64,000 bases of DNA from a virus (IMGVR_UViG_3300045391_002348:1-64000), one strand, 5' to 3'; numbered from the stretch's first letter, positions 1 to 64,000 are shown. Program-made: numbers and translations. Notes: generated by a model from the letters alone, not told the origin.

Positions 1-16
1 ATACTCCTACTGTCGA

Positions 17-89
17 GCCGCGGCGGACGGGAGGGGCTTGCATGTGGCTAGCCCACCTTTGCGAGAGGGGAAACTCCCGCCGCCGCGGC
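17..89. ncRNA. Candidate structured RNA element (three-way junction), intergenic
   Basis: 17-33 (GCCGCGGCGG-A-CGGGAG) pairs with 74-89 (CTCCCG-CCGCCGCGGC); inner hairpins 34-54 and 56-69 (GCGA loop). Function unknown. Confidence 0.35.
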
Positions 90-133
90 CTCCGAGACAC
101 CCCAGACCTAACCAAGATGCCCGGATAGCTCTA

Positions 134-1057
134 CTAGAACGGGACCTCGTCCCTCATCTCTCCTGTGGGAGCCCCCATGTCGGGGTCTCCGGCGGTCTCC
201 ACCCCGGCCGCGGCCTCATCCACCTCGGCCTGCTTCTCGCCGGACGCGAAGGCATCGTGCAACTCCTTGCCGCGCTTGTAACCATTCGGGTCTACCCAAC
301 TGGACCACGCAGGCTCCAGGACGTACCACTTACCCATATTATTAGACCGCTGCCGGGTCGTGAGCTTGTAAATAGAACTGAACGATGGAAGTATCTCGCC
401 GCTGGCGGTCCGCTTCGATTGGATCGTGAACATCCAGTTCTTCGAGGTCGTGTGACCAGTGGAGCTGAAGTTGATCACGTAAGGGACGGCGTTGGTCGGG
501 CTCAAGTATACAAAGCCCGCGTGGTGTCGGGTCTCCCTGAGCTCGTTCCCGGCCTCGGTCACCCAGATCATCGTCTTCGGGTTCTTGGGAGATGGGACCT
601 CGTTGGCCTTCGTCCCGCTGGACGTGACGCCGGTGCGAACCTTCGGATAGTCCTTGTGGAGGATCAACTCAGCGTGGACTGCGACGAGCCCGCCGCCTCG
701 ATCCCGAGGTGTCCACTCGATCCAGTCCTTGTAAAAGTAGCACGGCTGAAACAGGATGCCGTCTTCGCCGTCTATGATAGGAGGGGTAGACTGCCTGAGC
801 CAAATCTTACCCGGCGAGGCTCCCTCGACGAAGGCCGGCGAGCTCGGGTCCACCTGCGGACTGAGCGGCTGGAGGACGTAGATGAGCGGGACGATGTTAT
901 CCGCTGCATCCGTGGAGACACCCTTGCCAGCGTCCTTCTTCGCCTCCTCGGCCATCCAGGCCGGCATCTCCTGGAGCGGAGCCGTCGCCAGCTCCCTTCT
1001 CTCCTCCTTCTCCTTCACCTCCTCCTTCGGCTTCGTCGCTGTCGCTGTCTTACTCAT
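134..1057 (-). CDS. Putative ssDNA-binding/annealing protein
   Basis: Start MSKTATAT at 1057 behind GAGGAG RBS; core ILFQPCYFYKDWIEWTPRDRGGGLVAVH and acidic C-tail ending EVPF, as in phage SSB-like proteins. Confidence 0.5.
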   Translation of the reverse strand: MSKTATATKPKEEVKEKEERRELATAPLQEMPAWMAEEAKKDAGKGVSTDAADNIVPLIYVLQPLSPQVDPSSPAFVEGASPGKIWLRQSTPPIIDGEDGILFQPCYFYKDWIEWTPRDRGGGLVAVHAELILHKDYPKVRTGVTSSGTKANEVPSPKNPKTMIWVTEAGNELRETRHHAGFVYLSPTNAVPYVINFSSTGHTTSKNWMFTIQSKRTASGEILPSFSSIYKLTTRQRSNNMGKWYVLEPAWSSWVDPNGYKRGKELHDAFASGEKQAEVDEAAAGVETAGDPDMGAPTGEMRDEVPF

Positions 1058-1251
1058 CTCTGCTCCTCTTGGTTCCCGGCGTGCTCGAAGCTCACCCCGC
1101 TCATCGCCTTCTGCATCGGTTCGAGCTCGTCGGCCCGAACGATGACCTTTCCGCAGCCCGCCCACGTCAGGTTCGGCTGCTCTGCTACAAACAGTCGACA
1201 CTCGATGTGCTGGTCGCCGGTCTTTGCGTACTTGATCTTGAATACCGCCAC
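1054..1251 (-). CDS. Hypothetical protein (65 aa)
   Basis: GGAG RBS; stop overlaps the next start (ATGA). Confidence 0.6.
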   Translation of the reverse strand: MAVFKIKYAKTGDQHIECRLFVAEQPNLTWAGCGKVIVRADELEPMQKAMSGVSFEHAGNQEEQR

Positions 1252-1256
1252 GGTCT

Positions 1257-1403
1257 TTACTCCTCGGAGACATCGCTACCCTCTGCATGGACAGGTTTAT
1301 CTGGCAGACCTATGATCAGCAACACGATCGCGATTGGTATAATCAGAAAGACCAGAACAGCTATGCCGGCAATCGAGACCAACTTTAGTGGTGCAGTTCT
1401 CAT
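1257..1403 (-). CDS. Small membrane protein (48 aa)
   Basis: MRTAPLKLVSIAGIAVLVFLIIPIAIVLLIIGLP; one TM; ATG overlaps upstream stop. Below the ORF-track cutoff. Confidence 0.55.
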   Translation of the reverse strand: MRTAPLKLVSIAGIAVLVFLIIPIAIVLLIIGLPDKPVHAEGSDVSEE

Positions 1404-2215
1404 GGCGTTACCTTCACAGGTTTGACCGAGGCGACCCGACCTACATGTCCTCCGATGAGATCGAGCTTCGGCATGCGCCCAGCCTTCAACTCCTGCTTCA
1501 GCCAGGCCGACAGGGTCGTGTGCTCTACCTTCTCGGCCACGTCTACGGTATAGCCTCGGGTCACGAGCTCGGTCTGTAGAACGAGCGCGTTCTCGCGCTG
1601 CTCTCTCGGCACAGCGATTGTAATAGTCGTCTTGATGAGAGAGCCGTTACCGCTCTCTTCCAAATACTGGAAGGCCTCGTCGCGCTTCGACTTCTCCCAC
1701 TTGGCCGAGATGTTAGCTACGGCGAACGGGGCTATGCCTACGATCATCTCGGGGTTGTTCCCCTCCGCTGCGAGCTTAAAGCTGGGGATGCGACACTCGT
1801 CCATGAGGGCCGGTAGCTCCTCGATAGTCAGGCGGAGTAACTGCTTCCGGAGGTCCACCGCCCGCGACTCCAGGTCTGCGATCTCCTGCTGCTTGTCCCG
1901 GACGCTCTGGGCAGTCTCAGTTAGCTTGTCCAGTCGGTCCTTGGCCGCCACGGGCGGATCGTTCTTGATCGCCTCCCGGAGGTGGTCTGGTAGGTCCGCT
2001 ACGGCTACTTGCTGACTGACAGACTTGTCCGACTTCTTGTGGTCGGGACGAGAGGCGATGGCTTGGTCCCTCTCCTGGTAGACCTCCGACGGCGCCCTCT
2101 TAGCGCTGATCTTGTCGTCGTGGCTCCTCCGCGCAGCTAACTTAGCTCGTGTCGCAGCGTCCTCTGCCGCCTGCTTCAGCGTCCGCTTCGGTTTGTTTGT
2201 AATTCTCGGAGCCAC
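1400..2215 (-). CDS. Conserved phage replication-module protein (coiled coil + alpha/beta domain)
   Basis: GTG at 2215 after GAGAGGGAGG RBS and a promoter; EELPALMDE...FQYLEESGNGSLIK...VEHTTLSAWLKQ resembles conserved proteins next to phage SSB genes. Confidence 0.55.
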   Translation of the reverse strand: MAPRITNKPKRTLKQAAEDAATRAKLAARRSHDDKISAKRAPSEVYQERDQAIASRPDHKKSDKSVSQQVAVADLPDHLREAIKNDPPVAAKDRLDKLTETAQSVRDKQQEIADLESRAVDLRKQLLRLTIEELPALMDECRIPSFKLAAEGNNPEMIVGIAPFAVANISAKWEKSKRDEAFQYLEESGNGSLIKTTITIAVPREQRENALVLQTELVTRGYTVDVAEKVEHTTLSAWLKQELKAGRMPKLDLIGGHVGRVASVKPVKVTP

Positions 2216-2246
2216 TTGGCCCTCCCTCTCGCTGGTCGATAGGACC

Positions 2247-2279
2247 CACCTAGACCCTCCGACGGCGAAAGTAAATAGG
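2247..2279 (-). promoter_or_regulatory. Leftward sigma70-like promoter (CCTATTTACT-N17-TAGGTG)
   Basis: Same CCTATTTAC core and 17-nt spacer as the promoters at 62075 and 63841. Confidence 0.6.
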
Positions 2280-2284
2280 AAAGT

Positions 2285-2313
2285 TTCACTAGCCCCCGGA
2301 AAAATTTTATTAT
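2285..2313 (+). promoter_or_regulatory. Rightward sigma70-like promoter (TTCACT-N17-TATTAT)
   Basis: Near-consensus -35/-10 with 17-nt spacer in the AT-rich divergent gap before the primase operon. Confidence 0.55.
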
Positions 2314-2400
2314 AGCTTTGGCCCTCCCCTCCTATAGGTAGAACCCTCGGCATCGCAATGCCGAAGTAACAAACGAGCGTCGTAAGGAGATTTACAAACA

Positions 2401-2655
2401 ATGAGCTGGGACAAGAGAGTGCTGCGAGGCTCACAGCTGGTCCAGCAGCTGACCGAGCTGGAACTTCAGCTGGGGCAGTTAGCAAGCGAGATACCGATGG
2501 ACCGGCTGAGAGACTTCGCCAAGGCCGTCGGCTACAGAACTACACCGCTGTTCGAACTAATCAAGGTGGCGAGTGGAGCAAAGGTCAGGCACAGAAAGGA
2601 GGTCGTCGAGATCGCTCGCGCAAAACTATCTAAGCGAATGAAGCGTGCTGCATGA
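2401..2655 (+). CDS. Small basic protein, possible HTH regulator
   Basis: AAGGAG RBS; LRDFAKAVGYRTTPLFELIK is HTH-like; first gene after a divergent promoter. Confidence 0.45.
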   Translation: MSWDKRVLRGSQLVQQLTELELQLGQLASEIPMDRLRDFAKAVGYRTTPLFELIKVASGAKVRHRKEVVEIARAKLSKRMKRAA

Positions 2656-3578
2656 CCGATAACCTGCAAGGGCTAATAGACCAGGCCCGTGCTGTAGACG
2701 TGGCGAGCGCTGCGTCCCGCCTCGGTATCAGCTTCAGAGGAAGTCAGTATGCAGGCTCCTGCCCTGCCTGCGGCGGCAAGGACAGGTTCTGGATCAACAC
2801 CAGGAGGAACGCCTGGGGCTGCAGACACTGCGGGACCGGGGGCGATGGTATCGCTTTGATCATGAACGCCGAAGGCTGTGACTTCCTCCAGGCGGTAGAG
2901 ATATTGACCGACGAGAAGTTCCTGCGACGTGTAACTGAGCAACCGAAGCGCCCCAGCGGACCGGACCCCGAGGACGAGAAGCGAAAGCGCAGAGCTCAGT
3001 GGTACTGGAACCAGAGCAAGCCGGCCGAGAACTCTCCTGTAGAGAAGTACCTGCGAGGGAGAGGGTTGACCCTCCCGATACCGGGCACTGTCCGATACCT
3101 GCCCAAGATGGACCGTGGGCACATACCTCACTGCATGATCTCGGCGTTTGGACTTCCAAATGAGACCGAGCCCGGCATCCTCGGTGCGCCGGAGAAGATC
3201 ATCTCGGTGCACCTCACCTTCTTGAACCCGGAGGGGACGGCCAAGCAGGTAGTCAGTATTGCGAACGAGCCTGCTACCAAGATCATGATTGGCTACCCCG
3301 ACGACCTCCCCATAGCTGTGGCTCCTGTCAACGAGAGCGGAGCCATGTCTATATCGGAGGGGATAGAGAACGCCATGGCCGAGGCCCAGGCTATGGGATG
3401 GGGTGCGTGGGCTGCCGGGAGTGCACCGAGGCTTCCTAAGCTGGCGAAAGTTCTACCAGACTACGTAAAGACTGTCGCGATATACCCTGATCATGATCAT
3501 GACGGGGAGTTGTACGCAATGCGGCTCGTGGACGCTCTTGAGGAGCGCGAGGGGCTCGAAGTTCTTGTAGAGGAGTAG
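2652..3578 (+). CDS. DNA primase (zinc finger + Toprim)
   Basis: CPACGGKDRF...CRHC zinc-binding domain; SEGIENA and YPDHDHDG Toprim motifs. Confidence 0.9.
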   Translation: MTDNLQGLIDQARAVDVASAASRLGISFRGSQYAGSCPACGGKDRFWINTRRNAWGCRHCGTGGDGIALIMNAEGCDFLQAVEILTDEKFLRRVTEQPKRPSGPDPEDEKRKRRAQWYWNQSKPAENSPVEKYLRGRGLTLPIPGTVRYLPKMDRGHIPHCMISAFGLPNETEPGILGAPEKIISVHLTFLNPEGTAKQVVSIANEPATKIMIGYPDDLPIAVAPVNESGAMSISEGIENAMAEAQAMGWGAWAAGSAPRLPKLAKVLPDYVKTVAIYPDHDHDGELYAMRLVDALEEREGLEVLVEE

Positions 3579-3581
3579 GGG

Positions 3582-4832
3582 ATGAGCGATGACAAACGAC
3601 CGGACACGAACGAGTCCTTGCGAACCGGGGGAGAGCGGGCCATCCAGGACAGGAAGTTGGTCCCAGCTGGAGAGCTCAAGCGACGCCGCAACCAGAGAAC
3701 GGGTACTAGTGACAAGGACGAGCTGGAGATAATCCAGGCTAGTACTGTAAAGCCGAGGGCCATACGCTGGGTCTGGCCTAGCAGGATCGCGGAGGGGAAG
3801 ATCACCGTCTTTGCGGGCAATCCGGGGGCGTCCAAGACGCTCCTCTTGATCGCTATTATCGCGATCGTGTCCCGGGGCGGACTGTTCCCTATGAACGAGG
3901 GGAGGTCCCCGAAGCGCCGCGTTCTCGTGCTGTCTACAGAGGACGACATCGCAGACACACTGGTACCCAGGTTGATTGCTGCGGGGGCTGATATGAACTA
4001 CGTCTCGTTCGTTCCTGCTGTCAAGACCGAGGGAGGGCGGCGCGGCGTGGACCTCTCTATAGACATCGACCGCTTCCGGAAGGAGATCGCGAAGTACGAC
4101 GATGTGGGTCTCATGACCTTCGACCCCCTGACAGCCTACGTAGAGGACGACACGTCGGTCTCCCGCAAGGTCCAGATGAGCACTCGCTCGATCCTGACGG
4201 CTCTGAAGATACTGGCAGAGGAGACCGGCGTGGCCATCGTCGCGATCATGCACTTCAACAAAAAGACCGACGTAGTAGATGCGATGACCCGCATCGCCGG
4301 CAACCGGGCCTACACCGCGGTGGCCAGAGGGGTATACACTGTCTCCGACGACCGGGAGAACAATCGAAAGCTGTTTCTAAATACCAAGCTGAATATAGGA
4401 CTGGAGCCGAAGGGACTGAGCTACACGATCCGGGTAGTAACAATCGGTGTCGACGAGGACACGAGAGAGGCCATCGTAGCTCCATGCATAGCGTGGGGCG
4501 ATAGCTACGTCGACACCTCATCGAACGAGGCTATCCAGCAAGAGGTCGACAGCGACCAGAAGAAGATAAAGGGATCGAGGGCGAAGACGTTTGTAAGGGA
4601 CGCTCTCGCGGACGGTCCGGTCAACTGGAATACGATCCTCGGCCAGGCGAAGTCGGAGGGGGAGAAGGACAAGATTTCCGCGTCGACTCTCCGGAGGGCC
4701 AGGGACGATCTGGCAAAGGAGGGGGTCATCGCATTCAGGAGGTTCGGGAGCGGGGACTCTGTCTGGTTCATGGTTGGAGACACTAGACTCGCTCCCGGCG
4801 AGAAGGGGGACGAGGCCGAGATGCCCTTCTAG
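3582..4832 (+). CDS. AAA_25/RepA-like replicative helicase
   Basis: WVWPSRIAEGKITVFAGNPGASKT Walker A; LMTFDPL Walker B; IMHFNKK. Confidence 0.85.
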   Translation: MSDDKRPDTNESLRTGGERAIQDRKLVPAGELKRRRNQRTGTSDKDELEIIQASTVKPRAIRWVWPSRIAEGKITVFAGNPGASKTLLLIAIIAIVSRGGLFPMNEGRSPKRRVLVLSTEDDIADTLVPRLIAAGADMNYVSFVPAVKTEGGRRGVDLSIDIDRFRKEIAKYDDVGLMTFDPLTAYVEDDTSVSRKVQMSTRSILTALKILAEETGVAIVAIMHFNKKTDVVDAMTRIAGNRAYTAVARGVYTVSDDRENNRKLFLNTKLNIGLEPKGLSYTIRVVTIGVDEDTREAIVAPCIAWGDSYVDTSSNEAIQQEVDSDQKKIKGSRAKTFVRDALADGPVNWNTILGQAKSEGEKDKISASTLRRARDDLAKEGVIAFRRFGSGDSVWFMVGDTRLAPGEKGDEAEMPF

Positions 4833-4910
4833 CCTGATGCTCATCTGCCACCGAGAGGGGGGACGAGGCCGAGATGCCCTTCTAGCCTGATGCTCATCTG
4901 CCACCGAGAG
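4805..4910 (+). repeat. 53-bp tandem duplication of the helicase 3' end
   Basis: GGGGGACGAGGCCGAGATGCCCTTCTAGCCTGATGCTCATCTGCCACCGAGAG at 4805 and again at 4858. Confidence 0.9.
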
Positions 4911-4919
4911 GGGGAGACC

Positions 4920-5085
4920 CATATGCTCATTTGCGTCGTAAAGTACGACGAAAGTGGGGGAGGGGGTGGGCATATGGACATATGGGGGGTAAGTATATGA
5001 TATATATATATAATCCTCCATATGCCCATCCCTCCCCCTGTATGGGCATATGGACATATGGTACCCCCCATATGCCCATATGCCC
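4920..5085. other. Putative replication origin (CATATG iterons around an AT-rich core)
   Basis: Eight CATATG copies (4920, 4971, 4979, 5019, 5047, 5055, 5069, 5077); alternating TA run about 4994-5013; directly after primase/helicase. Confidence 0.55.
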
Positions 5086-5139
5086 CTCCTGCTCACCCCC
5101 TCCCCGTCTTTTTTGGAGGTAGTATCGTGTGGGTCACCC

Positions 5140-5275
5140 CCCTAGACTCGAGACCTCCCCCTCGCGGCTATACCCCCGAGGCTAGTCTCGCGAGCCCCGC
5201 GAGCCTCGAACCCCAGGTCTCGTGAGACCCGAGCTTCGAGTCATGAGACTCGAAATACGATCTACGAGGCTCGCA
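5140..5275. repeat. Cluster of short CTCG/CGAG palindromes
   Basis: CTCGAG, CTCGCGAG, GGTCTCGTGAGACC, TCGAGTCATGAGACTCGA in non-coding DNA. Confidence 0.55.
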
Positions 5276-5373
5276 GCCTAGTGCACGGTGCCATGGTGCT
5301 TTACAAGGTAATAGCTTATATGATACACCCTCGCCCCAGCTAGAGAACCCTAACCCAAATTACAAACAATTCG

Positions 5374-5991
5374 ATGCCCGATTGGATCGTAGCAGTTGCA
5401 GGTTGGCGCCAGGAGCGCTCCGTCAAGGAGCACGTCGAGAGCGCCGGTCTTGTTTGTTATCAGCCCTTGTTTCGGGAGCGTCGGATCGTCAGGAATAATC
5501 GGATATGGGTTGTTTGTTGTTTGTTTGGTCGGTACTTCTTTGTTGCAAAGATCGGAGATTGGGAGCAGACGTATTTCACACTGATGACCTCTCCGACTGT
5601 TTCCAATGTTCTGATGGCCGACGAGAGGCCATTTGTTGTAAATGAGAGAGAGATCGCCAGGTTCAAATCTCAGGAGGTCGACGGTTTTATTCCTGTCGAT
5701 CCGAACAAACGTTCAGGCCATGGCTTTACCCGAGGGCAGCGGGTGATGATTACTGCTGGAAATTTCAAGGACCACATAGGTCGCTACGTCGAGGCGGACC
5801 TCGATCAGTGTGCTGACCACGTGAGCGTCACGATGTTGGGAAGGTCCGTGACTATAGAACTTCCATTTGGTTATCTGCTGCCCGTCGGAAGGCAGCGCCG
5901 GTCACGTAGCAAGTCGAGGCGACAGTCGCATCGCTCTGCTGTGGCCGGTGGGACTGCGAAGGTCGCAACTCCTCTACCCCTCGTCGGATGA
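5374..5991 (+). CDS. NusG/RfaH-family transcription antitermination factor
   Basis: NGN domain (YQPLF...LFGRYFFV...VSNVL...PFVVNEREI) + KOW (FTRGQRVMITAGNFKDHIG...VTMLGRSVTIEL). Confidence 0.85.
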   Translation: MPDWIVAVAGWRQERSVKEHVESAGLVCYQPLFRERRIVRNNRIWVVCCLFGRYFFVAKIGDWEQTYFTLMTSPTVSNVLMADERPFVVNEREIARFKSQEVDGFIPVDPNKRSGHGFTRGQRVMITAGNFKDHIGRYVEADLDQCADHVSVTMLGRSVTIELPFGYLLPVGRQRRSRSKSRRQSHRSAVAGGTAKVATPLPLVG

Positions 5992-6071
5992 GTTTCAGAG
6001 TTGCGTCTTTGTAAGGTCCTGCTAATCTATCTCGCCTAGATGCGAGATGCAGGCTCGTGGAGATTTGTTAG

Positions 6072-6689
6072 ATGCCACCGCGTTCAAGTCCGAGGCCAAC
6101 TACAAAAGCAGAGCGTGCTGAGGAGGTGAAGCGCTCCTACACTAAGCCGGCTGCTCCAGCCGGCCGCAATCGTCCAAAGTCAGCTAGAGCTGCCGACGAT
6201 CCTCTATTCCAAGACAGGCCATGGCTGTTCCGCCCGGGTTCCAGGCCGCCTGGAGGTGGACGACCCCCGGGTACTCCGAACAAGAATACGATGATACTGA
6301 AGGACTCGCTCCTGTACGCTGCCGCATGCGCCGGGGATGATCTGAAGAAGTTCATCATAGAGCGGATGCGTGCTGAGGGGGCAACTGAGCTGGCGATAGA
6401 GGCTGTATTTGACAACGAGGCTGGCGGCCTGGTTGGGTATCTGAAGTGGATGGCCCTGGAGCACCCGAGCGTCTTCGGTCCACTCCTCGGCAAGGTTATT
6501 CCGATGCAGATACAGGTTCAGAAGTCGGAGGTCGTGACCTACAGGTCAATCGAGGAGATCGACAAGGAGCTCGCGGCCAGGCGTATCCCGGTCAGGAGAC
6601 TGGCAGCGGCGATAGATATTCTACCCGTTCCGGCCACTCCTCCTGTAACAGAGCCGGTAAGTGCTGAACCAGATACAAAGACTTCCTGA
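6072..6689 (+). CDS. terS: Terminase small subunit
   Basis: GGRPPGTPNK and FGPLLGKVIPMQ motifs; overlaps the terL start. Confidence 0.75.
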   Translation: MPPRSSPRPTTKAERAEEVKRSYTKPAAPAGRNRPKSARAADDPLFQDRPWLFRPGSRPPGGGRPPGTPNKNTMILKDSLLYAAACAGDDLKKFIIERMRAEGATELAIEAVFDNEAGGLVGYLKWMALEHPSVFGPLLGKVIPMQIQVQKSEVVTYRSIEEIDKELAARRIPVRRLAAAIDILPVPATPPVTEPVSAEPDTKTS

Positions 6690-8115
6690 GTTCATCGGAT
6701 CGTCCGAGGACCTGGACCTACTGGAGCAGAGACTTTGCGCTCAGTCCCGCGACGACTTCGGCTGCTACCGCGAGATGATCCGTCCCTACATGGTGACGGG
6801 CTGGTGGACGGACGTCGTCGCCAGGGAGCTTCAGCAGTTCTACGTAGACTTCAAAGCGGGCAAGCGACCGAAGCTCGCAATGATGGCTCCTCCTCAGCAC
6901 GGGAAGTCTGCAGCTGTAACAGACTTCATATCGTTTGTGGCCGGCAACCTACCCGACTCGAACATCATCTTTGGGTCGTACTCCGACGACCTCGGCACGA
7001 GGACGAACTTGGAGATACAGCGGTTGATGAAGTCCGAGCGATATCTCGACATCTTCGGGAAGGTGAAGATCGGGCAGGGCGGCTGGCAGTGCAACACCTC
7101 GCTGATAGAGTTCCCAGACTACCGCGGGACCTTCCGCAACACGACAGTCATGTCGGGCATCACGGGGTTCGGTCTTCAGCTTGGAGTGATAGACGATCCC
7201 GTGAAGGGTCGCGTAGAGGCGAACTCCAAGGCGATCCGGGAGCGTACCTGGAACTGGTACACCGACGACTTCTTCTCACGCTTCGCTGCCTCGGCCGGTC
7301 AGATCATGATCATGACCCGGTGGCACGTGGACGACCTACTCGGTCGCATCTTGGAGAAGTCGCCAGACGGCTGGAGAGTTCTCAGGTGGCCGGCAGTAGC
7401 GCTTCACGACGACGAGTATCGGAAGAAGGGAGAGGCGCTGTTCCCCGAGTTCAAGCCTCTAGACTTCCTCCTCGAACGTCAGCGGTTGTACTCGAAGTCC
7501 TCCTGGGAGAGCTTGTATCAGCAGACGCCGATTACTATCGGCGGCGGGATGTTCCCGATAGAGAAGCTCACGACGAGGAGTTATCTGGACAAGGAAATGA
7601 TCTCGGCTACCGTGCGCTACTGGGACAAGGCCGGGACGGCGGACGGCGGCGCCTACACCTCCGGCGTCATGATGCACAAGATGAAGGACGGGACCTACGT
7701 CGTAGCTCACGTCGCGAGGGGACAGTGGGCGGCCCTGGAGCGCGAGCAGAGGATCAAATTCTGGTCTCAGAACGACAAGGCGAATACACCGACCGGTGTT
7801 CCCTACACCGTCTGGGTAGAGCAAGAACCGGGATCAGGCGGCAAGGAGAGCGCGGAGGCTACTATCCGGATGCTCGCCGGCTACAGCGTGTACGCAGACA
7901 AGGTCACGGGGGACAAGGTCACGCGGGCCGACCCCTTCGCCGCTCAGGTCCAGGGCGGCAACGTAACTCTCTTGGCTGGTCCGTGGCAGTTCGATTATTT
8001 GGACGAGATGGAAGGCTGGCCGAACTCGAAGTTCATGGATCAGGGCGATGCCTCGGCCGGGGCCTTCTCGAAGGTGACGGCCGAGGGGAATTACAGAGCG
8101 GACTGGGGCGTATAG
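6661..8115 (+). CDS. terL: Terminase large subunit
   Basis: MAPPQHGKS Walker A, GVIDDPVKG Walker B, YWDKAGT nuclease, DQGDA C-terminus. Confidence 0.95.
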   Translation: MLNQIQRLPEFIGSSEDLDLLEQRLCAQSRDDFGCYREMIRPYMVTGWWTDVVARELQQFYVDFKAGKRPKLAMMAPPQHGKSAAVTDFISFVAGNLPDSNIIFGSYSDDLGTRTNLEIQRLMKSERYLDIFGKVKIGQGGWQCNTSLIEFPDYRGTFRNTTVMSGITGFGLQLGVIDDPVKGRVEANSKAIRERTWNWYTDDFFSRFAASAGQIMIMTRWHVDDLLGRILEKSPDGWRVLRWPAVALHDDEYRKKGEALFPEFKPLDFLLERQRLYSKSSWESLYQQTPITIGGGMFPIEKLTTRSYLDKEMISATVRYWDKAGTADGGAYTSGVMMHKMKDGTYVVAHVARGQWAALEREQRIKFWSQNDKANTPTGVPYTVWVEQEPGSGGKESAEATIRMLAGYSVYADKVTGDKVTRADPFAAQVQGGNVTLLAGPWQFDYLDEMEGWPNSKFMDQGDASAGAFSKVTAEGNYRADWGV

Positions 8116-8118
8116 CAA

Positions 8119-8607
8119 ATGAGTAGAAAATCACTTGAGTTCTGGAGGTCCCCTCAGGGGAGATTTTTAACTCAGAAGAAGAATGCTAAACGACGCGACA
8201 TTGAATTTAATCTTACGTTCGATCAGTGGTGGAAGGTCTGGCAGGACTCGGGGCATTGGGAGGAGAGGGGGAGGAACCGGGGGCAGTATGCAATGACCCG
8301 TCCGGGGGACACAGGACCCTACTCTGTAGATAATGTTGTTATCAAGACTGTCCTAGATAATTCGCTAGAGACATTTTCTGATCCTATTCGACGTAAGCAG
8401 CACAGTGAGCGGATCTCTTGTTCTTTAATGGGGAATGATTATGCTCTTGGCAATAAGCTAGGGCCGGAGACCCGAGCAAAGATGCGATCGTCAAAGATAG
8501 GAGAGCGAAATAGCTTCTTCGGGAAGAAGCACTCTCCGGATAACATTAAAAAGATGAGTCTCGCTCGACGTAAGTGGTGGGAGCGTCGGAAGTTGGAGAC
8601 TAACTAA
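8119..8607 (+). CDS. Free-standing HNH-like homing endonuclease with NUMOD3 repeats
   Basis: FNLTFDQWW...MTRPGDTGPYSVDNV His-Me-like core; NSFFGKKHSPDNIKKMS NUMOD3; more AT-rich than flanks. Confidence 0.75.
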   Translation: MSRKSLEFWRSPQGRFLTQKKNAKRRDIEFNLTFDQWWKVWQDSGHWEERGRNRGQYAMTRPGDTGPYSVDNVVIKTVLDNSLETFSDPIRRKQHSERISCSLMGNDYALGNKLGPETRAKMRSSKIGERNSFFGKKHSPDNIKKMSLARRKWWERRKLETN

Positions 8608-8663
8608 GGGTTTCTAGGGGCAGCTCCGGGAGGGCATAAACCTAGGAGGCTTGAGAGACTACG

Positions 8664-9002
8664 ATGAACAAGGATCGTTTGAAGTTAGTCGTGGACGAGG
8701 GCGTTGCCATCGATCCCGAGTACAAGAGGCAGTTTGAAATGGCACAAAGCCGTGGCGACGCTAAGTTAGCTGCTAAGCTCGCTCTATTGTGGGCGAGAGA
8801 CATCGTTAGCTTAGATAACAAGATCGCCCGTATCCTGAACCGGATCGAGACGTACAGGACCCTCGCAGCTCACTGCAATGATCCGGTAGCTCGGGACACT
8901 TTTCTTGACTGTGCAGATACACTTACTCGTGTTATTAAGCTACGGCTGGCCGGGATAGACGAGCCGGTGCCAGACTGCTCCGCCTCTGAGGTGGTCAAAT
9001 GA
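8664..9002 (+). CDS. Hypothetical protein (112 aa)
   Basis: RBS-like GAGAG; helical; co-oriented with the late operon. Confidence 0.6.
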   Translation: MNKDRLKLVVDEGVAIDPEYKRQFEMAQSRGDAKLAAKLALLWARDIVSLDNKIARILNRIETYRTLAAHCNDPVARDTFLDCADTLTRVIKLRLAGIDEPVPDCSASEVVK

Positions 9003-9081
9003 TTACAAAGAGTTTCGCCAGGAGTGGCGCACACAGGCACTGTATGGTGCAACGTCCTTGGGGCGTTTCCTCCCTTGACTT

Positions 9082-9112
9082 GGGCCGCCCGGCAGCGGGC
9101 GGCTCCCTTTCT
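9082..9112 (+). terminator. GC hairpin, terminator-like
   Basis: GGGCCGCCCG-GCAG-CGGGCGGCTC (10 bp, one G-U) followed by CCTTTCT; U-tract is weak. Confidence 0.4.
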
Positions 9113-9126
9113 GAGGGAGAGTTGAG

Positions 9127-9870
9127 ATGATGAGCTATAGTCGAAACTTGGAGGACGTGGTCCTCCATCGCGTGTTCGGGGACGTAGGTGTCGGGACCTA
9201 TGTCGATGTGGGGGCCGGCCACCCTCTCTGGGACAGCAACACTTATGCTCTCTATCGGAGAGGGTGGCGTGGGGTAGTGGTAGAACCCCTGCTGAGGTTC
9301 AAGCCATACAACGAGGCTTGGAACGAGCTCAGGCCCGGAGATACGAGAGTGTCCTCGATGGCAGGGGCCGGGATTGGTAAGAGAGAATTACAAATATTTG
9401 AGTCCCTCCAACTCAGCACTGGATGCGCCGAGGTCGCCGACCTCTGGACGCGAGGAGGGAAGCCACCTGCGAGGACGGAGTTGCTTGACGTCGTGCGTAT
9501 CGCCGACCTCATGCCTCCTGATCCAGTACACTTCATGAATATCGACGTGGAGGGTATGGAGCGCGAGGTCATAGCTGGCCTCGGTCCCCGCCTCCCCTGG
9601 GTCGTGTGTCTCGAGACCACGCGCCCAGGGACATCTCAGATACATGATCCGACTATCATCGACTCTCTCGTGTCGAGGGGATACCGTCTCGCGTACTTCG
9701 ATGGAATAAATGCGTTCCTCCTGAGCGACTATCATCTCAACCTACGGAAGTTCTTCAGGCTCGATGCCCCCGGCGGCTTCGTCCAATACTCCAAGACTAA
9801 GGAGTGCCAGGAGCTTTACAAGGAGTGGCAGGGGCGGGTCAAGGCAGAGGCATCGGAGTTATTCGCATGA
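9127..9870 (+). CDS. FkbM-family methyltransferase
   Basis: YVDVGAGHP...SNTYALYRRGWRGVVVEP; FMNIDVEGMEREVI. Confidence 0.9.
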   Translation: MMSYSRNLEDVVLHRVFGDVGVGTYVDVGAGHPLWDSNTYALYRRGWRGVVVEPLLRFKPYNEAWNELRPGDTRVSSMAGAGIGKRELQIFESLQLSTGCAEVADLWTRGGKPPARTELLDVVRIADLMPPDPVHFMNIDVEGMEREVIAGLGPRLPWVVCLETTRPGTSQIHDPTIIDSLVSRGYRLAYFDGINAFLLSDYHLNLRKFFRLDAPGGFVQYSKTKECQELYKEWQGRVKAEASELFA

Positions 9871-9989
9871 GGAGACACTCAAGGCGATCGAAGTCCCCAC
9901 CCTCGCGTCCTCTGTTTCTAACAGCGCGGCTTCTCGTCTCGTTCCGCTGGGAATGGTCCTGGCGGAGTTTCAAATGGAGATATGTGAAG

Positions 9990-10364
9990 ATGACAAAAGC
10001 ACTTCTCAAGTGGGTCGATCCCACGACGCGCGTCGACGGCTCGGCTCTCGCCTCCTCGGACATCTCGTCGATCACGATCCATGATGACACCGACGGTCTC
10101 GTGGGCTCGGTACTCCCGGGGGTCCAGACCTTCACGACCTCTACGCTCTCCGTGGGGGATCACTCCTTCTACGCGATCGCTCATGACACGAGCGGCCACT
10201 CCTCGGGTAGGTCGAACGTGGCCTCGGTCACGGTAACTCCGACCCTCGCGAACCCGGCCGCCCCGTCCGGTCTGACAGCAGAGCTGGTCGAGGAGCCGTT
10301 GCCGCCTCCCGCAGCGCCGCCCTCCGACGCTCCTCCGCCTGCAGACACTCCGGCCGGCGGCTGA
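9990..10364 (+). CDS. Fibronectin type III-like protein with Pro-rich tail
   Basis: LKWVDPTT...HSFYAIAHDTSGHSSGRSNVASVT...PAAPSGLTA Fn3 pattern; GGAG RBS. Confidence 0.6.
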   Translation: MTKALLKWVDPTTRVDGSALASSDISSITIHDDTDGLVGSVLPGVQTFTTSTLSVGDHSFYAIAHDTSGHSSGRSNVASVTVTPTLANPAAPSGLTAELVEEPLPPPAAPPSDAPPPADTPAGG

Positions 10365-10366
10365 TC

Positions 10367-10555
10367 TTGCTCGCACTGAAGCAGTGCGCTCACTCTTGTT
10401 GCAGCATCGACGGCGTCTGCTGTGGGTGCTGCAAGAAGTTCGGGGAGGAGCCCTCGAACCAGCTGGCAGCTAGCTGCCGGAAGGAGGGCGAGAAGGACTG
10501 CTGCCACACGCACAAACCAACCACACCCTCGATTACTTGGCAGCAGTCCCCATGA
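10367..10555 (+). CDS. Cys-rich small protein (metallothionein-like)
   Basis: 10 Cys and 3 His in 62 aa; fills the gap exactly; stop overlaps the portal ATG. Confidence 0.5.
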   Translation: MLALKQCAHSCCSIDGVCCGCCKKFGEEPSNQLAASCRKEGEKDCCHTHKPTTPSITWQQSP

Positions 10556-12039
10556 GCCCAGCGAAGAAGATCGTCCAGCTGTTCCCGTTCATGAACGACA
10601 CGTTCCAGAACCTCCTTGCGGGGTTCGGAGTTCTCGGAAGGGACAAGGCCGTCAGTCAGCAGGCGATCTTACGACTACTGTCCATGGCCGATCTCGAAGC
10701 GCTCTACCGAGGGGACTGGTTGTCACGGAAGATCATCGATGCCCCCGCATTCGACATGTGCCGGCAGTGGCGCCAGTGGCAGGCAGACGCCGAGGACATA
10801 ACGAAGATCGAGGAGTGCGAGATCACCCTGAAGTTACAGCAGAAGCTCATGGAGGCCATGTGCATGTCCCGCCTATACGGCGGTGCGTGCTTGATCCTCG
10901 GAGTAGATCGAGGAGACTTCAGAAGCGAGCTCGATCCGAAGAAGGTCCAGAAGGATGAGTTGAAGTTCGTCCACGTCGTCTCGAAGAACGTGATCTCGAC
11001 CGGGCCGAGGGTCCGAGACATCATGTCTCCGTGGTTCAACCAGCCGTCCTACTTTGTCAGGCCCAACGTCCCCACTCCGCCTCCTCCCGGGGGCGTCGAG
11101 CCGGTGGCCCAGTACGACCTACCAAACGCTCTACCTGACATGGGCTCCTTCTACATCCACCCCTCGCGGGTCATCCAATTCGTCGGAGCCCCCTACCCGG
11201 ACCCTGAGATAGCTCCGGACGCCTGGGGTGACAGTGTGCTACAGATAGTACACGACGCAATCAACTCGACTTCGATGGTGAATTCATCGATCAGTTCGAT
11301 GATAGCCGAGGCCAAGGTCGACGTGATCAAGATGCCGGGTCTGGCTGAAGTTATGAGTACTCAGGAGGGGTCGAGTCGACTGATAGAGAGGTTCGCAAGG
11401 TCCAATGCGGCAAAGAGTGTCGTGAATACTTTGATGCTCGACGCAAAGGAGGAGTGGGAGAGGCACACACTCGCTCTCTCCGGGTTTGACTCGGTCATGA
11501 TGACTTACCTGACTATCGCTGCAGGCGCAGCAGATATCCCGGCTACCCGCCTCCTGGGCAAGAGTCCGTCCGGGATGGATGCGACCGGCGAGAGTGACAT
11601 GCGGAACTACTACGACCGGCTGAAGTCCGACCAGAACATGAGACTGAAGCCGGCCCTCGGTCCTCTCGATGAGATCATCATCCGCAGCCTCATCGGTACG
11701 AGGGAGCCGGGTGACTTCTCGTACGAGTGGCGTCCGCTCTGGCAGATGGACGATGCGCAGAAGGCGGACATCGAGTTCAAGATCGCCCAGGCCCACGCAG
11801 TGGATGCGAACTCCGGTCTCATCGACCCCGTCCTACTCCGGACAGGGCGGGAGAACTACCTGAGTGAGCACGGCGTCCTCTATCCGGGATTCGACGTGGC
11901 CCGAGCAGACTACGAGGAGGAGTTCGCAGCCGAGCTCGAAGAGCGGAGCAACGCGATGCGGGAGGCCGAGATGAATGGCCTTAATAACACGGGTCAGCCC
12001 GACGACCCTGCTGTCGAGGAACTGACGAACGGGGAGTAG
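10552..12039 (+). CDS. Portal protein (DUF1073 family)
   Basis: LYRGDWLSRKIIDAPAFDMCRQW; IHPSRVIQF; AADIPATRLLGKSPSGMDATGESDMRNYYD. Confidence 0.9.
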   Translation: MSPAKKIVQLFPFMNDTFQNLLAGFGVLGRDKAVSQQAILRLLSMADLEALYRGDWLSRKIIDAPAFDMCRQWRQWQADAEDITKIEECEITLKLQQKLMEAMCMSRLYGGACLILGVDRGDFRSELDPKKVQKDELKFVHVVSKNVISTGPRVRDIMSPWFNQPSYFVRPNVPTPPPPGGVEPVAQYDLPNALPDMGSFYIHPSRVIQFVGAPYPDPEIAPDAWGDSVLQIVHDAINSTSMVNSSISSMIAEAKVDVIKMPGLAEVMSTQEGSSRLIERFARSNAAKSVVNTLMLDAKEEWERHTLALSGFDSVMMTYLTIAAGAADIPATRLLGKSPSGMDATGESDMRNYYDRLKSDQNMRLKPALGPLDEIIIRSLIGTREPGDFSYEWRPLWQMDDAQKADIEFKIAQAHAVDANSGLIDPVLLRTGRENYLSEHGVLYPGFDVARADYEEEFAAELEERSNAMREAEMNGLNNTGQPDDPAVEELTNGE

Positions 12040-12044
12040 GCATC

Positions 12045-12128
12045 GTGGGTGACTATCTGACGCTCGTGGTTGTTGTTCTGATCGTAGGCAGGTTCGCCTG
12101 GCTGGCTTTCTGGAGAGCTACCCTGTGA
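12045..12128 (+). CDS. Small hydrophobic peptide (27 aa)
   Basis: GTG start; LTLVVVVLIVGRFAWLAFW; GTGA overlap with the MuF start. Confidence 0.4.
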   Translation: MGDYLTLVVVVLIVGRFAWLAFWRATL

Positions 12129-14167
12129 TTCTTACGTGCTGCTCTCTCACTGATGCCACGAGCCGTCGCGATCCGACCGGTACTGAGAAGCTGCGGATAT
12201 TGGCTCGCAAGAACGCCGTGATGATCCTGAACCGTCTATGCATGAGCCTTAAGACGGCCGTTGTCAATCACGACCTTCTCGCTCTAGGTCCTCAGTCTCC
12301 GAGCCACTACTCGGACACGCACCTTCGTCACTCGGCATTGTCGAAGTGGCTGGCCTCGGTCTCCTCTCAGGCCTTCCACAACTGGCTGACCCGGCCGATC
12401 GCTGCTGCCTGGGTGGGCGGGATATCCGCGGCCAGGAAGGACGTGAGGGGACCGGACCCGGAGGACAACAGCGCGATCTTCCTGGTCTGGTCCGGTACCG
12501 AGCTGGCAGGGATACTGGGCGCAGGGGGCCAGCTGGTCTCCCGGGCGGCCCTGCACATCCAGAAGGGTACGAGGCCTGTGGAGGCCTACAGGACCTTGCG
12601 GGGCGAGCTCCTGAAGATCAGGCCTAGACTAGAGGCCCTGGCCAACATGGCCATTGTGAAGACCTTCAACACGGCGCGGCTGGCCACCTACGAGGCCGCC
12701 GGAGTGAAGAGGGTGGGAGTGGTCCCGGAGAGTCTTCGCAGGGGGAACCCGCTCATCCAGGACACTGGCTGGACGGAGGAGGCCCGCGAGGCAGCTCTAG
12801 CTGCCCGAAGGGCCAACGCGAAAGGTCCGTCGATCGAGAGTCACCCCGGCGGGGCAAGTATGATCGGATACACCTCTTACCCTCACGACCCTAATCCGGC
12901 GGCCCACGCGGGTCTGAAGCGCGACGCCGCTACGCTTCGAAGTAACAACAAATACGACGAGGCGATAAAGTCGAAGCTGAACGACTTACAGTTAGTTGGG
13001 TTGTTCAGGTACATAAAGGATGACGACTTTGCTCAGAATGTGAATAAGCCGCTGAGAGAGGGGACGGCCAACCTTCCTGGAAGAGAGCGCGTCAGGGAGG
13101 CGGCAGACGTCATAAGCAGTGCCCTGGCACAGCTACCAAAGTACACCAGCGGGGACGTCTACCGGACGATCCAGATCAAGGGTGGTCGAGCAGATAAGTT
13201 GTTCAAAGAGAACAGTGTCGTCGAGTTCAAGGCCTTCACTTCTACAACAAAGAATCGGGGGCTGGCTGAGGGTATCAGCGCGTTCGGTGAACTTAGCGGG
13301 GGCAAGGCCGTAAATAATAAGACCGTGTTTACTCTGAAGAACGCTGGCGGAGTCGACGTGTCTGGGATCAGTCCCTATGATCATGAACAGGTCCTAATCG
13401 ACAAGGGGTCCCACTTTCACATCGACTCAGTGAAGAAGCGCGAGGGTGGCGGTTGGAGTATTACGGCGACCAGAGTGTCTGGAGCGAAGGACGCCGATCC
13501 TCTCGCCCCCTACCGGGCCATGGCCCGGAGGCGCCGAGGAGTCGGCACCATGGTCCAAGTCCGGACCGCCGAGGACGACCTCGTCTGCGTGGACTGCGAG
13601 GACGCGGCGGAGGCCGGACCCTACTCCGTGGTCGAGGCCTATGATATGTTTCCGATGCACGTGAACTGCAGGTGCAGCTTCGTCCCCTACGACGCGGACG
13701 ACGAGGACGACCTCGAAGAAGATAGTGGGCCGTTTGATCCAGTCCAGCTGGCCCTCCTGAACCTCTCCGCCCTGCTCAACACGATGGACACAGGGTGGAC
13801 AGAGGAGGCCCGCGAGGCTGCACTAGCCGCGAGAAGAGCAGCGGCCCACGCAGCCGGAGCTGTCAGTGCCGGAGCCATGCGGGTTGGAGCCCGCGCCGCC
13901 TCCCGTTGGATCTCGACAAACGCGAAGGCGAGAGAGGCCCTGGGTAAGGTACTGACGGAGTCGAACGTAAAGTCCGCGGTCTCCCTCGGGATCAAGAGCG
14001 CCCTCTACCACCTCGGCAATCTCGACGACCCGGCTATGAATGTGATAGAGCCGTTCATCGAGCACCACGTCCACAACATCGAGTCGACCCTCCAGGTCAC
14101 GAAGGGTAGGGCCCATGATATGATGATGGCCGGGGTGCGGAAGCTGATGGACGCGAGGAATAAGTAA
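12125..14167 (+). CDS. MuF-like head morphogenesis protein with inserted ADP-ribosyltransferase-like domain and second cargo
   Basis: Follows portal; MuF Zn motif CVDC...HVNCRC; ART motifs VYR / FTSTT / YDHEQVL; two identical DTGWTEEAREAALAARRA tags. Confidence 0.8.
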   Translation: MILTCCSLTDATSRRDPTGTEKLRILARKNAVMILNRLCMSLKTAVVNHDLLALGPQSPSHYSDTHLRHSALSKWLASVSSQAFHNWLTRPIAAAWVGGISAARKDVRGPDPEDNSAIFLVWSGTELAGILGAGGQLVSRAALHIQKGTRPVEAYRTLRGELLKIRPRLEALANMAIVKTFNTARLATYEAAGVKRVGVVPESLRRGNPLIQDTGWTEEAREAALAARRANAKGPSIESHPGGASMIGYTSYPHDPNPAAHAGLKRDAATLRSNNKYDEAIKSKLNDLQLVGLFRYIKDDDFAQNVNKPLREGTANLPGRERVREAADVISSALAQLPKYTSGDVYRTIQIKGGRADKLFKENSVVEFKAFTSTTKNRGLAEGISAFGELSGGKAVNNKTVFTLKNAGGVDVSGISPYDHEQVLIDKGSHFHIDSVKKREGGGWSITATRVSGAKDADPLAPYRAMARRRRGVGTMVQVRTAEDDLVCVDCEDAAEAGPYSVVEAYDMFPMHVNCRCSFVPYDADDEDDLEEDSGPFDPVQLALLNLSALLNTMDTGWTEEAREAALAARRAAAHAAGAVSAGAMRVGARAASRWISTNAKAREALGKVLTESNVKSAVSLGIKSALYHLGNLDDPAMNVIEPFIEHHVHNIESTLQVTKGRAHDMMMAGVRKLMDARNK

Positions 14168-14168
14168 C

Positions 14169-14384
14169 ATGGATATGATCCACGCATCTCTGTCCTACAT
14201 CTACGCCAGTCTGAGAAGGAGCGCCGTCAAGCACGGCGTCGACCCCTCCAAGCGAACCAAGGCCGAGTTCGCCGGCGACGAGAAGGCCAAGCAGGTGTTC
14301 ATCGCAGCCTGGGGCCAGGAGGCGTACGACGGTCTGAAAGACGACCTCGACGATACTGGCTACACTATGCGAAAGAAGGTCTAG
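14169..14384 (+). CDS. Hypothetical protein (71 aa)
   Basis: Starts 1 nt after the MuF stop; ends DDTGYTMRKKV. Confidence 0.6.
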   Translation: MDMIHASLSYIYASLRRSAVKHGVDPSKRTKAEFAGDEKAKQVFIAAWGQEAYDGLKDDLDDTGYTMRKKV

Positions 14385-14389
14385 CAACT

Positions 14390-15343
14390 GTGAACGTCCT
14401 AGTCAGGGGTTTGCACGGCTTCGGAGACGGCATCCACCAGAGGGCGATCATCCGCTCGATGATAAAGTACAGCACCTACACCCTCTGGCTCCAGACGGCC
14501 TACCCGTGCCTGTATCTCGACCTGATAGGGGAGCGTCTAAAATTGGTAGATATCCAGAGCCGTCTCAGGTGCCAGGCGAAGAACGCGATCCGAGAGCAGC
14601 AGTACTTCTCCAGTCCTCCGCCCAACATCCTGCGGATCGAGATCAGTTACGACGGCGTCGCCCTCCACCCGGGAAGGACATTGGTCCAAGGACTGGCCGG
14701 GAAGTTCAACCTACCCGCGGACGACCTCGACTTCTCCCTGCCGATCCAGAGTGAATGGCGGCGCGAGACCTACCCTCTCACCGAGAGCTGGCCGGAGGAC
14801 AAGCCGTGGCTGATCGTCCGACCCCTCACCGAGAGGAGGGAGTGGGAGGGCTACTGCCGTGCAAGGAACCCTCTGACCTACGCCTATCAGATCATCTATG
14901 AGGAGCTTCGCGAGCGATACTTCACTATCAGTATTGCGGACCTGTCCCCGGGCAAGGAGTGGCTGGTCGGTCCGGGGCCCGAGGCCGATGTGTACTTCAA
15001 CAAGGGTGAGCTGACCCCAGAACAGGTCATGACCCTGTTTAGCGTATCCGACCTCATCTTCTCCTCGCCGGGCTTCGCACTTCCTCTAGCCCTCGCCCTT
15101 GACAAGAGGATCATCTGCGTGTTCGGTGGCTTCGAGTGCGCGGACGCCTACACGAAGTCCGAGAACTTTCTGGCTATCGAGCCGATCACCCCGTGTCCTT
15201 GTTACAACAAAGAACACAAGTGCAACAAGACCATCGACCTCATGAGGGCGCTGGAGAGGATAGAGGAGTTCATTGAGCATGATCACACGTCGACACGCAA
15301 TCGGTCTCCTGGCCTTATTGCCGGTATCAGTACGAGCTCGTGA
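14390..15343 (+). CDS. GT9-like (heptosyltransferase-like) glycosyltransferase
   Basis: GLHGFGDGIHQRAII N-terminal motif; LALALDKRIICVFGG; C-terminal PCPC...C. Confidence 0.75.
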   Translation: MNVLVRGLHGFGDGIHQRAIIRSMIKYSTYTLWLQTAYPCLYLDLIGERLKLVDIQSRLRCQAKNAIREQQYFSSPPPNILRIEISYDGVALHPGRTLVQGLAGKFNLPADDLDFSLPIQSEWRRETYPLTESWPEDKPWLIVRPLTERREWEGYCRARNPLTYAYQIIYEELRERYFTISIADLSPGKEWLVGPGPEADVYFNKGELTPEQVMTLFSVSDLIFSSPGFALPLALALDKRIICVFGGFECADAYTKSENFLAIEPITPCPCYNKEHKCNKTIDLMRALERIEEFIEHDHTSTRNRSPGLIAGISTSS

Positions 15344-15647
15344 CGACGGTAGATACGCTCAGCAGTCTCCAGCACTCAGAGAGTGGTTCGATAATCTCAG
15401 GAACAACAACGGAAACCGGTGCTGCTCCGACGCCGACGGTCGCAGGGTAGAGGACCCGGACTGGGAGGCCCTTCCCGAGGGGAGGTACAAAGTCAGGCTG
15501 GTACCGAAGATCGGCCAGTGGCACACAGTAGAACCAGCTCAGGTCGTTCGGGAAAATAACAAGGTCGGCTACGCAGTAGTCTGGCGATCCGAGGATTATA
15601 ATGGTCAAGAGACGATTATCTGTTTCATGCCAGGATCGTCGTCTTGA
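15279..15647 (+). CDS. Exported Cys-containing protein
   Basis: MITRRHAIGLLALLPVSVRA signal peptide; WFDNL...CCSDADG...CFMPG. Confidence 0.7.
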   Translation: MITRRHAIGLLALLPVSVRARDDGRYAQQSPALREWFDNLRNNNGNRCCSDADGRRVEDPDWEALPEGRYKVRLVPKIGQWHTVEPAQVVRENNKVGYAVVWRSEDYNGQETIICFMPGSSS

Positions 15648-15663
15648 GATCAGGGGGCACCGG

Positions 15664-15753
15664 GTGAACCTGGGCGACTTCAACCGACTGTTCGTCGGCG
15701 CATTTATACTAGCGTTCCTGATCATATTACTCGGGATCGGCTACTTGACCTAG
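15664..15753 (+). CDS. Small membrane peptide (29 aa)
   Basis: GTG after AGGGGG; LFVGAFILAFLIILLGIGYLT. Confidence 0.4.
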   Translation: MNLGDFNRLFVGAFILAFLIILLGIGYLT

Positions 15754-15766
15754 ATAGGAGAGTTCT

Positions 15767-17113
15767 ATGGTTATCAGGAGAAGGCGGACTGCCGCGACAG
15801 TCGTGGATACGAACTTCGAACAGTGCAACCGGATCATCGGAGACGCCGCGAGACCTCCGGTCATAGCAGATGATGTTCGGTGGAACACCGACAACGCCGG
15901 GGCCATCTCCCTGTTCGATGCGCTGGAGTTCGACGACCAGGCGAGGGTGAGGATCACGAACGATGGCTACCTCGTCGCGAACCCCAGGATCGCCAGGACC
16001 GGTATCCAGGTGTATCTCGGCTCCGAATGTGGCCGGCCGGACCTCGCCCAGGTGAGGGTCATGCGACCCGCCGACTCCGTGTTCCATACCGACGCGATGC
16101 ACTCCTACGCCCACCGACCGATCACCATAGACCATCCCGGCGTCCGGGTCACCGCGGACAACTGGAAGGAGTACGCCGTCGGCCAGACCGGCGGCGACGT
16201 AGTCAGAGACGGCGGCACTGTCCGCGTTCCTACTGTTCTCATGGATGCGGCTGCGATCCAGGAGTTCAAGAATGGCAAGAAGCAGCTCAGTGTAGGGTAC
16301 ACGTGCAACCTCGACTGGACCCCCGGAGAGCACGAGGGTCAGAAGTACGATGCTGTACAAACAAATATCAGGGCAAACCATCTCGCGGTAGTCGCCAATG
16401 CGCGGGGCGGACCTCAGCTAGTCATCGGCGACAACGCAATGGAGAACCAGATGAACTTGAAGACAGTCATGGTAGATGGCATCAACTGCCAGATGACCGA
16501 TACCGCGGCGGAGATTGTTCTCCGTGCGCTGAAGACTTCTGCCGATACGATCACTCAGATGAAGGCCGATGCCAAGAAGCGAGATGACGAGGACGAGGAG
16601 TGCGACAAGGAGGATATGAAGAAGGATGAGCTGATCAAGACGAAGGACGCGGAGATCGCGACCCTTAGACAGCAGCTCGCCGACGCGAAGGTCACTCCTG
16701 CACAACTCGACGCTCTCGTGAAGGCCCGCCAGGAGACCTTCGACAAGGCGCGGGCTCTCGGCATCAAGGGTCTCACAGTCGACGGCAAGTCTGTGGAGGA
16801 CGTTCAGAAGGAGGTCGTCACGACGAAGCTCGGAGACGCGGCGAAGGGGTGGGACGCTGCCCAGATCGCCGCCTCCTTCAACACTTTGACCGCCGGTGTC
16901 AAGACCACGGGAAGTCACACCCTCGACCATGCGCGTCAGGCCTTCGGCGGTGATCCCGCTCATCAGTATCGTCCGGGAGGTCCGAGCTACGCTCAGGGCG
17001 GTGTAATGAGTCCGCAGGACCAGGCCTACAGTGACAGCGTGTTCGATCTTGAGAACGGCTGGCGCGGTGCGGACTGGCTGGCGAAGAACCGTCCAGGTCA
17101 GCGACAGCAGTAA
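15767..17113 (+). CDS. Prohead protease/scaffold (DUF2213)
   Basis: GYLVANPRIARTGIQVY, RPITIDHP, QLSVGY, NHLAVVANARGG; coiled-coil scaffold C-half. Confidence 0.9.
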   Translation: MVIRRRRTAATVVDTNFEQCNRIIGDAARPPVIADDVRWNTDNAGAISLFDALEFDDQARVRITNDGYLVANPRIARTGIQVYLGSECGRPDLAQVRVMRPADSVFHTDAMHSYAHRPITIDHPGVRVTADNWKEYAVGQTGGDVVRDGGTVRVPTVLMDAAAIQEFKNGKKQLSVGYTCNLDWTPGEHEGQKYDAVQTNIRANHLAVVANARGGPQLVIGDNAMENQMNLKTVMVDGINCQMTDTAAEIVLRALKTSADTITQMKADAKKRDDEDEECDKEDMKKDELIKTKDAEIATLRQQLADAKVTPAQLDALVKARQETFDKARALGIKGLTVDGKSVEDVQKEVVTTKLGDAAKGWDAAQIAASFNTLTAGVKTTGSHTLDHARQAFGGDPAHQYRPGGPSYAQGGVMSPQDQAYSDSVFDLENGWRGADWLAKNRPGQRQQ

Positions 17114-17180
17114 TCAGCGCGCGGGGTGTTGCCGGGACCCTCCGCTCCATCTAACAAACACTTACTAGGAGATCATCTCT

Positions 17181-18029
17181 ATGGGTACAGTAGTCCAAAC
17201 AAGCTACGCTCCACAGCAGCGAGCCGGCATCGTTGGCATGCTCGTGAACCAAGTTCCTCACACTGTACGCTCCATGACTGTCGAGACCGCGGCCGGCATC
17301 GGCTTTGGTCTCGCCGTCAGCCAGGGGTCCAGGGACGGTGGCTGCATTCTCGCCGGCTCAGCCTTCGTCGGCCTGAGCGTCCGAGACGTCACCCTCGGCC
17401 TCGCCCCTGTCGATCCTCTGAGTGACACTCCGAACACTCTCGACACGTACGGCGTCTACACCGAGGCCGCTATCATGACGAGAGGAGACATGTGGGTGGC
17501 TCCCCAGGGAGCCGTGGCTGCCGGTAACAGCGTCTATTACAACACGACGACTGGGAAGCTCAGCGCGAGCGGCTCCGGCAACGGCGCATCCGGCTCCATC
17601 GTGTTCACCTCCCAACCGGTGGCCGACTCGACGATCACCCTGAACGGAGAGGCCTACACGTTCAAGGCATCCGGCGCGACAGGGGACCAGGTCAACATCG
17701 GTCCTACCCTCGGAGACACGATTAGCAATCTCGTCGCTGTCCTGAATGCGAGCTCCAACACCGAGACGGCGAAAGCCACCTACGCGGCCTCCCCCTCCTC
17801 GCCGGGAGGAGCTGGTCAAGGCTCGGGGGCCGACACCCTTCTCATCAGCTTCGATACCGTGGGCACCGCTGGTAACAGCTGGACGATCGCCACGACAGTG
17901 ACAGGAGCTACGAGGTCCGCAGCTACCCTCCTGGGCGGCACGGCTGCAGCTACTCAGATCACCGGAGCCCGCTGGGCGACCAGCGCGATCACCGGCCAGT
18001 TGGCTGTCGTCTCTCTCGGCAACCAGTAA
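17181..18029 (+). CDS. Capsid decoration/cement protein with inserted domain
   Basis: Between protease and MCP; GIGFGLAV...GDMWV; about 119-aa insertion at 17583-17939. Confidence 0.7.
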   Translation: MGTVVQTSYAPQQRAGIVGMLVNQVPHTVRSMTVETAAGIGFGLAVSQGSRDGGCILAGSAFVGLSVRDVTLGLAPVDPLSDTPNTLDTYGVYTEAAIMTRGDMWVAPQGAVAAGNSVYYNTTTGKLSASGSGNGASGSIVFTSQPVADSTITLNGEAYTFKASGATGDQVNIGPTLGDTISNLVAVLNASSNTETAKATYAASPSSPGGAGQGSGADTLLISFDTVGTAGNSWTIATTVTGATRSAATLLGGTAAATQITGARWATSAITGQLAVVSLGNQ

Positions 18030-18070
18030 TTCGGATCAGGGCAACGGGTCCTAAATAGGAGTGTAGTTAC

Positions 18071-19018
18071 ATGTTATTCAGAGACAGTCCAACACAACAG
18101 CAGGCGATGGGCTTCCTCATCGCTCAGACGACCTACATCGAGCCGATGGTCTACCGGATACAGTACCCCGAGCTGAACTACAGGGAGCTAGTACCAGTCG
18201 ATACGTCCGCGAACGAGTGGGCCAAGTCGATCACCTTCTTCAGCGTCGATCAGGTTGGCGCTGCTGACTGGTTCAACGCAGCGGCCAGCGACATCCCTCT
18301 GGCTGACATCGCGCGAGCGAAGTTCGAGGCGGGCATCGAGATGGCCGGTATTGGATACCGGTACAACCTGGAGGAGCTCGGCCAGGCGATGATGCTACCG
18401 AACACGAACCTCACGTCAGAGAGAGCTGAGGCCGCGCGCAAGGCCTCGGAGGAGTTCACTCATAATACCGCGATGTATGGCGACGTGAGGAAGAACTGGA
18501 AGGGGATCACGAACCACACATCCCCTGCAGTCGTGAACGCTGCCCACACGTGGGCGTACTGGGTCGGCCAGGGGTCATCATATCTTACGAACATCATCCA
18601 AGACTTCAACGGCCTACTCACGAATATCTGGCAGTCCTCGCTGACGGTTGAGATGGCCGACACGGTCCTCCTCCCACTCTCGGCCCTCACTCTGCTGGCG
18701 ACGACCCAGCTGCCAAATACGACGATGACACTCCTCCAGTTCATCATGGCGAATAACCTGTATACGCTAGAGACTGGACGACCTCTGACCATCCGTGCGG
18801 TCCGTGGTCTCGACACCGCCGGGGCCTCCGGCAACGGCCGGGTCATTGCGTATCGTAAGGACCCGCAAGTCGTGAAGATGCACATGCCGATGCCGCACCG
18901 GTTCTTCCCGGTCTGGCAGCGCGGCCCCTTCGTATTTGACGTACCTGGTATTATGCGCATGGCCGGCCTAGAGATCAGGCGTCCAGGTGCGTTCCGATAC
19001 CTGGACGGAGTTTGCTGA
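18071..19018 (+). CDS. Major capsid protein (DUF2184)
   Basis: YPELNYRELVPVD, GYRYNLEEL, YGDVRKNWKGITNH, HMPMP. Confidence 0.9.
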   Translation: MLFRDSPTQQQAMGFLIAQTTYIEPMVYRIQYPELNYRELVPVDTSANEWAKSITFFSVDQVGAADWFNAAASDIPLADIARAKFEAGIEMAGIGYRYNLEELGQAMMLPNTNLTSERAEAARKASEEFTHNTAMYGDVRKNWKGITNHTSPAVVNAAHTWAYWVGQGSSYLTNIIQDFNGLLTNIWQSSLTVEMADTVLLPLSALTLLATTQLPNTTMTLLQFIMANNLYTLETGRPLTIRAVRGLDTAGASGNGRVIAYRKDPQVVKMHMPMPHRFFPVWQRGPFVFDVPGIMRMAGLEIRRPGAFRYLDGVC

Positions 19019-19062
19019 GAGGGCTGAATAACCAACCCTCTACTTTACGGGAGAAGTAACAA

Positions 19063-19635
19063 ATGTCCGAAAATAATGTGGCCATCCCGGCCACACCTGA
19101 TAGGATCGTCGAGCAGGTCTCGACGAAGTTCTCTCTGGTGCCAGACGGTCGACGTCTGGCAGCAGCATCTCAGATCGTAAAAGTTCAGAATACGGACCCC
19201 CACCAGGTTCACGTCGTCGTAGACCGATTTCTGAAAGGTCATGAGATACTTCCTGGTCAGATCAAGGAAGTCGAGATGCTCGTGGAGGACATCGAGGGGT
19301 TCATGAGGCAGCGTCTCCCAGGTCGAGGCTTCTATCCTCCCGGCGCTCGGGTGAAAGGGGGTGTCGTGAAAGGAGACAGGATGGTCGACGGTCAGTTCAT
19401 CCCTGGAGATAAAATCGAACTCCCTCCCCACCCTCTGTTATTCCCCGAGCTCGACTATAGAGTTATCGAGGCAAAGGCCCGAGAGGAGCGTATGAAGCGC
19501 ACCCAGACCGGGGGCGTAGCCCAGCAGTCCGGCGATGGTGGTGAGATCGCCGAGCTTCGCGCTCTCATTGCGAAGCAGCAGAACGAGCTGAGTGAGATGC
19601 GCCGACAAATCGGCAGCAGCGGGGGTAAGAGGTAG
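19063..19635 (+). CDS. Hypothetical head-region protein
   Basis: GGAG RBS; follows MCP; C-terminal coiled coil. Confidence 0.6.
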   Translation: MSENNVAIPATPDRIVEQVSTKFSLVPDGRRLAAASQIVKVQNTDPHQVHVVVDRFLKGHEILPGQIKEVEMLVEDIEGFMRQRLPGRGFYPPGARVKGGVVKGDRMVDGQFIPGDKIELPPHPLLFPELDYRVIEAKAREERMKRTQTGGVAQQSGDGGEIAELRALIAKQQNELSEMRRQIGSSGGKR

Positions 19636-20042
19636 TGGCAACTGTCGAGGACATCATCGCATTCAAGGCGAGGTTCTCGGAGTTCGCTAAGTTGAGCGAC
19701 CCTCCGATTGCCGCGGTACTAAATACAGCCGACGTGTACCTCGACGACGTCATGTGGTCGCCCAGAGACTTTCCTCTCGCAAGAATGCTCTGGGCAGCCC
19801 ACCTCCTGACACTTCAGCAGACCGTCGCAGCTAATAGCACGATCGATGGGACCGGTATGTCGGACTTGTTTGTAAGGTCCATCCGCTTCGGAGATCGCAC
19901 CGTCACCTTTGAGCAGCGTCAGTCGTTCATGTCGGCCCAAGCCGGTATGGAGCCAGGCGAGATACTTCTGAGCTCGACGACCTACGGCCAGTTGTTCTTG
20001 CAGCTCCGCAGCCGCAACATTATTCCGGTGACCATTGTCTAA
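19635..20042 (+). CDS. Head-tail adaptor (DUF4054-like)
   Basis: FKARFSEF...LWAAHLL...STTYGQLFLQL. Confidence 0.8.
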   Translation: MATVEDIIAFKARFSEFAKLSDPPIAAVLNTADVYLDDVMWSPRDFPLARMLWAAHLLTLQQTVAANSTIDGTGMSDLFVRSIRFGDRTVTFEQRQSFMSAQAGMEPGEILLSSTTYGQLFLQLRSRNIIPVTIV

Positions 20043-20427
20043 TTGGCGTCAACTAGAGCAGAGGATGGACGCTATCGTCGATCGCCAGTTCGGCGAGCCG
20101 GTAGAGTTCAGACCGTGGAAGAACAGTGGGGTTCGCAACGAGGGCGAGCCTGACCCGTCTCGCGATGTCGTGAAAACCGTGGGGATAGAGGTTACGCTGT
20201 CCGAAGGTAGCGCTATCACGGGAGGCAAGCAGTTCTCCAACAGCGTGTGGGTCTCCGTGGAGGAGAGCGTGCTGGGTGACCTGGCGTCCTGGAAGAAGTA
20301 CGACAGGATAGTCCTCCCTGAGAGGCCAGCGGGTCAGAACGTCTTCATGTGGGACCACGCTCTCCCAGGAGCCACGGGGCGCATCGAGGTGTTCATGACT
20401 CGACTCTCTCCTGTGAGCCCACCATGA
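20035..20427 (+). CDS. Head closure/joining protein
   Basis: Position after adaptor; beta-rich 130 aa. Confidence 0.55.
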   Translation: MSNWRQLEQRMDAIVDRQFGEPVEFRPWKNSGVRNEGEPDPSRDVVKTVGIEVTLSEGSAITGGKQFSNSVWVSVEESVLGDLASWKKYDRIVLPERPAGQNVFMWDHALPGATGRIEVFMTRLSPVSPP

Positions 20428-21242
20428 GTTTACTACGTCCAGTCATCAGAGCCTGCGTAGTCGCGGCCCTTCGCGAGCAGACATGGGCCCAAGAGCGGGT
20501 GTTCGACAGCGACCTCTCTCCCCTCGCGGACGCTGTTCTCGGAGAGACGGCCAAACCGTATATCGTCGTATTCACAGATACTGATGACTTGAACCCGGTG
20601 AGGGGGAAGGCCGAGCTATATGACGGCGACAGCAGGGCTCTCAGTATCGTGCTGGAGATAGGAGTAGCCAACGCAGTAAAGGACCCGCAGGGGAGCATTC
20701 AGCTGCAGTTCGCCGCCACCGACGTAGGGATGGAGACCGCGTGCGATGTAATAGACACGCAGGCCCTGAACGCCTTGTTTGGTAATCCGAGGAACGCCTG
20801 GAGCGACCTCATAAAGCGCTTCGTGTACAAGGTTCAGCGCATATCCAGGCGGCGGGGGGGTCAGGGTGGCAAGGGAGTGCGGTTCGCAGCGCGTCAGATC
20901 ACAATCACCTGCTCTACCAACTACGAGTTGTCGCCCGGGATCGTACCTCCTGAGACTCACCCGGTTCACCAGTTCATCGACCTGGCGAAGGAGAGGCCCC
21001 TGAGTGAGGAGGTCGACCTGGCCTCTATCATCGAGCAGCTTTTGACGACGAACCAACTCCCAGACTGGCGCGTAGCTCAGAGCCTCCTCGGTATCGACAC
21101 TGATGCAAGTGTGAAGCTCGTGGCTGGCGAGACACCAGTCTGGGAGACCAGCTGGCCTGGAGTACCGGGGATCGAGGACGAGGAACCAGCAGAGATTGTA
21201 ACAATCATACCGGTGGACCAGACCGGTGAAGCTGAAAGTTAA
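20424..21242 (+). CDS. Neck/tail terminator protein
   Basis: ATGA overlap; AQERVFDS...PYIVVFTD terminator-like pattern. Confidence 0.55.
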   Translation: MSLLRPVIRACVVAALREQTWAQERVFDSDLSPLADAVLGETAKPYIVVFTDTDDLNPVRGKAELYDGDSRALSIVLEIGVANAVKDPQGSIQLQFAATDVGMETACDVIDTQALNALFGNPRNAWSDLIKRFVYKVQRISRRRGGQGGKGVRFAARQITITCSTNYELSPGIVPPETHPVHQFIDLAKERPLSEEVDLASIIEQLLTTNQLPDWRVAQSLLGIDTDASVKLVAGETPVWETSWPGVPGIEDEEPAEIVTIIPVDQTGEAES

Positions 21243-21879
21243 TGTGGATGAACTCCTAAACTGGGGGAGGTTCGGAGAGCAGATGAGCCAGAGAACCCCA
21301 GCGGCCATCGCCCGCGCACTGAATGCGTATGGCGAGGGGGTCGCGAAGGGAGCGGCTCAGAGGATCGCTGAAAAGACCGGCATCGATATAAACACGATTG
21401 CCGAGACGATCACAATAAAGCGGGCGACCCCCGACGACCTCAAGTGGTCTATGGATGCCAGCATGCTATCTCCCCCGGACGCCCGGTGGTCCAGACCCTG
21501 GGAGAGTAGGAACGAGAAGGCCTTCGAGCAGGACACCCTCGTGAATATAATCACGGTAGAGGACGACTGCGTATGCGAAGCTTGCGAAGAGGCTGCCTCG
21601 AAGGGGCCGTACACGATGGCCGAGGTCCGAGACCTTCAAGCCAAGTGGGCGGACTTCGTACCAAAGACCCTGGGCGGAGGAGTGAGGACGAACCTCATTC
21701 ATCCGAACTGCCGCTGCACGATCCAGAGTTGGAAGTCTCTCCGGAAGGTCCCGGTCATGCAGCAAGGTACGCCTAAGCCCGGGGCTCCTCCGCCACAGAA
21801 GTTCACCGTTCGTCAGCTGGGGCAGCTGATAGCGAGTGAGATCAGAACTGAGATCAAGGCCGTGAAGGGTAAGAGATGA
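21226..21879 (+). CDS. Tail completion-like protein with MuF-type Zn motif
   Basis: AIARALN N-terminus; CVCEAC...HPNCRC. Confidence 0.5.
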   Translation: MKLKVNVDELLNWGRFGEQMSQRTPAAIARALNAYGEGVAKGAAQRIAEKTGIDINTIAETITIKRATPDDLKWSMDASMLSPPDARWSRPWESRNEKAFEQDTLVNIITVEDDCVCEACEEAASKGPYTMAEVRDLQAKWADFVPKTLGGGVRTNLIHPNCRCTIQSWKSLRKVPVMQQGTPKPGAPPPQKFTVRQLGQLIASEIRTEIKAVKGKR

Positions 21880-22616
21880 TAGGCCAGAAGCACTTCGACC
21901 GACTGGTGTTCCAGGTAGCCCAGTCGAGAAGGACCTCAGGGAACGAGAAGCGCGTAGGATACGTGCAGTCGGTGCAGAGGAACAAGGTGGAGCAGAAGGT
22001 CCGTGTCGTGATAGGGATACGGCCCGACGGCTCTCCCTGGGTATCACCCTGGCTCCACACGACTGACCACACCGGAGGAGCGAGCCGCGAGCAGAAGCTC
22101 TACGAGATCGGTCAGAACGTCCTGGTGTCCTGCCCTGGGGGAGACTTCAGCAGAGCCACCGTGTCTCCCTGGGCCGAGAGCGAGGCGTTCCCGGCCCCGG
22201 ACCACGCGACCCAGATCAACGGCGATACCCTGCAGATGGGGAAGCTCCGCGTCAGCAAGCACAAGCAGGACAGCGGGCACTTCTACGACATCTGGATCGC
22301 CGAGGGGGACGAGCCGCCGCCGGAGCACCAGGAGCAGACGGGGAAGCCTGAGAGCGGCGGAGGAGGCCAGTCCGGCTCCTTTACATCTAACAGGGAGCCT
22401 GGCAAGCCAGCGATGAAGGTCCGCATCCACGAGAGCGGCTGCATCACCGGTCGAGTAGGGAACGATGACAATGCTCCGAGGTTCGCAGCCCACACAGCAG
22501 GGGCGAAGATACGATCGGGGCAGGGAGCGTACTGGATCGATGTTCAGGGCAACCTCTGGACGACCAGCGCTCCGCAGATAAAGGATGACAAGGTCATCCC
22601 GAACGACAACGACTAG
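21876..22616 (+). CDS. Baseplate spike protein (P2 gpV-like)
   Basis: SPWL...EIGQNVLVSCPGGD OB-fold pattern. Confidence 0.8.
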   Translation: MIGQKHFDRLVFQVAQSRRTSGNEKRVGYVQSVQRNKVEQKVRVVIGIRPDGSPWVSPWLHTTDHTGGASREQKLYEIGQNVLVSCPGGDFSRATVSPWAESEAFPAPDHATQINGDTLQMGKLRVSKHKQDSGHFYDIWIAEGDEPPPEHQEQTGKPESGGGGQSGSFTSNREPGKPAMKVRIHESGCITGRVGNDDNAPRFAAHTAGAKIRSGQGAYWIDVQGNLWTTSAPQIKDDKVIPNDND

Positions 22617-22629
22617 AGGAGAAGTGAGT

Positions 22630-22845
22630 ATGCAAGTTGCTAAGCGTTTTCAAAAGCCCGGCGACGGAGCACAGGACCCGACGCGGGAGTACAAGATCGC
22701 TGACCCTCACCACAAGCCCGACTTGAACGGCGAGCTCGGCGGCGCGAGGGTCTACATGAAGAACGGAGTTCAGTATGTTAGACTGACACCGGCACAGGCC
22801 AAGTTCTATGTCGACTCCGGTTCTCTGGTCGAGATGAATGGCTAG
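22630..22845 (+). CDS. Hypothetical protein (71 aa)
   Basis: GAGGAG RBS; overlaps the next gene. Confidence 0.6.
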   Translation: MQVAKRFQKPGDGAQDPTREYKIADPHHKPDLNGELGGARVYMKNGVQYVRLTPAQAKFYVDSGSLVEMNG

Positions 22846-23146
22846 GAACGTAACATCAGTCATCGTCGATCGAGTGACACATCCTGCGCCTCCTGGTGCA
22901 ATCAAGTTCACGTCGAAGTTCGGTACTGGTGAAATAACCGGCTTCGTTCACGGGTGTCCGTGTGGTTGTGGTGCATGGAGCGGCGTCCACTTCGAGAACT
23001 ACGGTACTCCTCCTATGTGGCAGCGCACTGGTGATGATTGGCACATGACACTTGAACCGTCGATCGGTATTCGACATCCGAAGGGAGATCAGTCAGGCTA
23101 TCACTGGCACGGCTATCTACGTAACGGTGTCTTTGAGGAGTGCTGA
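22838..23146 (+). CDS. DUF6527-like Cys/His protein
   Basis: CPCGCG...TLEPSI...HWHGYLRNG. Confidence 0.6.
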   Translation: MARNVTSVIVDRVTHPAPPGAIKFTSKFGTGEITGFVHGCPCGCGAWSGVHFENYGTPPMWQRTGDDWHMTLEPSIGIRHPKGDQSGYHWHGYLRNGVFEEC

Positions 23147-23149
23147 TTT

Positions 23150-23707
23150 TTGGCTAACTTCATCATAGACGGCTCCTCACCGTACTACTCGACGCTGAGA
23201 GCAACCTGGCCCGATCTGTATGAGTCGCGGGCCATCATCGCTCCGTCAGGGTCCGGTGTGGACAGGAATACCGGCCGAATCATCAGCGGCTGGGATCACG
23301 TTGAGCAGAGCATCGAGGTAATCTTCGCTACCCCCTTCCACCAGCGGGTCCTCCGCCGCTGGGTCGGCTCCTTCGTCCCTCACATCCTCGGTGAGAGCGC
23401 TGTACCGAGGATCATCACCCGGTTCTTCTGGGCGATCGCAACAGCGATCGACCTCTGGGAGCCGCGGTACAGGGTGAAGCAGGTATTCTTCATGGGGGAT
23501 GCTCTGAACCAGGAGACTGCGAGCCTGCTCGGGGCCCACAGTTCTCTGGCAGCAGCGGACCTCCTTCGACTGGGCCAGGCGATCTTCCGCCAGGAGGGTG
23601 TATACTTTCCGCGCGGGCACGTCGGAGACTTCACTCCGTATCATCAGCGCCAGTTCGGAATAACCGGACGGGGCGGTAACCTCTGGGACGTGGTTGCACC
23701 GACATGA
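23150..23707 (+). CDS. Baseplate wedge protein (gp25/P2 gpW-like)
   Basis: GVDRNTG...HVEQSIEVIFATP...R...G...AIDLWEPR. Confidence 0.85.
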   Translation: MANFIIDGSSPYYSTLRATWPDLYESRAIIAPSGSGVDRNTGRIISGWDHVEQSIEVIFATPFHQRVLRRWVGSFVPHILGESAVPRIITRFFWAIATAIDLWEPRYRVKQVFFMGDALNQETASLLGAHSSLAAADLLRLGQAIFRQEGVYFPRGHVGDFTPYHQRQFGITGRGGNLWDVVAPT

Positions 23708-24057
23708 GCAAGTTAGTCAGGTTGAACAAGCAATACTATTACTACAACGGATACGGTCACTGGTGCCCGGGGTGCGGTGGTGGACACGAGATAGCTGTCG
23801 GCGAGAAGAACAGCTCAGGGGCCGAGTGGCAATTCAACAATAATCTCGCCTCGCCCTCCTTCTCGCCGAGCATAAATATCCGCTCCGGAAGGTACGCAGA
23901 CCCGAACTACACCGGCGGCGGAGGGCGCATCTGCCACTATTTCATAACCGACGGGAAGATCATATACTGTTCCGACACGACCCACGCTCTTTCAGGTAAG
24001 ACGGTCGACCTTCCAGATATACCCGAGAACAAGTATCAGTCATGTCAGCGTCTCTGA
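23704..24057 (+). CDS. DUF6527-like Cys/His protein
   Basis: HWCPGCGGGH...WQFNNNLASPSFSPSI...CHYFITDGKIIYCSDTTHALSGKTVDLP. Confidence 0.7.
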   Translation: MSKLVRLNKQYYYYNGYGHWCPGCGGGHEIAVGEKNSSGAEWQFNNNLASPSFSPSINIRSGRYADPNYTGGGGRICHYFITDGKIIYCSDTTHALSGKTVDLPDIPENKYQSCQRL

Positions 24058-24174
24058 CAGTTGCCCGCTTCCTCGTGGCTCTCGGCGTGACGGGTCTAGC
24101 GATCTTAGCCCTCGTGTCCATAGAGAACAAGCGCCAGCGATCCAACCTGGACACGCTAGAGAGATTGAAAGCTC

Positions 24175-25170
24175 ATGAGCAACCTAGTCTCAACAGTACC
24201 ATCACGCTTCACAGTGATCCGTCCCGAGCTCCTTCCACCGATGGCAGTCCTCCAGCCGATCGACACGGAGACGATCATCTCAGCAAGGATGGCGAAGTTC
24301 AAGGCCCTGTGGGCGAGCTACGACCCACCGAACGCAGCCCAGTACGACGTGGAAGGCCTGGAGTTCGATCCGATAAAAATACAGGCGGAGCTCGGCGCGT
24401 TCTTCGAACTCCTGGTAAGGGACAGAGTAAACCAGGCCGCGAGAGCAGTGACCCTTGCGTACGCGATTGGTTCGGACCTGGATGCCATTGGCTCGCGATA
24501 CCCCTATGGGGTGACGCGACAATTAGGAGAGAGTGACAGATCGTATCGGACGCGACTGTGGCTCTCTCCCTCGATCTTCTCCCTCAACGGTCCCGGGCAA
24601 GGGACCTTCGAGAGCTATGTATTTTGGGCCCTCTCGGCTCCGATGACCGACGGAAAGTTGCGGCACGCAGCCGCTCTGACGAGGAGGGGGACTGGTCAGG
24701 TCATCATTCCGATTATGCGGGATGATAACACAGCCAGCACATTCAAAGACATCGTGACCGGAGAGTGGGTGACGACCTACTCGGGCTCGCCGCTCCCGAC
24801 AGATACGCAAGTGTCTGAGGTCTACGAGTACATAAACGATGCAGATGAGGCCCGCAAAGGTCTTACTGACATCTTGTATATAACGAAGCCAAAGCTGTTT
24901 CGTACAAATATTCGGGCAGCAATCAAGCTATTTCCTGGAGTAGATCGGGACAGCCTGATGACCGAGACGATGGACGCTCTGAAGGAGTTGGTCGAGGCCA
25001 TACGGTGGTTGGGGGCCGACCTAACGAACCTCGCTCTGAAGGGGGCTATGGCCCAGGCTGGGGTCTACAACGTAGACATCAAAGAGCCGGCATCCGACAT
25101 AGTAACCGACCAGAGTGGTTGCGTGCTCGTGTCTGAGATCAGACTCAGCTACTCCGGAGTCGGCGAGTAA
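24175..25170 (+). CDS. Baseplate J-like protein
   Basis: VNQAARAVTLAYAIGSDLDAIG...ESDRSYRTR. Confidence 0.9.
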   Translation: MSNLVSTVPSRFTVIRPELLPPMAVLQPIDTETIISARMAKFKALWASYDPPNAAQYDVEGLEFDPIKIQAELGAFFELLVRDRVNQAARAVTLAYAIGSDLDAIGSRYPYGVTRQLGESDRSYRTRLWLSPSIFSLNGPGQGTFESYVFWALSAPMTDGKLRHAAALTRRGTGQVIIPIMRDDNTASTFKDIVTGEWVTTYSGSPLPTDTQVSEVYEYINDADEARKGLTDILYITKPKLFRTNIRAAIKLFPGVDRDSLMTETMDALKELVEAIRWLGADLTNLALKGAMAQAGVYNVDIKEPASDIVTDQSGCVLVSEIRLSYSGVGE

Positions 25171-26930
25171 TGGCCGACCTTCAAATTAGTGCATTACTTG
25201 GTGGTGTCGGCTCGCTCGCGTCATCAAGTGTAATGAGTAAGGTCGCTGCAGCTACTCTGGCCGGAGTCGCTGTACTTATTGGCAAGGCCATAGGACCGAT
25301 CCACATCGACGCTACTCTGCCGGGAGGCAGCGATTTGTCGTCGAGTACCATCGCAATACTCTCAGCGAGCGCCGTCCTCCCGGGGGCGGGAGGTCACGCT
25401 GGTAAGGCCGTCGGTCCTATTCACGTCGATATAGCAATCCCCGGCGAGAGCTCGCTTACTGTCTACAACGTCTACTATCAGCGCTTCGTCGGCACTGTCG
25501 TGTTCTCTCACGAGAACGTGTACGGTGCCGTAGGAGGTCTTCGTCTCGACGCTGAGTGGGTCGGCTCTGATCCAGTGAACCCCGGCATTCAATTAAATGC
25601 AGGGAGCCAGTTGCTTTACGCCCAGGGAACTGGCCTGGAGAAGGCGTGGGCGGACGTCGAGGCCTACCGCCTCACGTCTACCTATGCTGAGCTCGTGAGA
25701 GATCAGTGGGACCCCTACCAGATCAGTGCCCGCAATCTGGGCTATCTTGCGTGGGCAGTCGGGGTGAACCTCTGGGAGGACGACTGGTCCGAGGCCTTCA
25801 AGCGGCACTGGATCGCCAATCAGTGGACGTACAAGTATCAGCGGGGTTCTCTACTCGGTCTGAAGAACTTCGTCGCGGCCGGTGGGGCCGAGCTCCGCAG
25901 AGCCATCACTCCTCCCGCAATCACGTACCCGCTGCCATCGTTCAGCGATGAAGATCGTGCAGCATATGTGGCCCGATTTCCTCAACTCCGCCTCTACCCA
26001 TTTGTAGAGAGGAGCCAGCTGCCGTATCTGTGCTTCTTCGGTCACTTCCGAGGGGACCTCGGCGAGCGGGTGTTCTCCCGCAACGGTTCCTTCTTCGGGC
26101 CGGTCCTTCCGATGTATCCGACAAACCAGGACGCCGGCGGGAAGTATACGAGAACGGCAGCTATTTGGGATCGCGGAATAGAGACCACCCTCACGATCCG
26201 AAAGATCACAAAGGTAATTACTGGACCGAGCGCAGGCTGGGGCTTCCTCCCAGGAACGAGCCAGTATGATGAGCAAGTCGTACTTCCTATGGACAGGAGG
26301 TTGTACTTCACGGGGACTGGGTTCCTGTCGAGTGATCCGAATGTCGGAGTGTTTGCTAATAGGGCGACTCCGCTCCGGACCGTGACGCTCCCGAGGAGCG
26401 GACCTATCGAACTCGTCCAGGCGAAGGCGATATACCAGACCGTCCTCCCGAAGGAGGATTTGATCGATCTATATCCAGAGCACGTCACACAGTCCCACCA
26501 GGTTCGTCCAACTGAGTTGTATATTGGACGGAAGAACTATCTAACAGGCAAATTCCTCCCCCGCTCTAATGCGTGGCAGTTTTTGTATGAGAGGTGGTAC
26601 TTGTTCGATCCAGACCGGGTGCCCGACAGCCGAAAGGCAAACGTCTACCTCGGTCACTGCCGACTGGGTATTCCGAACTACACGGCAGAGGCCTTGATAA
26701 AAGTTACGACCCATATGCCGACCTTCCGCGTCTATGCCGGGGGCTACGTTCGGGGCTTCCTTAAAGCTCCGGGGGCGCCGGAGGTCGACAAGGTGTATCG
26801 CGCTGTTCTAGCCTCGATGGCAGTGAGAGACACCGTATTGGTAGATACGACTGTCACGAGGAAAATTCAACTGCGCGATGTGATCACGGCCGATGGCCGT
26901 CACACGGTCGGGCAATTCGTGGAGAACTGA
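25170..26930 (+). CDS. Baseplate/tail protein I (P2 gpI-like) with repeat N-extension
   Basis: WDPYQISARNLGYLAWAVGVNLW...KR...RGS gpI core; N-terminal small-residue repeats. Confidence 0.8.
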   Translation: MADLQISALLGGVGSLASSSVMSKVAAATLAGVAVLIGKAIGPIHIDATLPGGSDLSSSTIAILSASAVLPGAGGHAGKAVGPIHVDIAIPGESSLTVYNVYYQRFVGTVVFSHENVYGAVGGLRLDAEWVGSDPVNPGIQLNAGSQLLYAQGTGLEKAWADVEAYRLTSTYAELVRDQWDPYQISARNLGYLAWAVGVNLWEDDWSEAFKRHWIANQWTYKYQRGSLLGLKNFVAAGGAELRRAITPPAITYPLPSFSDEDRAAYVARFPQLRLYPFVERSQLPYLCFFGHFRGDLGERVFSRNGSFFGPVLPMYPTNQDAGGKYTRTAAIWDRGIETTLTIRKITKVITGPSAGWGFLPGTSQYDEQVVLPMDRRLYFTGTGFLSSDPNVGVFANRATPLRTVTLPRSGPIELVQAKAIYQTVLPKEDLIDLYPEHVTQSHQVRPTELYIGRKNYLTGKFLPRSNAWQFLYERWYLFDPDRVPDSRKANVYLGHCRLGIPNYTAEALIKVTTHMPTFRVYAGGYVRGFLKAPGAPEVDKVYRAVLASMAVRDTVLVDTTVTRKIQLRDVITADGRHTVGQFVEN

Positions 26931-26934
26931 GAAG

Positions 26935-29373
26935 ATGGAACACAAGGTCATATTCCGTGACAACCAGGAGCTGCAAGGCGGTGACCTGAATAACCAGCAG
27001 GACTTCGCCCAGTCTGCGATTGATCACGTCGTCCTCGACACTATCGAGCCGGGTAAGGCCTACTCTGGTTTCGCTCTCACGAAGGGATCGGCAACTACGG
27101 TTCAGGTCGCTCCCGGCCGCCTCTACTCGGCCGGTGAGGTGTTCGCCCGGGACGAGCTCGTGACTCTGGACCTCTACAACGACCTCCCTGTCACCACGAA
27201 GCGCCAGTTCGCCATCGTCTGCTGGGGCCAGGAAGTAAGTGAGGACATCCAGCCCAGGAACTTCGTAACTGATGCAAAGACAGGAGCGGCCGAGCCTCAG
27301 TCCGTAGCGATGGAAACGACTCGGTATTGCAATGTAAATTATGTGAGAGGGATCGAGAGCGCTGACCCGCAGTTTCCGACTATCGACGCGAACGTCCTTC
27401 TAATCGGTTACGTCCTCTGCGATCCTACAGGTATTCTGACGATCCAGCAGTCAACTGCAACTCAGGTCCCAAACCTGGCCCACGTAGCGGACGAGGTAGG
27501 GGACCTTCAGACCTGGCAGCAGCAGATCAGCGGTGCCATCGACACCCTCCGGACCGACCTTGCAAATATTGCGAGGCGGTTCGATAACTACGTCACGACG
27601 ACGACCTTCCAGAGGCTCGTAGACCTCGTAAATATTATTTACAACAAGGTGTTCTCGCCAGGCACCTACATCTTCTATGGCAATGACAACTTCCTGGACG
27701 AGACGCAGTCCGCTGTTGGAACGACAGTTGACGGTGCCTACTCAGCCACGGTCCGAGAGGGCCTCAGGTTCCCGGGAGGCGGTGCCGGCTCGACGGGGGT
27801 TCTAGAACTCCTGAATGCAAATGAGCCCGCGATCCAGGCGTATGACACCTTCATACTTCCTAAGCCGTCAGGATCGAGGGTCCGCGTTGATTGCTCGTTC
27901 CCCGACTATACCTGGGTGCTGGAGCGCATCCTGGCAAGCGCCTACTGGGCCTCATTCACGTTCCGCCACCTAACCTGGACGCGCCATCGACACCGGTGCG
28001 GTCCTCACTTCCTCCCCTCTCCCTCGTCGACCATCTGGTGGTATAACTCGGCCAACGATCCCGTCGAGGCGAACCTCTCGATCGACGGAGAGAGTTGGAC
28101 GACAGTCCCGTGGTCGACTACAATTGTCCACGACGATCACCCGGACTTTCCGCGGTTTGATAGCAAACGTTTCAAGTTCTTCTGGCACGACTTCTGCACG
28201 CGACATCACTGGGCGAAGAACTACACGAACTATAGCCACGGAGCTAACATCCATGGTCAGTCGTTCTTGAACTCCCAGGACGGTTGGTTGGAGAGCATCA
28301 CGGTGTTCTCGCACAAGACAGACTACTTCCAGCCTCTAACGATCCTCATCGTAGAGTGCGACGACCACGGAGCCCCGGATATGTCCCGCGGTATCCGTCG
28401 CGTCGTACTAGACGCTGACGGGGTGGAGGCTGCGTATGCCGCCCCTGTCGTACAGGGCGACGTCCTCTCGATCAACAACATCGTGTATCAGTGGGATGGT
28501 AGCTCATACGACGTCCGTATCCCCCGGAACGTGAAGCCCCTCCGGCTCCGCTTCCCCCCTGTGTTCCTGAAGGCCGGTCAGGTCTATTCATTCCTGCTCC
28601 TCTCGACCTATGACCATCAGTTCTCGGTCAGTGATCGAAACGAGGCCTTCCACGTTCATCAGGGGTACTTCTGGTCGTTTGATGGAGTGGGTCGTCTCGT
28701 CAAGTGGACATCTACCGTCAAGTCTCTGAGATTTCGGGCGCACTTTTGTACTTGGGGGCTGTACGGCCAAAACCCAAATACGAACGGTCAGGTCAATTAT
28801 GCGATCGATCTCCAGCCGCTCCAGCTCTCTGGCGGCATCGGGTCCATCGACGTCCTGGCCGACACGATCATCCCTCCGGCGACCGACCTCAGCTATCAAA
28901 TACAAATCTCAGGGGTGTGGGTCCCGTTCGCTGGCGATCCGGACACCCCGTCCCTGGCTCTGAACCCGGCCCTTCTTCCGTTCCGGGTCGTGTTCTCTGG
29001 GACGACAGACCTTATGCCAGGTCTATCGCTTACAAATAGTCAGGTAAAGTTGGAAAGGGCAATGGCGACGGCCTTCCACCACATCTCGACTACGATCACC
29101 CTAGGAACCCCCACGAACTCGATCAAGGTCATCGTGAAAATGTTGAACTTCGTCGAGGCCCACCACGATTGTACAATCACTCTCCACTACGCCGGACCAA
29201 CGCACAAGAGTGCGGATGTTGTCGCTGACGTAACACTAGACGACGATACAATCCAGAGGACCGCGACCTTCAACGTATCCTCGGTCTCCAGTTTTCAGGT
29301 AGAGATCGATGGAGCAACCGACGGGGTCGGAGACAACTTCGTCGTCGCCCAGGCCATAAGGTACGCGACCTGA
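26935..29373 (+). CDS. Large baseplate/tail structural protein
   Basis: 812 aa after gpI; beta-rich; family uncertain (DUF4815-like). Confidence 0.55.
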   Translation: MEHKVIFRDNQELQGGDLNNQQDFAQSAIDHVVLDTIEPGKAYSGFALTKGSATTVQVAPGRLYSAGEVFARDELVTLDLYNDLPVTTKRQFAIVCWGQEVSEDIQPRNFVTDAKTGAAEPQSVAMETTRYCNVNYVRGIESADPQFPTIDANVLLIGYVLCDPTGILTIQQSTATQVPNLAHVADEVGDLQTWQQQISGAIDTLRTDLANIARRFDNYVTTTTFQRLVDLVNIIYNKVFSPGTYIFYGNDNFLDETQSAVGTTVDGAYSATVREGLRFPGGGAGSTGVLELLNANEPAIQAYDTFILPKPSGSRVRVDCSFPDYTWVLERILASAYWASFTFRHLTWTRHRHRCGPHFLPSPSSTIWWYNSANDPVEANLSIDGESWTTVPWSTTIVHDDHPDFPRFDSKRFKFFWHDFCTRHHWAKNYTNYSHGANIHGQSFLNSQDGWLESITVFSHKTDYFQPLTILIVECDDHGAPDMSRGIRRVVLDADGVEAAYAAPVVQGDVLSINNIVYQWDGSSYDVRIPRNVKPLRLRFPPVFLKAGQVYSFLLLSTYDHQFSVSDRNEAFHVHQGYFWSFDGVGRLVKWTSTVKSLRFRAHFCTWGLYGQNPNTNGQVNYAIDLQPLQLSGGIGSIDVLADTIIPPATDLSYQIQISGVWVPFAGDPDTPSLALNPALLPFRVVFSGTTDLMPGLSLTNSQVKLERAMATAFHHISTTITLGTPTNSIKVIVKMLNFVEAHHDCTITLHYAGPTHKSADVVADVTLDDDTIQRTATFNVSSVSSFQVEIDGATDGVGDNFVVAQAIRYAT

Positions 29374-29395
29374 TTTGATTGAGGAGACCTAGACT

Positions 29396-29812
29396 ATGTA
29401 TACAGGAAGCAGCCCGTTCGATGGCCTCACGATATTTCAGATAAAGGCCATCGAGAGCGGGGCCAGGATGGCAGACCCGCCCTATCACGACGGAGTCTGG
29501 CGCCTCGTGAGGGACCAGTGCACCGGGGACGGTCCGTGGACAGATCGCGTGGTCGGAATCGCCATTGCTACCGCCCTATCCTCCATCGGAGTCGAGGACC
29601 CGCCACTAGGTACAGGACGGCTGTCCTTCGAGTTCACTGTCGGATTCCCAGCAGGGGTCGGAAGGTTAGTCGGGTCTCTGGTCCAGTTTCATCGACCAAC
29701 TCTCCTACTCGAAGGAGTAGGAGCTATGCTCGTTCTAGCTATTGCCAAGCTCAAAGTAGGTTCGAGCATACCGGGAGCAGGCTCTCTCGTCTGCGATGCT
29801 ATCAAACAGTGA
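29396..29812 (+). CDS. Hypothetical protein
   Basis: GAGGAG RBS. Confidence 0.55.
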   Translation: MYTGSSPFDGLTIFQIKAIESGARMADPPYHDGVWRLVRDQCTGDGPWTDRVVGIAIATALSSIGVEDPPLGTGRLSFEFTVGFPAGVGRLVGSLVQFHRPTLLLEGVGAMLVLAIAKLKVGSSIPGAGSLVCDAIKQ

Positions 29813-29820
29813 GGTAACAG

Positions 29821-30015
29821 ATGGACGATCCGCTATACTATAAAGTTACGATGAAGGCCATGTTCGTGGATCACAACGAGGTTTTCAGGCCCGGGGTGAC
29901 CTATAGAGTGACGAAGGCCATCTACGACGGGGCGGTCTCCGGAGCAGGTCCTTATGAGGGAAAGATATTCTCCACGCTCTGCGCAACAGCCGAGCCGGTA
30001 TATCCGAGGCAGTAA
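29821..30015 (+). CDS. Hypothetical protein (64 aa)
   Basis: GAGGT RBS; tail cluster. Confidence 0.55.
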   Translation: MDDPLYYKVTMKAMFVDHNEVFRPGVTYRVTKAIYDGAVSGAGPYEGKIFSTLCATAEPVYPRQ

Positions 30016-30018
30016 TAG

Positions 30019-31377
30019 ATGCTCAATATCAGCTACCAGACCGACCTGGCTGTCAAGAGCCAGAGGACTGTACTCGACCAGAGCTTCTTTAACAAGAGGT
30101 TCTTGGCGCTGTACTCTGCTCTGCTAGGGATGGACACTCGCATCAGCTCGTTCGAAGTGACCCAGTCCTCCCTCATCCAGCTGGGTCTGGAGCGGATAAA
30201 CACGGTACTCGGTCCTCTCCTTACCTCACTTGAGACAGCCCAGCAACTGGGCTTCCTCGTTGGACAGGCTGCGGGAGTCCCACACTCTCTCGTCGAGGGG
30301 GAGGCCGAGGGGTTCGTGATTACGACTGGAGCAGCGCTGTTCACCCCCACGACCTATCTCCTCGCGGAAGATGATACAGATGTCACGAACTGGGGCATAT
30401 TGAAGTTAGACGAGGGTGGTTGGACCCGAGAGACCGGGGACCTCGCTACACACTGCGTCTATGCGAGCCAGACGAAGTCATCGTCGTCTTGGACTATCTC
30501 AGCCAGCGGCGCTGTTCTTCCGGCAATGCAGGACCTTCTCGTTCAGGCAGTAGCTGCCAAGGATGCAGCCGAGGCCGCCGAGAGTACAGTATCATCAGAC
30601 ATCGCCACCTTGACGGCTCTCATCGCAGCCATCGAGGCCGGTCCGGTGAACTCAGTCGCGGGAAAGACCGGTGCGGTTGTCCTAGCAATCGCAGATATAG
30701 TAGGACTAACTGACGCTCTAGCTGCCAAGGCCTCGATCACCTCTCTCAACTCAGGTCTGGCCGGGAAGCAGAATTCGTCAGCAAAGCTCACGTCTCTGGC
30801 CGGCCTCACTTGGGCGACTGACAAACTCTTGTACTTCAGCGATGCTTCTACAGCTAATACAGCGGACTTTACAGCATTTGCCAGGACGCTGGTCGCGTGC
30901 ACAACGGCCGCTTTAACCCGGACTGCTCTAGGTCTGGGTGCTCTAGCCGTAAAGACCACAGCTCTGTTTGCTGATATAGACACGGCCGCCGTAGCAACAG
31001 CTGCAGAGTTTAGGTCAGGGACCGCCTCGAAGCTGCTAGCTGGTGCGAATGTCTGGGCCGGAGCTGCGTACGTCATCCTAGCCGACACGGCTCCGATAGC
31101 CCTGGACCTCTCGACTGGTATCAATTTCACTGTCTCTCCGGCTGAGAGCCGACAGATCTCCTTCCCTACGAACCCGAAGCCGGGCCAGAGTGGTTACATC
31201 GACTTCGTTCAACCAGCAGGAGGGGCCGCGGTCCTAACATTCGCGGCTGGCTACACTTTCCCTGGGGGCGTAGCTCCCGTCGTCGACCCCACTCCCTCGC
31301 GGGTTAGTTCACTGTTCTACCACGTGAGGTCTACCAGCGAGGTGAGGGTCTCCATGGCATTCAAAGGTGTTCGATGA
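30019..31377 (+). CDS. Tail fibre protein
   Basis: SVAGKTGAVVL repeat; C-terminal NPKPGQSG...Q...GG...TF...FPGG..P domain typical of fibre C-termini. Confidence 0.75.
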   Translation: MLNISYQTDLAVKSQRTVLDQSFFNKRFLALYSALLGMDTRISSFEVTQSSLIQLGLERINTVLGPLLTSLETAQQLGFLVGQAAGVPHSLVEGEAEGFVITTGAALFTPTTYLLAEDDTDVTNWGILKLDEGGWTRETGDLATHCVYASQTKSSSSWTISASGAVLPAMQDLLVQAVAAKDAAEAAESTVSSDIATLTALIAAIEAGPVNSVAGKTGAVVLAIADIVGLTDALAAKASITSLNSGLAGKQNSSAKLTSLAGLTWATDKLLYFSDASTANTADFTAFARTLVACTTAALTRTALGLGALAVKTTALFADIDTAAVATAAEFRSGTASKLLAGANVWAGAAYVILADTAPIALDLSTGINFTVSPAESRQISFPTNPKPGQSGYIDFVQPAGGAAVLTFAAGYTFPGGVAPVVDPTPSRVSSLFYHVRSTSEVRVSMAFKGVR

Positions 31378-32039
31378 TCCCTGGTATCTCCGGGATGGGA
31401 TCGGGTAAGCGAACCCCTGAGGTATCTCTTACTGCTCATCCGAATACTACCACGTCGCAGACGACGGTCACCTTCGCCCTCCAATCAATAGGAGCAGCTG
31501 ATCCTGAGAGGGTGGTTGTCATCGGTATCGTCGCCCGGAATGGAGCAGCTGCGTCGGCTCTGGATATCTCCTCCGTCACTGTCGGGGGAGTAGTTGCAAC
31601 ACGAACCTACTTCTCGGGTATTGGAGCGACTGACGGAGACAGTCGGTATGTGACATCTTTCTACATAGCAGCCGTCCCGTCCGGGACGACTGCCGATATT
31701 GTTATAATCTTCTCGGCCTCCTCCCACGAGACGGCCGTCGGAGTCTGGCGTACTATAGGGTTCGATGGTTTATATAGTGGGCAGACCGCCGACCTAAACC
31801 CGCTCACTCTCACCATACCGGCCATCCCGCCGGATGCTCTAGTTCTGTCTATTGCGGGGGTGATGAACCCGACAGGGGGGTTTACGTGGACGGGTCTTAG
31901 CGAGGCCTTCGATGACTCGACAGGTAATCGGTGCTCGGGAGCACAGTTTCTTGGCTATGACGGGGATACGAACCTCGTCGTCGGGGCGAGCATCATACAC
32001 TCTGGCGTCGGCAAGATGGCCGCGATAGTCCTGACCTGA
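31374..32039 (+). CDS. Fibre-associated/receptor-binding beta protein
   Basis: ATGA coupling; MIPG start; beta-sandwich-like. Confidence 0.55.
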   Translation: MIPGISGMGSGKRTPEVSLTAHPNTTTSQTTVTFALQSIGAADPERVVVIGIVARNGAAASALDISSVTVGGVVATRTYFSGIGATDGDSRYVTSFYIAAVPSGTTADIVIIFSASSHETAVGVWRTIGFDGLYSGQTADLNPLTLTIPAIPPDALVLSIAGVMNPTGGFTWTGLSEAFDDSTGNRCSGAQFLGYDGDTNLVVGASIIHSGVGKMAAIVLT

Positions 32040-32051
32040 TAGGGAGCTACT

Positions 32052-32270
32052 ATGACTTTAATTACAAACAGTCAGAATATCCGGATCGACGATATAACCG
32101 AGATAACGATCTCGGACATCGTCGCCGATGAAGACAGCGGAGGGTATGTTCGGAAAGTAAACTTCTTCACAGAGCCCCTCAATCAAGCAAATAGAACGCC
32201 GGTCCTGGTCGTGATGGTATACGGACCCCAGTTGAACCTGGAAGTCCAGACACCGACGTTGAAGTTCTAA
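32052..32270 (+). CDS. Hypothetical protein (72 aa)
   Basis: GGGAG RBS. Confidence 0.55.
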   Translation: MTLITNSQNIRIDDITEITISDIVADEDSGGYVRKVNFFTEPLNQANRTPVLVVMVYGPQLNLEVQTPTLKF

Positions 32271-32284
32271 CAAAGGAGCGTGCA

Positions 32285-34174
32285 ATGACTTCGCCTACCT
32301 TCGGCCTAGAGTTTATCAAAGTCAACGACCAACCGCAGCCGGTCGTTGGCGCCAACATGGATGTGATCGGTCTTGTCGGTCCCTGCTCTACGGCGGACGT
32401 AGACCGTTTTCCACTCAACACTCCCGTGCTCGTCTACTCGAACGATACGACTCTGGGAAGGGACCTGGGGTCTGACGGCTACCTCCGAGACGCGATCGAG
32501 GCCATCAACACCCAGCTCGCTGACTTCGAGGTAGCAGCCCAGATCGTGATTGTTAGAACTCCGTACGGTACCAGCGGCGACTCAGCCCTGCGGCTCCAGC
32601 AGACGATCGCTAGGATCATGGGTCAGTCCACTGTGGGCTCCGGTATCTGGGCTCTCCTGAAGGCCCCGAACACATTGTTCTGCACTCCTCGCATCATCGT
32701 CTGTCCAGGATACACAGGCCAGATGGCGACTAGCCTGGACACGATCGACATCGATGATATCGGTATCGGTTACATTCCAGGGCAGGAGTACACAATCACC
32801 TTCGAGCCCGGGAACGCCGAGACGAACGGGGCGAACCTCGTCCTCCCGACCGCTCACGCAATCGCCGACTCCCAGGGGTATATCCGTCAGACCGACATCT
32901 TCATTGATAGCTATGGCGCTTGGATGACTGATGAGCCGATAGCGACCCTCCCGGCGCATGACGGCGACCCTATCACCGCTCTCCAGGCCTCGGGCTCGAT
33001 CATCTTCTCACAGCAGCCCGGTGTCGGGGCTACGATCACATTGAACGGTTCGGCCGTCTCCTTCGTTTCCAGCGGGGCCAGCGGCCTCCAAGTAAACATC
33101 GGAGTGAACCTGGCGGCCACGATCGACAACCTCGTAACTGTTCTAAACGAGTCATCAGACACGGAGGTCAGCAAGTGCACCTACGCCACATTCGGCGGCA
33201 CTGTCACGATCACGGACGACACCGCCGGAGTCGCGGGGAACGATTACACTCTCGCCACGACGGTAGCCGGGGCCTCAGTGTCCAATACTACATTAACCGG
33301 AGGAAGGGATGCCGACGCATCTCAGACAGCCACTCTGACAACTACGATCGCCCTTGGAGCGAACCCGGTCGTCGCTGAACTTACACCGGTCCTTAACCAG
33401 CTCATCGCGCACGCTATCGTAGAGAGTGCAGGAACCTCTCAGGTGAACGACGAGCAGTGGCGCTCTACGATGAACAGCCAACGATTGATCCCTCTCTCGG
33501 GTGGGATCAAGGTAATCGATCCGGATAGCGGAGCGGTCATAGTTCGACCTCTAGCTCCCAGGGTTGCCGGCATCCTGGTTGCCAGGGATCACTCAACGGG
33601 ATACCCATTCCATTCGGCGGCAAACCAGCCCATCCAGGGAGTCGTAGCCCCGGCCAGAACGATCGGGTTCTCCCTCACTGACGGAGCTACCGAGGGGCAG
33701 GTCCTCCTGGCAGCGAACCTCGGTATCGTGGTCCGAGGCCTGGTCGGTGTCGAGACAGCCATATCGTCCGGTGGCTTCATCTTCATCGGTACAGACAACG
33801 CCGGAGACGACGAGCTCTGGAGGATGTACAACGTGACCCGGGGTCGAGACTACATCCACTTGTCTCTGATGCCGGCACTCCGGACCTACCTGGGTCGGAC
33901 GAATATCACGAAGCACACCGTCATCAGCATCCTCACCACCATATCTGACTTCCTCGGGACGCTGAAGGCCCGGGAGAACATAATCGACTTCCGGGTGAAG
34001 TTCGACGGCAGCCTGAACACGGCGGACCAGATCAGGCTCGGCCGTCTCACCGTCGGCTTCCAGGCGGAGGAGCCGCCGGTCCTTAAGAGGATCACGACTA
34101 TGTCGGCTCGCTACCGTCCAGCAATCGACGCAATGGTCTCCCAGCTGGAGCAGCAACTAAACGTAGCCGCATGA
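32285..34174 (+). CDS. Tail sheath protein
   Basis: P2 FI-like: PRIIVCPGY, HSAANQPIQGV, RMYNVTRGRDYI; internal insertion. Confidence 0.92.
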   Translation: MTSPTFGLEFIKVNDQPQPVVGANMDVIGLVGPCSTADVDRFPLNTPVLVYSNDTTLGRDLGSDGYLRDAIEAINTQLADFEVAAQIVIVRTPYGTSGDSALRLQQTIARIMGQSTVGSGIWALLKAPNTLFCTPRIIVCPGYTGQMATSLDTIDIDDIGIGYIPGQEYTITFEPGNAETNGANLVLPTAHAIADSQGYIRQTDIFIDSYGAWMTDEPIATLPAHDGDPITALQASGSIIFSQQPGVGATITLNGSAVSFVSSGASGLQVNIGVNLAATIDNLVTVLNESSDTEVSKCTYATFGGTVTITDDTAGVAGNDYTLATTVAGASVSNTTLTGGRDADASQTATLTTTIALGANPVVAELTPVLNQLIAHAIVESAGTSQVNDEQWRSTMNSQRLIPLSGGIKVIDPDSGAVIVRPLAPRVAGILVARDHSTGYPFHSAANQPIQGVVAPARTIGFSLTDGATEGQVLLAANLGIVVRGLVGVETAISSGGFIFIGTDNAGDDELWRMYNVTRGRDYIHLSLMPALRTYLGRTNITKHTVISILTTISDFLGTLKARENIIDFRVKFDGSLNTADQIRLGRLTVGFQAEEPPVLKRITTMSARYRPAIDAMVSQLEQQLNVAA

Positions 34175-34356
34175 CGGATCGACGCCGGTTAGCCGGGTGG
34201 TACTTCAGGAACAGCTGCACGCATGCTCACTGTCCTCGTGACTGTGAGCATCCGCAGCCGTTCCTGGACGGAGACGACGAACTAATCTGCGGCCGCTGCT
34301 ACTTCGTACTGGGCGAGAGGACCCGGATGGTCCCCTGCACCCCCCGAAGTATGTGA
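34171..34356 (+). CDS. Small Cys/His-rich protein
   Basis: CTHAHCPRDCEH...CGRC; ATGA overlap with the sheath stop. Confidence 0.5.
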   Translation: MTDRRRLAGWYFRNSCTHAHCPRDCEHPQPFLDGDDELICGRCYFVLGERTRMVPCTPRSM

Positions 34357-34372
34357 CTAGGAGGACAAAGAG

Positions 34373-34468
34373 GTGAAGCACGATCTTATAAACTTAGCAT
34401 TTGCTATCACTGTTCTTATCGGATTTGCTCTGTTCGCCTTCTGGCGAGCGACGAGAAGGTCCGATTAG
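34373..34468 (+). CDS. Small membrane peptide (31 aa)
   Basis: GTG after GAGG; LAFAITVLIGFALFAFW. Confidence 0.45.
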   Translation: MKHDLINLAFAITVLIGFALFAFWRATRRSD

Positions 34469-34470
34469 AT

Positions 34471-34689
34471 ATGAGGTGCACGTACTGCGGTAGTAAGACC
34501 CACACTGAGAAGCTCTGCCCCAAGACCCAATCAGGTTCTTCGGCTAGAGCTCATCTCCGATGCTCATACTGCGGCGGGAGAGATCACGACGTTCATGCCT
34601 GCCCCAAGACCCACGGTGGGAACGCTATCAGGAGAAACTATCCGGACCTGGTGGCTGACCACTTCGTCCTAGACAAGAGGAGACGATAG
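34471..34689 (+). CDS. Twin CCHC zinc-knuckle protein
   Basis: CTYCGSKTHTEKLC and CSYCGGRDHDVHAC, both exact CX2CX4HX4C. Confidence 0.75.
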   Translation: MRCTYCGSKTHTEKLCPKTQSGSSARAHLRCSYCGGRDHDVHACPKTHGGNAIRRNYPDLVADHFVLDKRRR

Positions 34690-35289
34690 ATGCCTAACAC
34701 CTTGCTCACGATGGAGAGCGCTAACCTGTACTGCGGGAAGTCCTCGAAGGACCAGGGAGCCTCGAACCATCTGACTCTGACTGAGATACAGCTGCCCATG
34801 CTTGAGGAGCAGTATGTCGAGCACCGAGCCGGCGGCGCTCCCGTCGCGATCGAGATCGACACGGTGGTCGGACGCCTGGAGGCGACCTTCGCCGTCATCG
34901 GTTGGACACCTCAGATATCCCAGCTATTTCACAGTTGGGCGACCGACGATAACTACTTCACGATGTACGGTGTCGTCCGCGATCGAGTGAGCGGCGACGC
35001 TCAGCAGGCCGTATCCCTGATGAAGGGAAGATTAGCGAGGTCAGCTCCAACCAACTGGCGCCGTGGTGACGTCCTAAATTGGAACTACTCGATCAAGGGT
35101 ATCACCCACTACGAGCTCGCGCTCTCTGGTGCTGGCCTGATCTACTTCTGGGACTTCTTCACGAACACCCTTCAGGTCGGAGGAAGCGACAGGAACGCAA
35201 ACACGAACTCGCTCCTCGCAACCGGGGCCGTTCACGTCAGTCCCTTGATCGCGATCCCGCAGGGAATGCCGCCGACCGGCGGAGCATAA
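34690..35289 (+). CDS. Tail tube protein (P2 FII-like)
   Basis: LTEIQLPML...HRAGG...LEATF...YYELAL-like pattern; follows sheath. Confidence 0.85.
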   Translation: MPNTLLTMESANLYCGKSSKDQGASNHLTLTEIQLPMLEEQYVEHRAGGAPVAIEIDTVVGRLEATFAVIGWTPQISQLFHSWATDDNYFTMYGVVRDRVSGDAQQAVSLMKGRLARSAPTNWRRGDVLNWNYSIKGITHYELALSGAGLIYFWDFFTNTLQVGGSDRNANTNSLLATGAVHVSPLIAIPQGMPPTGGA

Positions 35290-35292
35290 TAG

Positions 35293-35763
35293 ATGCCGTC
35301 GGACGTTCTTAACCGCGACGGCAGCTGGCGGGTCTACCTCAACCACCCCCTCGCCGGTCCGAAGGGCGAGGTGGAGTACATCGAGATCACACCGCCCAAC
35401 TTCTCCCACGCGATCCGGTGGGGAGAGGAGAGCATCCCCTCGACGCTCGCCCTCCTCTCTGAACTATCAGGGCAGTCCGAGAGCCTCCTCCGCCAGCTGA
35501 AATATCCGGACGTGGAACGAGTGATGCTCGCCTTCATGAACATCCTCCCCTCTGTTATTCGGAAGGACTTCGAGAAGGGCGGCCGCCCTCTCTCGACCCC
35601 CAGGGAAGAGCTGAAGGACTTGGGAGCTGATCAGGTAGACCCGCGGTTTCCGCAGCACGAGGGGCCTCTGCAGCGCTTCCAGCAGCCGCCCCAGGTGAAG
35701 GTCCCTGGCGAGGAGGGAGGGATCGCTGACCTGATGCCGGACGCTTTCAAGAAGGTGGGCTAG
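35293..35763 (+). CDS. Tail assembly chaperone
   Basis: Between tube and tape measure; LLSELSG...LKYPD. Confidence 0.65.
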   Translation: MPSDVLNRDGSWRVYLNHPLAGPKGEVEYIEITPPNFSHAIRWGEESIPSTLALLSELSGQSESLLRQLKYPDVERVMLAFMNILPSVIRKDFEKGGRPLSTPREELKDLGADQVDPRFPQHEGPLQRFQQPPQVKVPGEEGGIADLMPDAFKKVG

Positions 35764-35766
35764 TCA

Positions 35767-37797
35767 ATGACCGATACCTATACAACACGGGTCGTAGTCG
35801 AGGGTGAGGATCACACCGAGCCAATGACCCGCGAGCTCTCTCGGAGGATGTCCGAGGTAGGCGGAACGATCGAGAAGGCCATGACTGGCCGGACCCGTGA
35901 CACAGAGAACCGGGTCCAGGAGCACACCCGTCATATCGCTCACATGTACCATGAGATGGCCACAGAGACCTCGGAGAACCTGTCAAAGTTACTTCTCGGT
36001 GCAGGAATCGAGGAAGGGATGCGTAGATCGTTCGAGAAGTTCGCCGAGTTCGAGCGCGTTCAGACCCGCGTTGGCATCTCCACCGGAGCCTCGGCGAGTT
36101 CGATACACAACCTGAGCCGACAGGTAGAGGACCTGGCAGCAAAGACCGGCGCTAGTTCGGGGAAACTACTGGAGCTGTTTGATGAGTTCAAAGAGAAAGC
36201 CGGTATGTCGTTCGAGGTGGCTCAGAAGGCCTTCGGACAGATAGTGGATGCGTCTCACGCGGCTGGCACCTCCGTTGAGAATGTCATGCAGGCTGCAATA
36301 TCGGCAATCCATAACCTGGGTGTCACGGCCGAGGAGCTTCCCAAGGTTCTGAATGCTTGGCATACCTCTGTACCCCAGGCTATGTACGAGCCATTCGCGA
36401 ATGTGGCTCCTCGCATCTCTGAAACTCTCGCGACCCTCGGCTTCACAGGAGAAAAGACAGCCCGTGAGCTCGGAGCGATATTCACCCAGATGGGGACCTC
36501 CCTCGGAGAGCCTCGCAGGGCAGCCATGGCTCTCGAGGCTGTTATGAACAATATCGGCAACCTGGGCAGCAAGCTCGGGATGCTAATCCTCCCGCAGCTC
36601 CAGAGTATCCGGGAGAGCGGCGGCGGGATGATCGAGGTCTTCAAGGCAATCCACGAGAATCTTGACAAGATCGGATACTGGACGGCGGACCCTCTCCACC
36701 AGGCCCGGATGCGAAAGATGTTTGACATAGATCCCGCGTCGATCAAGGCTATCGATATCGTGAAGCGTAACTATCACGAGATCGAGGAGTCAATGCACAA
36801 GGGACTGACCGCGACCGAGGCCATCGAGAAGGCCTTGAAGCGTCTCGGCAACGACTCCCAGGCATCGATCGACCAGATAACAGCAGCCTTCGACGGTCTT
36901 GCCAAGTCAGTTGGTAAGTTTCTAGTAGACGTCATGAAGCTCCCAGAAGTAATGAAGCTCATGACCCTCGCGATGAAGGCCCTGACCGACGCCGTCCCAT
37001 GGTCGAAGGGGCCGAGCGAGGAGGAGAGCCAGAAGAACACTGAGGACTGGATCAAGACGCAGGAGCGATTGAAGAACCGGTTCGGTCCCTCCATCCTGGA
37101 CCAGGGAGCGGCCCAGCGAGAGAAGAACCAGGAGGAGATAGCGAAGCAGAGGCTCCGAGACAAGATAGAGAGCGGAGAATTAAACAGGCCAGAGGATGAT
37201 CCGTGGTACCGGGAGCCGTACACGCCTGATCCGAATTACGTTCCTCCGAACAGGTCCCCTCCGAAGGCTGATAAGCCTGCCGAGACACACGCACCAGCAC
37301 ACAAGCCGGAGGGTCGGGGAGTCCATAGCGAGACCCCGTATGTAGCCCCTCACCCCGGCCCTCCCCCTCGCCCGCAGCAACCTCCGATGCGGATGCCTAC
37401 TCCGCAGGCTCCACACCTGAGACCGCGGGAGGAGCCCCAGGCGCCTCCGAAGCCTGCTCCCTCCCACGGAGCGCTGGAGGGGGCGAGGTTCGCCAGCAAC
37501 GACGACTGGTTCAACGTAGAGCCGAAGAAGCAACCAGACCGGGGCAACTTCGAGCCTGACGCAGATCGTCCGGATGAGGGGGACGATCAGTTCTCTGATC
37601 GAGGAGGACAGCCCGGCGGGTTCGACGCGGCTGCCTGGCGCCGAGAGATGGAGAAGCCGCTCCGACTTAACATCGAGGCCCCAGGAGTTCACAGGCCGAC
37701 CCGGAGAGCTGCAGCGAGGCAGAAAGAGGGCTGGCTCCAAAATGACAGCGCTCGCATGGCTCGCTATGACAGCTTTGCAGACATAGGGTTCGCATAA
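35767..37797 (+). CDS. Tape measure protein
   Basis: Helical Ala/Glu-rich N-terminal two-thirds; Pro-rich C-terminal region; position after chaperone. Confidence 0.8.
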   Translation: MTDTYTTRVVVEGEDHTEPMTRELSRRMSEVGGTIEKAMTGRTRDTENRVQEHTRHIAHMYHEMATETSENLSKLLLGAGIEEGMRRSFEKFAEFERVQTRVGISTGASASSIHNLSRQVEDLAAKTGASSGKLLELFDEFKEKAGMSFEVAQKAFGQIVDASHAAGTSVENVMQAAISAIHNLGVTAEELPKVLNAWHTSVPQAMYEPFANVAPRISETLATLGFTGEKTARELGAIFTQMGTSLGEPRRAAMALEAVMNNIGNLGSKLGMLILPQLQSIRESGGGMIEVFKAIHENLDKIGYWTADPLHQARMRKMFDIDPASIKAIDIVKRNYHEIEESMHKGLTATEAIEKALKRLGNDSQASIDQITAAFDGLAKSVGKFLVDVMKLPEVMKLMTLAMKALTDAVPWSKGPSEEESQKNTEDWIKTQERLKNRFGPSILDQGAAQREKNQEEIAKQRLRDKIESGELNRPEDDPWYREPYTPDPNYVPPNRSPPKADKPAETHAPAHKPEGRGVHSETPYVAPHPGPPPRPQQPPMRMPTPQAPHLRPREEPQAPPKPAPSHGALEGARFASNDDWFNVEPKKQPDRGNFEPDADRPDEGDDQFSDRGGQPGGFDAAAWRREMEKPLRLNIEAPGVHRPTRRAAARQKEGWLQNDSARMARYDSFADIGFA

Positions 37798-37798
37798 G

Positions 37799-38320
37799 AT
37801 GCCACAGGGTAGTGCTCCCCCGGCTGACTGGAGGGCGACAGAGAGCGGCAACTTGCCGTCATACCGTCCTGCTACTACGCAGGGCGATCCCATGCTGTAT
37901 CAGTGGGGGCCTGTCCAGTTCAAGGTCTTTCCTCTTAACCTCCACGAGATCGACCACGAGACGGCGACCGACTGGGCGAAGAAGGAGATCGTCGGCGCGG
38001 CGATCTACAGAGAGTGGGTCGGAGAGAATGACGAGACGCTCTACATCCGCGGCCGCATCTTCCCCTACAGGATAGGGGGCATGTCGGCCCTGGAGGCCTT
38101 CGAGGCGATGCGGCGAGGGGGAATAGCAAATATGATGATCCGCGGCGACGGCGCTGTCCTCGGCTGGTTCGTCTGCGAGAAGTTAGTCCGCAACCACACC
38201 TCCCTCTCCTCTCAGGGTGTGGGCCAGATGATTGCGTTCGAGGCCGTCCTGACCCGCGTACCCGTTCCGGAGAATGACCAGTACGCGAGCCAACTCTGGG
38301 GCTCGGTTCTTAACAGGTAG
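37799..38320 (+). CDS. Tail protein (P2 gpU-like)
   Basis: MLYQWGPVQF...EWVGENDETLYIRGRIFP...DG..LGWFV. Confidence 0.85.
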   Translation: MPQGSAPPADWRATESGNLPSYRPATTQGDPMLYQWGPVQFKVFPLNLHEIDHETATDWAKKEIVGAAIYREWVGENDETLYIRGRIFPYRIGGMSALEAFEAMRRGGIANMMIRGDGAVLGWFVCEKLVRNHTSLSSQGVGQMIAFEAVLTRVPVPENDQYASQLWGSVLNR

Positions 38321-38323
38321 CAG

Positions 38324-38596
38324 ATGGCAATCGCAGGCTTCGAGATAATCCAGGTCACAAGTGACTTCGTCACGATCGACCTCATCATCTGGCGGCGCTA
38401 CATGCAGAGAGCCCGCGGGCTCGTTGAACTCATGCTCGACGCGAACCCGCACCTCTCCCGCCTCCATCAGTCGTCTCCGTTCTTGCCGGTGGGGACACTC
38501 ATCCGCGTTCCGATCGATCCTAGTATGATGGTCGGGAAGCCGCCGGCCTCCGACATGTCGAACCTCTGGACCGACCGTAAGGGATATTCTCTGTGA
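38324..38596 (+). CDS. Tail protein X (LysM-like)
   Basis: TIDLIIWRRY...LDANPHL...LPVGTLIRVP. Confidence 0.85.
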   Translation: MAIAGFEIIQVTSDFVTIDLIIWRRYMQRARGLVELMLDANPHLSRLHQSSPFLPVGTLIRVPIDPSMMVGKPPASDMSNLWTDRKGYSL

Positions 38597-39771
38597 CATT
38601 GTACGATCCCAACTCCGGCTTCGACCCTTTCAAGGGGTCGGCTACGAATGCGAACAAACTACTCGCGTACTGCAAGGTCGTGGTGGATGGGGTAGATGTA
38701 ACCGACAGGCTGGAGCCGCACTTGGAGCTCGTCCGTGTCGTCGACTCGATCTACAGCGAGGCTTATCTGGAGGTCGACGACCGTGATGCCAGACTTCCTA
38801 TCCCACCCTTCGGGGCTCCGGTGAAGATCGAGATGGGTTGGCGCTTCAAGGGTAAGCAGTCCACCGTCATGGTATTCGACGGACTAGTCCAGGACCTAGA
38901 GCACGGGAACGACAGGACGACCGGTCGCAAGATGTGGGTTCACTGCTGGGGTCGAGACCTCCTCAGCCGGATCAAGGAGCCCATGCAGGATCACCTCGGC
39001 GAGGGGGCTCCTCCCGGGAAGGAGATCGGAGAGCAGCACAAGCTCGGCGATTGGATCAGACAGATTGAGAAGAACGCCGGAGCGAAGGTGAAGATACACC
39101 CGGCCCTCTATGGCAAGACCCGCGACTACTGGGTCCAGCCCGGAGAGAGCTTCGAGCACACGATGCAGGACCTCGCGAACCAGGTCGGCGCGGTTTTCCG
39201 CCTCACCGCCGGCAACGAGGGTATCTTCACACTCCCGGGGGAGGAGCCTGACGGCTCCTCGACGGCCGACAGCGCTGTGACAGCTAAGTGGGGCGACAAC
39301 CTCATCTCCTGGCGGGTTCACCCACTGGCTGCGAGACCGAGCTGGGCGAAGACGAACCAGCAGTATTACTCGGCGCGCAAAGGACAATGGCGCGTCGTCC
39401 AGAAGGACCTGAACCTGCCGCTTCCATGGGGCGGCGCGAAGGCTATCTACGCCCTGCCGGCCCCGGCTCCTAACGCTCCTGTGTCAGATCAGCTGAACCA
39501 GGGAACGATCCAGTTCGCCGGCATCGAGCCGGGGTTCGGACGTCTCTGTATGAACGGGGAGCCCGACGCCCGGTTCAACGGATATGTGAAGTTGACAGGG
39601 GTCCGCCCGGGTGTCGACGGTATCTACTGGATCACATCGGCCGAGCACATCTACAGCCGGATGGGTTACGTGACCTGGCTCGACGTCCAGATCGACCTCC
39701 GGAACTGGAAGGGCGGGGGAGGAGTACAGGACGGCTACATCCCGGACAGTGCTGCAGAGTCGACGGGGTAG
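38593..39771 (+). CDS. Baseplate hub (P2 gpD-like)
   Basis: VDGVDVTDRL...GEPDARFNG...G.RPGVDG.YWITSAEH. Confidence 0.85.
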   Translation: MTLYDPNSGFDPFKGSATNANKLLAYCKVVVDGVDVTDRLEPHLELVRVVDSIYSEAYLEVDDRDARLPIPPFGAPVKIEMGWRFKGKQSTVMVFDGLVQDLEHGNDRTTGRKMWVHCWGRDLLSRIKEPMQDHLGEGAPPGKEIGEQHKLGDWIRQIEKNAGAKVKIHPALYGKTRDYWVQPGESFEHTMQDLANQVGAVFRLTAGNEGIFTLPGEEPDGSSTADSAVTAKWGDNLISWRVHPLAARPSWAKTNQQYYSARKGQWRVVQKDLNLPLPWGGAKAIYALPAPAPNAPVSDQLNQGTIQFAGIEPGFGRLCMNGEPDARFNGYVKLTGVRPGVDGIYWITSAEHIYSRMGYVTWLDVQIDLRNWKGGGGVQDGYIPDSAAESTG

Positions 39772-39774
39772 GCA

Positions 39775-41691
39775 GTGTCTGTATTTCAGATCGGGGCGCT
39801 GTTCTCTGGCGAGAGCAATCTAGCAAAGCGGGTCCGGTACCAGCCAGAGCGTATCTCAGCATTGTTTGCTGGGACCTTTCGTGTCGTAATTGGACGGGCC
39901 TCCCTCCCAACGATTATACACGCGCGCCACGAGTGGCCGGACGGAATAAACAGTCATATCCGAGAGGCTGTCTACAGCAATCACAACGACGAGCACCAGA
40001 TCGTCGTGGATGGAAGATCGCTCGTTGGTCTATCCTCCGACGGGGTCGGGGTGGCCGAGAAGATCACGGTCGTTCCTCCCCTCGTTCTCAGCAACGGACA
40101 CCTCTCATTCGATCCCACGACGATCCAGGACAACCTCGACGGGACGGTGGCCTCCATCTCCTCTCTCAGAGGGGATATGCAGGCCCAGATCGACGCTCTG
40201 ATCAACGCCCTCGCTGCAGAGGTTGCGATAAGAAAAGACGCCCAGGACGCTCTGTCCTCCGCTCTAACTCTGGAGACATCGATCCGAGCCGCTGCCGATG
40301 CTGAGGTCGCTGCCTCCACCTCGTCCTCCGACATCAGGCCGGGGACTGTCCTGTATGCCCAGTCGGTGGTCGGCGTAAATAACAATGACATAGTAACTGG
40401 GAATAATCTTCGCGTCATCGGGTTCCAAGCGGGAAGCGTTTCTACTCCGCACATGACCTACACGTCCTATGACGGCGTCGGATTTCAGACGCTCGCCGTG
40501 GAGTTGGATGGTGTTACAGGTTCTGGACTTTTCAACATCGGCACCTTTACTAACACTGCACAGGGCTCCGGCATCCCGGGCAGCTGGATGAACATCTCCG
40601 GTTTCAACATCGGAGCGAACGGCTTCGGCATCTTCGTCCGCATCCCGTGGCCGAGGGTCGTCTCGATCCAGACCGGGGCGGGAGCCCTCCTCGCATCGAC
40701 GAAGATGATGAAGGTTGCCCAGCCCGGTAGAATGATTGGCGCAGGCTCCCTGTCAGCGAATGCGAAGTACCAGCCGGAGAGGGTCCAGGCGAAGTTCGCC
40801 GGCACGGGAGTCGTTCTGACCTCTACTCTAAAGCTGGTGTCTCCGCTCGCCTCGATCCAGTTCAACGCCGCCTCATCTCTCAATGGCGACGCTCAGCCTA
40901 CTCTCCGCTGGCAGGGGGATACGATTGGAAGTCTTGCCGCGAGTGCCCGGTACGCCCGGGGCGGATCGGCCCTGCTATCTGGTGCGAGCTCTCTATCAGC
41001 CAAGACCGTCTCGCGCTCTACCGCCTCGGCCCTCGTCCCCGCCGTCGGTTCTCTCATAGCCAGCATGCCTGGTCCTCAGAGGTATGACGGAGCGAACATA
41101 GCCGGGGCCACGACCCTCAAGTCGTCCTCTCTCGTGCTCAGGACTGGCTCTGCTCTATTCGCGGGAACCTCCACCCTCGCCGCGTCTACAAAACAACGCG
41201 AGGCTGTTTTCCCGCTGGTCGGAGGAGCCGGTGCTGTCTCTGCCGGGACCATCCAGAGGCTCGCGGCCTCGGCCCTCATCGGGGGGACGAGCAGCCTCCC
41301 CGTCACAGCCGTGATGACAGCTCTGGCATCGTCCAAGTCCTCCGGGTCCTCTCTCATGCCTGTAGCTGCGGTCCTCTATCAGATGGCATCCGCCTCTCTC
41401 ATGCAAGGAGCAACCGACCTGACTTCTGATGCGACCGGCTTATTCTCCGTCCCGATAGACGGAGAGAGTACTCTCGCCAGTGACACGACCGCGAAGCTCT
41501 CAGCCAGGGCCACGATGAACGGAGAGGGTGGCCTCGCTGCCGAGACAGTCGCAAACTTCGAGACCGGCTCCGCCTCCAATGGTGAGAGCTCGCTAGAGGG
41601 TATAGCCTGGACCACCGGGGATATGATAGAGGCGCAGTCCGACGGTGAGAGCGACCTCCAGGTCGATGCCGAGATAGTACAGGAGGGCTAG
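39775..41691 (+). CDS. Repeat-rich fibre-like protein
   Basis: Ser/Ala/Gly-rich ~20-22-aa repeats (A.L.G.S.L); 310-aa insert between two YQPER copies. Confidence 0.6.
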   Translation: MSVFQIGALFSGESNLAKRVRYQPERISALFAGTFRVVIGRASLPTIIHARHEWPDGINSHIREAVYSNHNDEHQIVVDGRSLVGLSSDGVGVAEKITVVPPLVLSNGHLSFDPTTIQDNLDGTVASISSLRGDMQAQIDALINALAAEVAIRKDAQDALSSALTLETSIRAAADAEVAASTSSSDIRPGTVLYAQSVVGVNNNDIVTGNNLRVIGFQAGSVSTPHMTYTSYDGVGFQTLAVELDGVTGSGLFNIGTFTNTAQGSGIPGSWMNISGFNIGANGFGIFVRIPWPRVVSIQTGAGALLASTKMMKVAQPGRMIGAGSLSANAKYQPERVQAKFAGTGVVLTSTLKLVSPLASIQFNAASSLNGDAQPTLRWQGDTIGSLAASARYARGGSALLSGASSLSAKTVSRSTASALVPAVGSLIASMPGPQRYDGANIAGATTLKSSSLVLRTGSALFAGTSTLAASTKQREAVFPLVGGAGAVSAGTIQRLAASALIGGTSSLPVTAVMTALASSKSSGSSLMPVAAVLYQMASASLMQGATDLTSDATGLFSVPIDGESTLASDTTAKLSARATMNGEGGLAAETVANFETGSASNGESSLEGIAWTTGDMIEAQSDGESDLQVDAEIVQEG

Positions 41692-41757
41692 AATGAGATA
41701 GAGGCTTTGCTAAGTAGTGCAAGTTACAAACTTCTAACTAAAGATCAGGGCACACTA

Positions 41758-43602
41758 ATGAAAACGATTGTAGTAAAATGCCGGTACGGCGCCATCCAGG
41801 TGTTTGCCGACGACCGGTTCATATCGAAGTCCTTGCTGGAGCTCGGGGAGTACAGCGAGAGAGAGGTCGACCTGTGGAGGCACATCCTACGACCAGAGAT
41901 GATCGCAGTGGAGGTTGGAGCGAACATCGGAGCCCTCACCCTCCCTCTCGCCGGGATCGTCTCTCACGTCTACGCGATCGAGCCCCAGCCGCAGATCAAC
42001 GACCTGCTCCTGGAGAATACGAAGCATCTTCCGAACGTCACTGTCATGAATATGGCGATTGGAAGTACGCGGGGGATCATGTATGCTCCGAGCTTGGATC
42101 ACCTCTCGGATACGAACTATGGGGCCATCGAGATGGGTTCTGACGGTGACTGCCAGGTTCCCGTCGTTCCCCTCGACACGCTCCCCCTGGGAGAGCGTGT
42201 CGACTTCATAAAGATCGACGTCGAGGGGATGGAGGCCGACGTCCTGAAGGGGGCGAGGGAGATAATTAACAGATGTCGACCGCTCCTCTATGTCGAGAAT
42301 GATCGACCGGGGTTCGACAGTCTAATCGGGACAGTGAGAGCCCTGGGCTATAGGTGCTGGTGGCACCTGCCGCCGCTATTTTCTAGTAACAACTTCAGGG
42401 GTTCTACGAAGAACCCGTTCGGTGAGCTCGTCTCTATGAACATGCTCTGCATCCCTACCGAGAGGGTGCCCGAGTTTGCGAAAGTAACAGCAGACCTCCG
42501 CCCGGCTGTACCGGCCTCTGTTGGTCGCAAGGGCTGGGTCGGGGTCGCCCGCTTCGGAGGGATCGGAGATGATCTCATCGCAGCCTCGGTGCTCGCTCCT
42601 CTGAAGCGACAGGGCTACAAGATCGACATCATAACCCAGATGCCGCAGGGTGTCGTGTTCGAGAACAACCCTTATGTGGACAAGCTCTCGATCAAGGAGC
42701 CCGGGGAGATACCGAACACAGATCAGATGGCCTGGCAGAATTGGTTCAAGACCCGTGCTGGGGAGTACGATAAGTTTGTGAACCTGAGTCACAGTTGTGA
42801 GGTCTCGCTCGCGATCCTAGCAGCTATGACGCAGGCCCAGTGGCTCCCGTCGGCCCGCAGGAAGTACTTCGGGCACAACTATCTGGAGTTCGTGCACGAC
42901 CTCTTGGAGGTCCCCTATGAGTTCGGCCCCCTGTTCTTTCCCACCGAGGAGGAGAGGGACCAGGCCGCTCACACCAGGCGGAGGATCGGCACCGGTCCTA
43001 TCATCGGCTGGTGCCTGAACGGGAGCAGGGTTGACAAGGTCTACGCAGCCCTGCCCATCGCGATTGCCCGGGTGATCAAGGAGCTGGGGGCGCAGGTCGT
43101 CATGTTCGGGGCTCCTCCCCCGAGGCCGGACTTCGCCGCGGCGAAGCAGTGCCAGGAGCATGTGATAAATCAGAACGGCACCGACCGAGGTCTCCACCTC
43201 GCTCTCTCGCCGAACGATGTCGACAACTCCTGGCCGATCAGAAGGATGCTGACGCAGGTCCTCGACTGCGACGTGGTAGTAGGTCCGGACACCGGCCCCA
43301 TGTGGGCTGCAGCCTTTGAGCAGATGCCGAAGATCATGCTGCATAGTCACGCCAGTCAGAACAACATTACGAAGCACTGGCGAAATACCATCAGTCTGAT
43401 CCCGGACCAGAGAGAGGTTCCGTGCTGGCCCTGCCACCTCTTGCACGACGATGTCGGGAGTTGCCAGAGAGAGCAGCGACGCTGTGGTCTCAAGCCGGAC
43501 ACGAACGACAAGGCGGCAGCCTGCATCAGCTCGATCTCCGTCGAGACGATCGTGGGGGCTATCAGGAGTGTATTAACAAACCGGGAGAAATCCAGTGTCT
43601 AA
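41758..43602 (+). CDS. FkbM methyltransferase-GT9 glycosyltransferase fusion
   Basis: VEVGANIGALT, FIKIDVEGMEADVL; then RFGGIGDDLIAASVL, VVGPDTGPMWAA, CWPC...C. Confidence 0.88.
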   Translation: MKTIVVKCRYGAIQVFADDRFISKSLLELGEYSEREVDLWRHILRPEMIAVEVGANIGALTLPLAGIVSHVYAIEPQPQINDLLLENTKHLPNVTVMNMAIGSTRGIMYAPSLDHLSDTNYGAIEMGSDGDCQVPVVPLDTLPLGERVDFIKIDVEGMEADVLKGAREIINRCRPLLYVENDRPGFDSLIGTVRALGYRCWWHLPPLFSSNNFRGSTKNPFGELVSMNMLCIPTERVPEFAKVTADLRPAVPASVGRKGWVGVARFGGIGDDLIAASVLAPLKRQGYKIDIITQMPQGVVFENNPYVDKLSIKEPGEIPNTDQMAWQNWFKTRAGEYDKFVNLSHSCEVSLAILAAMTQAQWLPSARRKYFGHNYLEFVHDLLEVPYEFGPLFFPTEEERDQAAHTRRRIGTGPIIGWCLNGSRVDKVYAALPIAIARVIKELGAQVVMFGAPPPRPDFAAAKQCQEHVINQNGTDRGLHLALSPNDVDNSWPIRRMLTQVLDCDVVVGPDTGPMWAAAFEQMPKIMLHSHASQNNITKHWRNTISLIPDQREVPCWPCHLLHDDVGSCQREQRRCGLKPDTNDKAAACISSISVETIVGAIRSVLTNREKSSV

Positions 43603-43834
43603 TAAAGACGACGAGTTCGAGTACCAGACCCGCACGCTGGTAATCGACGCTAACTTAGCGGCCGAGTGCGAGAAGCTGCAGAAGGGTGGGTGGGAGATCA
43701 CCCCCGGTGCACTTCCGGTAGCCATCTATCACCTCCGGAAGCGCGCAGCGTCTCCGGCCGTGATGGCAGAGGGAGGGGTCACGATCGACGACTCCATGGT
43801 CACCATCATCCGCGGTAACGGCGCCGCCAGCTGA
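43595..43834 (+). CDS. Hypothetical protein (79 aa)
   Basis: GTG start overlapping the upstream stop. Confidence 0.55.
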   Translation: MSNKDDEFEYQTRTLVIDANLAAECEKLQKGGWEITPGALPVAIYHLRKRAASPAVMAEGGVTIDDSMVTIIRGNGAAS

Positions 43835-43869
43835 GTGACTTAACTAACTGAAACCACAAGAGGAGAACT

Positions 43870-44343
43870 ATGATGCACACGAAACGGTCCGAGCGCATTC
43901 GGCTGATGAACCTCGGTCTCACCGTACCGATGCTCGCTCGGTTTGCTAACATATCCCAGGCCATGAGTAAGAGCATGCTCGACTGGGCTCTCAACGGGGC
44001 CACCCCGACCCGGCCCGGCGCGGTCTACGCCGGCCTTGCTCTCGGTGCTCCGGGTAGCGCAGCCTCCTCCGAGATCGGAACGGGCTCGGGGTACACCCGC
44101 CAGACTATGGCCATGGGTGCAGCAGGAACTCCGTCCGGCTCGGGTACTGCTACAAACAACGCGAACGTGACCTTCGGTCCGTTCTCCACGGCTCAGTCCA
44201 TCAGCGGCATCTTCCTGGCGGACACCGTCTCGTCCGGCGCAGGTACGATGCTGTTCTACGGAACTCTGACGACCCCCCGGACCGTCTCTCCTGGAGACAG
44301 TCTCGTCGTCTCATCGGCAGCTCTGACCATCACCCTGAGCTGA
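43870..44343 (+). CDS. Small beta-rich fibre/structural protein
   Basis: GAGGAG RBS; SGYTRQ...TNNANVTF...LFYGTLTTPRTVSPGD pattern common in phage fibre clusters. Confidence 0.65.
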   Translation: MMHTKRSERIRLMNLGLTVPMLARFANISQAMSKSMLDWALNGATPTRPGAVYAGLALGAPGSAASSEIGTGSGYTRQTMAMGAAGTPSGSGTATNNANVTFGPFSTAQSISGIFLADTVSSGAGTMLFYGTLTTPRTVSPGDSLVVSSAALTITLS

Positions 44344-44978
44344 TGGCCAAGATCGGCGTCGTATTCTACGCGGACGATCCTCATCGCCGCATCTTCCGCA
44401 CGGTTCACCTCGTCCCGGGCGACACTGACGCCGAGTTTGACAAACCAGAGTGGGTCACGGTCGGGGTCGATCCGTACCGCGTCGCCACTCTGGAGGTCAT
44501 CGACGAGGCCGAGTTACCAGGTCGTCCGAGGGGTTCTGTGTCGATGCCAGCCGACGAGCCGTGGCCCCCTCCGCCTCCTGAACCGTACAGGGCTCCCGCT
44601 GACTTGATTAGCGCGACACTGGACTTCGCAGCAGTCGACTCAGGTGATGTCCTCATCGACCTGGGGTGCGGAGTCGGTGACTGGCTGGCCGCGGCCCGTC
44701 TTCGGGGGGCTCATGCGATTGGCATAGAGATAGACGGCCGTCTCGTCGAGAAGGCCCGGATGATCGACGGGGTCGAGGTCCGTCACGGGAGTGTCGAGGG
44801 GGCCGACCTGTCGGAGGCCACTGTGGTGATCGCAAACATGGGCGAGAGTCTCCCACGAAATATCCTGTCACTCGCGACAGGGTCTCGACTGGTAGTCGTG
44901 GACGCTCCCCCGTGGTTGAAGGTCCCCGTCCTGCGGTCGGAGTTTAACGGTCACTCGATGGGACTGTGGCGGCTGTAG
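44343..44978 (+). CDS. Class I SAM-dependent methyltransferase
   Basis: DVLIDLGCGVGDWL...AIGIEID...RHGSVEGADLSEATVV. Confidence 0.8.
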   Translation: MAKIGVVFYADDPHRRIFRTVHLVPGDTDAEFDKPEWVTVGVDPYRVATLEVIDEAELPGRPRGSVSMPADEPWPPPPPEPYRAPADLISATLDFAAVDSGDVLIDLGCGVGDWLAAARLRGAHAIGIEIDGRLVEKARMIDGVEVRHGSVEGADLSEATVVIANMGESLPRNILSLATGSRLVVVDAPPWLKVPVLRSEFNGHSMGLWRL

Positions 44979-44979
44979 G

Positions 44980-47900
44980 ATGGCCTTCTCAGTTACCACG
45001 ATCGGCACGTTCACCGGCACGGGTACTGCATCCGCCACGGTTGGAGCAGGGGGAGTTCCAGCTGGATCAGTCATAGCCGTCCTGGTGGGAGAGAACGCTA
45101 CCGCAGTGTCCAGTGGTAGTGTCGCTGATAGTGCAAGTAACACTTACACCAGTGTTACGTCCAAGAACTACAACAACAACACCTCCAGCGGCTTCGTTGC
45201 GGCCTGGTACGCGAAGAACGTCACCGCTCTTGTTCAAAACAACACGATCACCTATACCCGAACAACAGCCGGCAGCGGAGTCTCGTTCGCCGCAGTTTAT
45301 GTTACAGGCGCTGACACTAACAATCCACTGGACACCGGCGCTACTAACACAAATTTTGCTAACAGTAGTACTACATCCGTTCAATCGGGAACCCCCAGTT
45401 CAAGCGGCGATCTGTTCCTCGCCTTGGCAGGGTCGTCAGGTAATAACTTTACCCAGGACGGCACCTGGACCGGTATTACCACTATAACCAGTAACGCCCG
45501 GATCGGGTGCGCATACGTCGTCGGTTCCGGGACTAGCACCAAGACCTATACACCGACCGTCGGAATGGTCTCTGACTGGTCGGCCCTGATATTCGCACTC
45601 AGGCTGCCGCAGATCACCGCCTCGGCCCTGCTGGCCGGGACTGGATCGCTGTCCGCGGACGCCCTACCTCAGTTCTTCGGCTCTGCGACCCTGGCCGGTA
45701 CCGGCTCGCTCTCTGCAGACGCCCTGCCTCAGTTCTTCGGTTCGGCTACCCTGGCCGGCCAAGGCTCTCTCAAGTGCGACGCGCTCCCGCAGTTCTATGG
45801 ATCGGCCACCTTGGACGGGACCGGAAGCCTCGTCAGCCTAGCTATCCTGTCGACGAACGGCTCTGCTATCCTGACGGGCGAGAGCTCGCTGTCCTCCGAC
45901 GCCATCCCGCAGGTGTACGGCGCATCCCTGGAGGAGGTCACCGGCGGCCTGGACTCGTCGTCATTGCTGCTCGCCTCGACCACCTCCCTCCTCGCCGGCG
46001 TCAGCTCGCTTGCCCTGCTCGCTAACCTTATCGAGCAGACATCAGCTCTGCTAGCCGGCGAGGGAGGGGTCGGTGTCGATGTCACGAAGCAGTCGTATCT
46101 GGTCACTATCTTCCTGACCGACGGCGCGGGTTCCACGCGTTTCTGGGACATCCCCGGGGACTGGAATGATAATGATAATCTAATCATGACGTTCGGAGCC
46201 GGCGGTGGCGGCGGCTCCACCGGGTTTGACGGACCTGGCGGTGGCGGCGGCGCATGCTGCGTCATGCCGAATTATACCTTTAGCGAGGACGCGCGCACAG
46301 CGGGCTCGGTCTCTTACATCGTTGGAGCGGCAGGTCTGGGCCGATCTGTGAACGGAGGTCCGGCGACGGCCGGCGGAACGACGAGCTTCGACAATGGCGC
46401 ATTTCAGGCCAAGGGGGCCTCGGCCGGATCAGGTAATAATGGCGGCGCCGGAGGTCTCGCCAGCGCCTCGATTGTCCCGGCCGGTGGTTTCAAGTTCAGC
46501 GGAGGAAGTGGCGGGGGTACCGGGGCCGGCGGTGGCGGCGGCGCGGCAGGTCCTCACGGTCCCGGGAGGAACGGCGGCAACGGCGGCAACGGCGGTGGGG
46601 GCGGCGGAGGTTCTGACGGCGGGACCGCGGGCTCTAACAACAGTGGCAATGATGGTGGTAACGGTGGTGACGGCCGCAATCTGAATGGTCACGGTCTCGG
46701 GGGCCTCTTAGCCGGCGCCACTGCAGCTACCTCCGGTGCTGCCGGTAGTGGAGCCGGCGGTGGCGGGGACGGCGCCTTTACTAAAGGCGGGGGGAACGGC
46801 GCAGACAGCTACATGTTCCGTCAAACTTCAGACGGTGCAACAGCCGGCCCCGGAGGAGGCGGTGGGGGTCGCTCGGGGTCATCGGCCTCGGGGGGAGGGA
46901 CTGGTGGAAGCGGCGGCGGCTACGGCGCGGGGGGCGGCGGAGCTTCGCCAGTCACGGCCGGCAGCGGGACCGGTGGCCTCATCGTCATCCAATATAACCC
47001 GGTACTCGCCGTATTAACGGGCGAGAGTGACCTCCAGGTCGATACGACTAAGATTACGTCAGGCTACGCTCTACTGGCTGGAGACGGCTCTCTGGCCTCT
47101 CCGGCCACCCTCATCGGGACCGCAGTCGCCGCCCTCGCCGGCACGACCACCTTGTCCTCTGCGGCCTACCTCCTCGATACCCTCCTCTGGGGAGGGGCCG
47201 GAGGTCTCCTCCGGTCCACGGCGGTAGTAATTACCACCGGTGTATCTACTTTAGGTGGAGATACAGGGAGCCTCCAGGGAGCTGCCACAGCGCTTCTCTC
47301 CGCGGGGGCCACCCTAGTAGGGGATAGCGCGCTAGACTCATCTGCAGCCTCCGATATTAGGGTGTCGGCCCGTTTATCCGGGTCCTCTAGTCTCTTAATC
47401 CCAGGGCTAGGCTGGTTCGCCTCTACCTCCATGGCGGGGGCGAGTTCAGCCGGGGCCGTGGCCGTGATGCAAGTCCAGGTCTCCTCGTTATACCCGGCAC
47501 GAGGTGGAATACTTGCTCACGCGTCCACGGCCCTCTCATCATACTCTATACCACTTGATGTAACTGGTACGGTCCTGTCCGCTGCCTCACTCCGGCTGCG
47601 GGGGTCTACCCGATTTAACGTCGCATCCGATCTCGAGTCGTCGGCCACCTACGTAGCCAGAGTTACCCAGGTAATAGGTGGAGTTGGCGGGCTTCATGTA
47701 GATATTCACTACACGAGCACTGCGGCTCGCCTTCCCTGCGTCGGTTCTCTCAGTGTCGATGCCTTCGTGAAGGGCCTGATCCCGGCGAAGGCCCTCACCT
47801 CGGGGACCTCCGACCTGACTGCCTCGGCCGCGGCTCTCCTGAAGTTCTCTGCTATCCTGAGAGGCGGTGGAAGTCTCGCGACATCCGCCGCCCTCTTCGC

Positions 47901-48585
47901 CGTAGCGAGAGCGAAGTTCCAAGGGACTAGCTCAATCCAGGCTGTCCCTGGACTATCAAAACCGGTCTCAGCTAAGTTACAGGGGGTAGGTTCCCTACGA
48001 TCCCTGGCCCATTGCACAATCACGACCTCATCGGTCCTGTCTATATCATCCGACCTATCAGTCCGAGCCCACGGGAGGTTCGCGGCGTCTGCCAGGCTCG
48101 CCGGCTCTGCCGGCTATATCGGGGTCTCAGCAAGACGACGCTCCCCCCTCAACTCCCTCCTCGCCGGCTCCGCCTCATTAGACGCCTCCAGCGTCTACGC
48201 CCGCGGGGCGAGGTCACGATTGACCGGCGAGGGGAAGGTCCGGGCCGCTTCTACGGGGTTTGCCGTCGGTGCATCCACCATCCCGGCCTCGTCTGGTCTC
48301 TCGACTCGTGCGGTCCTGGTCGAGTCCGTTGTTGCAAGATTGCAGTCATCCTCCTCGGGTATAACCGCTGGGGGTGTGTGTCATCTGTCGACCGGTTCGC
48401 GAGTGGTCGGAGCCTCTAGCTTACACGTTGACGCACATCTGTACGGACACCGGGTCGTATCAGCACGGTTTAGGGCCGACGCTGGTTCAGTTAGCATCCG
48501 AGGTCGAAGGGGCTCGACCTCTCTTACGGGTCGTCGTGGTGGTGACCTGACCCGAGGGACCTCTGATGTAAAAACTATTAGCTAG
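44980..48585 (+). CDS. Giant repeat/glycine-rich fibre protein (1201 aa)
   Basis: N-terminal beta domain, 20-aa repeats, central GAGGGG glycine-rich domain, about 500 aa of further repeats. Confidence 0.7.
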   Translation: MAFSVTTIGTFTGTGTASATVGAGGVPAGSVIAVLVGENATAVSSGSVADSASNTYTSVTSKNYNNNTSSGFVAAWYAKNVTALVQNNTITYTRTTAGSGVSFAAVYVTGADTNNPLDTGATNTNFANSSTTSVQSGTPSSSGDLFLALAGSSGNNFTQDGTWTGITTITSNARIGCAYVVGSGTSTKTYTPTVGMVSDWSALIFALRLPQITASALLAGTGSLSADALPQFFGSATLAGTGSLSADALPQFFGSATLAGQGSLKCDALPQFYGSATLDGTGSLVSLAILSTNGSAILTGESSLSSDAIPQVYGASLEEVTGGLDSSSLLLASTTSLLAGVSSLALLANLIEQTSALLAGEGGVGVDVTKQSYLVTIFLTDGAGSTRFWDIPGDWNDNDNLIMTFGAGGGGGSTGFDGPGGGGGACCVMPNYTFSEDARTAGSVSYIVGAAGLGRSVNGGPATAGGTTSFDNGAFQAKGASAGSGNNGGAGGLASASIVPAGGFKFSGGSGGGTGAGGGGGAAGPHGPGRNGGNGGNGGGGGGGSDGGTAGSNNSGNDGGNGGDGRNLNGHGLGGLLAGATAATSGAAGSGAGGGGDGAFTKGGGNGADSYMFRQTSDGATAGPGGGGGGRSGSSASGGGTGGSGGGYGAGGGGASPVTAGSGTGGLIVIQYNPVLAVLTGESDLQVDTTKITSGYALLAGDGSLASPATLIGTAVAALAGTTTLSSAAYLLDTLLWGGAGGLLRSTAVVITTGVSTLGGDTGSLQGAATALLSAGATLVGDSALDSSAASDIRVSARLSGSSSLLIPGLGWFASTSMAGASSAGAVAVMQVQVSSLYPARGGILAHASTALSSYSIPLDVTGTVLSAASLRLRGSTRFNVASDLESSATYVARVTQVIGGVGGLHVDIHYTSTAARLPCVGSLSVDAFVKGLIPAKALTSGTSDLTASAAALLKFSAILRGGGSLATSAALFAVARAKFQGTSSIQAVPGLSKPVSAKLQGVGSLRSLAHCTITTSSVLSISSDLSVRAHGRFAASARLAGSAGYIGVSARRRSPLNSLLAGSASLDASSVYARGARSRLTGEGKVRAASTGFAVGASTIPASSGLSTRAVLVESVVARLQSSSSGITAGGVCHLSTGSRVVGASSLHVDAHLYGHRVVSARFRADAGSVSIRGRRGSTSLTGRRGGDLTRGTSDVKTIS
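45622..45921 (+). repeat. 60-bp coding tandem repeat (SATLAGTGSLSADALPQFFG)
   Basis: Units start at 45622, 45682, 45742, 45802, 45862, degenerating rightward. Confidence 0.9.
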
Positions 48586-48676
48586 GCGGGATCAGTCGCC
48601 CTGGTCACCCGACTAGCTGGTACGGACCCCGGCCAATAACCTGGTACGTCAAGCCTCCCGGGTCTTGGTCGGGGTC
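48585..48676 (+). other. Intergenic multi-hairpin element before the lysis region
   Basis: GACCCCGGCCAA (48625) pairs with TTGGTCGGGGTC (48665); inner ACCTGG/CCGGGT; two small upstream hairpins. Confidence 0.4.
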
Positions 48677-48701
48677 TCGTCTTTAGGAAGGAGAGCCAAT
48701 C

Positions 48702-49118
48702 GTGTCAGATAAACAGCACGACGATGTTGAACTATACGCAGGGGATACCTGGGCGATCGACGGAACTCTACTAGACATGGATGGTGGACCGCTAGACATA
48801 ACCAACATCGATCTCGATTGGATACTTCGGGGGGAGAACGGCGCGATCGCTATCATACCTGACGATGTCATCATCGATAAAGGGGACGATCCGACCCTCG
48901 GTCTACTTGTCATAAACGTCTCGGCCAGTATAACGACTGGCCTTCCTGCTGGTCGATACAGCGACACCCTCAGGATGAGGTTCGCCGGGAAGGGTGAGAC
49001 GCTGTGGGAGGGTGCGATACTTGTACAAGCAAACCGCTTCGGTGGGATCTCTCTCCGGACTAACGTAAACTTGACCGGAGCTGCGAGTTCTTTGTCAGTA
49101 GATGCAGTTATCGCGTGA
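48702..49118 (+). CDS. BppU-N/Ig-like structural protein
   Basis: LYAGDTWAIDGTLLD.DG.PLDIT...G...INV...T..LPAG.Y.D.L. Confidence 0.6.
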   Translation: MSDKQHDDVELYAGDTWAIDGTLLDMDGGPLDITNIDLDWILRGENGAIAIIPDDVIIDKGDDPTLGLLVINVSASITTGLPAGRYSDTLRMRFAGKGETLWEGAILVQANRFGGISLRTNVNLTGAASSLSVDAVIA

Positions 49119-49130
49119 AGTGGGGGAAGG

Positions 49131-49325
49131 ATGGACGAGGCTCTAAAGCAACTCATTAACTTAGGTCTACCCGGGATCATCATCGCTGTCTTGCTCATTA
49201 CCATCCGCGTACTATTCACAAAGTACGAGGAGTCTCAGAAGGCCCGCATCGATGACGGTCTCGCTAATCAAGAGAGAATGCACGAGGCCATCATGGCACT
49301 GGACCGGGCACGGGGGCAGAAGTGA
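49131..49325 (+). CDS. Single-TM protein, holin-like
   Basis: LGLPGIIIAVLLITIRVLF then coiled coil. Confidence 0.5.
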   Translation: MDEALKQLINLGLPGIIIAVLLITIRVLFTKYEESQKARIDDGLANQERMHEAIMALDRARGQK

Positions 49326-49540
49326 GCATCATGGACTGGATCGGAAACTACATCGATCGGATGATTGACAAGAAGCTCCCTGTCTCAACCGAGTACGTCG
49401 AGGCTCATGCGGAGAATACACGCCGCAGTATGAGGAGCCAGGTGGATGCTCTTTTACGTCGTGTAATCGACCACGAAGACGTGGACACGCGGCGTGCTAT
49501 GAGAAAAGAGGATAGCGATCGTGACAAGAACGGAGGTTGA
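49322..49540 (+). CDS. Hypothetical protein (72 aa)
   Basis: GTGA coupling. Confidence 0.55.
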   Translation: MSIMDWIGNYIDRMIDKKLPVSTEYVEAHAENTRRSMRSQVDALLRRVIDHEDVDTRRAMRKEDSDRDKNGG

Positions 49541-50055
49541 GCGCGATGACTCTGTTTAGTAAGAAGATCACCTGGGGGGTCGTCGTCCGGGACGTATTCG
49601 CAATTGTACTGATGTACTTAGCCGGTATCGTATTCCTACCGAGGACCCTGCTACTCGAACTATTAAATGGTGTCCTCTCTGCGATATGCCTCTCGGTCGT
49701 CGTCGTATATACCCTGGCCACTATACCAGACCTGATCAATAGTCGGCTCAGGATCGCTAACGGGGTCACGATCATACGACTGTGCATCGTCGGAGCCTGG
49801 AGCTTCCAGCTGTGGCAGGCCATAGGTCGCATATACTTCTTGGAGTTTCACCCGGAGGTGCCCGGACGTACGTTCGACGCGTCTCTCGGTGTGTTCGGGA
49901 TCGGCTACATCATCTTCGCCGCCGGCCACCTCATCGCGATCGGGATGATAGAGACCAACCAGTATGTCAGGACGAACGTCTGCATCGTCCTCTGGTCGAT
50001 CTTGGCCGGTATCTTCGGGACGCTCGCCATGCACTACATCCACGGGGCACTATGA
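49537..50055 (+). CDS. Multi-pass membrane protein
   Basis: About 5 hydrophobic segments; lysis cluster. Confidence 0.65.
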   Translation: MSAMTLFSKKITWGVVVRDVFAIVLMYLAGIVFLPRTLLLELLNGVLSAICLSVVVVYTLATIPDLINSRLRIANGVTIIRLCIVGAWSFQLWQAIGRIYFLEFHPEVPGRTFDASLGVFGIGYIIFAAGHLIAIGMIETNQYVRTNVCIVLWSILAGIFGTLAMHYIHGAL

Positions 50056-50957
50056 GAGGGGTCGAGCACTTCAGTCTACTATCTAGCAGAAGGACCGGGA
50101 AGATGCCTGTTGTAAGTATGTTAAATCTGAAGGACCGCGCTGTGATGCCTCCGTCGATCGTTGGTAAGATCACAGCGATGGCAGCGACCTCGTCACTGGC
50201 CAGTTACAACTGGCCGGGGCGGGGTCGTGCTCCTATGGGGTATGTGAAGGGGATGGGGGTCGTCTACGGTACGGCCTACCGCCGACTGAAGAAGGGGGAC
50301 CCCATCGTCACCTCCATGGTCGAGGTCGTAGAGGGGCACCACGACGTGTTCGACCACCTGGAGACCGAGCTCCGGTCCGTCGGGCTAGTGACCGAGGGAG
50401 CGAGTGCGGCCATACGTCTGAGGATACTGCACGTCATACTGTACGCACTTGGCATGCGAGAGTCGTCGGGACGATACTGTGAGGGCCTGGACCAGTCTGC
50501 AGATAATACGAACGCCGAGGGAGCCGAGTGCGGGCCCTTCCAGCAGTCGTGGGACAGCCGTCCGGCCTCCCCCTGGATCGCGTGGCTTCTGAACGCTTAC
50601 CTATCGAACACGGACTATCCGTCACTGGTCGACATATTCAAGGAGGGGGTCCACCCGAAGGCGAGTGACTCTGTTACGTATGGCTCGGGAAGGGGTGCCG
50701 ACTTCCAGAAGATGATCAAGTCGCGACCGGAGTTCGCGGCCGAGGCCGCGTGCGTCGGAATGAGGACCAACTGCGGCCACTGGGGTCCGCTGGAACGTCA
50801 CGAGGTCACCCTCCCCCTCCTGCTAATCGATTTCATGACAAAGGTGGAGCAGATCGTCGATACTGCATCACCGGGTAAACCCGACCCGACCCCTTCGGGA
50901 AGAAGAACGTGGGGCCAAGCCATCGCCGATTGGATCAATCGGCTGTACAGAAAGTGA
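50052..50957 (+). CDS. Putative lysozyme-like peptidoglycan hydrolase
   Basis: LGMRESSGRYC...AECGPFQQSW resembles the lysozyme/transglycosylase E-S and GxFQ motifs; start uncertain. Confidence 0.5.
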   Translation: MRGVEHFSLLSSRRTGKMPVVSMLNLKDRAVMPPSIVGKITAMAATSSLASYNWPGRGRAPMGYVKGMGVVYGTAYRRLKKGDPIVTSMVEVVEGHHDVFDHLETELRSVGLVTEGASAAIRLRILHVILYALGMRESSGRYCEGLDQSADNTNAEGAECGPFQQSWDSRPASPWIAWLLNAYLSNTDYPSLVDIFKEGVHPKASDSVTYGSGRGADFQKMIKSRPEFAAEAACVGMRTNCGHWGPLERHEVTLPLLLIDFMTKVEQIVDTASPGKPDPTPSGRRTWGQAIADWINRLYRK

Positions 50958-50965
50958 GGCATGAC

Positions 50966-51151
50966 ATGTGGTTGTTAGTTCTGATCCTGGCACTCATCTT
51001 CGTCGGGTGGTCGGTGGTCACCCAGTACAAGAACACACCGATAGACAAGCCAGTGTGGAGCCGCATCTGGTCGGCCGTCGTGGCCGGAGGTCTCGTCATC
51101 GTCGGGATCGTCGGGCACTGGCTGTCTGCCCACGGCACTCCTCCGGGATAA
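50966..51151 (+). CDS. Two-TM membrane protein
   Basis: MWLLVLILALIFVGWSVV...IWSAVVAGGLVIVGIVG. Confidence 0.6.
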   Translation: MWLLVLILALIFVGWSVVTQYKNTPIDKPVWSRIWSAVVAGGLVIVGIVGHWLSAHGTPPG

Positions 51152-51161
51152 GAGAGGTCTC

Positions 51162-51800
51162 ATGGATTGGATACAGATTGGACTGAAGGTAGCCCAGCTC
51201 GGGCTACCAACCCTCGGCTCCCTCCTCGGAGGTCCGCTCGGGGGCGCTATAGGCGGCATCCTCGCGAAGGCAATAGGAGCCGCTGACGCAACACCGGAGG
51301 CGGTGGACAAGACCCTCGGAGAGATGGACCCCAACGTTCTGATACAGAAGTTGCGGTCCACCGAGGCCGAGGCCGTCGCCTTCGTCGACGCCCAGGCGAA
51401 GGTCGCGATCGCCCAGTCGAAGGACATCAGCGACTTGATGAAGGCCGAGCTCGTAGACAGCCAGGACCATCCGAGCTGGTTTGGTATCTTCCAGCGCGGT
51501 TGGCGTCCGGCCTTCGCATGGCTCCTCCTGGTCGAGTGCGGCGGTCTCGGCGCTATCTTCGGGTGGGAGGCCGTCACTGCCGACTTCAAGACCCTCACGG
51601 CTCTCGGCGAGCACGAGAGTTTCATGCTATGGTGGTTCGGAATGCAGTTCGCGACCATCGGAGTATTCGGCATCGGCAGGTCCCAGGAGAAGGTCGCTGC
51701 AATTACCGCAGCCGGCCAGGCTACTCCCCAGGTGGACATCGGAGGGATCGTCGGCCAGGTCGTGGATCGCGTGAAGAACAAGTTCTCTAGGGAGTGGTAG
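51162..51800 (+). CDS. 3TM-type holin-like protein
   Basis: LPTLGSLLGGPLGGAIG...GWRPAFAW...GRSQEK. Confidence 0.7.
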   Translation: MDWIQIGLKVAQLGLPTLGSLLGGPLGGAIGGILAKAIGAADATPEAVDKTLGEMDPNVLIQKLRSTEAEAVAFVDAQAKVAIAQSKDISDLMKAELVDSQDHPSWFGIFQRGWRPAFAWLLLVECGGLGAIFGWEAVTADFKTLTALGEHESFMLWWFGMQFATIGVFGIGRSQEKVAAITAAGQATPQVDIGGIVGQVVDRVKNKFSREW

Positions 51801-51801
51801 C

Positions 51802-52488
51802 ATGAGCCGTGTGTCTGAGATGTGGCACAACCTGACCGACAGGAAGCGTGCCGACACTGACTTCTTCGATGAGTTCGCCAAGCTCCTCCACGGCTCCAAG
51901 GAAGAGCCCGACGAGCCTGATGAGCCCGACGAGCCCGACGAGCCCGACGAGGCCTCTCCCTCGCCGGGCAAGCTCTCCCCTGTCCCGTATCCTCTAGTCT
52001 GGATTGATAAGGCCCGCAGCTACATCGGAGTGAAGGAGGTCCCTGGAGCTGGAGACAACCCCGTCATCTTGAACTGGGCAAGGGGGACCGGAGGAGCGAC
52101 AGCGCGGGCGTATAAGCACGACTCGATTCCATGGTGTGCCCTGTTCGTCTGGACGGTCATGAGAGAGTCGGGGATGAGATACCTAGACACTCTCTGGGCT
52201 CTCGATGGCTTGAAGTATGGTATTAAGCTCGACGGTCCGGCCGTCGGCTGCATAGTGTGCTTCCAGCGAGAGGAAGGTGGGCACATAGGGTTCGTCGTGG
52301 GTAGAGACAAGCACGGTAACTTGATGGTACTCGGAGGAAACCAGTCGGACGCCGTGAACATAAAGCCGTTCGATCCTGACCGCGCTGTAGGATACAGGTG
52401 GCCCGAGGGGGTCGCGAGACCCGTAACCGGTCTCAGTCACCTTACTCTTCTGACGTCCGACGGGCGGGTCTCTACGAACGAGGCGTGA
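51802..52488 (+). CDS. TIGR02594-type NlpC/P60-like endolysin
   Basis: ARSYIGVKEVPG..DNP.I; DSIPWCALFV; GGHIGFV; VLGGNQSDAV; (EPD)5 linker. Confidence 0.85.
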   Translation: MSRVSEMWHNLTDRKRADTDFFDEFAKLLHGSKEEPDEPDEPDEPDEPDEASPSPGKLSPVPYPLVWIDKARSYIGVKEVPGAGDNPVILNWARGTGGATARAYKHDSIPWCALFVWTVMRESGMRYLDTLWALDGLKYGIKLDGPAVGCIVCFQREEGGHIGFVVGRDKHGNLMVLGGNQSDAVNIKPFDPDRAVGYRWPEGVARPVTGLSHLTLLTSDGRVSTNEA

Positions 52489-52546
52489 GCTTCATCGCCG
52501 AGAGGTGGTGGAGGAGGGAGGGGGAGGGCCTTAATTAGCGAGGAGA

Positions 52547-52765
52547 ATGGATATTCTGGTCTCAGTTATCTATGCCCTCATCTATCTGGCCTGCATAGTT
52601 CTGGCGTACTATCTGATAATCTGGGTGCTGGAGTGGCTCGGCATCTCGATTCCTCCGATGGTCACGAAGGTAATCATGCTAATCTTAGTACTGGTTGCCG
52701 TCCTGGTCTTGCTCAGAGTATTCGGGCCAGTCGTTCACCTACCGGCGCTGTCGCCACCTAGATAG
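52547..52765 (+). CDS. Two-TM membrane protein
   Basis: GAGGAG RBS; two hydrophobic helices; last rightward late gene. Confidence 0.65.
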   Translation: MDILVSVIYALIYLACIVLAYYLIIWVLEWLGISIPPMVTKVIMLILVLVAVLVLLRVFGPVVHLPALSPPR

Positions 52766-52882
52766 CGCCGGGGCCGGCCGCGGGCTTCGTTCCTTCACCC
52801 GTGGCCGGCCGCCTACGGATCCGCGGGCGCGGGCGCGCGCACTGCGCAGTGCGGCCCATTGCGCCTCAGACAGCATCGTCAT
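52739..52882 (-). CDS. Small Arg-rich peptide (47 aa)
   Basis: MTMLSEAQWAALRSARAR; ATGA coupling. Confidence 0.35.
   Translation of the reverse strand: MTMLSEAQWAALRSARARARGSVGGRPRVKERSPRPAPALSRWRQRR
52772..52810. terminator. 13-bp hairpin at the convergence of late and early transcription
   Basis: GGCCGGCCGCGGG / CCCGTGGCCGGCC; no U-tract. Confidence 0.4.
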
Positions 52883-53034
52883 TGTTTGCCTCGTTCGGAG
52901 CGCCACAACACCCATCCCGTCACGCAAACAAGAGCGAATGAGATCGCGAGCATGCTCAGAAATACGTAAGGGTCCATCGACCCTATATGGAAGAACTTAT
53001 CCACCCGCGGATCCGCCAAAAGCTCGTAATTCAT
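52879..53034 (-). CDS. Small membrane protein (51 aa)
   Basis: AAGGAG RBS; MNYELLAD...FLSMLAISFALVCVTGWVLW. Confidence 0.55.
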   Translation of the reverse strand: MNYELLADPRVDKFFHIGSMDPYVFLSMLAISFALVCVTGWVLWRSERGKQ

Positions 53035-53036
53035 AT

Positions 53037-53150
53037 CTATCTCCTTCTGTCGGGGTGGTCCCCGTACTTGTGCCAAACGATAGAGCACACAACTACCAGG
53101 AGGAACACCAACGGCCAGTTAATTGCATTGAAAATGAAGTCTACTATCAT
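53037..53150 (-). CDS. Small membrane peptide (37 aa)
   Basis: GGAGAGG RBS; MIVDFIFNAINWPLVFLLVVVCSIVW. Confidence 0.5.
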   Translation of the reverse strand: MIVDFIFNAINWPLVFLLVVVCSIVWHKYGDHPDRRR

Positions 53151-53261
53151 GACCCTCTCCTCTGCCTACGTCCGGCTACGAATGCACGCCATAGTAAGCG
53201 ATCAACCCATGCGGCCGCCTGCCGGGTTGGACCGCCTGCGGTGCTGTTGCGGGATTGGAGC

Positions 53262-53441
53262 CTACTCCCACCGGGGTAACTCCAATCGCCGCGCGATAGC
53301 CTGGTGGCGTTCTCGGAGCTCGTCGCAACGATCTGCCAGTTCGTTCGTTCCTTCAACCCTTTCGTCAGGGCCGTCCGGCTCCATATCGTTGATGAACGCC
53401 AACGCGTCTTCGACCCACTGTAACAGTTCCTTGTCCATCAT
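53262..53441 (-). CDS. Hypothetical acidic protein (59 aa)
   Basis: GAGGAG RBS; MMDKELLQWVEDALAF; below the ORF-track cutoff. Confidence 0.55.
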   Translation of the reverse strand: MMDKELLQWVEDALAFINDMEPDGPDERVEGTNELADRCDELRERHQAIARRLELPRWE

Positions 53442-53623
53442 TGCTTCTCCTCATCTTCCTCGGCTGTCTTCGTATACATAGGTTCTCCCTCGAACCTCTG
53501 CCAGCCCTCCCACACCTCGTCTAAGTACAGGTGAAAGGCCCGGACCGCCTCGGCCTCCCGCCGACGCTCCACGGCCTCCCTCCGGGATAGAGCACGAGCC
53601 TCGCTCTTACTGAGTACGGGCAC
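53438..53623 (-). CDS. Hypothetical protein (61 aa)
   Basis: Coupled overlaps. Confidence 0.55.
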   Translation of the reverse strand: MPVLSKSEARALSRREAVERRREAEAVRAFHLYLDEVWEGWQRFEGEPMYTKTAEEDEEKQ

Positions 53624-53836
53624 TCAGTCATCCACCCTTACAAACAATCTAGCCGAGCACTCTATGCACTCGGTCTCGCAGCCGTCTTGGTTTCCCTCTA
53701 TGAACCAAGCTGTCCCGCACCGGGGGCACTGGATCGATGTGAATAGTTCACCGCGGGCCTCTGCGGGATCTTGGTCAGATGCGAGGCTCGCAAGCATCGG
53801 TCTCAGGTCTACCACCTTATTATCTGTCATGACCAC
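53624..53836 (-). CDS. Zinc-ribbon protein
   Basis: CPRC...CIEC. Confidence 0.6.
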   Translation of the reverse strand: MVMTDNKVVDLRPMLASLASDQDPAEARGELFTSIQCPRCGTAWFIEGNQDGCETECIECSARLFVRVDD

Positions 53837-53860
53837 CTCCGATTGTTTTGATTGTAGGCA

Positions 53861-55555
53861 TTAGACAAGCCACTCGCGCCACGTGTCTCCGTTGATCAGG
53901 GCTGCCATATCGATCTTCTTCCTGAGAGCCTCAATGATCTTTTCCTCCACTGTGTCTCTTGTTATCATGTCGATGTACGCCACTGCCTTCATCTTTCCTA
54001 CGGCCTTACAGCGCTCCTCACTTTGTTGTCTATGATCGAGGTTATTTCGTGAAGAATAGTAGACGCACAGATCGGCCACTGACCAGTCTCGTCCCCTCCC
54101 TCCGGCGTCCGGTGTAGATACCATGAACCGGCACCCCGACTCGGTCCTGAACCGAACCTCCTCGCTCTCCCTCACCCCGACGTTCCCGCCCCAGAACCTT
54201 GCCACGCTTCCCTCCCCGAACTCGTCGGTGAGAGCCATGGACACCTTCTGAACGCTGTAGTCGTAGCTGCACCAGACGATCGCCTTGCCCTCGTAATTCC
54301 GGAGGAGCTTCACCAGCTCCGCGGTCCTCCTCTCCGGTATGAAATGCTTCTTGCCGTCGTCGTCTACCGTGTACCCGCAGAGGACCTGGTGGAGCCTGAG
54401 CATCTGGGTGATGACGTGGGTCGCTGTAACGAAGTCTTGCCCCGAGATGAGAGCGACCGCCTCGGCCTTCAGTTCTTTGTAGATGCGCTGCTGGTCCGGC
54501 GACATGCTGACGTCCCAGAAGGAGTAGTCGCTCGCCGGCATGTCATAGCAATCCTCCAGCCGGACGCGGAAGGAGTGCGGTGCTATCTTGTCGTGGAGCT
54601 CGGCCTCGTTCTTGTAGGTCTTCACGATGGGGATGGTCTGCACGTACCCCCCGAGCCGCGTGATAGCCTCGATCGTCCCCTGACGGTCTACCCCCTCCAC
54701 CCAGGTCTCGATCCACTGCTTCAGGGCCAGAGGAGACATCGCATTCACGTTCAGGGTGGGATCGAGGGTGGCGGCCGTCCTCTTGAGCAGGGCCGGCGGC
54801 CGATAGCGGAGCACCCCAGCCATCCCCTTCAGCTTCCCCTTCAGAACCTGGTTCGGAAGCATGCAGACCTTCTCGACCTCGGCGTAGCGCTCCCGGTAAG
54901 CGACGAAGTTCACAAATCCCAGGATGCGAGGATCGAGGAACCAGAACTGATTGAACAAGTCGAGAGGAGAGCGCGGGGTCGCCAGCCCCGTCAGTATGCG
55001 ACGGTGACTTGCGTGGAGAGCTACCTTCACGCAGAACTTCCCGATGATACTGTCGACCTCCTTCATGATGACGCTCTCGTCGAATACAAACATGCAGCGT
55101 CTCTGATTTAGGAACTCGGTTACAAAGTTTCGGGCCTCCTCCACTGCGCTCAAGGCCTCGGAGTTTATGAGAAGGATGCGCGGACCCTTGTGCTCCATGA
55201 ACACCTGACGTATGTTCTTATCTGCCACCGTCTTGGCCCTCTTACTGACCCAGGGGTATACCCTCCCGGCTCTGTAAATGTCCTCGGGTAGGTCTGCCTT
55301 GATAGCTGCTATCCACGTGAGGTACGCCCCACCCGGAGCTACGACGAGGAGGTCGTCGACCTTCTCCTCTGTGAGGAGCTCGCCCCAGTCGTCTACGACG
55401 ACCTTCGTCTTGCCCGTCCTCATCGCCATGAGGAGCGCGAAGACCTTCCTCCCCCTCATCCTATCAAGAGCCTCCTTCTGGTGGGCTCGGGGCTTCCTAC
55501 GTGATACATAGGGGCCATCTATACCAGTGACGGGAGCGCTAGCATATGTCTGCAC
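53861..55555 (-). CDS. SNF2-like DEAD/H helicase
   Basis: MAMRTGKTK, VFDES, ILTGLATPRSPLDLFNQ, QQSEERC; GGAGGT RBS before GTG. Confidence 0.9.
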   Translation of the reverse strand: MQTYASAPVTGIDGPYVSRRKPRAHQKEALDRMRGRKVFALLMAMRTGKTKVVVDDWGELLTEEKVDDLLVVAPGGAYLTWIAAIKADLPEDIYRAGRVYPWVSKRAKTVADKNIRQVFMEHKGPRILLINSEALSAVEEARNFVTEFLNQRRCMFVFDESVIMKEVDSIIGKFCVKVALHASHRRILTGLATPRSPLDLFNQFWFLDPRILGFVNFVAYRERYAEVEKVCMLPNQVLKGKLKGMAGVLRYRPPALLKRTAATLDPTLNVNAMSPLALKQWIETWVEGVDRQGTIEAITRLGGYVQTIPIVKTYKNEAELHDKIAPHSFRVRLEDCYDMPASDYSFWDVSMSPDQQRIYKELKAEAVALISGQDFVTATHVITQMLRLHQVLCGYTVDDDGKKHFIPERRTAELVKLLRNYEGKAIVWCSYDYSVQKVSMALTDEFGEGSVARFWGGNVGVRESEEVRFRTESGCRFMVSTPDAGGRGRDWSVADLCVYYSSRNNLDHRQQSEERCKAVGKMKAVAYIDMITRDTVEEKIIEALRKKIDMAALINGDTWREWLV

Positions 55556-55977
55556 GGGACGGTAACCTCCGAAGTGTTTTCAAGTCTCATATAAAGTCAG
55601 CTCTGTGGGTCCCCATAGAGAGCTGGGCCGTCAGCGGTCCCGGGATACCCGACAGCCACTACCTGTTCAAGGGAGGTGCCTCGGGCTGGGTAGAGTTCAA
55701 GACCGTGAAGAAGGGGGACAGGGTCCCCACTCTGAAGAAGGAGCAGGCCGCGTGGCTCGGAAGGTACGCCCGCCTCGGCGGCCGCTGCTTCCTGGCAACG
55801 CGCGTCGGAGATGACGAGCTCGTTCTTCACAGTGGGATCGATGCGACACTCGTGAGACAGTCGGGCCTCCGAGAGGCCCGACCACTTGGTCGGTTCTCCG
55901 GAGGCCCACGTGGCTGGAACTGGGCTCATATTGAGCAGTGGCTCAAGCAGCCTCCTTCTCCTCCGCCGGCGACTTGA
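55546..55977 (+). CDS. VRR-NUC (PD-(D/E)XK) nuclease/resolvase
   Basis: GPGIPD...WVEFK...EQAAW...GGRCF; GGGAG RBS. Confidence 0.8.
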   Translation: MSARDGNLRSVFKSHIKSALWVPIESWAVSGPGIPDSHYLFKGGASGWVEFKTVKKGDRVPTLKKEQAAWLGRYARLGGRCFLATRVGDDELVLHSGIDATLVRQSGLREARPLGRFSGGPRGWNWAHIEQWLKQPPSPPPAT

Positions 55978-56815
55978 TCGCGTCCTTGAGTGAGCGGCTG
56001 CCGGGGAACTTCAGCGTGACCCGCTGATCCTCGCCGATCGTGTAGCCGATGCCGCAGTCACGATTGATCATGTAGAGAGCCGTCTTGACATAGCCCTCGT
56101 CCTTGTCGATCTTCTTCGCGATAGCCGCGATGGTGTCGCCGGCGTCTGCTCGGATGAGGACCTTCGCTCGGTCGGTATTCTCACGGACCTGTCCGAAGTC
56201 CTCGACCTTGCCCGGCGGCTTCGTGACCACTCTAGGAGCCCGCTCAGCCCTCTCCGCAGGGGCCTTCTTCACTGCTGACTTCTTCGCTGCCTTCTTCGCC
56301 ATACTTGTATCTCCTTTGTTACTTCCCGGTGCTGAGTTATTGCTCAAAGCAGGGTGCACCCACCTGCTAGTCTTGATGTCCCAACGAGACCCTGGAACAT
56401 GCTGAGACTTCTCTTGCTTTCGCTGGTTCCAGCGCTCAAACTTCTGGTCCTTCTTCCTGGAAGCAGAGGTCCTGATTTCCTCCTCCAACTTCTCACGAGC
56501 TCTCCGGTCGACCTCTGTCTCCGGGTACCTCGCACGAAACCCCTCCTGGGCTGTCATATCCATTGCAGTCGACTTCCCGCTCATTACGGGGTGAGAGCTG
56601 TCTCGCCTCTCCCCCTTCTTGATCCTGAGGAACGGCGGGATCACGTCCCCACAGTTCAAGGCCTGGTCCATGGGGGACATATCTTCGAGGTGCTTGTTCG
56701 GTATGAACTGCCTATGACCCGTGTCCTTCCAGCGGACCTCGGAGACCTCGACGCCGGCGGCCGAGAGCTCGGCCTCCCTACTAGGATCGTACTTCACCCG
56801 CACGCTCTTACCCAC
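55943..56815 (-). CDS. Basic putative DNA-binding protein; internal in-frame start at 56302 (MAKKAAKK)
   Basis: AAGGAGG before GTG 56815 and AAAGGAGA before ATG 56302; TIAAIAKKIDKDEGYVKTAL is HTH-like. Confidence 0.6.
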   Translation of the reverse strand: MGKSVRVKYDPSREAELSAAGVEVSEVRWKDTGHRQFIPNKHLEDMSPMDQALNCGDVIPPFLRIKKGERRDSSHPVMSGKSTAMDMTAQEGFRARYPETEVDRRAREKLEEEIRTSASRKKDQKFERWNQRKQEKSQHVPGSRWDIKTSRWVHPALSNNSAPGSNKGDTSMAKKAAKKSAVKKAPAERAERAPRVVTKPPGKVEDFGQVRENTDRAKVLIRADAGDTIAAIAKKIDKDEGYVKTALYMINRDCGIGYTIGEDQRVTLKFPGSRSLKDAIKSPAEEKEAA

Positions 56816-57134
56816 GGCCGGCCTCCTTGTTAGATCGCAACTTCATCTCTCTACCAAAAACTGTAAGCTCATTATGGATCAGCGTGAGCTTCATCTCATC
56901 CTCGGGGGTAGCCTCGTCGCTCTCCTTCGATATAATCGACATGATACTGGCGAAAATATGCTGGGCCCCCGCCATGAAGGCCATCCTCATATCCTCCCTC
57001 TGATGCTCCGGCAGCGGCCCACTATTCTCCAGGATCATGAGAAGCGATACCCAACCCATCTCGACCAACTTCCCCTCGCTGGCGTACTTATCAGTGATCA
57101 TCTCGACTACTTTGTGAACTCTCTCATCGTCCAT
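56808..57134 (-). CDS. Hypothetical protein
   Basis: MRMAFMAGAQHIF helical motif common in phage proteins. Confidence 0.6.
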   Translation of the reverse strand: MDDERVHKVVEMITDKYASEGKLVEMGWVSLLMILENSGPLPEHQREDMRMAFMAGAQHIFASIMSIISKESDEATPEDEMKLTLIHNELTVFGREMKLRSNKEAGRG

Positions 57135-57184
57135 ATTAAGCCTCTAACTGTTTACTGGGATGTATCAGCGGGTGTAGGTCTTGT

Positions 57185-57550
57185 CTAGTCCTTTCTGAGG
57201 TGGACTACGACCATATCCCGTTGAACTGAGACCGCGACCCTCGCAATTGCTCCGATGAGGGATGATGGTGGACCACTGGTCTCCCCCTCGGCCCGGTTCT
57301 CCCCGAGAGAGTCGACGATGACCTCGATCGTGTCACCATGTTGTAACAGTCGAGAGAGGAGGATGCAGGCGTCGTTCGCCAGAGCTACCATCGAGCCGTC
57401 TCTCTTGAAGCTCGCGCAGAACACCTCCTTCAGGCGTTTGTTCTCGTCGAACCCGAAGGTTGCGAGGATAGTGTGTACACTCCCGGTGCTCTCCATCCAC
57501 TCGACCTTCGACGTGATAGACAGTCGGCGATCCCTTAATTTAGTTCTCAT
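57185..57550 (-). CDS. Stand-alone TSCPD-like (NrdJ C-terminal) domain protein
   Basis: KEVFC...DACILLSRLLQHG...SSLIGAIAR. Confidence 0.6.
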   Translation of the reverse strand: MRTKLRDRRLSITSKVEWMESTGSVHTILATFGFDENKRLKEVFCASFKRDGSMVALANDACILLSRLLQHGDTIEVIVDSLGENRAEGETSGPPSSLIGAIARVAVSVQRDMVVVHLRKD

Positions 57551-57834
57551 TGGCTTCTGAGCTCCTTCATTGCTTTGACAATCCACTCGGAGATGGCGAC
57601 CTCGCTGGACCTACCGATCATATCGAACGGCATGTCTATGATGAGGGTCTTGCCGTCCATTGCGATAGCAAACTTCAAGACCCCGCGCTTGATCCTGGCC
57701 TCCCTGATTTTCTCAGCGAACCTGTCGTCTATCTTCTCCCCGCGCTCGAAGGCCTTCAGCATGAAGGCGATCTTGTCGGCCTGTCGCTTGATCGCGCTGA
57801 TGGGTGAGTGCTTAGTTGTCATCATCTTCCTCAT
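57547..57834 (-). CDS. Hypothetical protein
   Basis: ATGA coupling to the next gene. Confidence 0.55.
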   Translation of the reverse strand: MRKMMTTKHSPISAIKRQADKIAFMLKAFERGEKIDDRFAEKIREARIKRGVLKFAIAMDGKTLIIDMPFDMIGRSSEVAISEWIVKAMKELRSQ

Positions 57835-57892
57835 GGCAGCAAACCCTCCTGGCGTCCCGGATTGTTAGGTGGGTTCAGGGCGATGGTATCAG

Positions 57893-58450
57893 TCACGGAA
57901 CTGCTCTCTGAAGTGGAGGAGATCGGCGAGGGAGGAGAGTGGTCGGGACCGATCGCCGGGACCGCCTGCGGACCTCCCGGGCAATAGGCCAAACGACTGC
58001 CCCGATGAGGAGCCATACCAGGATCATTAGAGGGTACATGAGGACCTCGGCCCGGGTCCTCCCCTGCACGGGCTCTGGCATAGGCCTGTAGGAGACAACG
58101 TAGACGGCGGGGGACGGTAGTGCCTCCCAGGTCTCGACAAATCGACTGGCAACCTCCTGGACAGGCTCTGCAGCCCTCTCCGGTGGAGGGAGGGGCACGA
58201 GCTCGATCCGGGGCATCTCGACCTCCCGCGTCCTGGCCTTGGCGCGGATGGTCTTTGCGCGGGCCTCTCTGGAGACGGAGACCCACAGAAGCTCTCTCTT
58301 GGCGAGCCCTCTCCCCTGGTACCAGCACTTCTTTCCGTCGATGACGCGGTAGGAGTAGCCGTGCCCTCCCGACTTCGTCTGGCAGGGAACCGACGCACTG
58401 GCTGCGAGGGTCGTAGATAGTAGCATCGCGATGACTAGGGCGGTCTTCAT
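57893..58450 (-). CDS. Exported/membrane-anchored protein
   Basis: Signal peptide MKTALVIAMLLSTTLAASA; C...YRVIDGKKCWY; C-terminal TM. Confidence 0.65.
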   Translation of the reverse strand: MKTALVIAMLLSTTLAASASVPCQTKSGGHGYSYRVIDGKKCWYQGRGLAKRELLWVSVSREARAKTIRAKARTREVEMPRIELVPLPPPERAAEPVQEVASRFVETWEALPSPAVYVVSYRPMPEPVQGRTRAEVLMYPLMILVWLLIGAVVWPIAREVRRRSRRSVPTTLLPRRSPPLQRAVP

Positions 58451-58482
58451 GATTATCTCCTGTTGCGGGGGAGTGGGATATA

Positions 58483-58815
58483 CTACTCCGCCGGCGGGTA
58501 GCGGTCCAGGTCCCACTTCTGGATGCGCTCACAGAAGCCGATCGGGGAGAAGTTGAACCCGGAGCGGCAGTTGCGGTTAATGCAGAAGATGTTCGTGCTC
58601 ATACCTCCGCCAGGTCCCTCGTAGAAGCCGTGACTGTGGCAGTCGGGGCACTCGTTCCGGGCGACGATCGAGAACAGGTCCTGGGCTCGCGGCTTCTCCG
58701 GTTTAGGTGGCGGGTTCTTCGTGGCGGGCTTCGGTTTGTGGGTCGCAACTAGGAATACGCAGACCCCGAGAAGTCCGAAGATCGTCGGGATTAGTAAGTC
58801 ATTCGGTGTCATCAC
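58483..58815 (-). CDS. TM + zinc-finger protein
   Basis: N-terminal TM; CPDC...CINRNC. Confidence 0.6.
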   Translation of the reverse strand: MMTPNDLLIPTIFGLLGVCVFLVATHKPKPATKNPPPKPEKPRAQDLFSIVARNECPDCHSHGFYEGPGGGMSTNIFCINRNCRSGFNFSPIGFCERIQKWDLDRYPPAE

Positions 58816-58931
58816 CTATCTCCGTGTTAGTGAAGTTTGTTCTTAGCAGGTAGCTCCTCGATGGTAGCGATCCGGTACTTCGCAATCCTCATCCACTGCG
58901 TCTGATGGTTGCGTCTCTCTTGTTCATTCAG

Positions 58932-59262
58932 TTAGTCCTTTCCAAACCCGCGTGGTAGGTCGACCTCGTCGGCCTCCTCGGCCACCCACTTCGCCTCCTC
59001 GATCGCGTCCCTCAGCCCTTGCGTTATACCATCGATCGAAGAGGTCGCAGACAGCTTCCAACTTCTCTCCCAGAGCGGACGACGATAAATTCTCGGGCTG
59101 GTTGTCCTTCCACTCCTCATACTCCTCCTGAACCCCGCGGAGGTCGCCCTCGGCTGTCTCGATGGCGTCAAGGCACTCCTCCATCTTCTCCAGGGCGGCG
59201 AGGAGCTTCCCCGCCGCGTCGGCCCAGCGAGCTGGGCGAGAGGTCCGCCTAGCCTTTGCCAT
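58932..59262 (-). pseudogene. Coiled-coil protein split by a 1-nt frameshift
   Basis: MAKARR...KLEAVCDL in one frame continues SIDGITQG...DLPRGFGKD in another; span is 3n+1. Confidence 0.6.
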
Positions 59263-59590
59263 GCCAGGTCCTCCCTCCGTCATGGCTGTGAACTCCCTGG
59301 GCGATGACCCTCCGGTCCACGGACCTCCCGGCCACTCTCTCGGCCTGGGCGATCGTCTGACGGGCGAGAGCCGACCCGGTTGCCATGATCCTCCTGTAGA
59401 TGCAGGCGTCGGTCACTCCCGCCCTCTCATCGTCCGGGACACCGTCGAACACGACGGCTCCCTGAGGACCTACGCGGACCCGGACGAGCCGGCTCACGAT
59501 CCTCTTGTCGACGGCGACGAGGACCTTGCGGACCTCGTCGACACGCTCGGACAGGTTCTGGTTCTTCCTCGTTACAGTATCACAGGGCAT
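59249..59590 (-). CDS. Hypothetical protein of the AAA module
   Basis: MPCDT...GVHSHDGGRTWH; AAGGAG RBS. Confidence 0.65.
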   Translation of the reverse strand: MPCDTVTRKNQNLSERVDEVRKVLVAVDKRIVSRLVRVRVGPQGAVVFDGVPDDERAGVTDACIYRRIMATGSALARQTIAQAERVAGRSVDRRVIAQGVHSHDGGRTWHGKG

Positions 59591-59591
59591 G

Positions 59592-60398
59592 TCACACTCC
59601 TTCGAGCTGGATCGCCGGGGCCTTCTTCCTTGCGGGCTTCGTAGGCTTCGGGGCCTGACCGAGGTCTACCGACCGGGCCTTCGTCTTCGGTCTCGCGATG
59701 ACCCTCTCCTCTCCGAGGTCCAGGAAGGAGACCCGCGCCGCCTTGATCTTCTTCATGACCTGAGCGTCGACTTCCAGGGCCGCGTTATCCCCGGCCTTCA
59801 CGATCTTCTTAGCTAACTCCCGGGCAGCCGCGACTGCCTCCTGGACGCGATCCGAGGCCTGCTGAGAGAGCATCGTGCCGAGGCCCTTGGCCCTGACAGC
59901 CGCTGCCCGGATGGCCTCCACGTCCATGTTCTTAACGCCGGCTTCCATGCTCCGGAGGAGGTCGCGGACCTCGCCGCCGATAGCCCTCACGGCCTCGACG
60001 TCGTCTGCCGCGATCCTTCCCGTGAGGACCGAGACCTCCACCCGGCCGAGCTTCGCCTTCGCGTTGAAGGAGGAGGCCTCGGCCTTCGCATTCTGGATCG
60101 CTTCGTATAGCTCCTCGGCCCTGCTCTCCGGGCAGAGGAGACCGAACGCGGACTGGACGCAGACAGAGCGGAGGATAGAGCAGGCCCGGCCCCTAGCCTG
60201 ACGGGCCTCCTCGTGCTCCTTCGGATCGGCGATCACTCGCTCGGTCTCCCACCGGGCGTACTTGCTCCCGTCCTCTCGTGCATGATCCGGGTCCAGTACC
60301 TTCTTCTCATAGTGGACGTTGCCCCGGATCGTGGTGTGAAGGGCGACCAGGAAGCCTGGTCGCAGTGTCTGGGTCTGTATCTTCTCCTTGGTAGTCAT
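59592..60398 (-). CDS. DUF3150-like coiled-coil protein
   Basis: Helical; SAFGLLCP; follows the AAA ATPase. Confidence 0.5.
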   Translation of the reverse strand: MTTKEKIQTQTLRPGFLVALHTTIRGNVHYEKKVLDPDHAREDGSKYARWETERVIADPKEHEEARQARGRACSILRSVCVQSAFGLLCPESRAEELYEAIQNAKAEASSFNAKAKLGRVEVSVLTGRIAADDVEAVRAIGGEVRDLLRSMEAGVKNMDVEAIRAAAVRAKGLGTMLSQQASDRVQEAVAAARELAKKIVKAGDNAALEVDAQVMKKIKAARVSFLDLGEERVIARPKTKARSVDLGQAPKPTKPARKKAPAIQLEGV

Positions 60399-60440
60399 CG
60401 ACTTCCCTCTCGCTGGTTGGGACCCGGGATGTAGCTCAGG

Positions 60441-62036
60441 TCACTTCCGAATGTCCAGTACCCTTCCTCGATTTATTTTCGCTCCGGTCTGGGCGACGGG
60501 AGAGGTCGCCGGCCGGGCTCTCGTAGCGGCCCACGTCCTGAGCTCCTCTATCTTCTCAGCCGCGGTCTTTGCCAGAGGGGTCACGGTCTTCGTAGCCTCG
60601 ATGAGGTCGGCCGTCGTGATCTCCCGGCCCTTATCGGAGAAGGCTGAGAACATCGCGGTCGGGACGAGCTCGGCGACCTCTGAGCCCGTGAAGGTCTCGC
60701 AGCTGGCAGCGACGAGGTCCAGGTCGATCTTCAGCTTGCCCCGACCATGGGACTTCAGAGCGGCCGAGAGGACGCCGACCCGCTCCCGGGTGTTGGGAAG
60801 GTCCACGAACCAGACCTCGTCGAACCGACCCTTCCGGAGGAGCTCGGGCGGGAGGCTCTTGGCATCGTTCGCTGTCGCGATCACGAAGGCCTCTCCCGCT
60901 CTCTCCTGCATCCATGATAGGATCGCCCCGAGAGCGTCGGCGGAGACCCCGCCGTCAGCGGACCCCGAGGTAGCTCCCTGCAGCGACTTCTCAATCTCGT
61001 CGAGCCAGATGACGCAGCGGCCGATGGCCTCGGCGACCTTGAAGACCTTCCGGAGGTTCGTCTCGCTCTCCCCGACGAACTTGGAGCGGAGCGCACCCAG
61101 GTCCAGCCGGAGGAGAGGGACACCCCACGCTGTAGCGACCGCCTTCGCCGTGAGAGACTTGCCGCATCCGGGGACGCCGACGAGGAGTGCGCCGCGGGGG
61201 GCCGGGAGCCCGTAGGCTCTCGCCTTCGCCGAGTAGGCCAGGCGCCTCTCGATGAGCCATGTCTTCAGTAGGTCAAGACCGCCCACTGCGTCCAGCCCTC
61301 CCGGGATGGGGTCGTACCACTCCAGGACCCGCTCCCGAGTGATGACCCTCTTCTTCTCCTGAGCCACGACCGTCGGGTCGATCTTCCTGAGCTGCACGAG
61401 GCTCTTGGAGTAGCAGGCCTGAGCCTCCTCGCCGGAGAGACCTACCGCTGCGTCGATCGCGGCGTCACGCTCTCCGTTCACGAGGCTCGCTCCCTCCACG
61501 GTCTCGAGAACGACGTCCAGTATCTCCCCCATCTCCTCGCGGTCCGGGAGCGGCCACTCGATCACGGTAGCGTGGGCGGCGAGCTCCTCCGGGACCTGCG
61601 AGGAGGGGGATAAGACGATGACCGCCTGCGCCGAGTTCAGCTCCGTCGCGGGGAGGGTGCGGGCGAGGTTGCGGACCCGCCGGACCGTAGACATGGAGGA
61701 GGGGCCTTGCAGCCACGGAGCGAGGTCTCGCATGATCCAGACGTAGCGGTTGAGGAGGTCCGGAGACTTCTTAGAGAACTCCATGACGGCGTCCAGGCAG
61801 CTGTCAGGATCGTTCCCGGCGGACCCCATCCGCTTCGGGTTGCCGGCGAGGTCCTGGACCCCGGCCGCTACGTCCCACGTGACTGTCAGGTAGCTCGCGG
61901 CCGCTGCGGCCGAGGCTAGATAGCCCTCCACGCGGGCCTCCTCCCGGGTCACGATCCAGATGAGGGGGTTGCGGGCTCGGAGGAGGGCCGCGACGTCCGC
62001 GGCGACGATCTGGCTCTTGGTAAGGTTCTCGGTCAT
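60441..62036 (-). CDS. Ycf46-like AAA+ ATPase
   Basis: VGGLDLLKTWL; GVPGCGKS; IWLDEIEK; ATAND...LPPELLRKGRFDE; degenerate N-terminal AAA domain. Confidence 0.88.
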   Translation of the reverse strand: MTENLTKSQIVAADVAALLRARNPLIWIVTREEARVEGYLASAAAAASYLTVTWDVAAGVQDLAGNPKRMGSAGNDPDSCLDAVMEFSKKSPDLLNRYVWIMRDLAPWLQGPSSMSTVRRVRNLARTLPATELNSAQAVIVLSPSSQVPEELAAHATVIEWPLPDREEMGEILDVVLETVEGASLVNGERDAAIDAAVGLSGEEAQACYSKSLVQLRKIDPTVVAQEKKRVITRERVLEWYDPIPGGLDAVGGLDLLKTWLIERRLAYSAKARAYGLPAPRGALLVGVPGCGKSLTAKAVATAWGVPLLRLDLGALRSKFVGESETNLRKVFKVAEAIGRCVIWLDEIEKSLQGATSGSADGGVSADALGAILSWMQERAGEAFVIATANDAKSLPPELLRKGRFDEVWFVDLPNTRERVGVLSAALKSHGRGKLKIDLDLVAASCETFTGSEVAELVPTAMFSAFSDKGREITTADLIEATKTVTPLAKTAAEKIEELRTWAATRARPATSPVAQTGAKINRGRVLDIRK

Positions 62037-62074
62037 GGTAGGTCCTCTCGCTAGGGGGTTGGTGGTGCCCCCAG

Positions 62075-62107
62075 GATGTAGAAGGTCGCCGTGGGATTGT
62101 AAATAGG
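62075..62107 (-). promoter_or_regulatory. Leftward promoter (CCTATTTACA-N17-TACATC)
   Basis: TTTACA -35, 17-nt spacer, T-rich upstream tract. Confidence 0.65.
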
Positions 62108-62115
62108 GTGTCTTG

Positions 62116-62148
62116 AAAAAAGTGGAGGCGACCTTCGCAGCCGCCTCC
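62116..62148 (-). terminator. Intrinsic terminator
   Basis: GGAGGCGGC-TGCGAAG-GTCGCCTCC followed by ACTTTTTT. Confidence 0.75.
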
Positions 62149-62166
62149 TAGAGCCGGTCGAGGACC

Positions 62167-62304
62167 CTATCGCACCTTTATCTGTTTAACCTTCTTCAGC
62201 AGGCTCAGTAGGAACGGAGCTCGGTTGTCGGTCGACATCTCTAGGGCCTCCTGGATGATCTTGATCTGGCCCTCTGATAGCTCGACCCATCTGATCCGTT
62301 TCAT
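62167..62304 (-). CDS. Hypothetical protein (45 aa)
   Basis: GAGGAGGG RBS; MKRIRWVELSEGQIKII. Confidence 0.55.
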   Translation of the reverse strand: MKRIRWVELSEGQIKIIQEALEMSTDNRAPFLLSLLKKVKQIKVR

Positions 62305-62314
62305 GATCCCTCCT

Positions 62315-62470
62315 CTAGTGCATCTCTATCCGCGGGACCACCGGAGCATCGAGTACCTTGACCTCCTCGTGTGAGGAGGCGGCCGTGAGCATCTCCTCCG
62401 CCTGATGTGCGGCCTGGATCAAGAGCCGCTGGGCGAGACGCTCGATCACGGACTTCAAGAATGACTTCAT
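62315..62470 (-). CDS. Hypothetical protein (51 aa)
   Basis: GCGAGAGGAG leader; MKSFLKSVIERLAQRLL. Confidence 0.55.
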   Translation of the reverse strand: MKSFLKSVIERLAQRLLIQAAHQAEEMLTAASSHEEVKVLDAPVVPRIEMH

Positions 62471-62739
62471 GGTTTAGTCTCCTCTCGCTTAGTGCAGGAT
62501 CGCACCCTGGAGCCTCCCGCGGAGGAGAGGCTCGTGGCTGCGTACCTCAGTAGAGCGTATGGTGGTATCCCCAGCCGCACCGCTTGCAGCTCAGGTCGAT
62601 GCAGCCGCTGTTCGGTCCTCGAGAGCGTCCCCGTTCGAGCGATCGAGCTCGATCACATATGGCTTCAAGTTCTTAGCTACGAAGTCACGGTACGGGTTTC
62701 GTCCGGGCTTCAGTTTCGGTGCGGTCGTGGCCTTCCTCT

Positions 62740-63126
62740 TCAGACTAACTGAACGAACTGGTCGCGGCAGAAGTTGGCGAGCCACTGGCGGGCGTTCTGT
62801 CGGTCGTGACCCTCGTAGGCGGCGAGGTAGCTCGCCACGGTCTTGCCGACCATCGCATCGAAGTGCTGAGCTCCGAGGCTCCCCTCCTTCTTGGGGTTGC
62901 CCTTCACGATGGCCGTGATGACCTTCGTCGCCCGGGAGGACCGGACCGCGCCGTTCTTCTTGGCCTTAGTCTCCTCCTTCGGGAGGCGGGCCGCGAGGGC
63001 CTCGCACCGGCGGAGAGCCGCCTTGCGATCCGAGAAGCGGGTCACCGCGGGGGCGCCTAACTTCTTCGCCATCTCGTTGTAAGCGGCCACGAGCTCCGAG
63101 CCCTTCATCTCATTGAACTTAGTCAT
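62740..63126 (-). CDS. Small basic protein, possible DNA-binding
   Basis: GCGAGAGGG leader; ELVAAYNEM...VTRFSDRKAALRRC; GNPKKEGS. Confidence 0.65.
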   Translation of the reverse strand: MTKFNEMKGSELVAAYNEMAKKLGAPAVTRFSDRKAALRRCEALAARLPKEETKAKKNGAVRSSRATKVITAIVKGNPKKEGSLGAQHFDAMVGKTVASYLAAYEGHDRQNARQWLANFCRDQFVQLV

Positions 63127-63205
63127 GGTGTATCCCTCTCGCATGGTTGGGGTTGTTGAGTTAGTACCCTAGAGCCGCCCGCTCGGGGCGGCTCGGAGCT
63201 ACCAA

Positions 63206-63700
63206 TCACTGACCCAGGTTCTTCAGGTTATCGTCGAGCTTGACCAGCATCGCGGTCCTATGAGCCAACACGCACCGGCTCATCTCGTTAGATGAGAAGG
63301 AGGTCGAGTGCTCCGGCCACCTGGCCTTGCGGACTACCTCATCAAACAGGAGACCGCGGACCTCCTTCAGTATAGCCAGCGACGAGGGCTTCGCGTACTC
63401 GTTGGCGCTATTCTGGGCGCTTTTGACCCAGCCCAGGAACTCTTGGTTCACCTTCAAACGAGCCGCCTGATCGAAGGCACTCGAGCCGTCCCACTCGAAA
63501 GTATGAGCGGGGTCCTTATAAAAGTTGACTCGAAACTCATCCAGGTTCCTCTTGGCTCCCTCTAGGTCCCACCCGGCCGTCACGACCAGACCCTCTAGAG
63601 CCTCGTCGGCTCGGACGTCTAGGGTCTTCACAGGCTCCACCTTCACGACGGCCGGGGTAGAGACGACAGGGCGGTTCTTAGTACGGGTTCTCATGATCAT
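63206..63700 (-). CDS. Hypothetical early protein
   Basis: First gene after the promoter at 63841; start may be 63694. Confidence 0.65.
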   Translation of the reverse strand: MIMRTRTKNRPVVSTPAVVKVEPVKTLDVRADEALEGLVVTAGWDLEGAKRNLDEFRVNFYKDPAHTFEWDGSSAFDQAARLKVNQEFLGWVKSAQNSANEYAKPSSLAILKEVRGLLFDEVVRKARWPEHSTSFSSNEMSRCVLAHRTAMLVKLDDNLKNLGQ

Positions 63701-63840
63701 CTTCCTCTCGCTAGGAGACTAGGCGGCCGGGTTCGCACCCGCTTCATCGACTTTTAACGAGGTTTATTTTGTGAGGGCTCCTCGATCCCTCCTGGTCTCC
63801 CCGGGATCTCGTCCCCGGCCGCTTCCTCTCTGGTGCCTGT

Positions 63841-63873
63841 TATCTAGGGCAATCCCATGAGGTTGTAAATAGG
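63841..63873 (-). promoter_or_regulatory. Leftward promoter (CCTATTTACA-N17-TAGATA)
   Basis: Same core as 62075 and 2247; T-rich UP-like tract. Confidence 0.7.
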
Positions 63874-63892
63874 AAAAATGAAAAAAGTTGCA

Positions 63893-63948
63893 GAAAAAAT
63901 AAGTCCAGGATTATGAAGGACTTAGCTGGCGGTTGTTCAGACCGCCAG
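63893..63948 (-). terminator. Hairpins upstream of the early promoter
   Basis: CTGGCGGT/ACCGCCAG (63926-63948) and AAGTCC/GGACTT (63901-63923), followed on the minus strand by TATTTTTT. Confidence 0.45.
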
Positions 63949-64000
63949 TAGATGCTATTGCAATCATACTACCTCAGCCCAGGGGTTCGGGCCTGCCCGG

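Follow-up and report, generated by a model that had tools for sequence, protein, structure and literature searches.

A candidate glycosylation-methylation system for virion proteins in the late operon of an uncultured tailed phage

The uncultured tailed phage IMGVR_UViG_3300045391_002348, a myovirus with an 81-kb genome (80,888 bp), probably adds sugars and methyl groups to the proteins of its virion, a reading that we favour with some reservation. Two enzymes resembling GT9 glycosyltransferases are found with methyltransferases in the gene blocks for head and fibre, of which one travels with fibre parts across related viruses; the phage thus probably coats its particle with methylated sugars. 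The observations behind this reading are protein folds, motifs of catalytic type, gene linkage, gene fusions and restriction to phages.

The four modifying genes announced by the original prediction at 9127, 14390, 41758 and 44343 of the window (the stretch of 64,000 nucleotides of this genome that was analysed) are all present at these positions on the + strand, within a single late operon (Table 1). Their products were described there as devoid of transmembrane segments and indeed are, the maximal 19-residue Kyte-Doolittle mean being at most 1.58. It had also been proposed that the window holds neither nucleotide-sugar nor base-modification genes. The former part can be extended, as no nucleotide-sugar gene was found among the ORFs scanned over the whole genome. 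The latter has to be qualified: the 16.9 kb outside the window encode DNA-modification proteins (a C5-methylase-like protein, an N6/N4 methylase, ThyX, a dCMP deaminase and an AsnB-like protein), as well as a MazG/PRA-PH-like protein.

Table 1. Features of the late operon, with the enzyme genes and the fibre module (positions in the window)
Feature	Position	Strand	Size, family or setting
TerL	6661		late operon
Stand-alone FkbM-family SAM methyltransferase	9127..9870	+	247 aa; PF05050; between HNH/NUMOD3 gene and portal gene
Portal	10537		late operon
GT9-fold glycosyltransferase-like protein	14390..15343	+	317 aa; between portal/MuF-ART genes and DUF2213, cement and capsid genes
MCP	18071		late operon
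Sheath	32285		late operon
Tube	34690		late operon
TMP	35767		late operon
Fibre protein, candidate rope 1	39775..41691	+	638 aa; N-terminal attachment region, coiled coil, about 11 20-residue repeats in C-terminal half
FkbM methyltransferase fused to GT9-fold glycosyltransferase	41707..43602	+	database start 41758, giving 614 aa
Conserved small ORF	43595..43834	+	79 aa; cluster c8; between the enzyme genes, adjoins the GT9-like gene
gp80-like chain-fibre bead monomer	43870..44343	+	PF23140; homologue of GP4 gp80
Class I SAM methyltransferase-like protein	44343..44978	+	211 aa; sub-threshold in Pfam, motif I
Candidate rope 2	44980..48585	+	1201 aa; N-terminal beta-rich domain, central Gly-rich domain, 22 motif copies

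The two FkbM domains foreseen at 9127 and in the fusion belong to this family by sequence, both exceeding the curated PF05050 threshold (22.7 bits). The stand-alone protein covers the whole profile with 46.1 bits (7.5e-12) and reaches 37.3 bits with TIGR01444, slightly below the cut-off of 37.7. For the N-terminal part of the fusion, the scores are 68.1 bits (1.3e-18) and 84.8 bits (7.3e-24), respectively. The FkbM profile also matches the FkbM structure 2py6 at 2.7e-10. In one related locus (L003), a homologue of the 9127 gene is located 1 kb downstream of an FkbM-GT9 fusion.

The two GT9 assignments of the original prediction fail by sequence but stand by fold. The C-terminal half of the fusion scores 17.2 bits against PF01075, under the cut-off of 22 (some of its homologues do have a precomputed PF01075 match), while ORF 14390, a member of phrog_6804, gave zero matches in Pfam and NCBIfam. 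According to their AF2 models (pLDDT 87.6 for the fusion domain and 90.7 for ORF 14390), both are nevertheless GT9 proteins, set well apart from other GT-B folds. Thus, the fusion domain aligns (VIA-align) with the Veillonella GT9 structure 3tov, WaaF, TibC and WaaC with Z scores of 25.7, 24.7, 20.9 and 20.6, GT-B folds that do not belong to the GT9 fold group reaching 13.8 at most. It lies nearer to the LPS-type GT9 enzymes (Z of about 25 for 3tov and WaaF) than to TibC. The best Foldseek match of ORF 14390 is WaaF (5.6e-11) and its top match by VIA-align is TibC (Z 20.0, rmsd 2.9 Å over 261 residues), followed by 3tov (19.0), WaaF (17.9) and WaaC (16.3); GT-B folds from beyond the group score at most 11.0.

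Motifs of catalytic type are conserved in both families. GGxGD, RxDK and PDTG show little or no variation among 33 homologues of the fusion, which also share a C-x2-C-H...C...C cluster (residues 334, 337, 347 and 367 of the 392 of the domain). In the same way, 35 homologues of ORF 14390 all retain G12-D13 and numerous polar residues, a C-terminal PCxC..H.H..C motif being conserved as well; this protein carries SPG in place of the D(T/S)G of GT9. From the position of the motif, we infer that the conserved aspartate of GD matches Asp13 of WaaC and Asp110 of TibC.

Both GT9-fold families are embedded in virion gene blocks, and both have methyltransferases of various families as recurrent fusion partners or neighbours. 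Homologues of the fusion domain number more than 563; some stand alone, while others are joined to an FkbM or a class I methyltransferase, including PF13847/PF08241 methyltransferases in P0194 and P0201. Genes for ClpP and the HK97-type capsid precede the relatives of ORF 14390, and head-tail connector genes follow them; a Methyltransf_24 gene adjoins them in 14 loci, and in P0079 the family is fused to a PF13578 methyltransferase.

Comparison with bacterial heptosyltransferases reveals a mixture of traits. TibC heptosylates serines in adhesin repeats and possesses an iron finger (Cys339/342/358/370) and an N-terminal beta-barrel (residues 1-97) (PMC4358343). Like TibC and Aah, the BAHT enzymes that act on TibA and AIDA-I, the phage proteins have a GT9-related GT-B core and, towards the N-terminus, a G-D motif with a conserved aspartate; their cysteine cluster near the C-terminus (four cysteines in the fusion family), at a position similar to that of the iron finger, is a putative counterpart of it. 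The enzyme gene is likewise directly beside that of a Ser-rich surface filament with repeats of about 19-20 residues. Unlike the BAHT enzymes, the phage proteins lack the beta-barrel. Alignments pair residue 93-97 of TibC with residue 1 or 34 of the models; any N-terminal extension is missing from ORF 14390, and FkbM occupies the place of the barrel in the fusion. Sequence identity is only 10-12%, and the phage enzymes are phage-encoded and fused to or paired with methyltransferases. With the LPS enzymes WaaC, WaaF and 3tov (CAZy GT9, PF01075), which give the best matches of the fusion domain, this domain shares the GD, (R/K)xDK-W/Y-P and DTG motifs, and all are soluble; the phage domains differ from them by the sub-threshold or missing Pfam matches, the extra cysteine cluster, the location in structural operons, the tie to fibre or head genes and methyltransferases, and their almost complete absence from cells.

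The two proteins encoded on either side of the 41758-44978 region were described in the original prediction as Ser/Thr/Ala/Gly repeat fibres. Their contents in these residues (45% for the 39775 protein and 56% for the 44980 protein) and the motif common to both (11 and 22 copies) agree with this, but the gp80-like gene at 43870 and the 79-aa ORF had been overlooked, and the flanking proteins are better seen as rope parts accompanied by a bead. The repeat is strictly of 20 residues, x-A-T-[FL]-A-G-x-G-S-L-S-A..., the copies of the 44980 protein forming two blocks; a PDB sequence search with the repeat region gave no match. No match of the 39775 protein was found in Pfam, PHROG or NCBIfam, and its N-terminus is conserved after a gpD-like gene in two related loci (L002 and L051). 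For the 44980 protein, the ESM Atlas points weakly to minor tail proteins of the Gly_rich_2 type (0.78). Proteins of more than 1000 aa with 52-61% Ser/Thr/Ala/Gly come after the cassette in many related loci.

The bead assignment is based on a match of the 43870 protein with PF23140 (GP4 fiber I protein gp80) over the entire profile (1-128 of 128; 87.4 bits, cut-off 27; 1.3e-24). The profile of its family (A4) also matches GP4 gp80 over its full length (PDB 8JOU chain a, residues 1-138, E 8.5e-13). By homology, the true start of the gene is probably near 43945, which would give about 132 aa. In the chain-like fibres of GP4 and A1002, a rope protein carries gp80-type dimers, which dock on it through beta-augmentation (PMC13730344). 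The 39775 and 44980 proteins, long and rich in repeats, suit the role of the rope and are probably those on which the gp80-like beads dock. The better reading of this gene arrangement is that the fusion sits inside a chain-like fibre module of the GP4/A1002 type, made up of a bead gene and rope candidates. Unlike the beads-on-a-rope fibres of the podophages GP4, VP1 and A1002, this module belongs to a myovirus and is appended after gpU/gpD-like tail genes; furthermore, the account of the A1002 fibre (PMC13730344) mentions neither glycosyltransferase nor methyltransferase.

The start of the 44343 gene overlaps the stop of the bead gene and its stop abuts the start of the 44980 gene. The class I methyltransferase predicted there is a weaker case than the other enzymes. 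Similarity to small SAM methyltransferases is confined to the C-terminal half (E 4e-9). Motif I reads VLIDLGCGVG, but the best Pfam match (PF13489) remains below threshold (26.4 bits, cut-off 27) and does not extend past the initial part of the fold. Relatives were found neither for the first 90 or so residues nor for the full-length protein.

The co-occurrence of GT9/FkbM genes with repeat fibres across phages, proposed as a check, was looked for in 67 related IMG/VR loci that have a GT9-like gene, with 80 phage loci as controls. The protein with 20-residue repeats was found in 30 of the 67 loci and in none of the 80 controls; it occurs in 29 of the 40 loci whose downstream sequence extends for 6 kb or more. 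A gp80-like gene follows the GT9-like gene on the same strand in 52/67 loci, the median distance between the two being 599 bp. The link between bead and repeat protein can be explained structurally, as a bead and its rope, glycosylation not being required. A methyltransferase, fused or separate and from one of three families, is present in 48/67 loci. According to ORF clusters, FkbM is fused in 7 loci and separate in 22, class I types occurring in 14, and tblastn finds FkbM-like sequence in 33. DUF5672 and a UDP-Glc/GDP-Man dehydrogenase are encoded in 16 and 4 of the 67 loci, and, apart from the window itself, 7 related loci have the small ORF of cluster c8 next to the GT9-like gene. Conversely, when gp80-like loci were retrieved through a DNA motif, the GT9-like gene was directly upstream in 24 of 33. 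All close relatives but two have this gene upstream, the two exceptions being loci that end where it would be. Where divergent gp80-like proteins occur without the enzyme (only six or seven sequences), the repeat protein is missing too, as are the Ser-rich loops PxSxSGSE and SPAGSASN.

Judged from the collections searched, the fusion family is restricted to phages. A search of 185,579 bacterial and archaeal species genomes returned a single true match, on an 11.7-kb MAG contig. Such near-absence from cellular genomes indicates that the family is not a prophage conversion gene and speaks against lysogenic LPS conversion. The GT domain of the fusion was not found in cultured phages either (collection of 50,697 records). 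In ten cassette genomes, no GmhA-like (SIS_2) gene of the heptose pathway was found, and a search for homologues of ORF L070:4599-5471, weak since it had no positive control, gave none.

Other viruses offer partial parallels. The gene orf12 of the Pseudomonas phage D3 and its relatives (PAJU2, PMG1, PP9W2) is homologous to ORF 14390 (about 32% identity over 88%) and is followed by the methyltransferase gene orf13, among head-completion genes. D3 differs in being a temperate siphovirus, in the family of the partner methyltransferase and in possessing an orf7-like domain that is absent from the window phage. Mycobacteriophage virions are reportedly glycosylated on capsid and tail tube (work cited in PMC12619734), and A064R of PBCV-1 is a viral glycosyltransferase-methyltransferase fusion that acts on the virion glycan and O-methylates its terminal sugar (PMC7826918). 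In both cases, virion proteins are decorated by enzymes of the virus itself, whose genes lie close to structural ones, and A064R, like the fusion, joins glycosyltransferase domains and a methyltransferase in a single polypeptide. These enzymes belong to other families (neither GT9 nor FkbM) and act in other hosts; their activity was proven by mass spectrometry or NMR, whereas the system of the window is deduced from sequence.

Taken together, these data suggest two cytoplasmic systems that would modify virion proteins late in infection, each with a GT9-fold glycosyltransferase and at least one SAM methyltransferase. The one at 41758-44978 would be part of a mobile chain-like fibre module, in which gp80-like beads would dock on the 20-residue repeats of the ropes. 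The fusion could glycosylate serines or threonines, either in the Ser-rich loops of the bead or at the G-S-L-S positions of the rope repeats. The sugar would be taken from a host nucleotide-sugar, putatively ADP-heptose, which is the default donor of the GT9 family. The fused FkbM domain, and perhaps also the 44343 methyltransferase, would then O-methylate the added sugar, resulting in a fibre bearing many copies of a methylated glycan. ORF 14390, possibly with the FkbM protein encoded at 9127, may do the same on a head protein, capsid or cement. We infer that such decoration would serve shielding, stability or receptor tuning. The original prediction that fibres or capsid are decorated with methylated sugars is thus supported in part by the gene linkage, the fusions, the location in virion blocks and the near-absence from cells, but its fibres become rope and bead parts and its GT9 enzymes are GT9 by fold only.

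A rather unlikely alternative is that the acceptor belongs to the host envelope, the GT9-like enzymes adding a sugar, later methylated, to the LPS core or to a different glycolipid at a late stage of infection. By hiding the receptor, this could prevent the loss of progeny on debris or infected cells, and linkage to fibre genes could result from co-evolution of receptor and receptor binder. The closeness of the fusion domain to LPS-type structures fits this scheme, as do the name 'ADP-heptose:LPS heptosyltransferase' given by JGI to many homologues, the lack of transmembrane segments in LPS heptosyltransferases too, and weak, non-significant matches of the gp80-like profile with the LecB fucose lectin, which hint at sugar binding. 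However, the family is essentially missing from cellular genomes and hence from prophages, and the genes are translationally coupled within late structural operons, which leaves little time for remodelling of the outer-membrane surface. Furthermore, the cassette lies between portal and capsid genes in some phages (locus L037), the second family is consistently located after the capsid gene, and ORF 14390 is closest to TibC, which acts on protein. DNA would be a very improbable target, with a hydroxymethyl-pyrimidine or similar base glycosylated then methylated, as in T4 and 5mYOX-type phages. The C5-methylase-like, AsnB-like, ThyX, dCMP deaminase and MazG/PRA-PH-like proteins encoded outside the window would suit this pathway, and phage DNA glycosyltransferases may be GT-B enzymes, sometimes encoded near structural genes, but those known resemble T4 beta-GT and not GT9 (bioRxiv 10.1101/2023.12.21.572611). 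The cassette is also about 35 kb away from the DNA-modification genes, and its consistent neighbours are fibre or head genes rather than nucleotide-metabolism genes. Moreover, 3 of the five complete cassette genomes lack both a thymidylate-synthase-family gene (PF00303) and a C5-methylase (PF00145), which speaks against DNA as the target.

It is also unlikely that the GT9-fold proteins are non-catalytic, serving as chaperones or scaffolds of fibre or head assembly, or that they act elsewhere, on a small molecule or a lipid-linked glycan unrelated to the virion, with the methyltransferases methylating protein side chains. There is a precedent in the GT9-fold PnsB1 subunit of plant NDH, the structural matches include GT9-fold proteins without known enzymatic role (9grx, 7wff), and ORF 14390 is deprived of the D(T/S)G motif. 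As for side chains, a host enzyme is reported to methylate a tail protein of a phage, with importance for infectivity (PMC13445384). Against this, GD, RxDK and DTG are invariant in the fusion family, as are many polar residues in that of ORF 14390, and the repeated fusions with sugar-type FkbM methyltransferases, like the nucleotide-sugar dehydrogenase and DUF5672 of related cassettes, suggest sugar chemistry.

Modification of virion proteins by the phage itself is therefore the reading that we retain. Beyond it, and much more tentatively, many uncultured phages might share a self-contained 'glyco-fibre' module, in which a BAHT-like, metal-finger GT9 fused to a sugar O-methyltransferase would act along a beads-on-a-rope fibre. 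The 20-residue repeat would then be both the docking register of the beads and a glycosylation code, and a parallel system directed to the capsid would exist in Pseudomonas phages such as D3. If true, viruses would have their first known protein heptosylation-type system, and phages their first glycosylated fibre for receptor binding.

The IMG/VR record is a complete genome of 80,888 bp with direct terminal repeats, of which the window covers the first 64 kb. On the + strand, a single late operon of a contractile-tailed phage extends from about 6.6 to 52.5 kb (see table). The rest of the genome carries replication and DNA-modification genes, including PolA, dCMP deaminase, ThyX, an N6/N4 methylase, a C5-methylase-like and an AsnB-like gene. 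Its last stretch (L070, 64001-80888) groups the C5-methylase-like gene (530 aa), the AsnB-like amidotransferase, ThyX, dCMP deaminase, a PRA-PH/MazG-like gene and the N6/N4 methylase, with three HNH homing-endonuclease genes scattered among them.

Features of the late operon and neighbouring ORFs (window coordinates)
Feature	Position	Strand	Context
Large terminase	6661	+	followed by HNH/NUMOD3 gene
FkbM	9127	+	after HNH/NUMOD3 gene, before portal
Portal	10537	+	
680-aa head protein with ADP-ribosyltransferase domain	12125-14167	+	directly after portal; PF01129 3.6e-9, PF03496 1.7e-7
ORF 14390 (GT9-like)	14390	+	between 680-aa head protein and DUF2213
DUF2213		+	after ORF 14390
E217/Pam3-type cement protein		+	after DUF2213
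Major capsid protein	18071	+	after cement protein
Baseplate genes		+	after capsid gene
Sheath	32285	+	after capsid gene
Tube	34690	+	after capsid gene
Tape measure	35767	+	after capsid gene
gpU-like, gpD-like		+	after capsid gene
Enzyme/fibre block	39775-48585	+	after gpD-like gene
Repeat protein (candidate rope)	39775		enzyme/fibre block
FkbM-GT9 fusion	41758-43602	+	enzyme/fibre block
79-aa ORF	43595-43834		beside GT9-like gene
gp80-like gene (candidate bead)	43870		between fusion and 44343
Methyltransferase-like gene	44343		enzyme/fibre block
Repeat protein (candidate rope)	44980		enzyme/fibre block
138-aa ORF	48702-49118		directly after rope gene
CHAP lysin	51802	+	after enzyme/fibre block

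The original prediction was that fibres or capsid are decorated with methylated sugars by GT9, FkbM and class I methyltransferase enzymes. Both FkbM assignments are sound, PF05050 being matched at 46.1 bits by the stand-alone gene and at 68.1 bits by the fusion, while the class I methyltransferase is only marginally so. The GT9 assignments fail at curated sequence thresholds but hold by fold, in predicted models of both domains. The PF01075 score of the fusion is 17.2 bits, where 22 would be needed, a family search with ORF 14390 gave no match, and sequence and profile searches of the PDB with both domains returned nothing significant (best match 3tov, E 0.089). By BLASTP, no paralogy is detectable between the two GT9-like proteins encoded in the window. 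Hydrophobic segments are absent from all the enzymes, in keeping with the lack of TM segments observed initially, and no scanned ORF matched a nucleotide-sugar synthesis family.

The models were built on alignments of 35 homologues for ORF 14390 and 33 for the fusion domain, with pLDDT of 90.7 and 87.6, respectively. For both, the highest scores belong to a distinct group made up of the solved chains of GT9 fold (GT9 enzymes, TibC and the plant NDH subunit PnsB1), with Z 18.8-25.7 for the fusion domain (top other GT-B fold 13.8) and 14.9-20.0 for ORF 14390 (top other GT-B fold 11.0). The top structural match of ORF 14390 is TibC (Z 20.0, rmsd 2.9 A), in a tie with 3tov, which lies within 1 Z unit. 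TibC heptosylates serines within 19-residue repeats of an adhesin (PMC4358343). Toward the C-terminus, Cys and His residues form a conserved cluster in both GT9-like families, of the form C-x2-C-H-x8-C-x19-C in the fusion family; TibC has its iron finger (Cys339/342/358/370; PMC4358343) in the corresponding region, a likeness of position.

It should be emphasized that the original prediction overlooked a chain-like fibre module around the enzymes. The product of a gene located between the fusion and 44343 belongs, at 87 bits, to the Pfam family "Podophage GP4 fiber I protein gp80"; its match to 8JOU, the solved GP4 protein, has an E of 8.5e-13. In GP4, VP1 and A1002, dimers of this protein, about 140 aa long, attach one after another through beta-sheet augmentation to a rope protein or rope domain and so give a chain-like fibre; in A1002, a rope of about 300 A carries 11 dimers (PMC13730344). 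The two flanking proteins, described initially as Ser/Thr/Ala/Gly repeat fibres, do carry real repeats, with 11 and 22 copies of one common motif at a dominant spacing of 20 residues, but their simplest reading would be ropes, for which the 43870 product would be the gp80-type bead. Taken together, related loci give a spacing of exactly 20 in 235 cases and of 40 or 60 in others, and the repeat consensus is x-A-T-[FL]-A-G-x-G-S-L-S-A-x-A-x5-A. The repeat region of the rope had no match in the PDB, and the ESM Atlas leads for the repeat protein are all below 0.8.

Several other observations were made around this module. Between two repeat blocks of the 1201-aa protein lies a long Gly-rich low-complexity domain (46100-47000, residues ~380-670), with a weak ESM Atlas pointer (0.76-0.78) to Gly_rich_2 minor tail proteins. 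The gp80-like profile A4 (43945-44340) gave sub-significant matches to the Pseudomonas fucose lectins LecB/PA-IIL (E 0.1-0.35), and the bead may be a lectin-like beta-sandwich; among cultured phages, the gp80-like protein had one weak match, in Roseobacter phage CRP-4. Seven related loci (cluster c8) keep the 79-aa ORF, which belongs to no known family, beside their GT9-like gene, and the motif ...GW...PG..PVAIYH..R...ID.S.V.I.RDGK is shared. The 138-aa ORF, for which a family search gave no match, recurs immediately behind the rope gene in six related loci (cluster c18); a role as fibre assembly factor is possible.

In the protein collection, the fusion family exceeds 563 members; these either stand alone or are joined to FkbM or class I methyltransferases. 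Among 185,579 prokaryotic species genomes, one real match was found, on a short MAG contig, and among 50,697 cultured-phage records the GT domain had no near-identical or protein-level relative, matches being to the FkbM part only. In IMG/VR, 67 loci were found. Of these, 52 have a same-strand gp80-like gene downstream (median gap 599 bp), in two copies at some loci, and 48 have a methyltransferase. The GT9-like gene is followed by a DUF5672 gene in 16 loci (L040:13495-14298, PF18922 at 4.3e-15, and 15 others), and four carry a UDP-glucose/GDP-mannose dehydrogenase (e.g., L028:11771-12592); these genes, too, hint that the module is concerned with sugar chemistry. DUF5672 had no informative match in the PDB. 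After the cassette, a protein of more than 1000 aa with 52-61% Ser/Thr/Ala/Gly is common. As for co-occurrence of the enzymes with repeat fibres, a repeat protein (6 or more motif copies, with no fewer than 1 per 100 residues) occurs in 30/67 loci and in 0/80 control loci from phage structural regions of similar total size, counts that leave out the stretch of the window itself (31/68 and 0/81 with it). The proportion is 29/40 among loci with at least 6 kb downstream.

An enzyme-blind search, by a degenerate DNA-motif scan for gp80-like genes, recovered 33 loci, 24 of them with a GT9-like gene directly upstream, in a small sample biased toward the GNMLWYG motif. In the same sample, seven divergent gp80-likes without a GT9-like gene also lack a repeat protein, as well as the Ser-rich loops PxSxSGSE and SPAGSASN of the GT9-linked subfamily. 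In the window, as in its closest relatives, the module comes after the gpD-like tail gene, and other phages have it between portal and capsid genes (e.g., locus L037); given this difference in placement between phages, it behaves as a mobile unit.

Relatives of ORF 14390 number at least 223 in IMG/VR. Across 80 loci, gene order commonly runs from terminase through portal, ClpP protease and HK97-type capsid to the GT9-like gene, which a protein of about 200 aa may precede and a Methyltransf_24 gene may follow, and ends with head-tail connectors. The ~200-aa protein, homologous to D3 orf7, adjoins the GT9-like gene in 24 loci and is fused to its N-terminus at some, and a Methyltransf_24 domain is fused to one relative (P0079). 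Cultured carriers include Pseudomonas phages D3, PAJU2, PMG1 and PP9W2. In D3, the relative is orf12, followed by the methyltransferase orf13; with orf7, they make up a three-gene set in a classic phage (L068, 5204-5662 and 7001-8396). The RefSeq name of orf7 is alpha-2,3-sialyltransferase. In the head module of the window, the 680-aa protein is a candidate that may be a capsid-delivered effector.

Glycosylation of virion proteins with methylation of the sugars, which we favour with modest confidence, accounts for more of the evidence than any rival. It is favoured because two unrelated GT9-fold families are each repeatedly fused to unrelated methyltransferase families, each is fixed within a structural gene block, one is tied in both directions to repetitive, Ser-rich fibre parts, and the fusion family is nearly absent from cellular genomes. 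The acceptor would be the bead, the rope, or a capsid or cement protein. The sugar might be heptose, as the family default; no GmhA-like gene was found in ten cassette genomes. The methyl group would be placed on that sugar, and the biological role may lie in shielding, stability or the tuning of receptor binding. The main rival, modification of host LPS, draws on the structural proximity of the fusion domain to LPS heptosyltransferases, but it is a poor fit to genes that are expressed late, with translational coupling, within fibre and head operons, and to the missing prophage copies, and we regard it as rather unlikely. Lysogenic conversion was set aside, as no prophage copies occur in 185,579 prokaryotic genomes.

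DNA glycosylation warranted a test because, by a Pfam scan, a set of genes for cytosine modification lies in the part of the phage genome beyond the window. It nevertheless appears very improbable: three of five complete cassette genomes lack both a thymidylate-synthase-family gene and a C5-methylase, and the GT-B enzymes known to act on DNA are similar to T4 beta-GT and not to GT9. T4-like glucosylation was also set aside, given the wrong fold class and the lack of co-occurrence between the cassette and the genes in question. In the fusion family, the GGxGD, RxDK-Y-P and PDTG motifs are invariant, which makes a non-catalytic role unlikely there; ORF 14390 retains G-D13 and has SPG where DTG is expected.

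To our knowledge, phage virion glycosylation has so far been demonstrated essentially in mycobacteriophages only. There, it alters antibody recognition of the particle. Known relatives of the idea are this mycobacteriophage glycosylation (cited in PMC12619734), the chlorovirus glycosyltransferase-methyltransferase fusion A064R (PMC7826918) and bacterial BAHT enzymes. Full-text literature searches turned up no study of GT9 or FkbM enzymes in the fibres or heads of phages. The widespread module combining a GT9-like enzyme, a methyltransferase, a gp80 bead and a 20-residue rope is a new, checkable result.

If GT9-type enzymes and methyltransferases act on the fibres and heads of many further phages, sugar coats would form a layer of phage surface chemistry that is widespread yet overlooked, bearing on host range, environmental particle stability and immune clearance of therapeutic phages; the head-module version is carried by D3-like Pseudomonas phages. 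The TibC/Aah principle, a heptosyltransferase hyperglycosylating a repeat-built adhesin, would then extend to viruses. The association of the enzyme with a gp80-type bead gene and a 20-residue-repeat rope gene provides a testable genetic signature of chain-like fibres and, even without glycosylation, the module represents a fibre architecture that is both new and common among uncultured myoviruses and other tailed phages.
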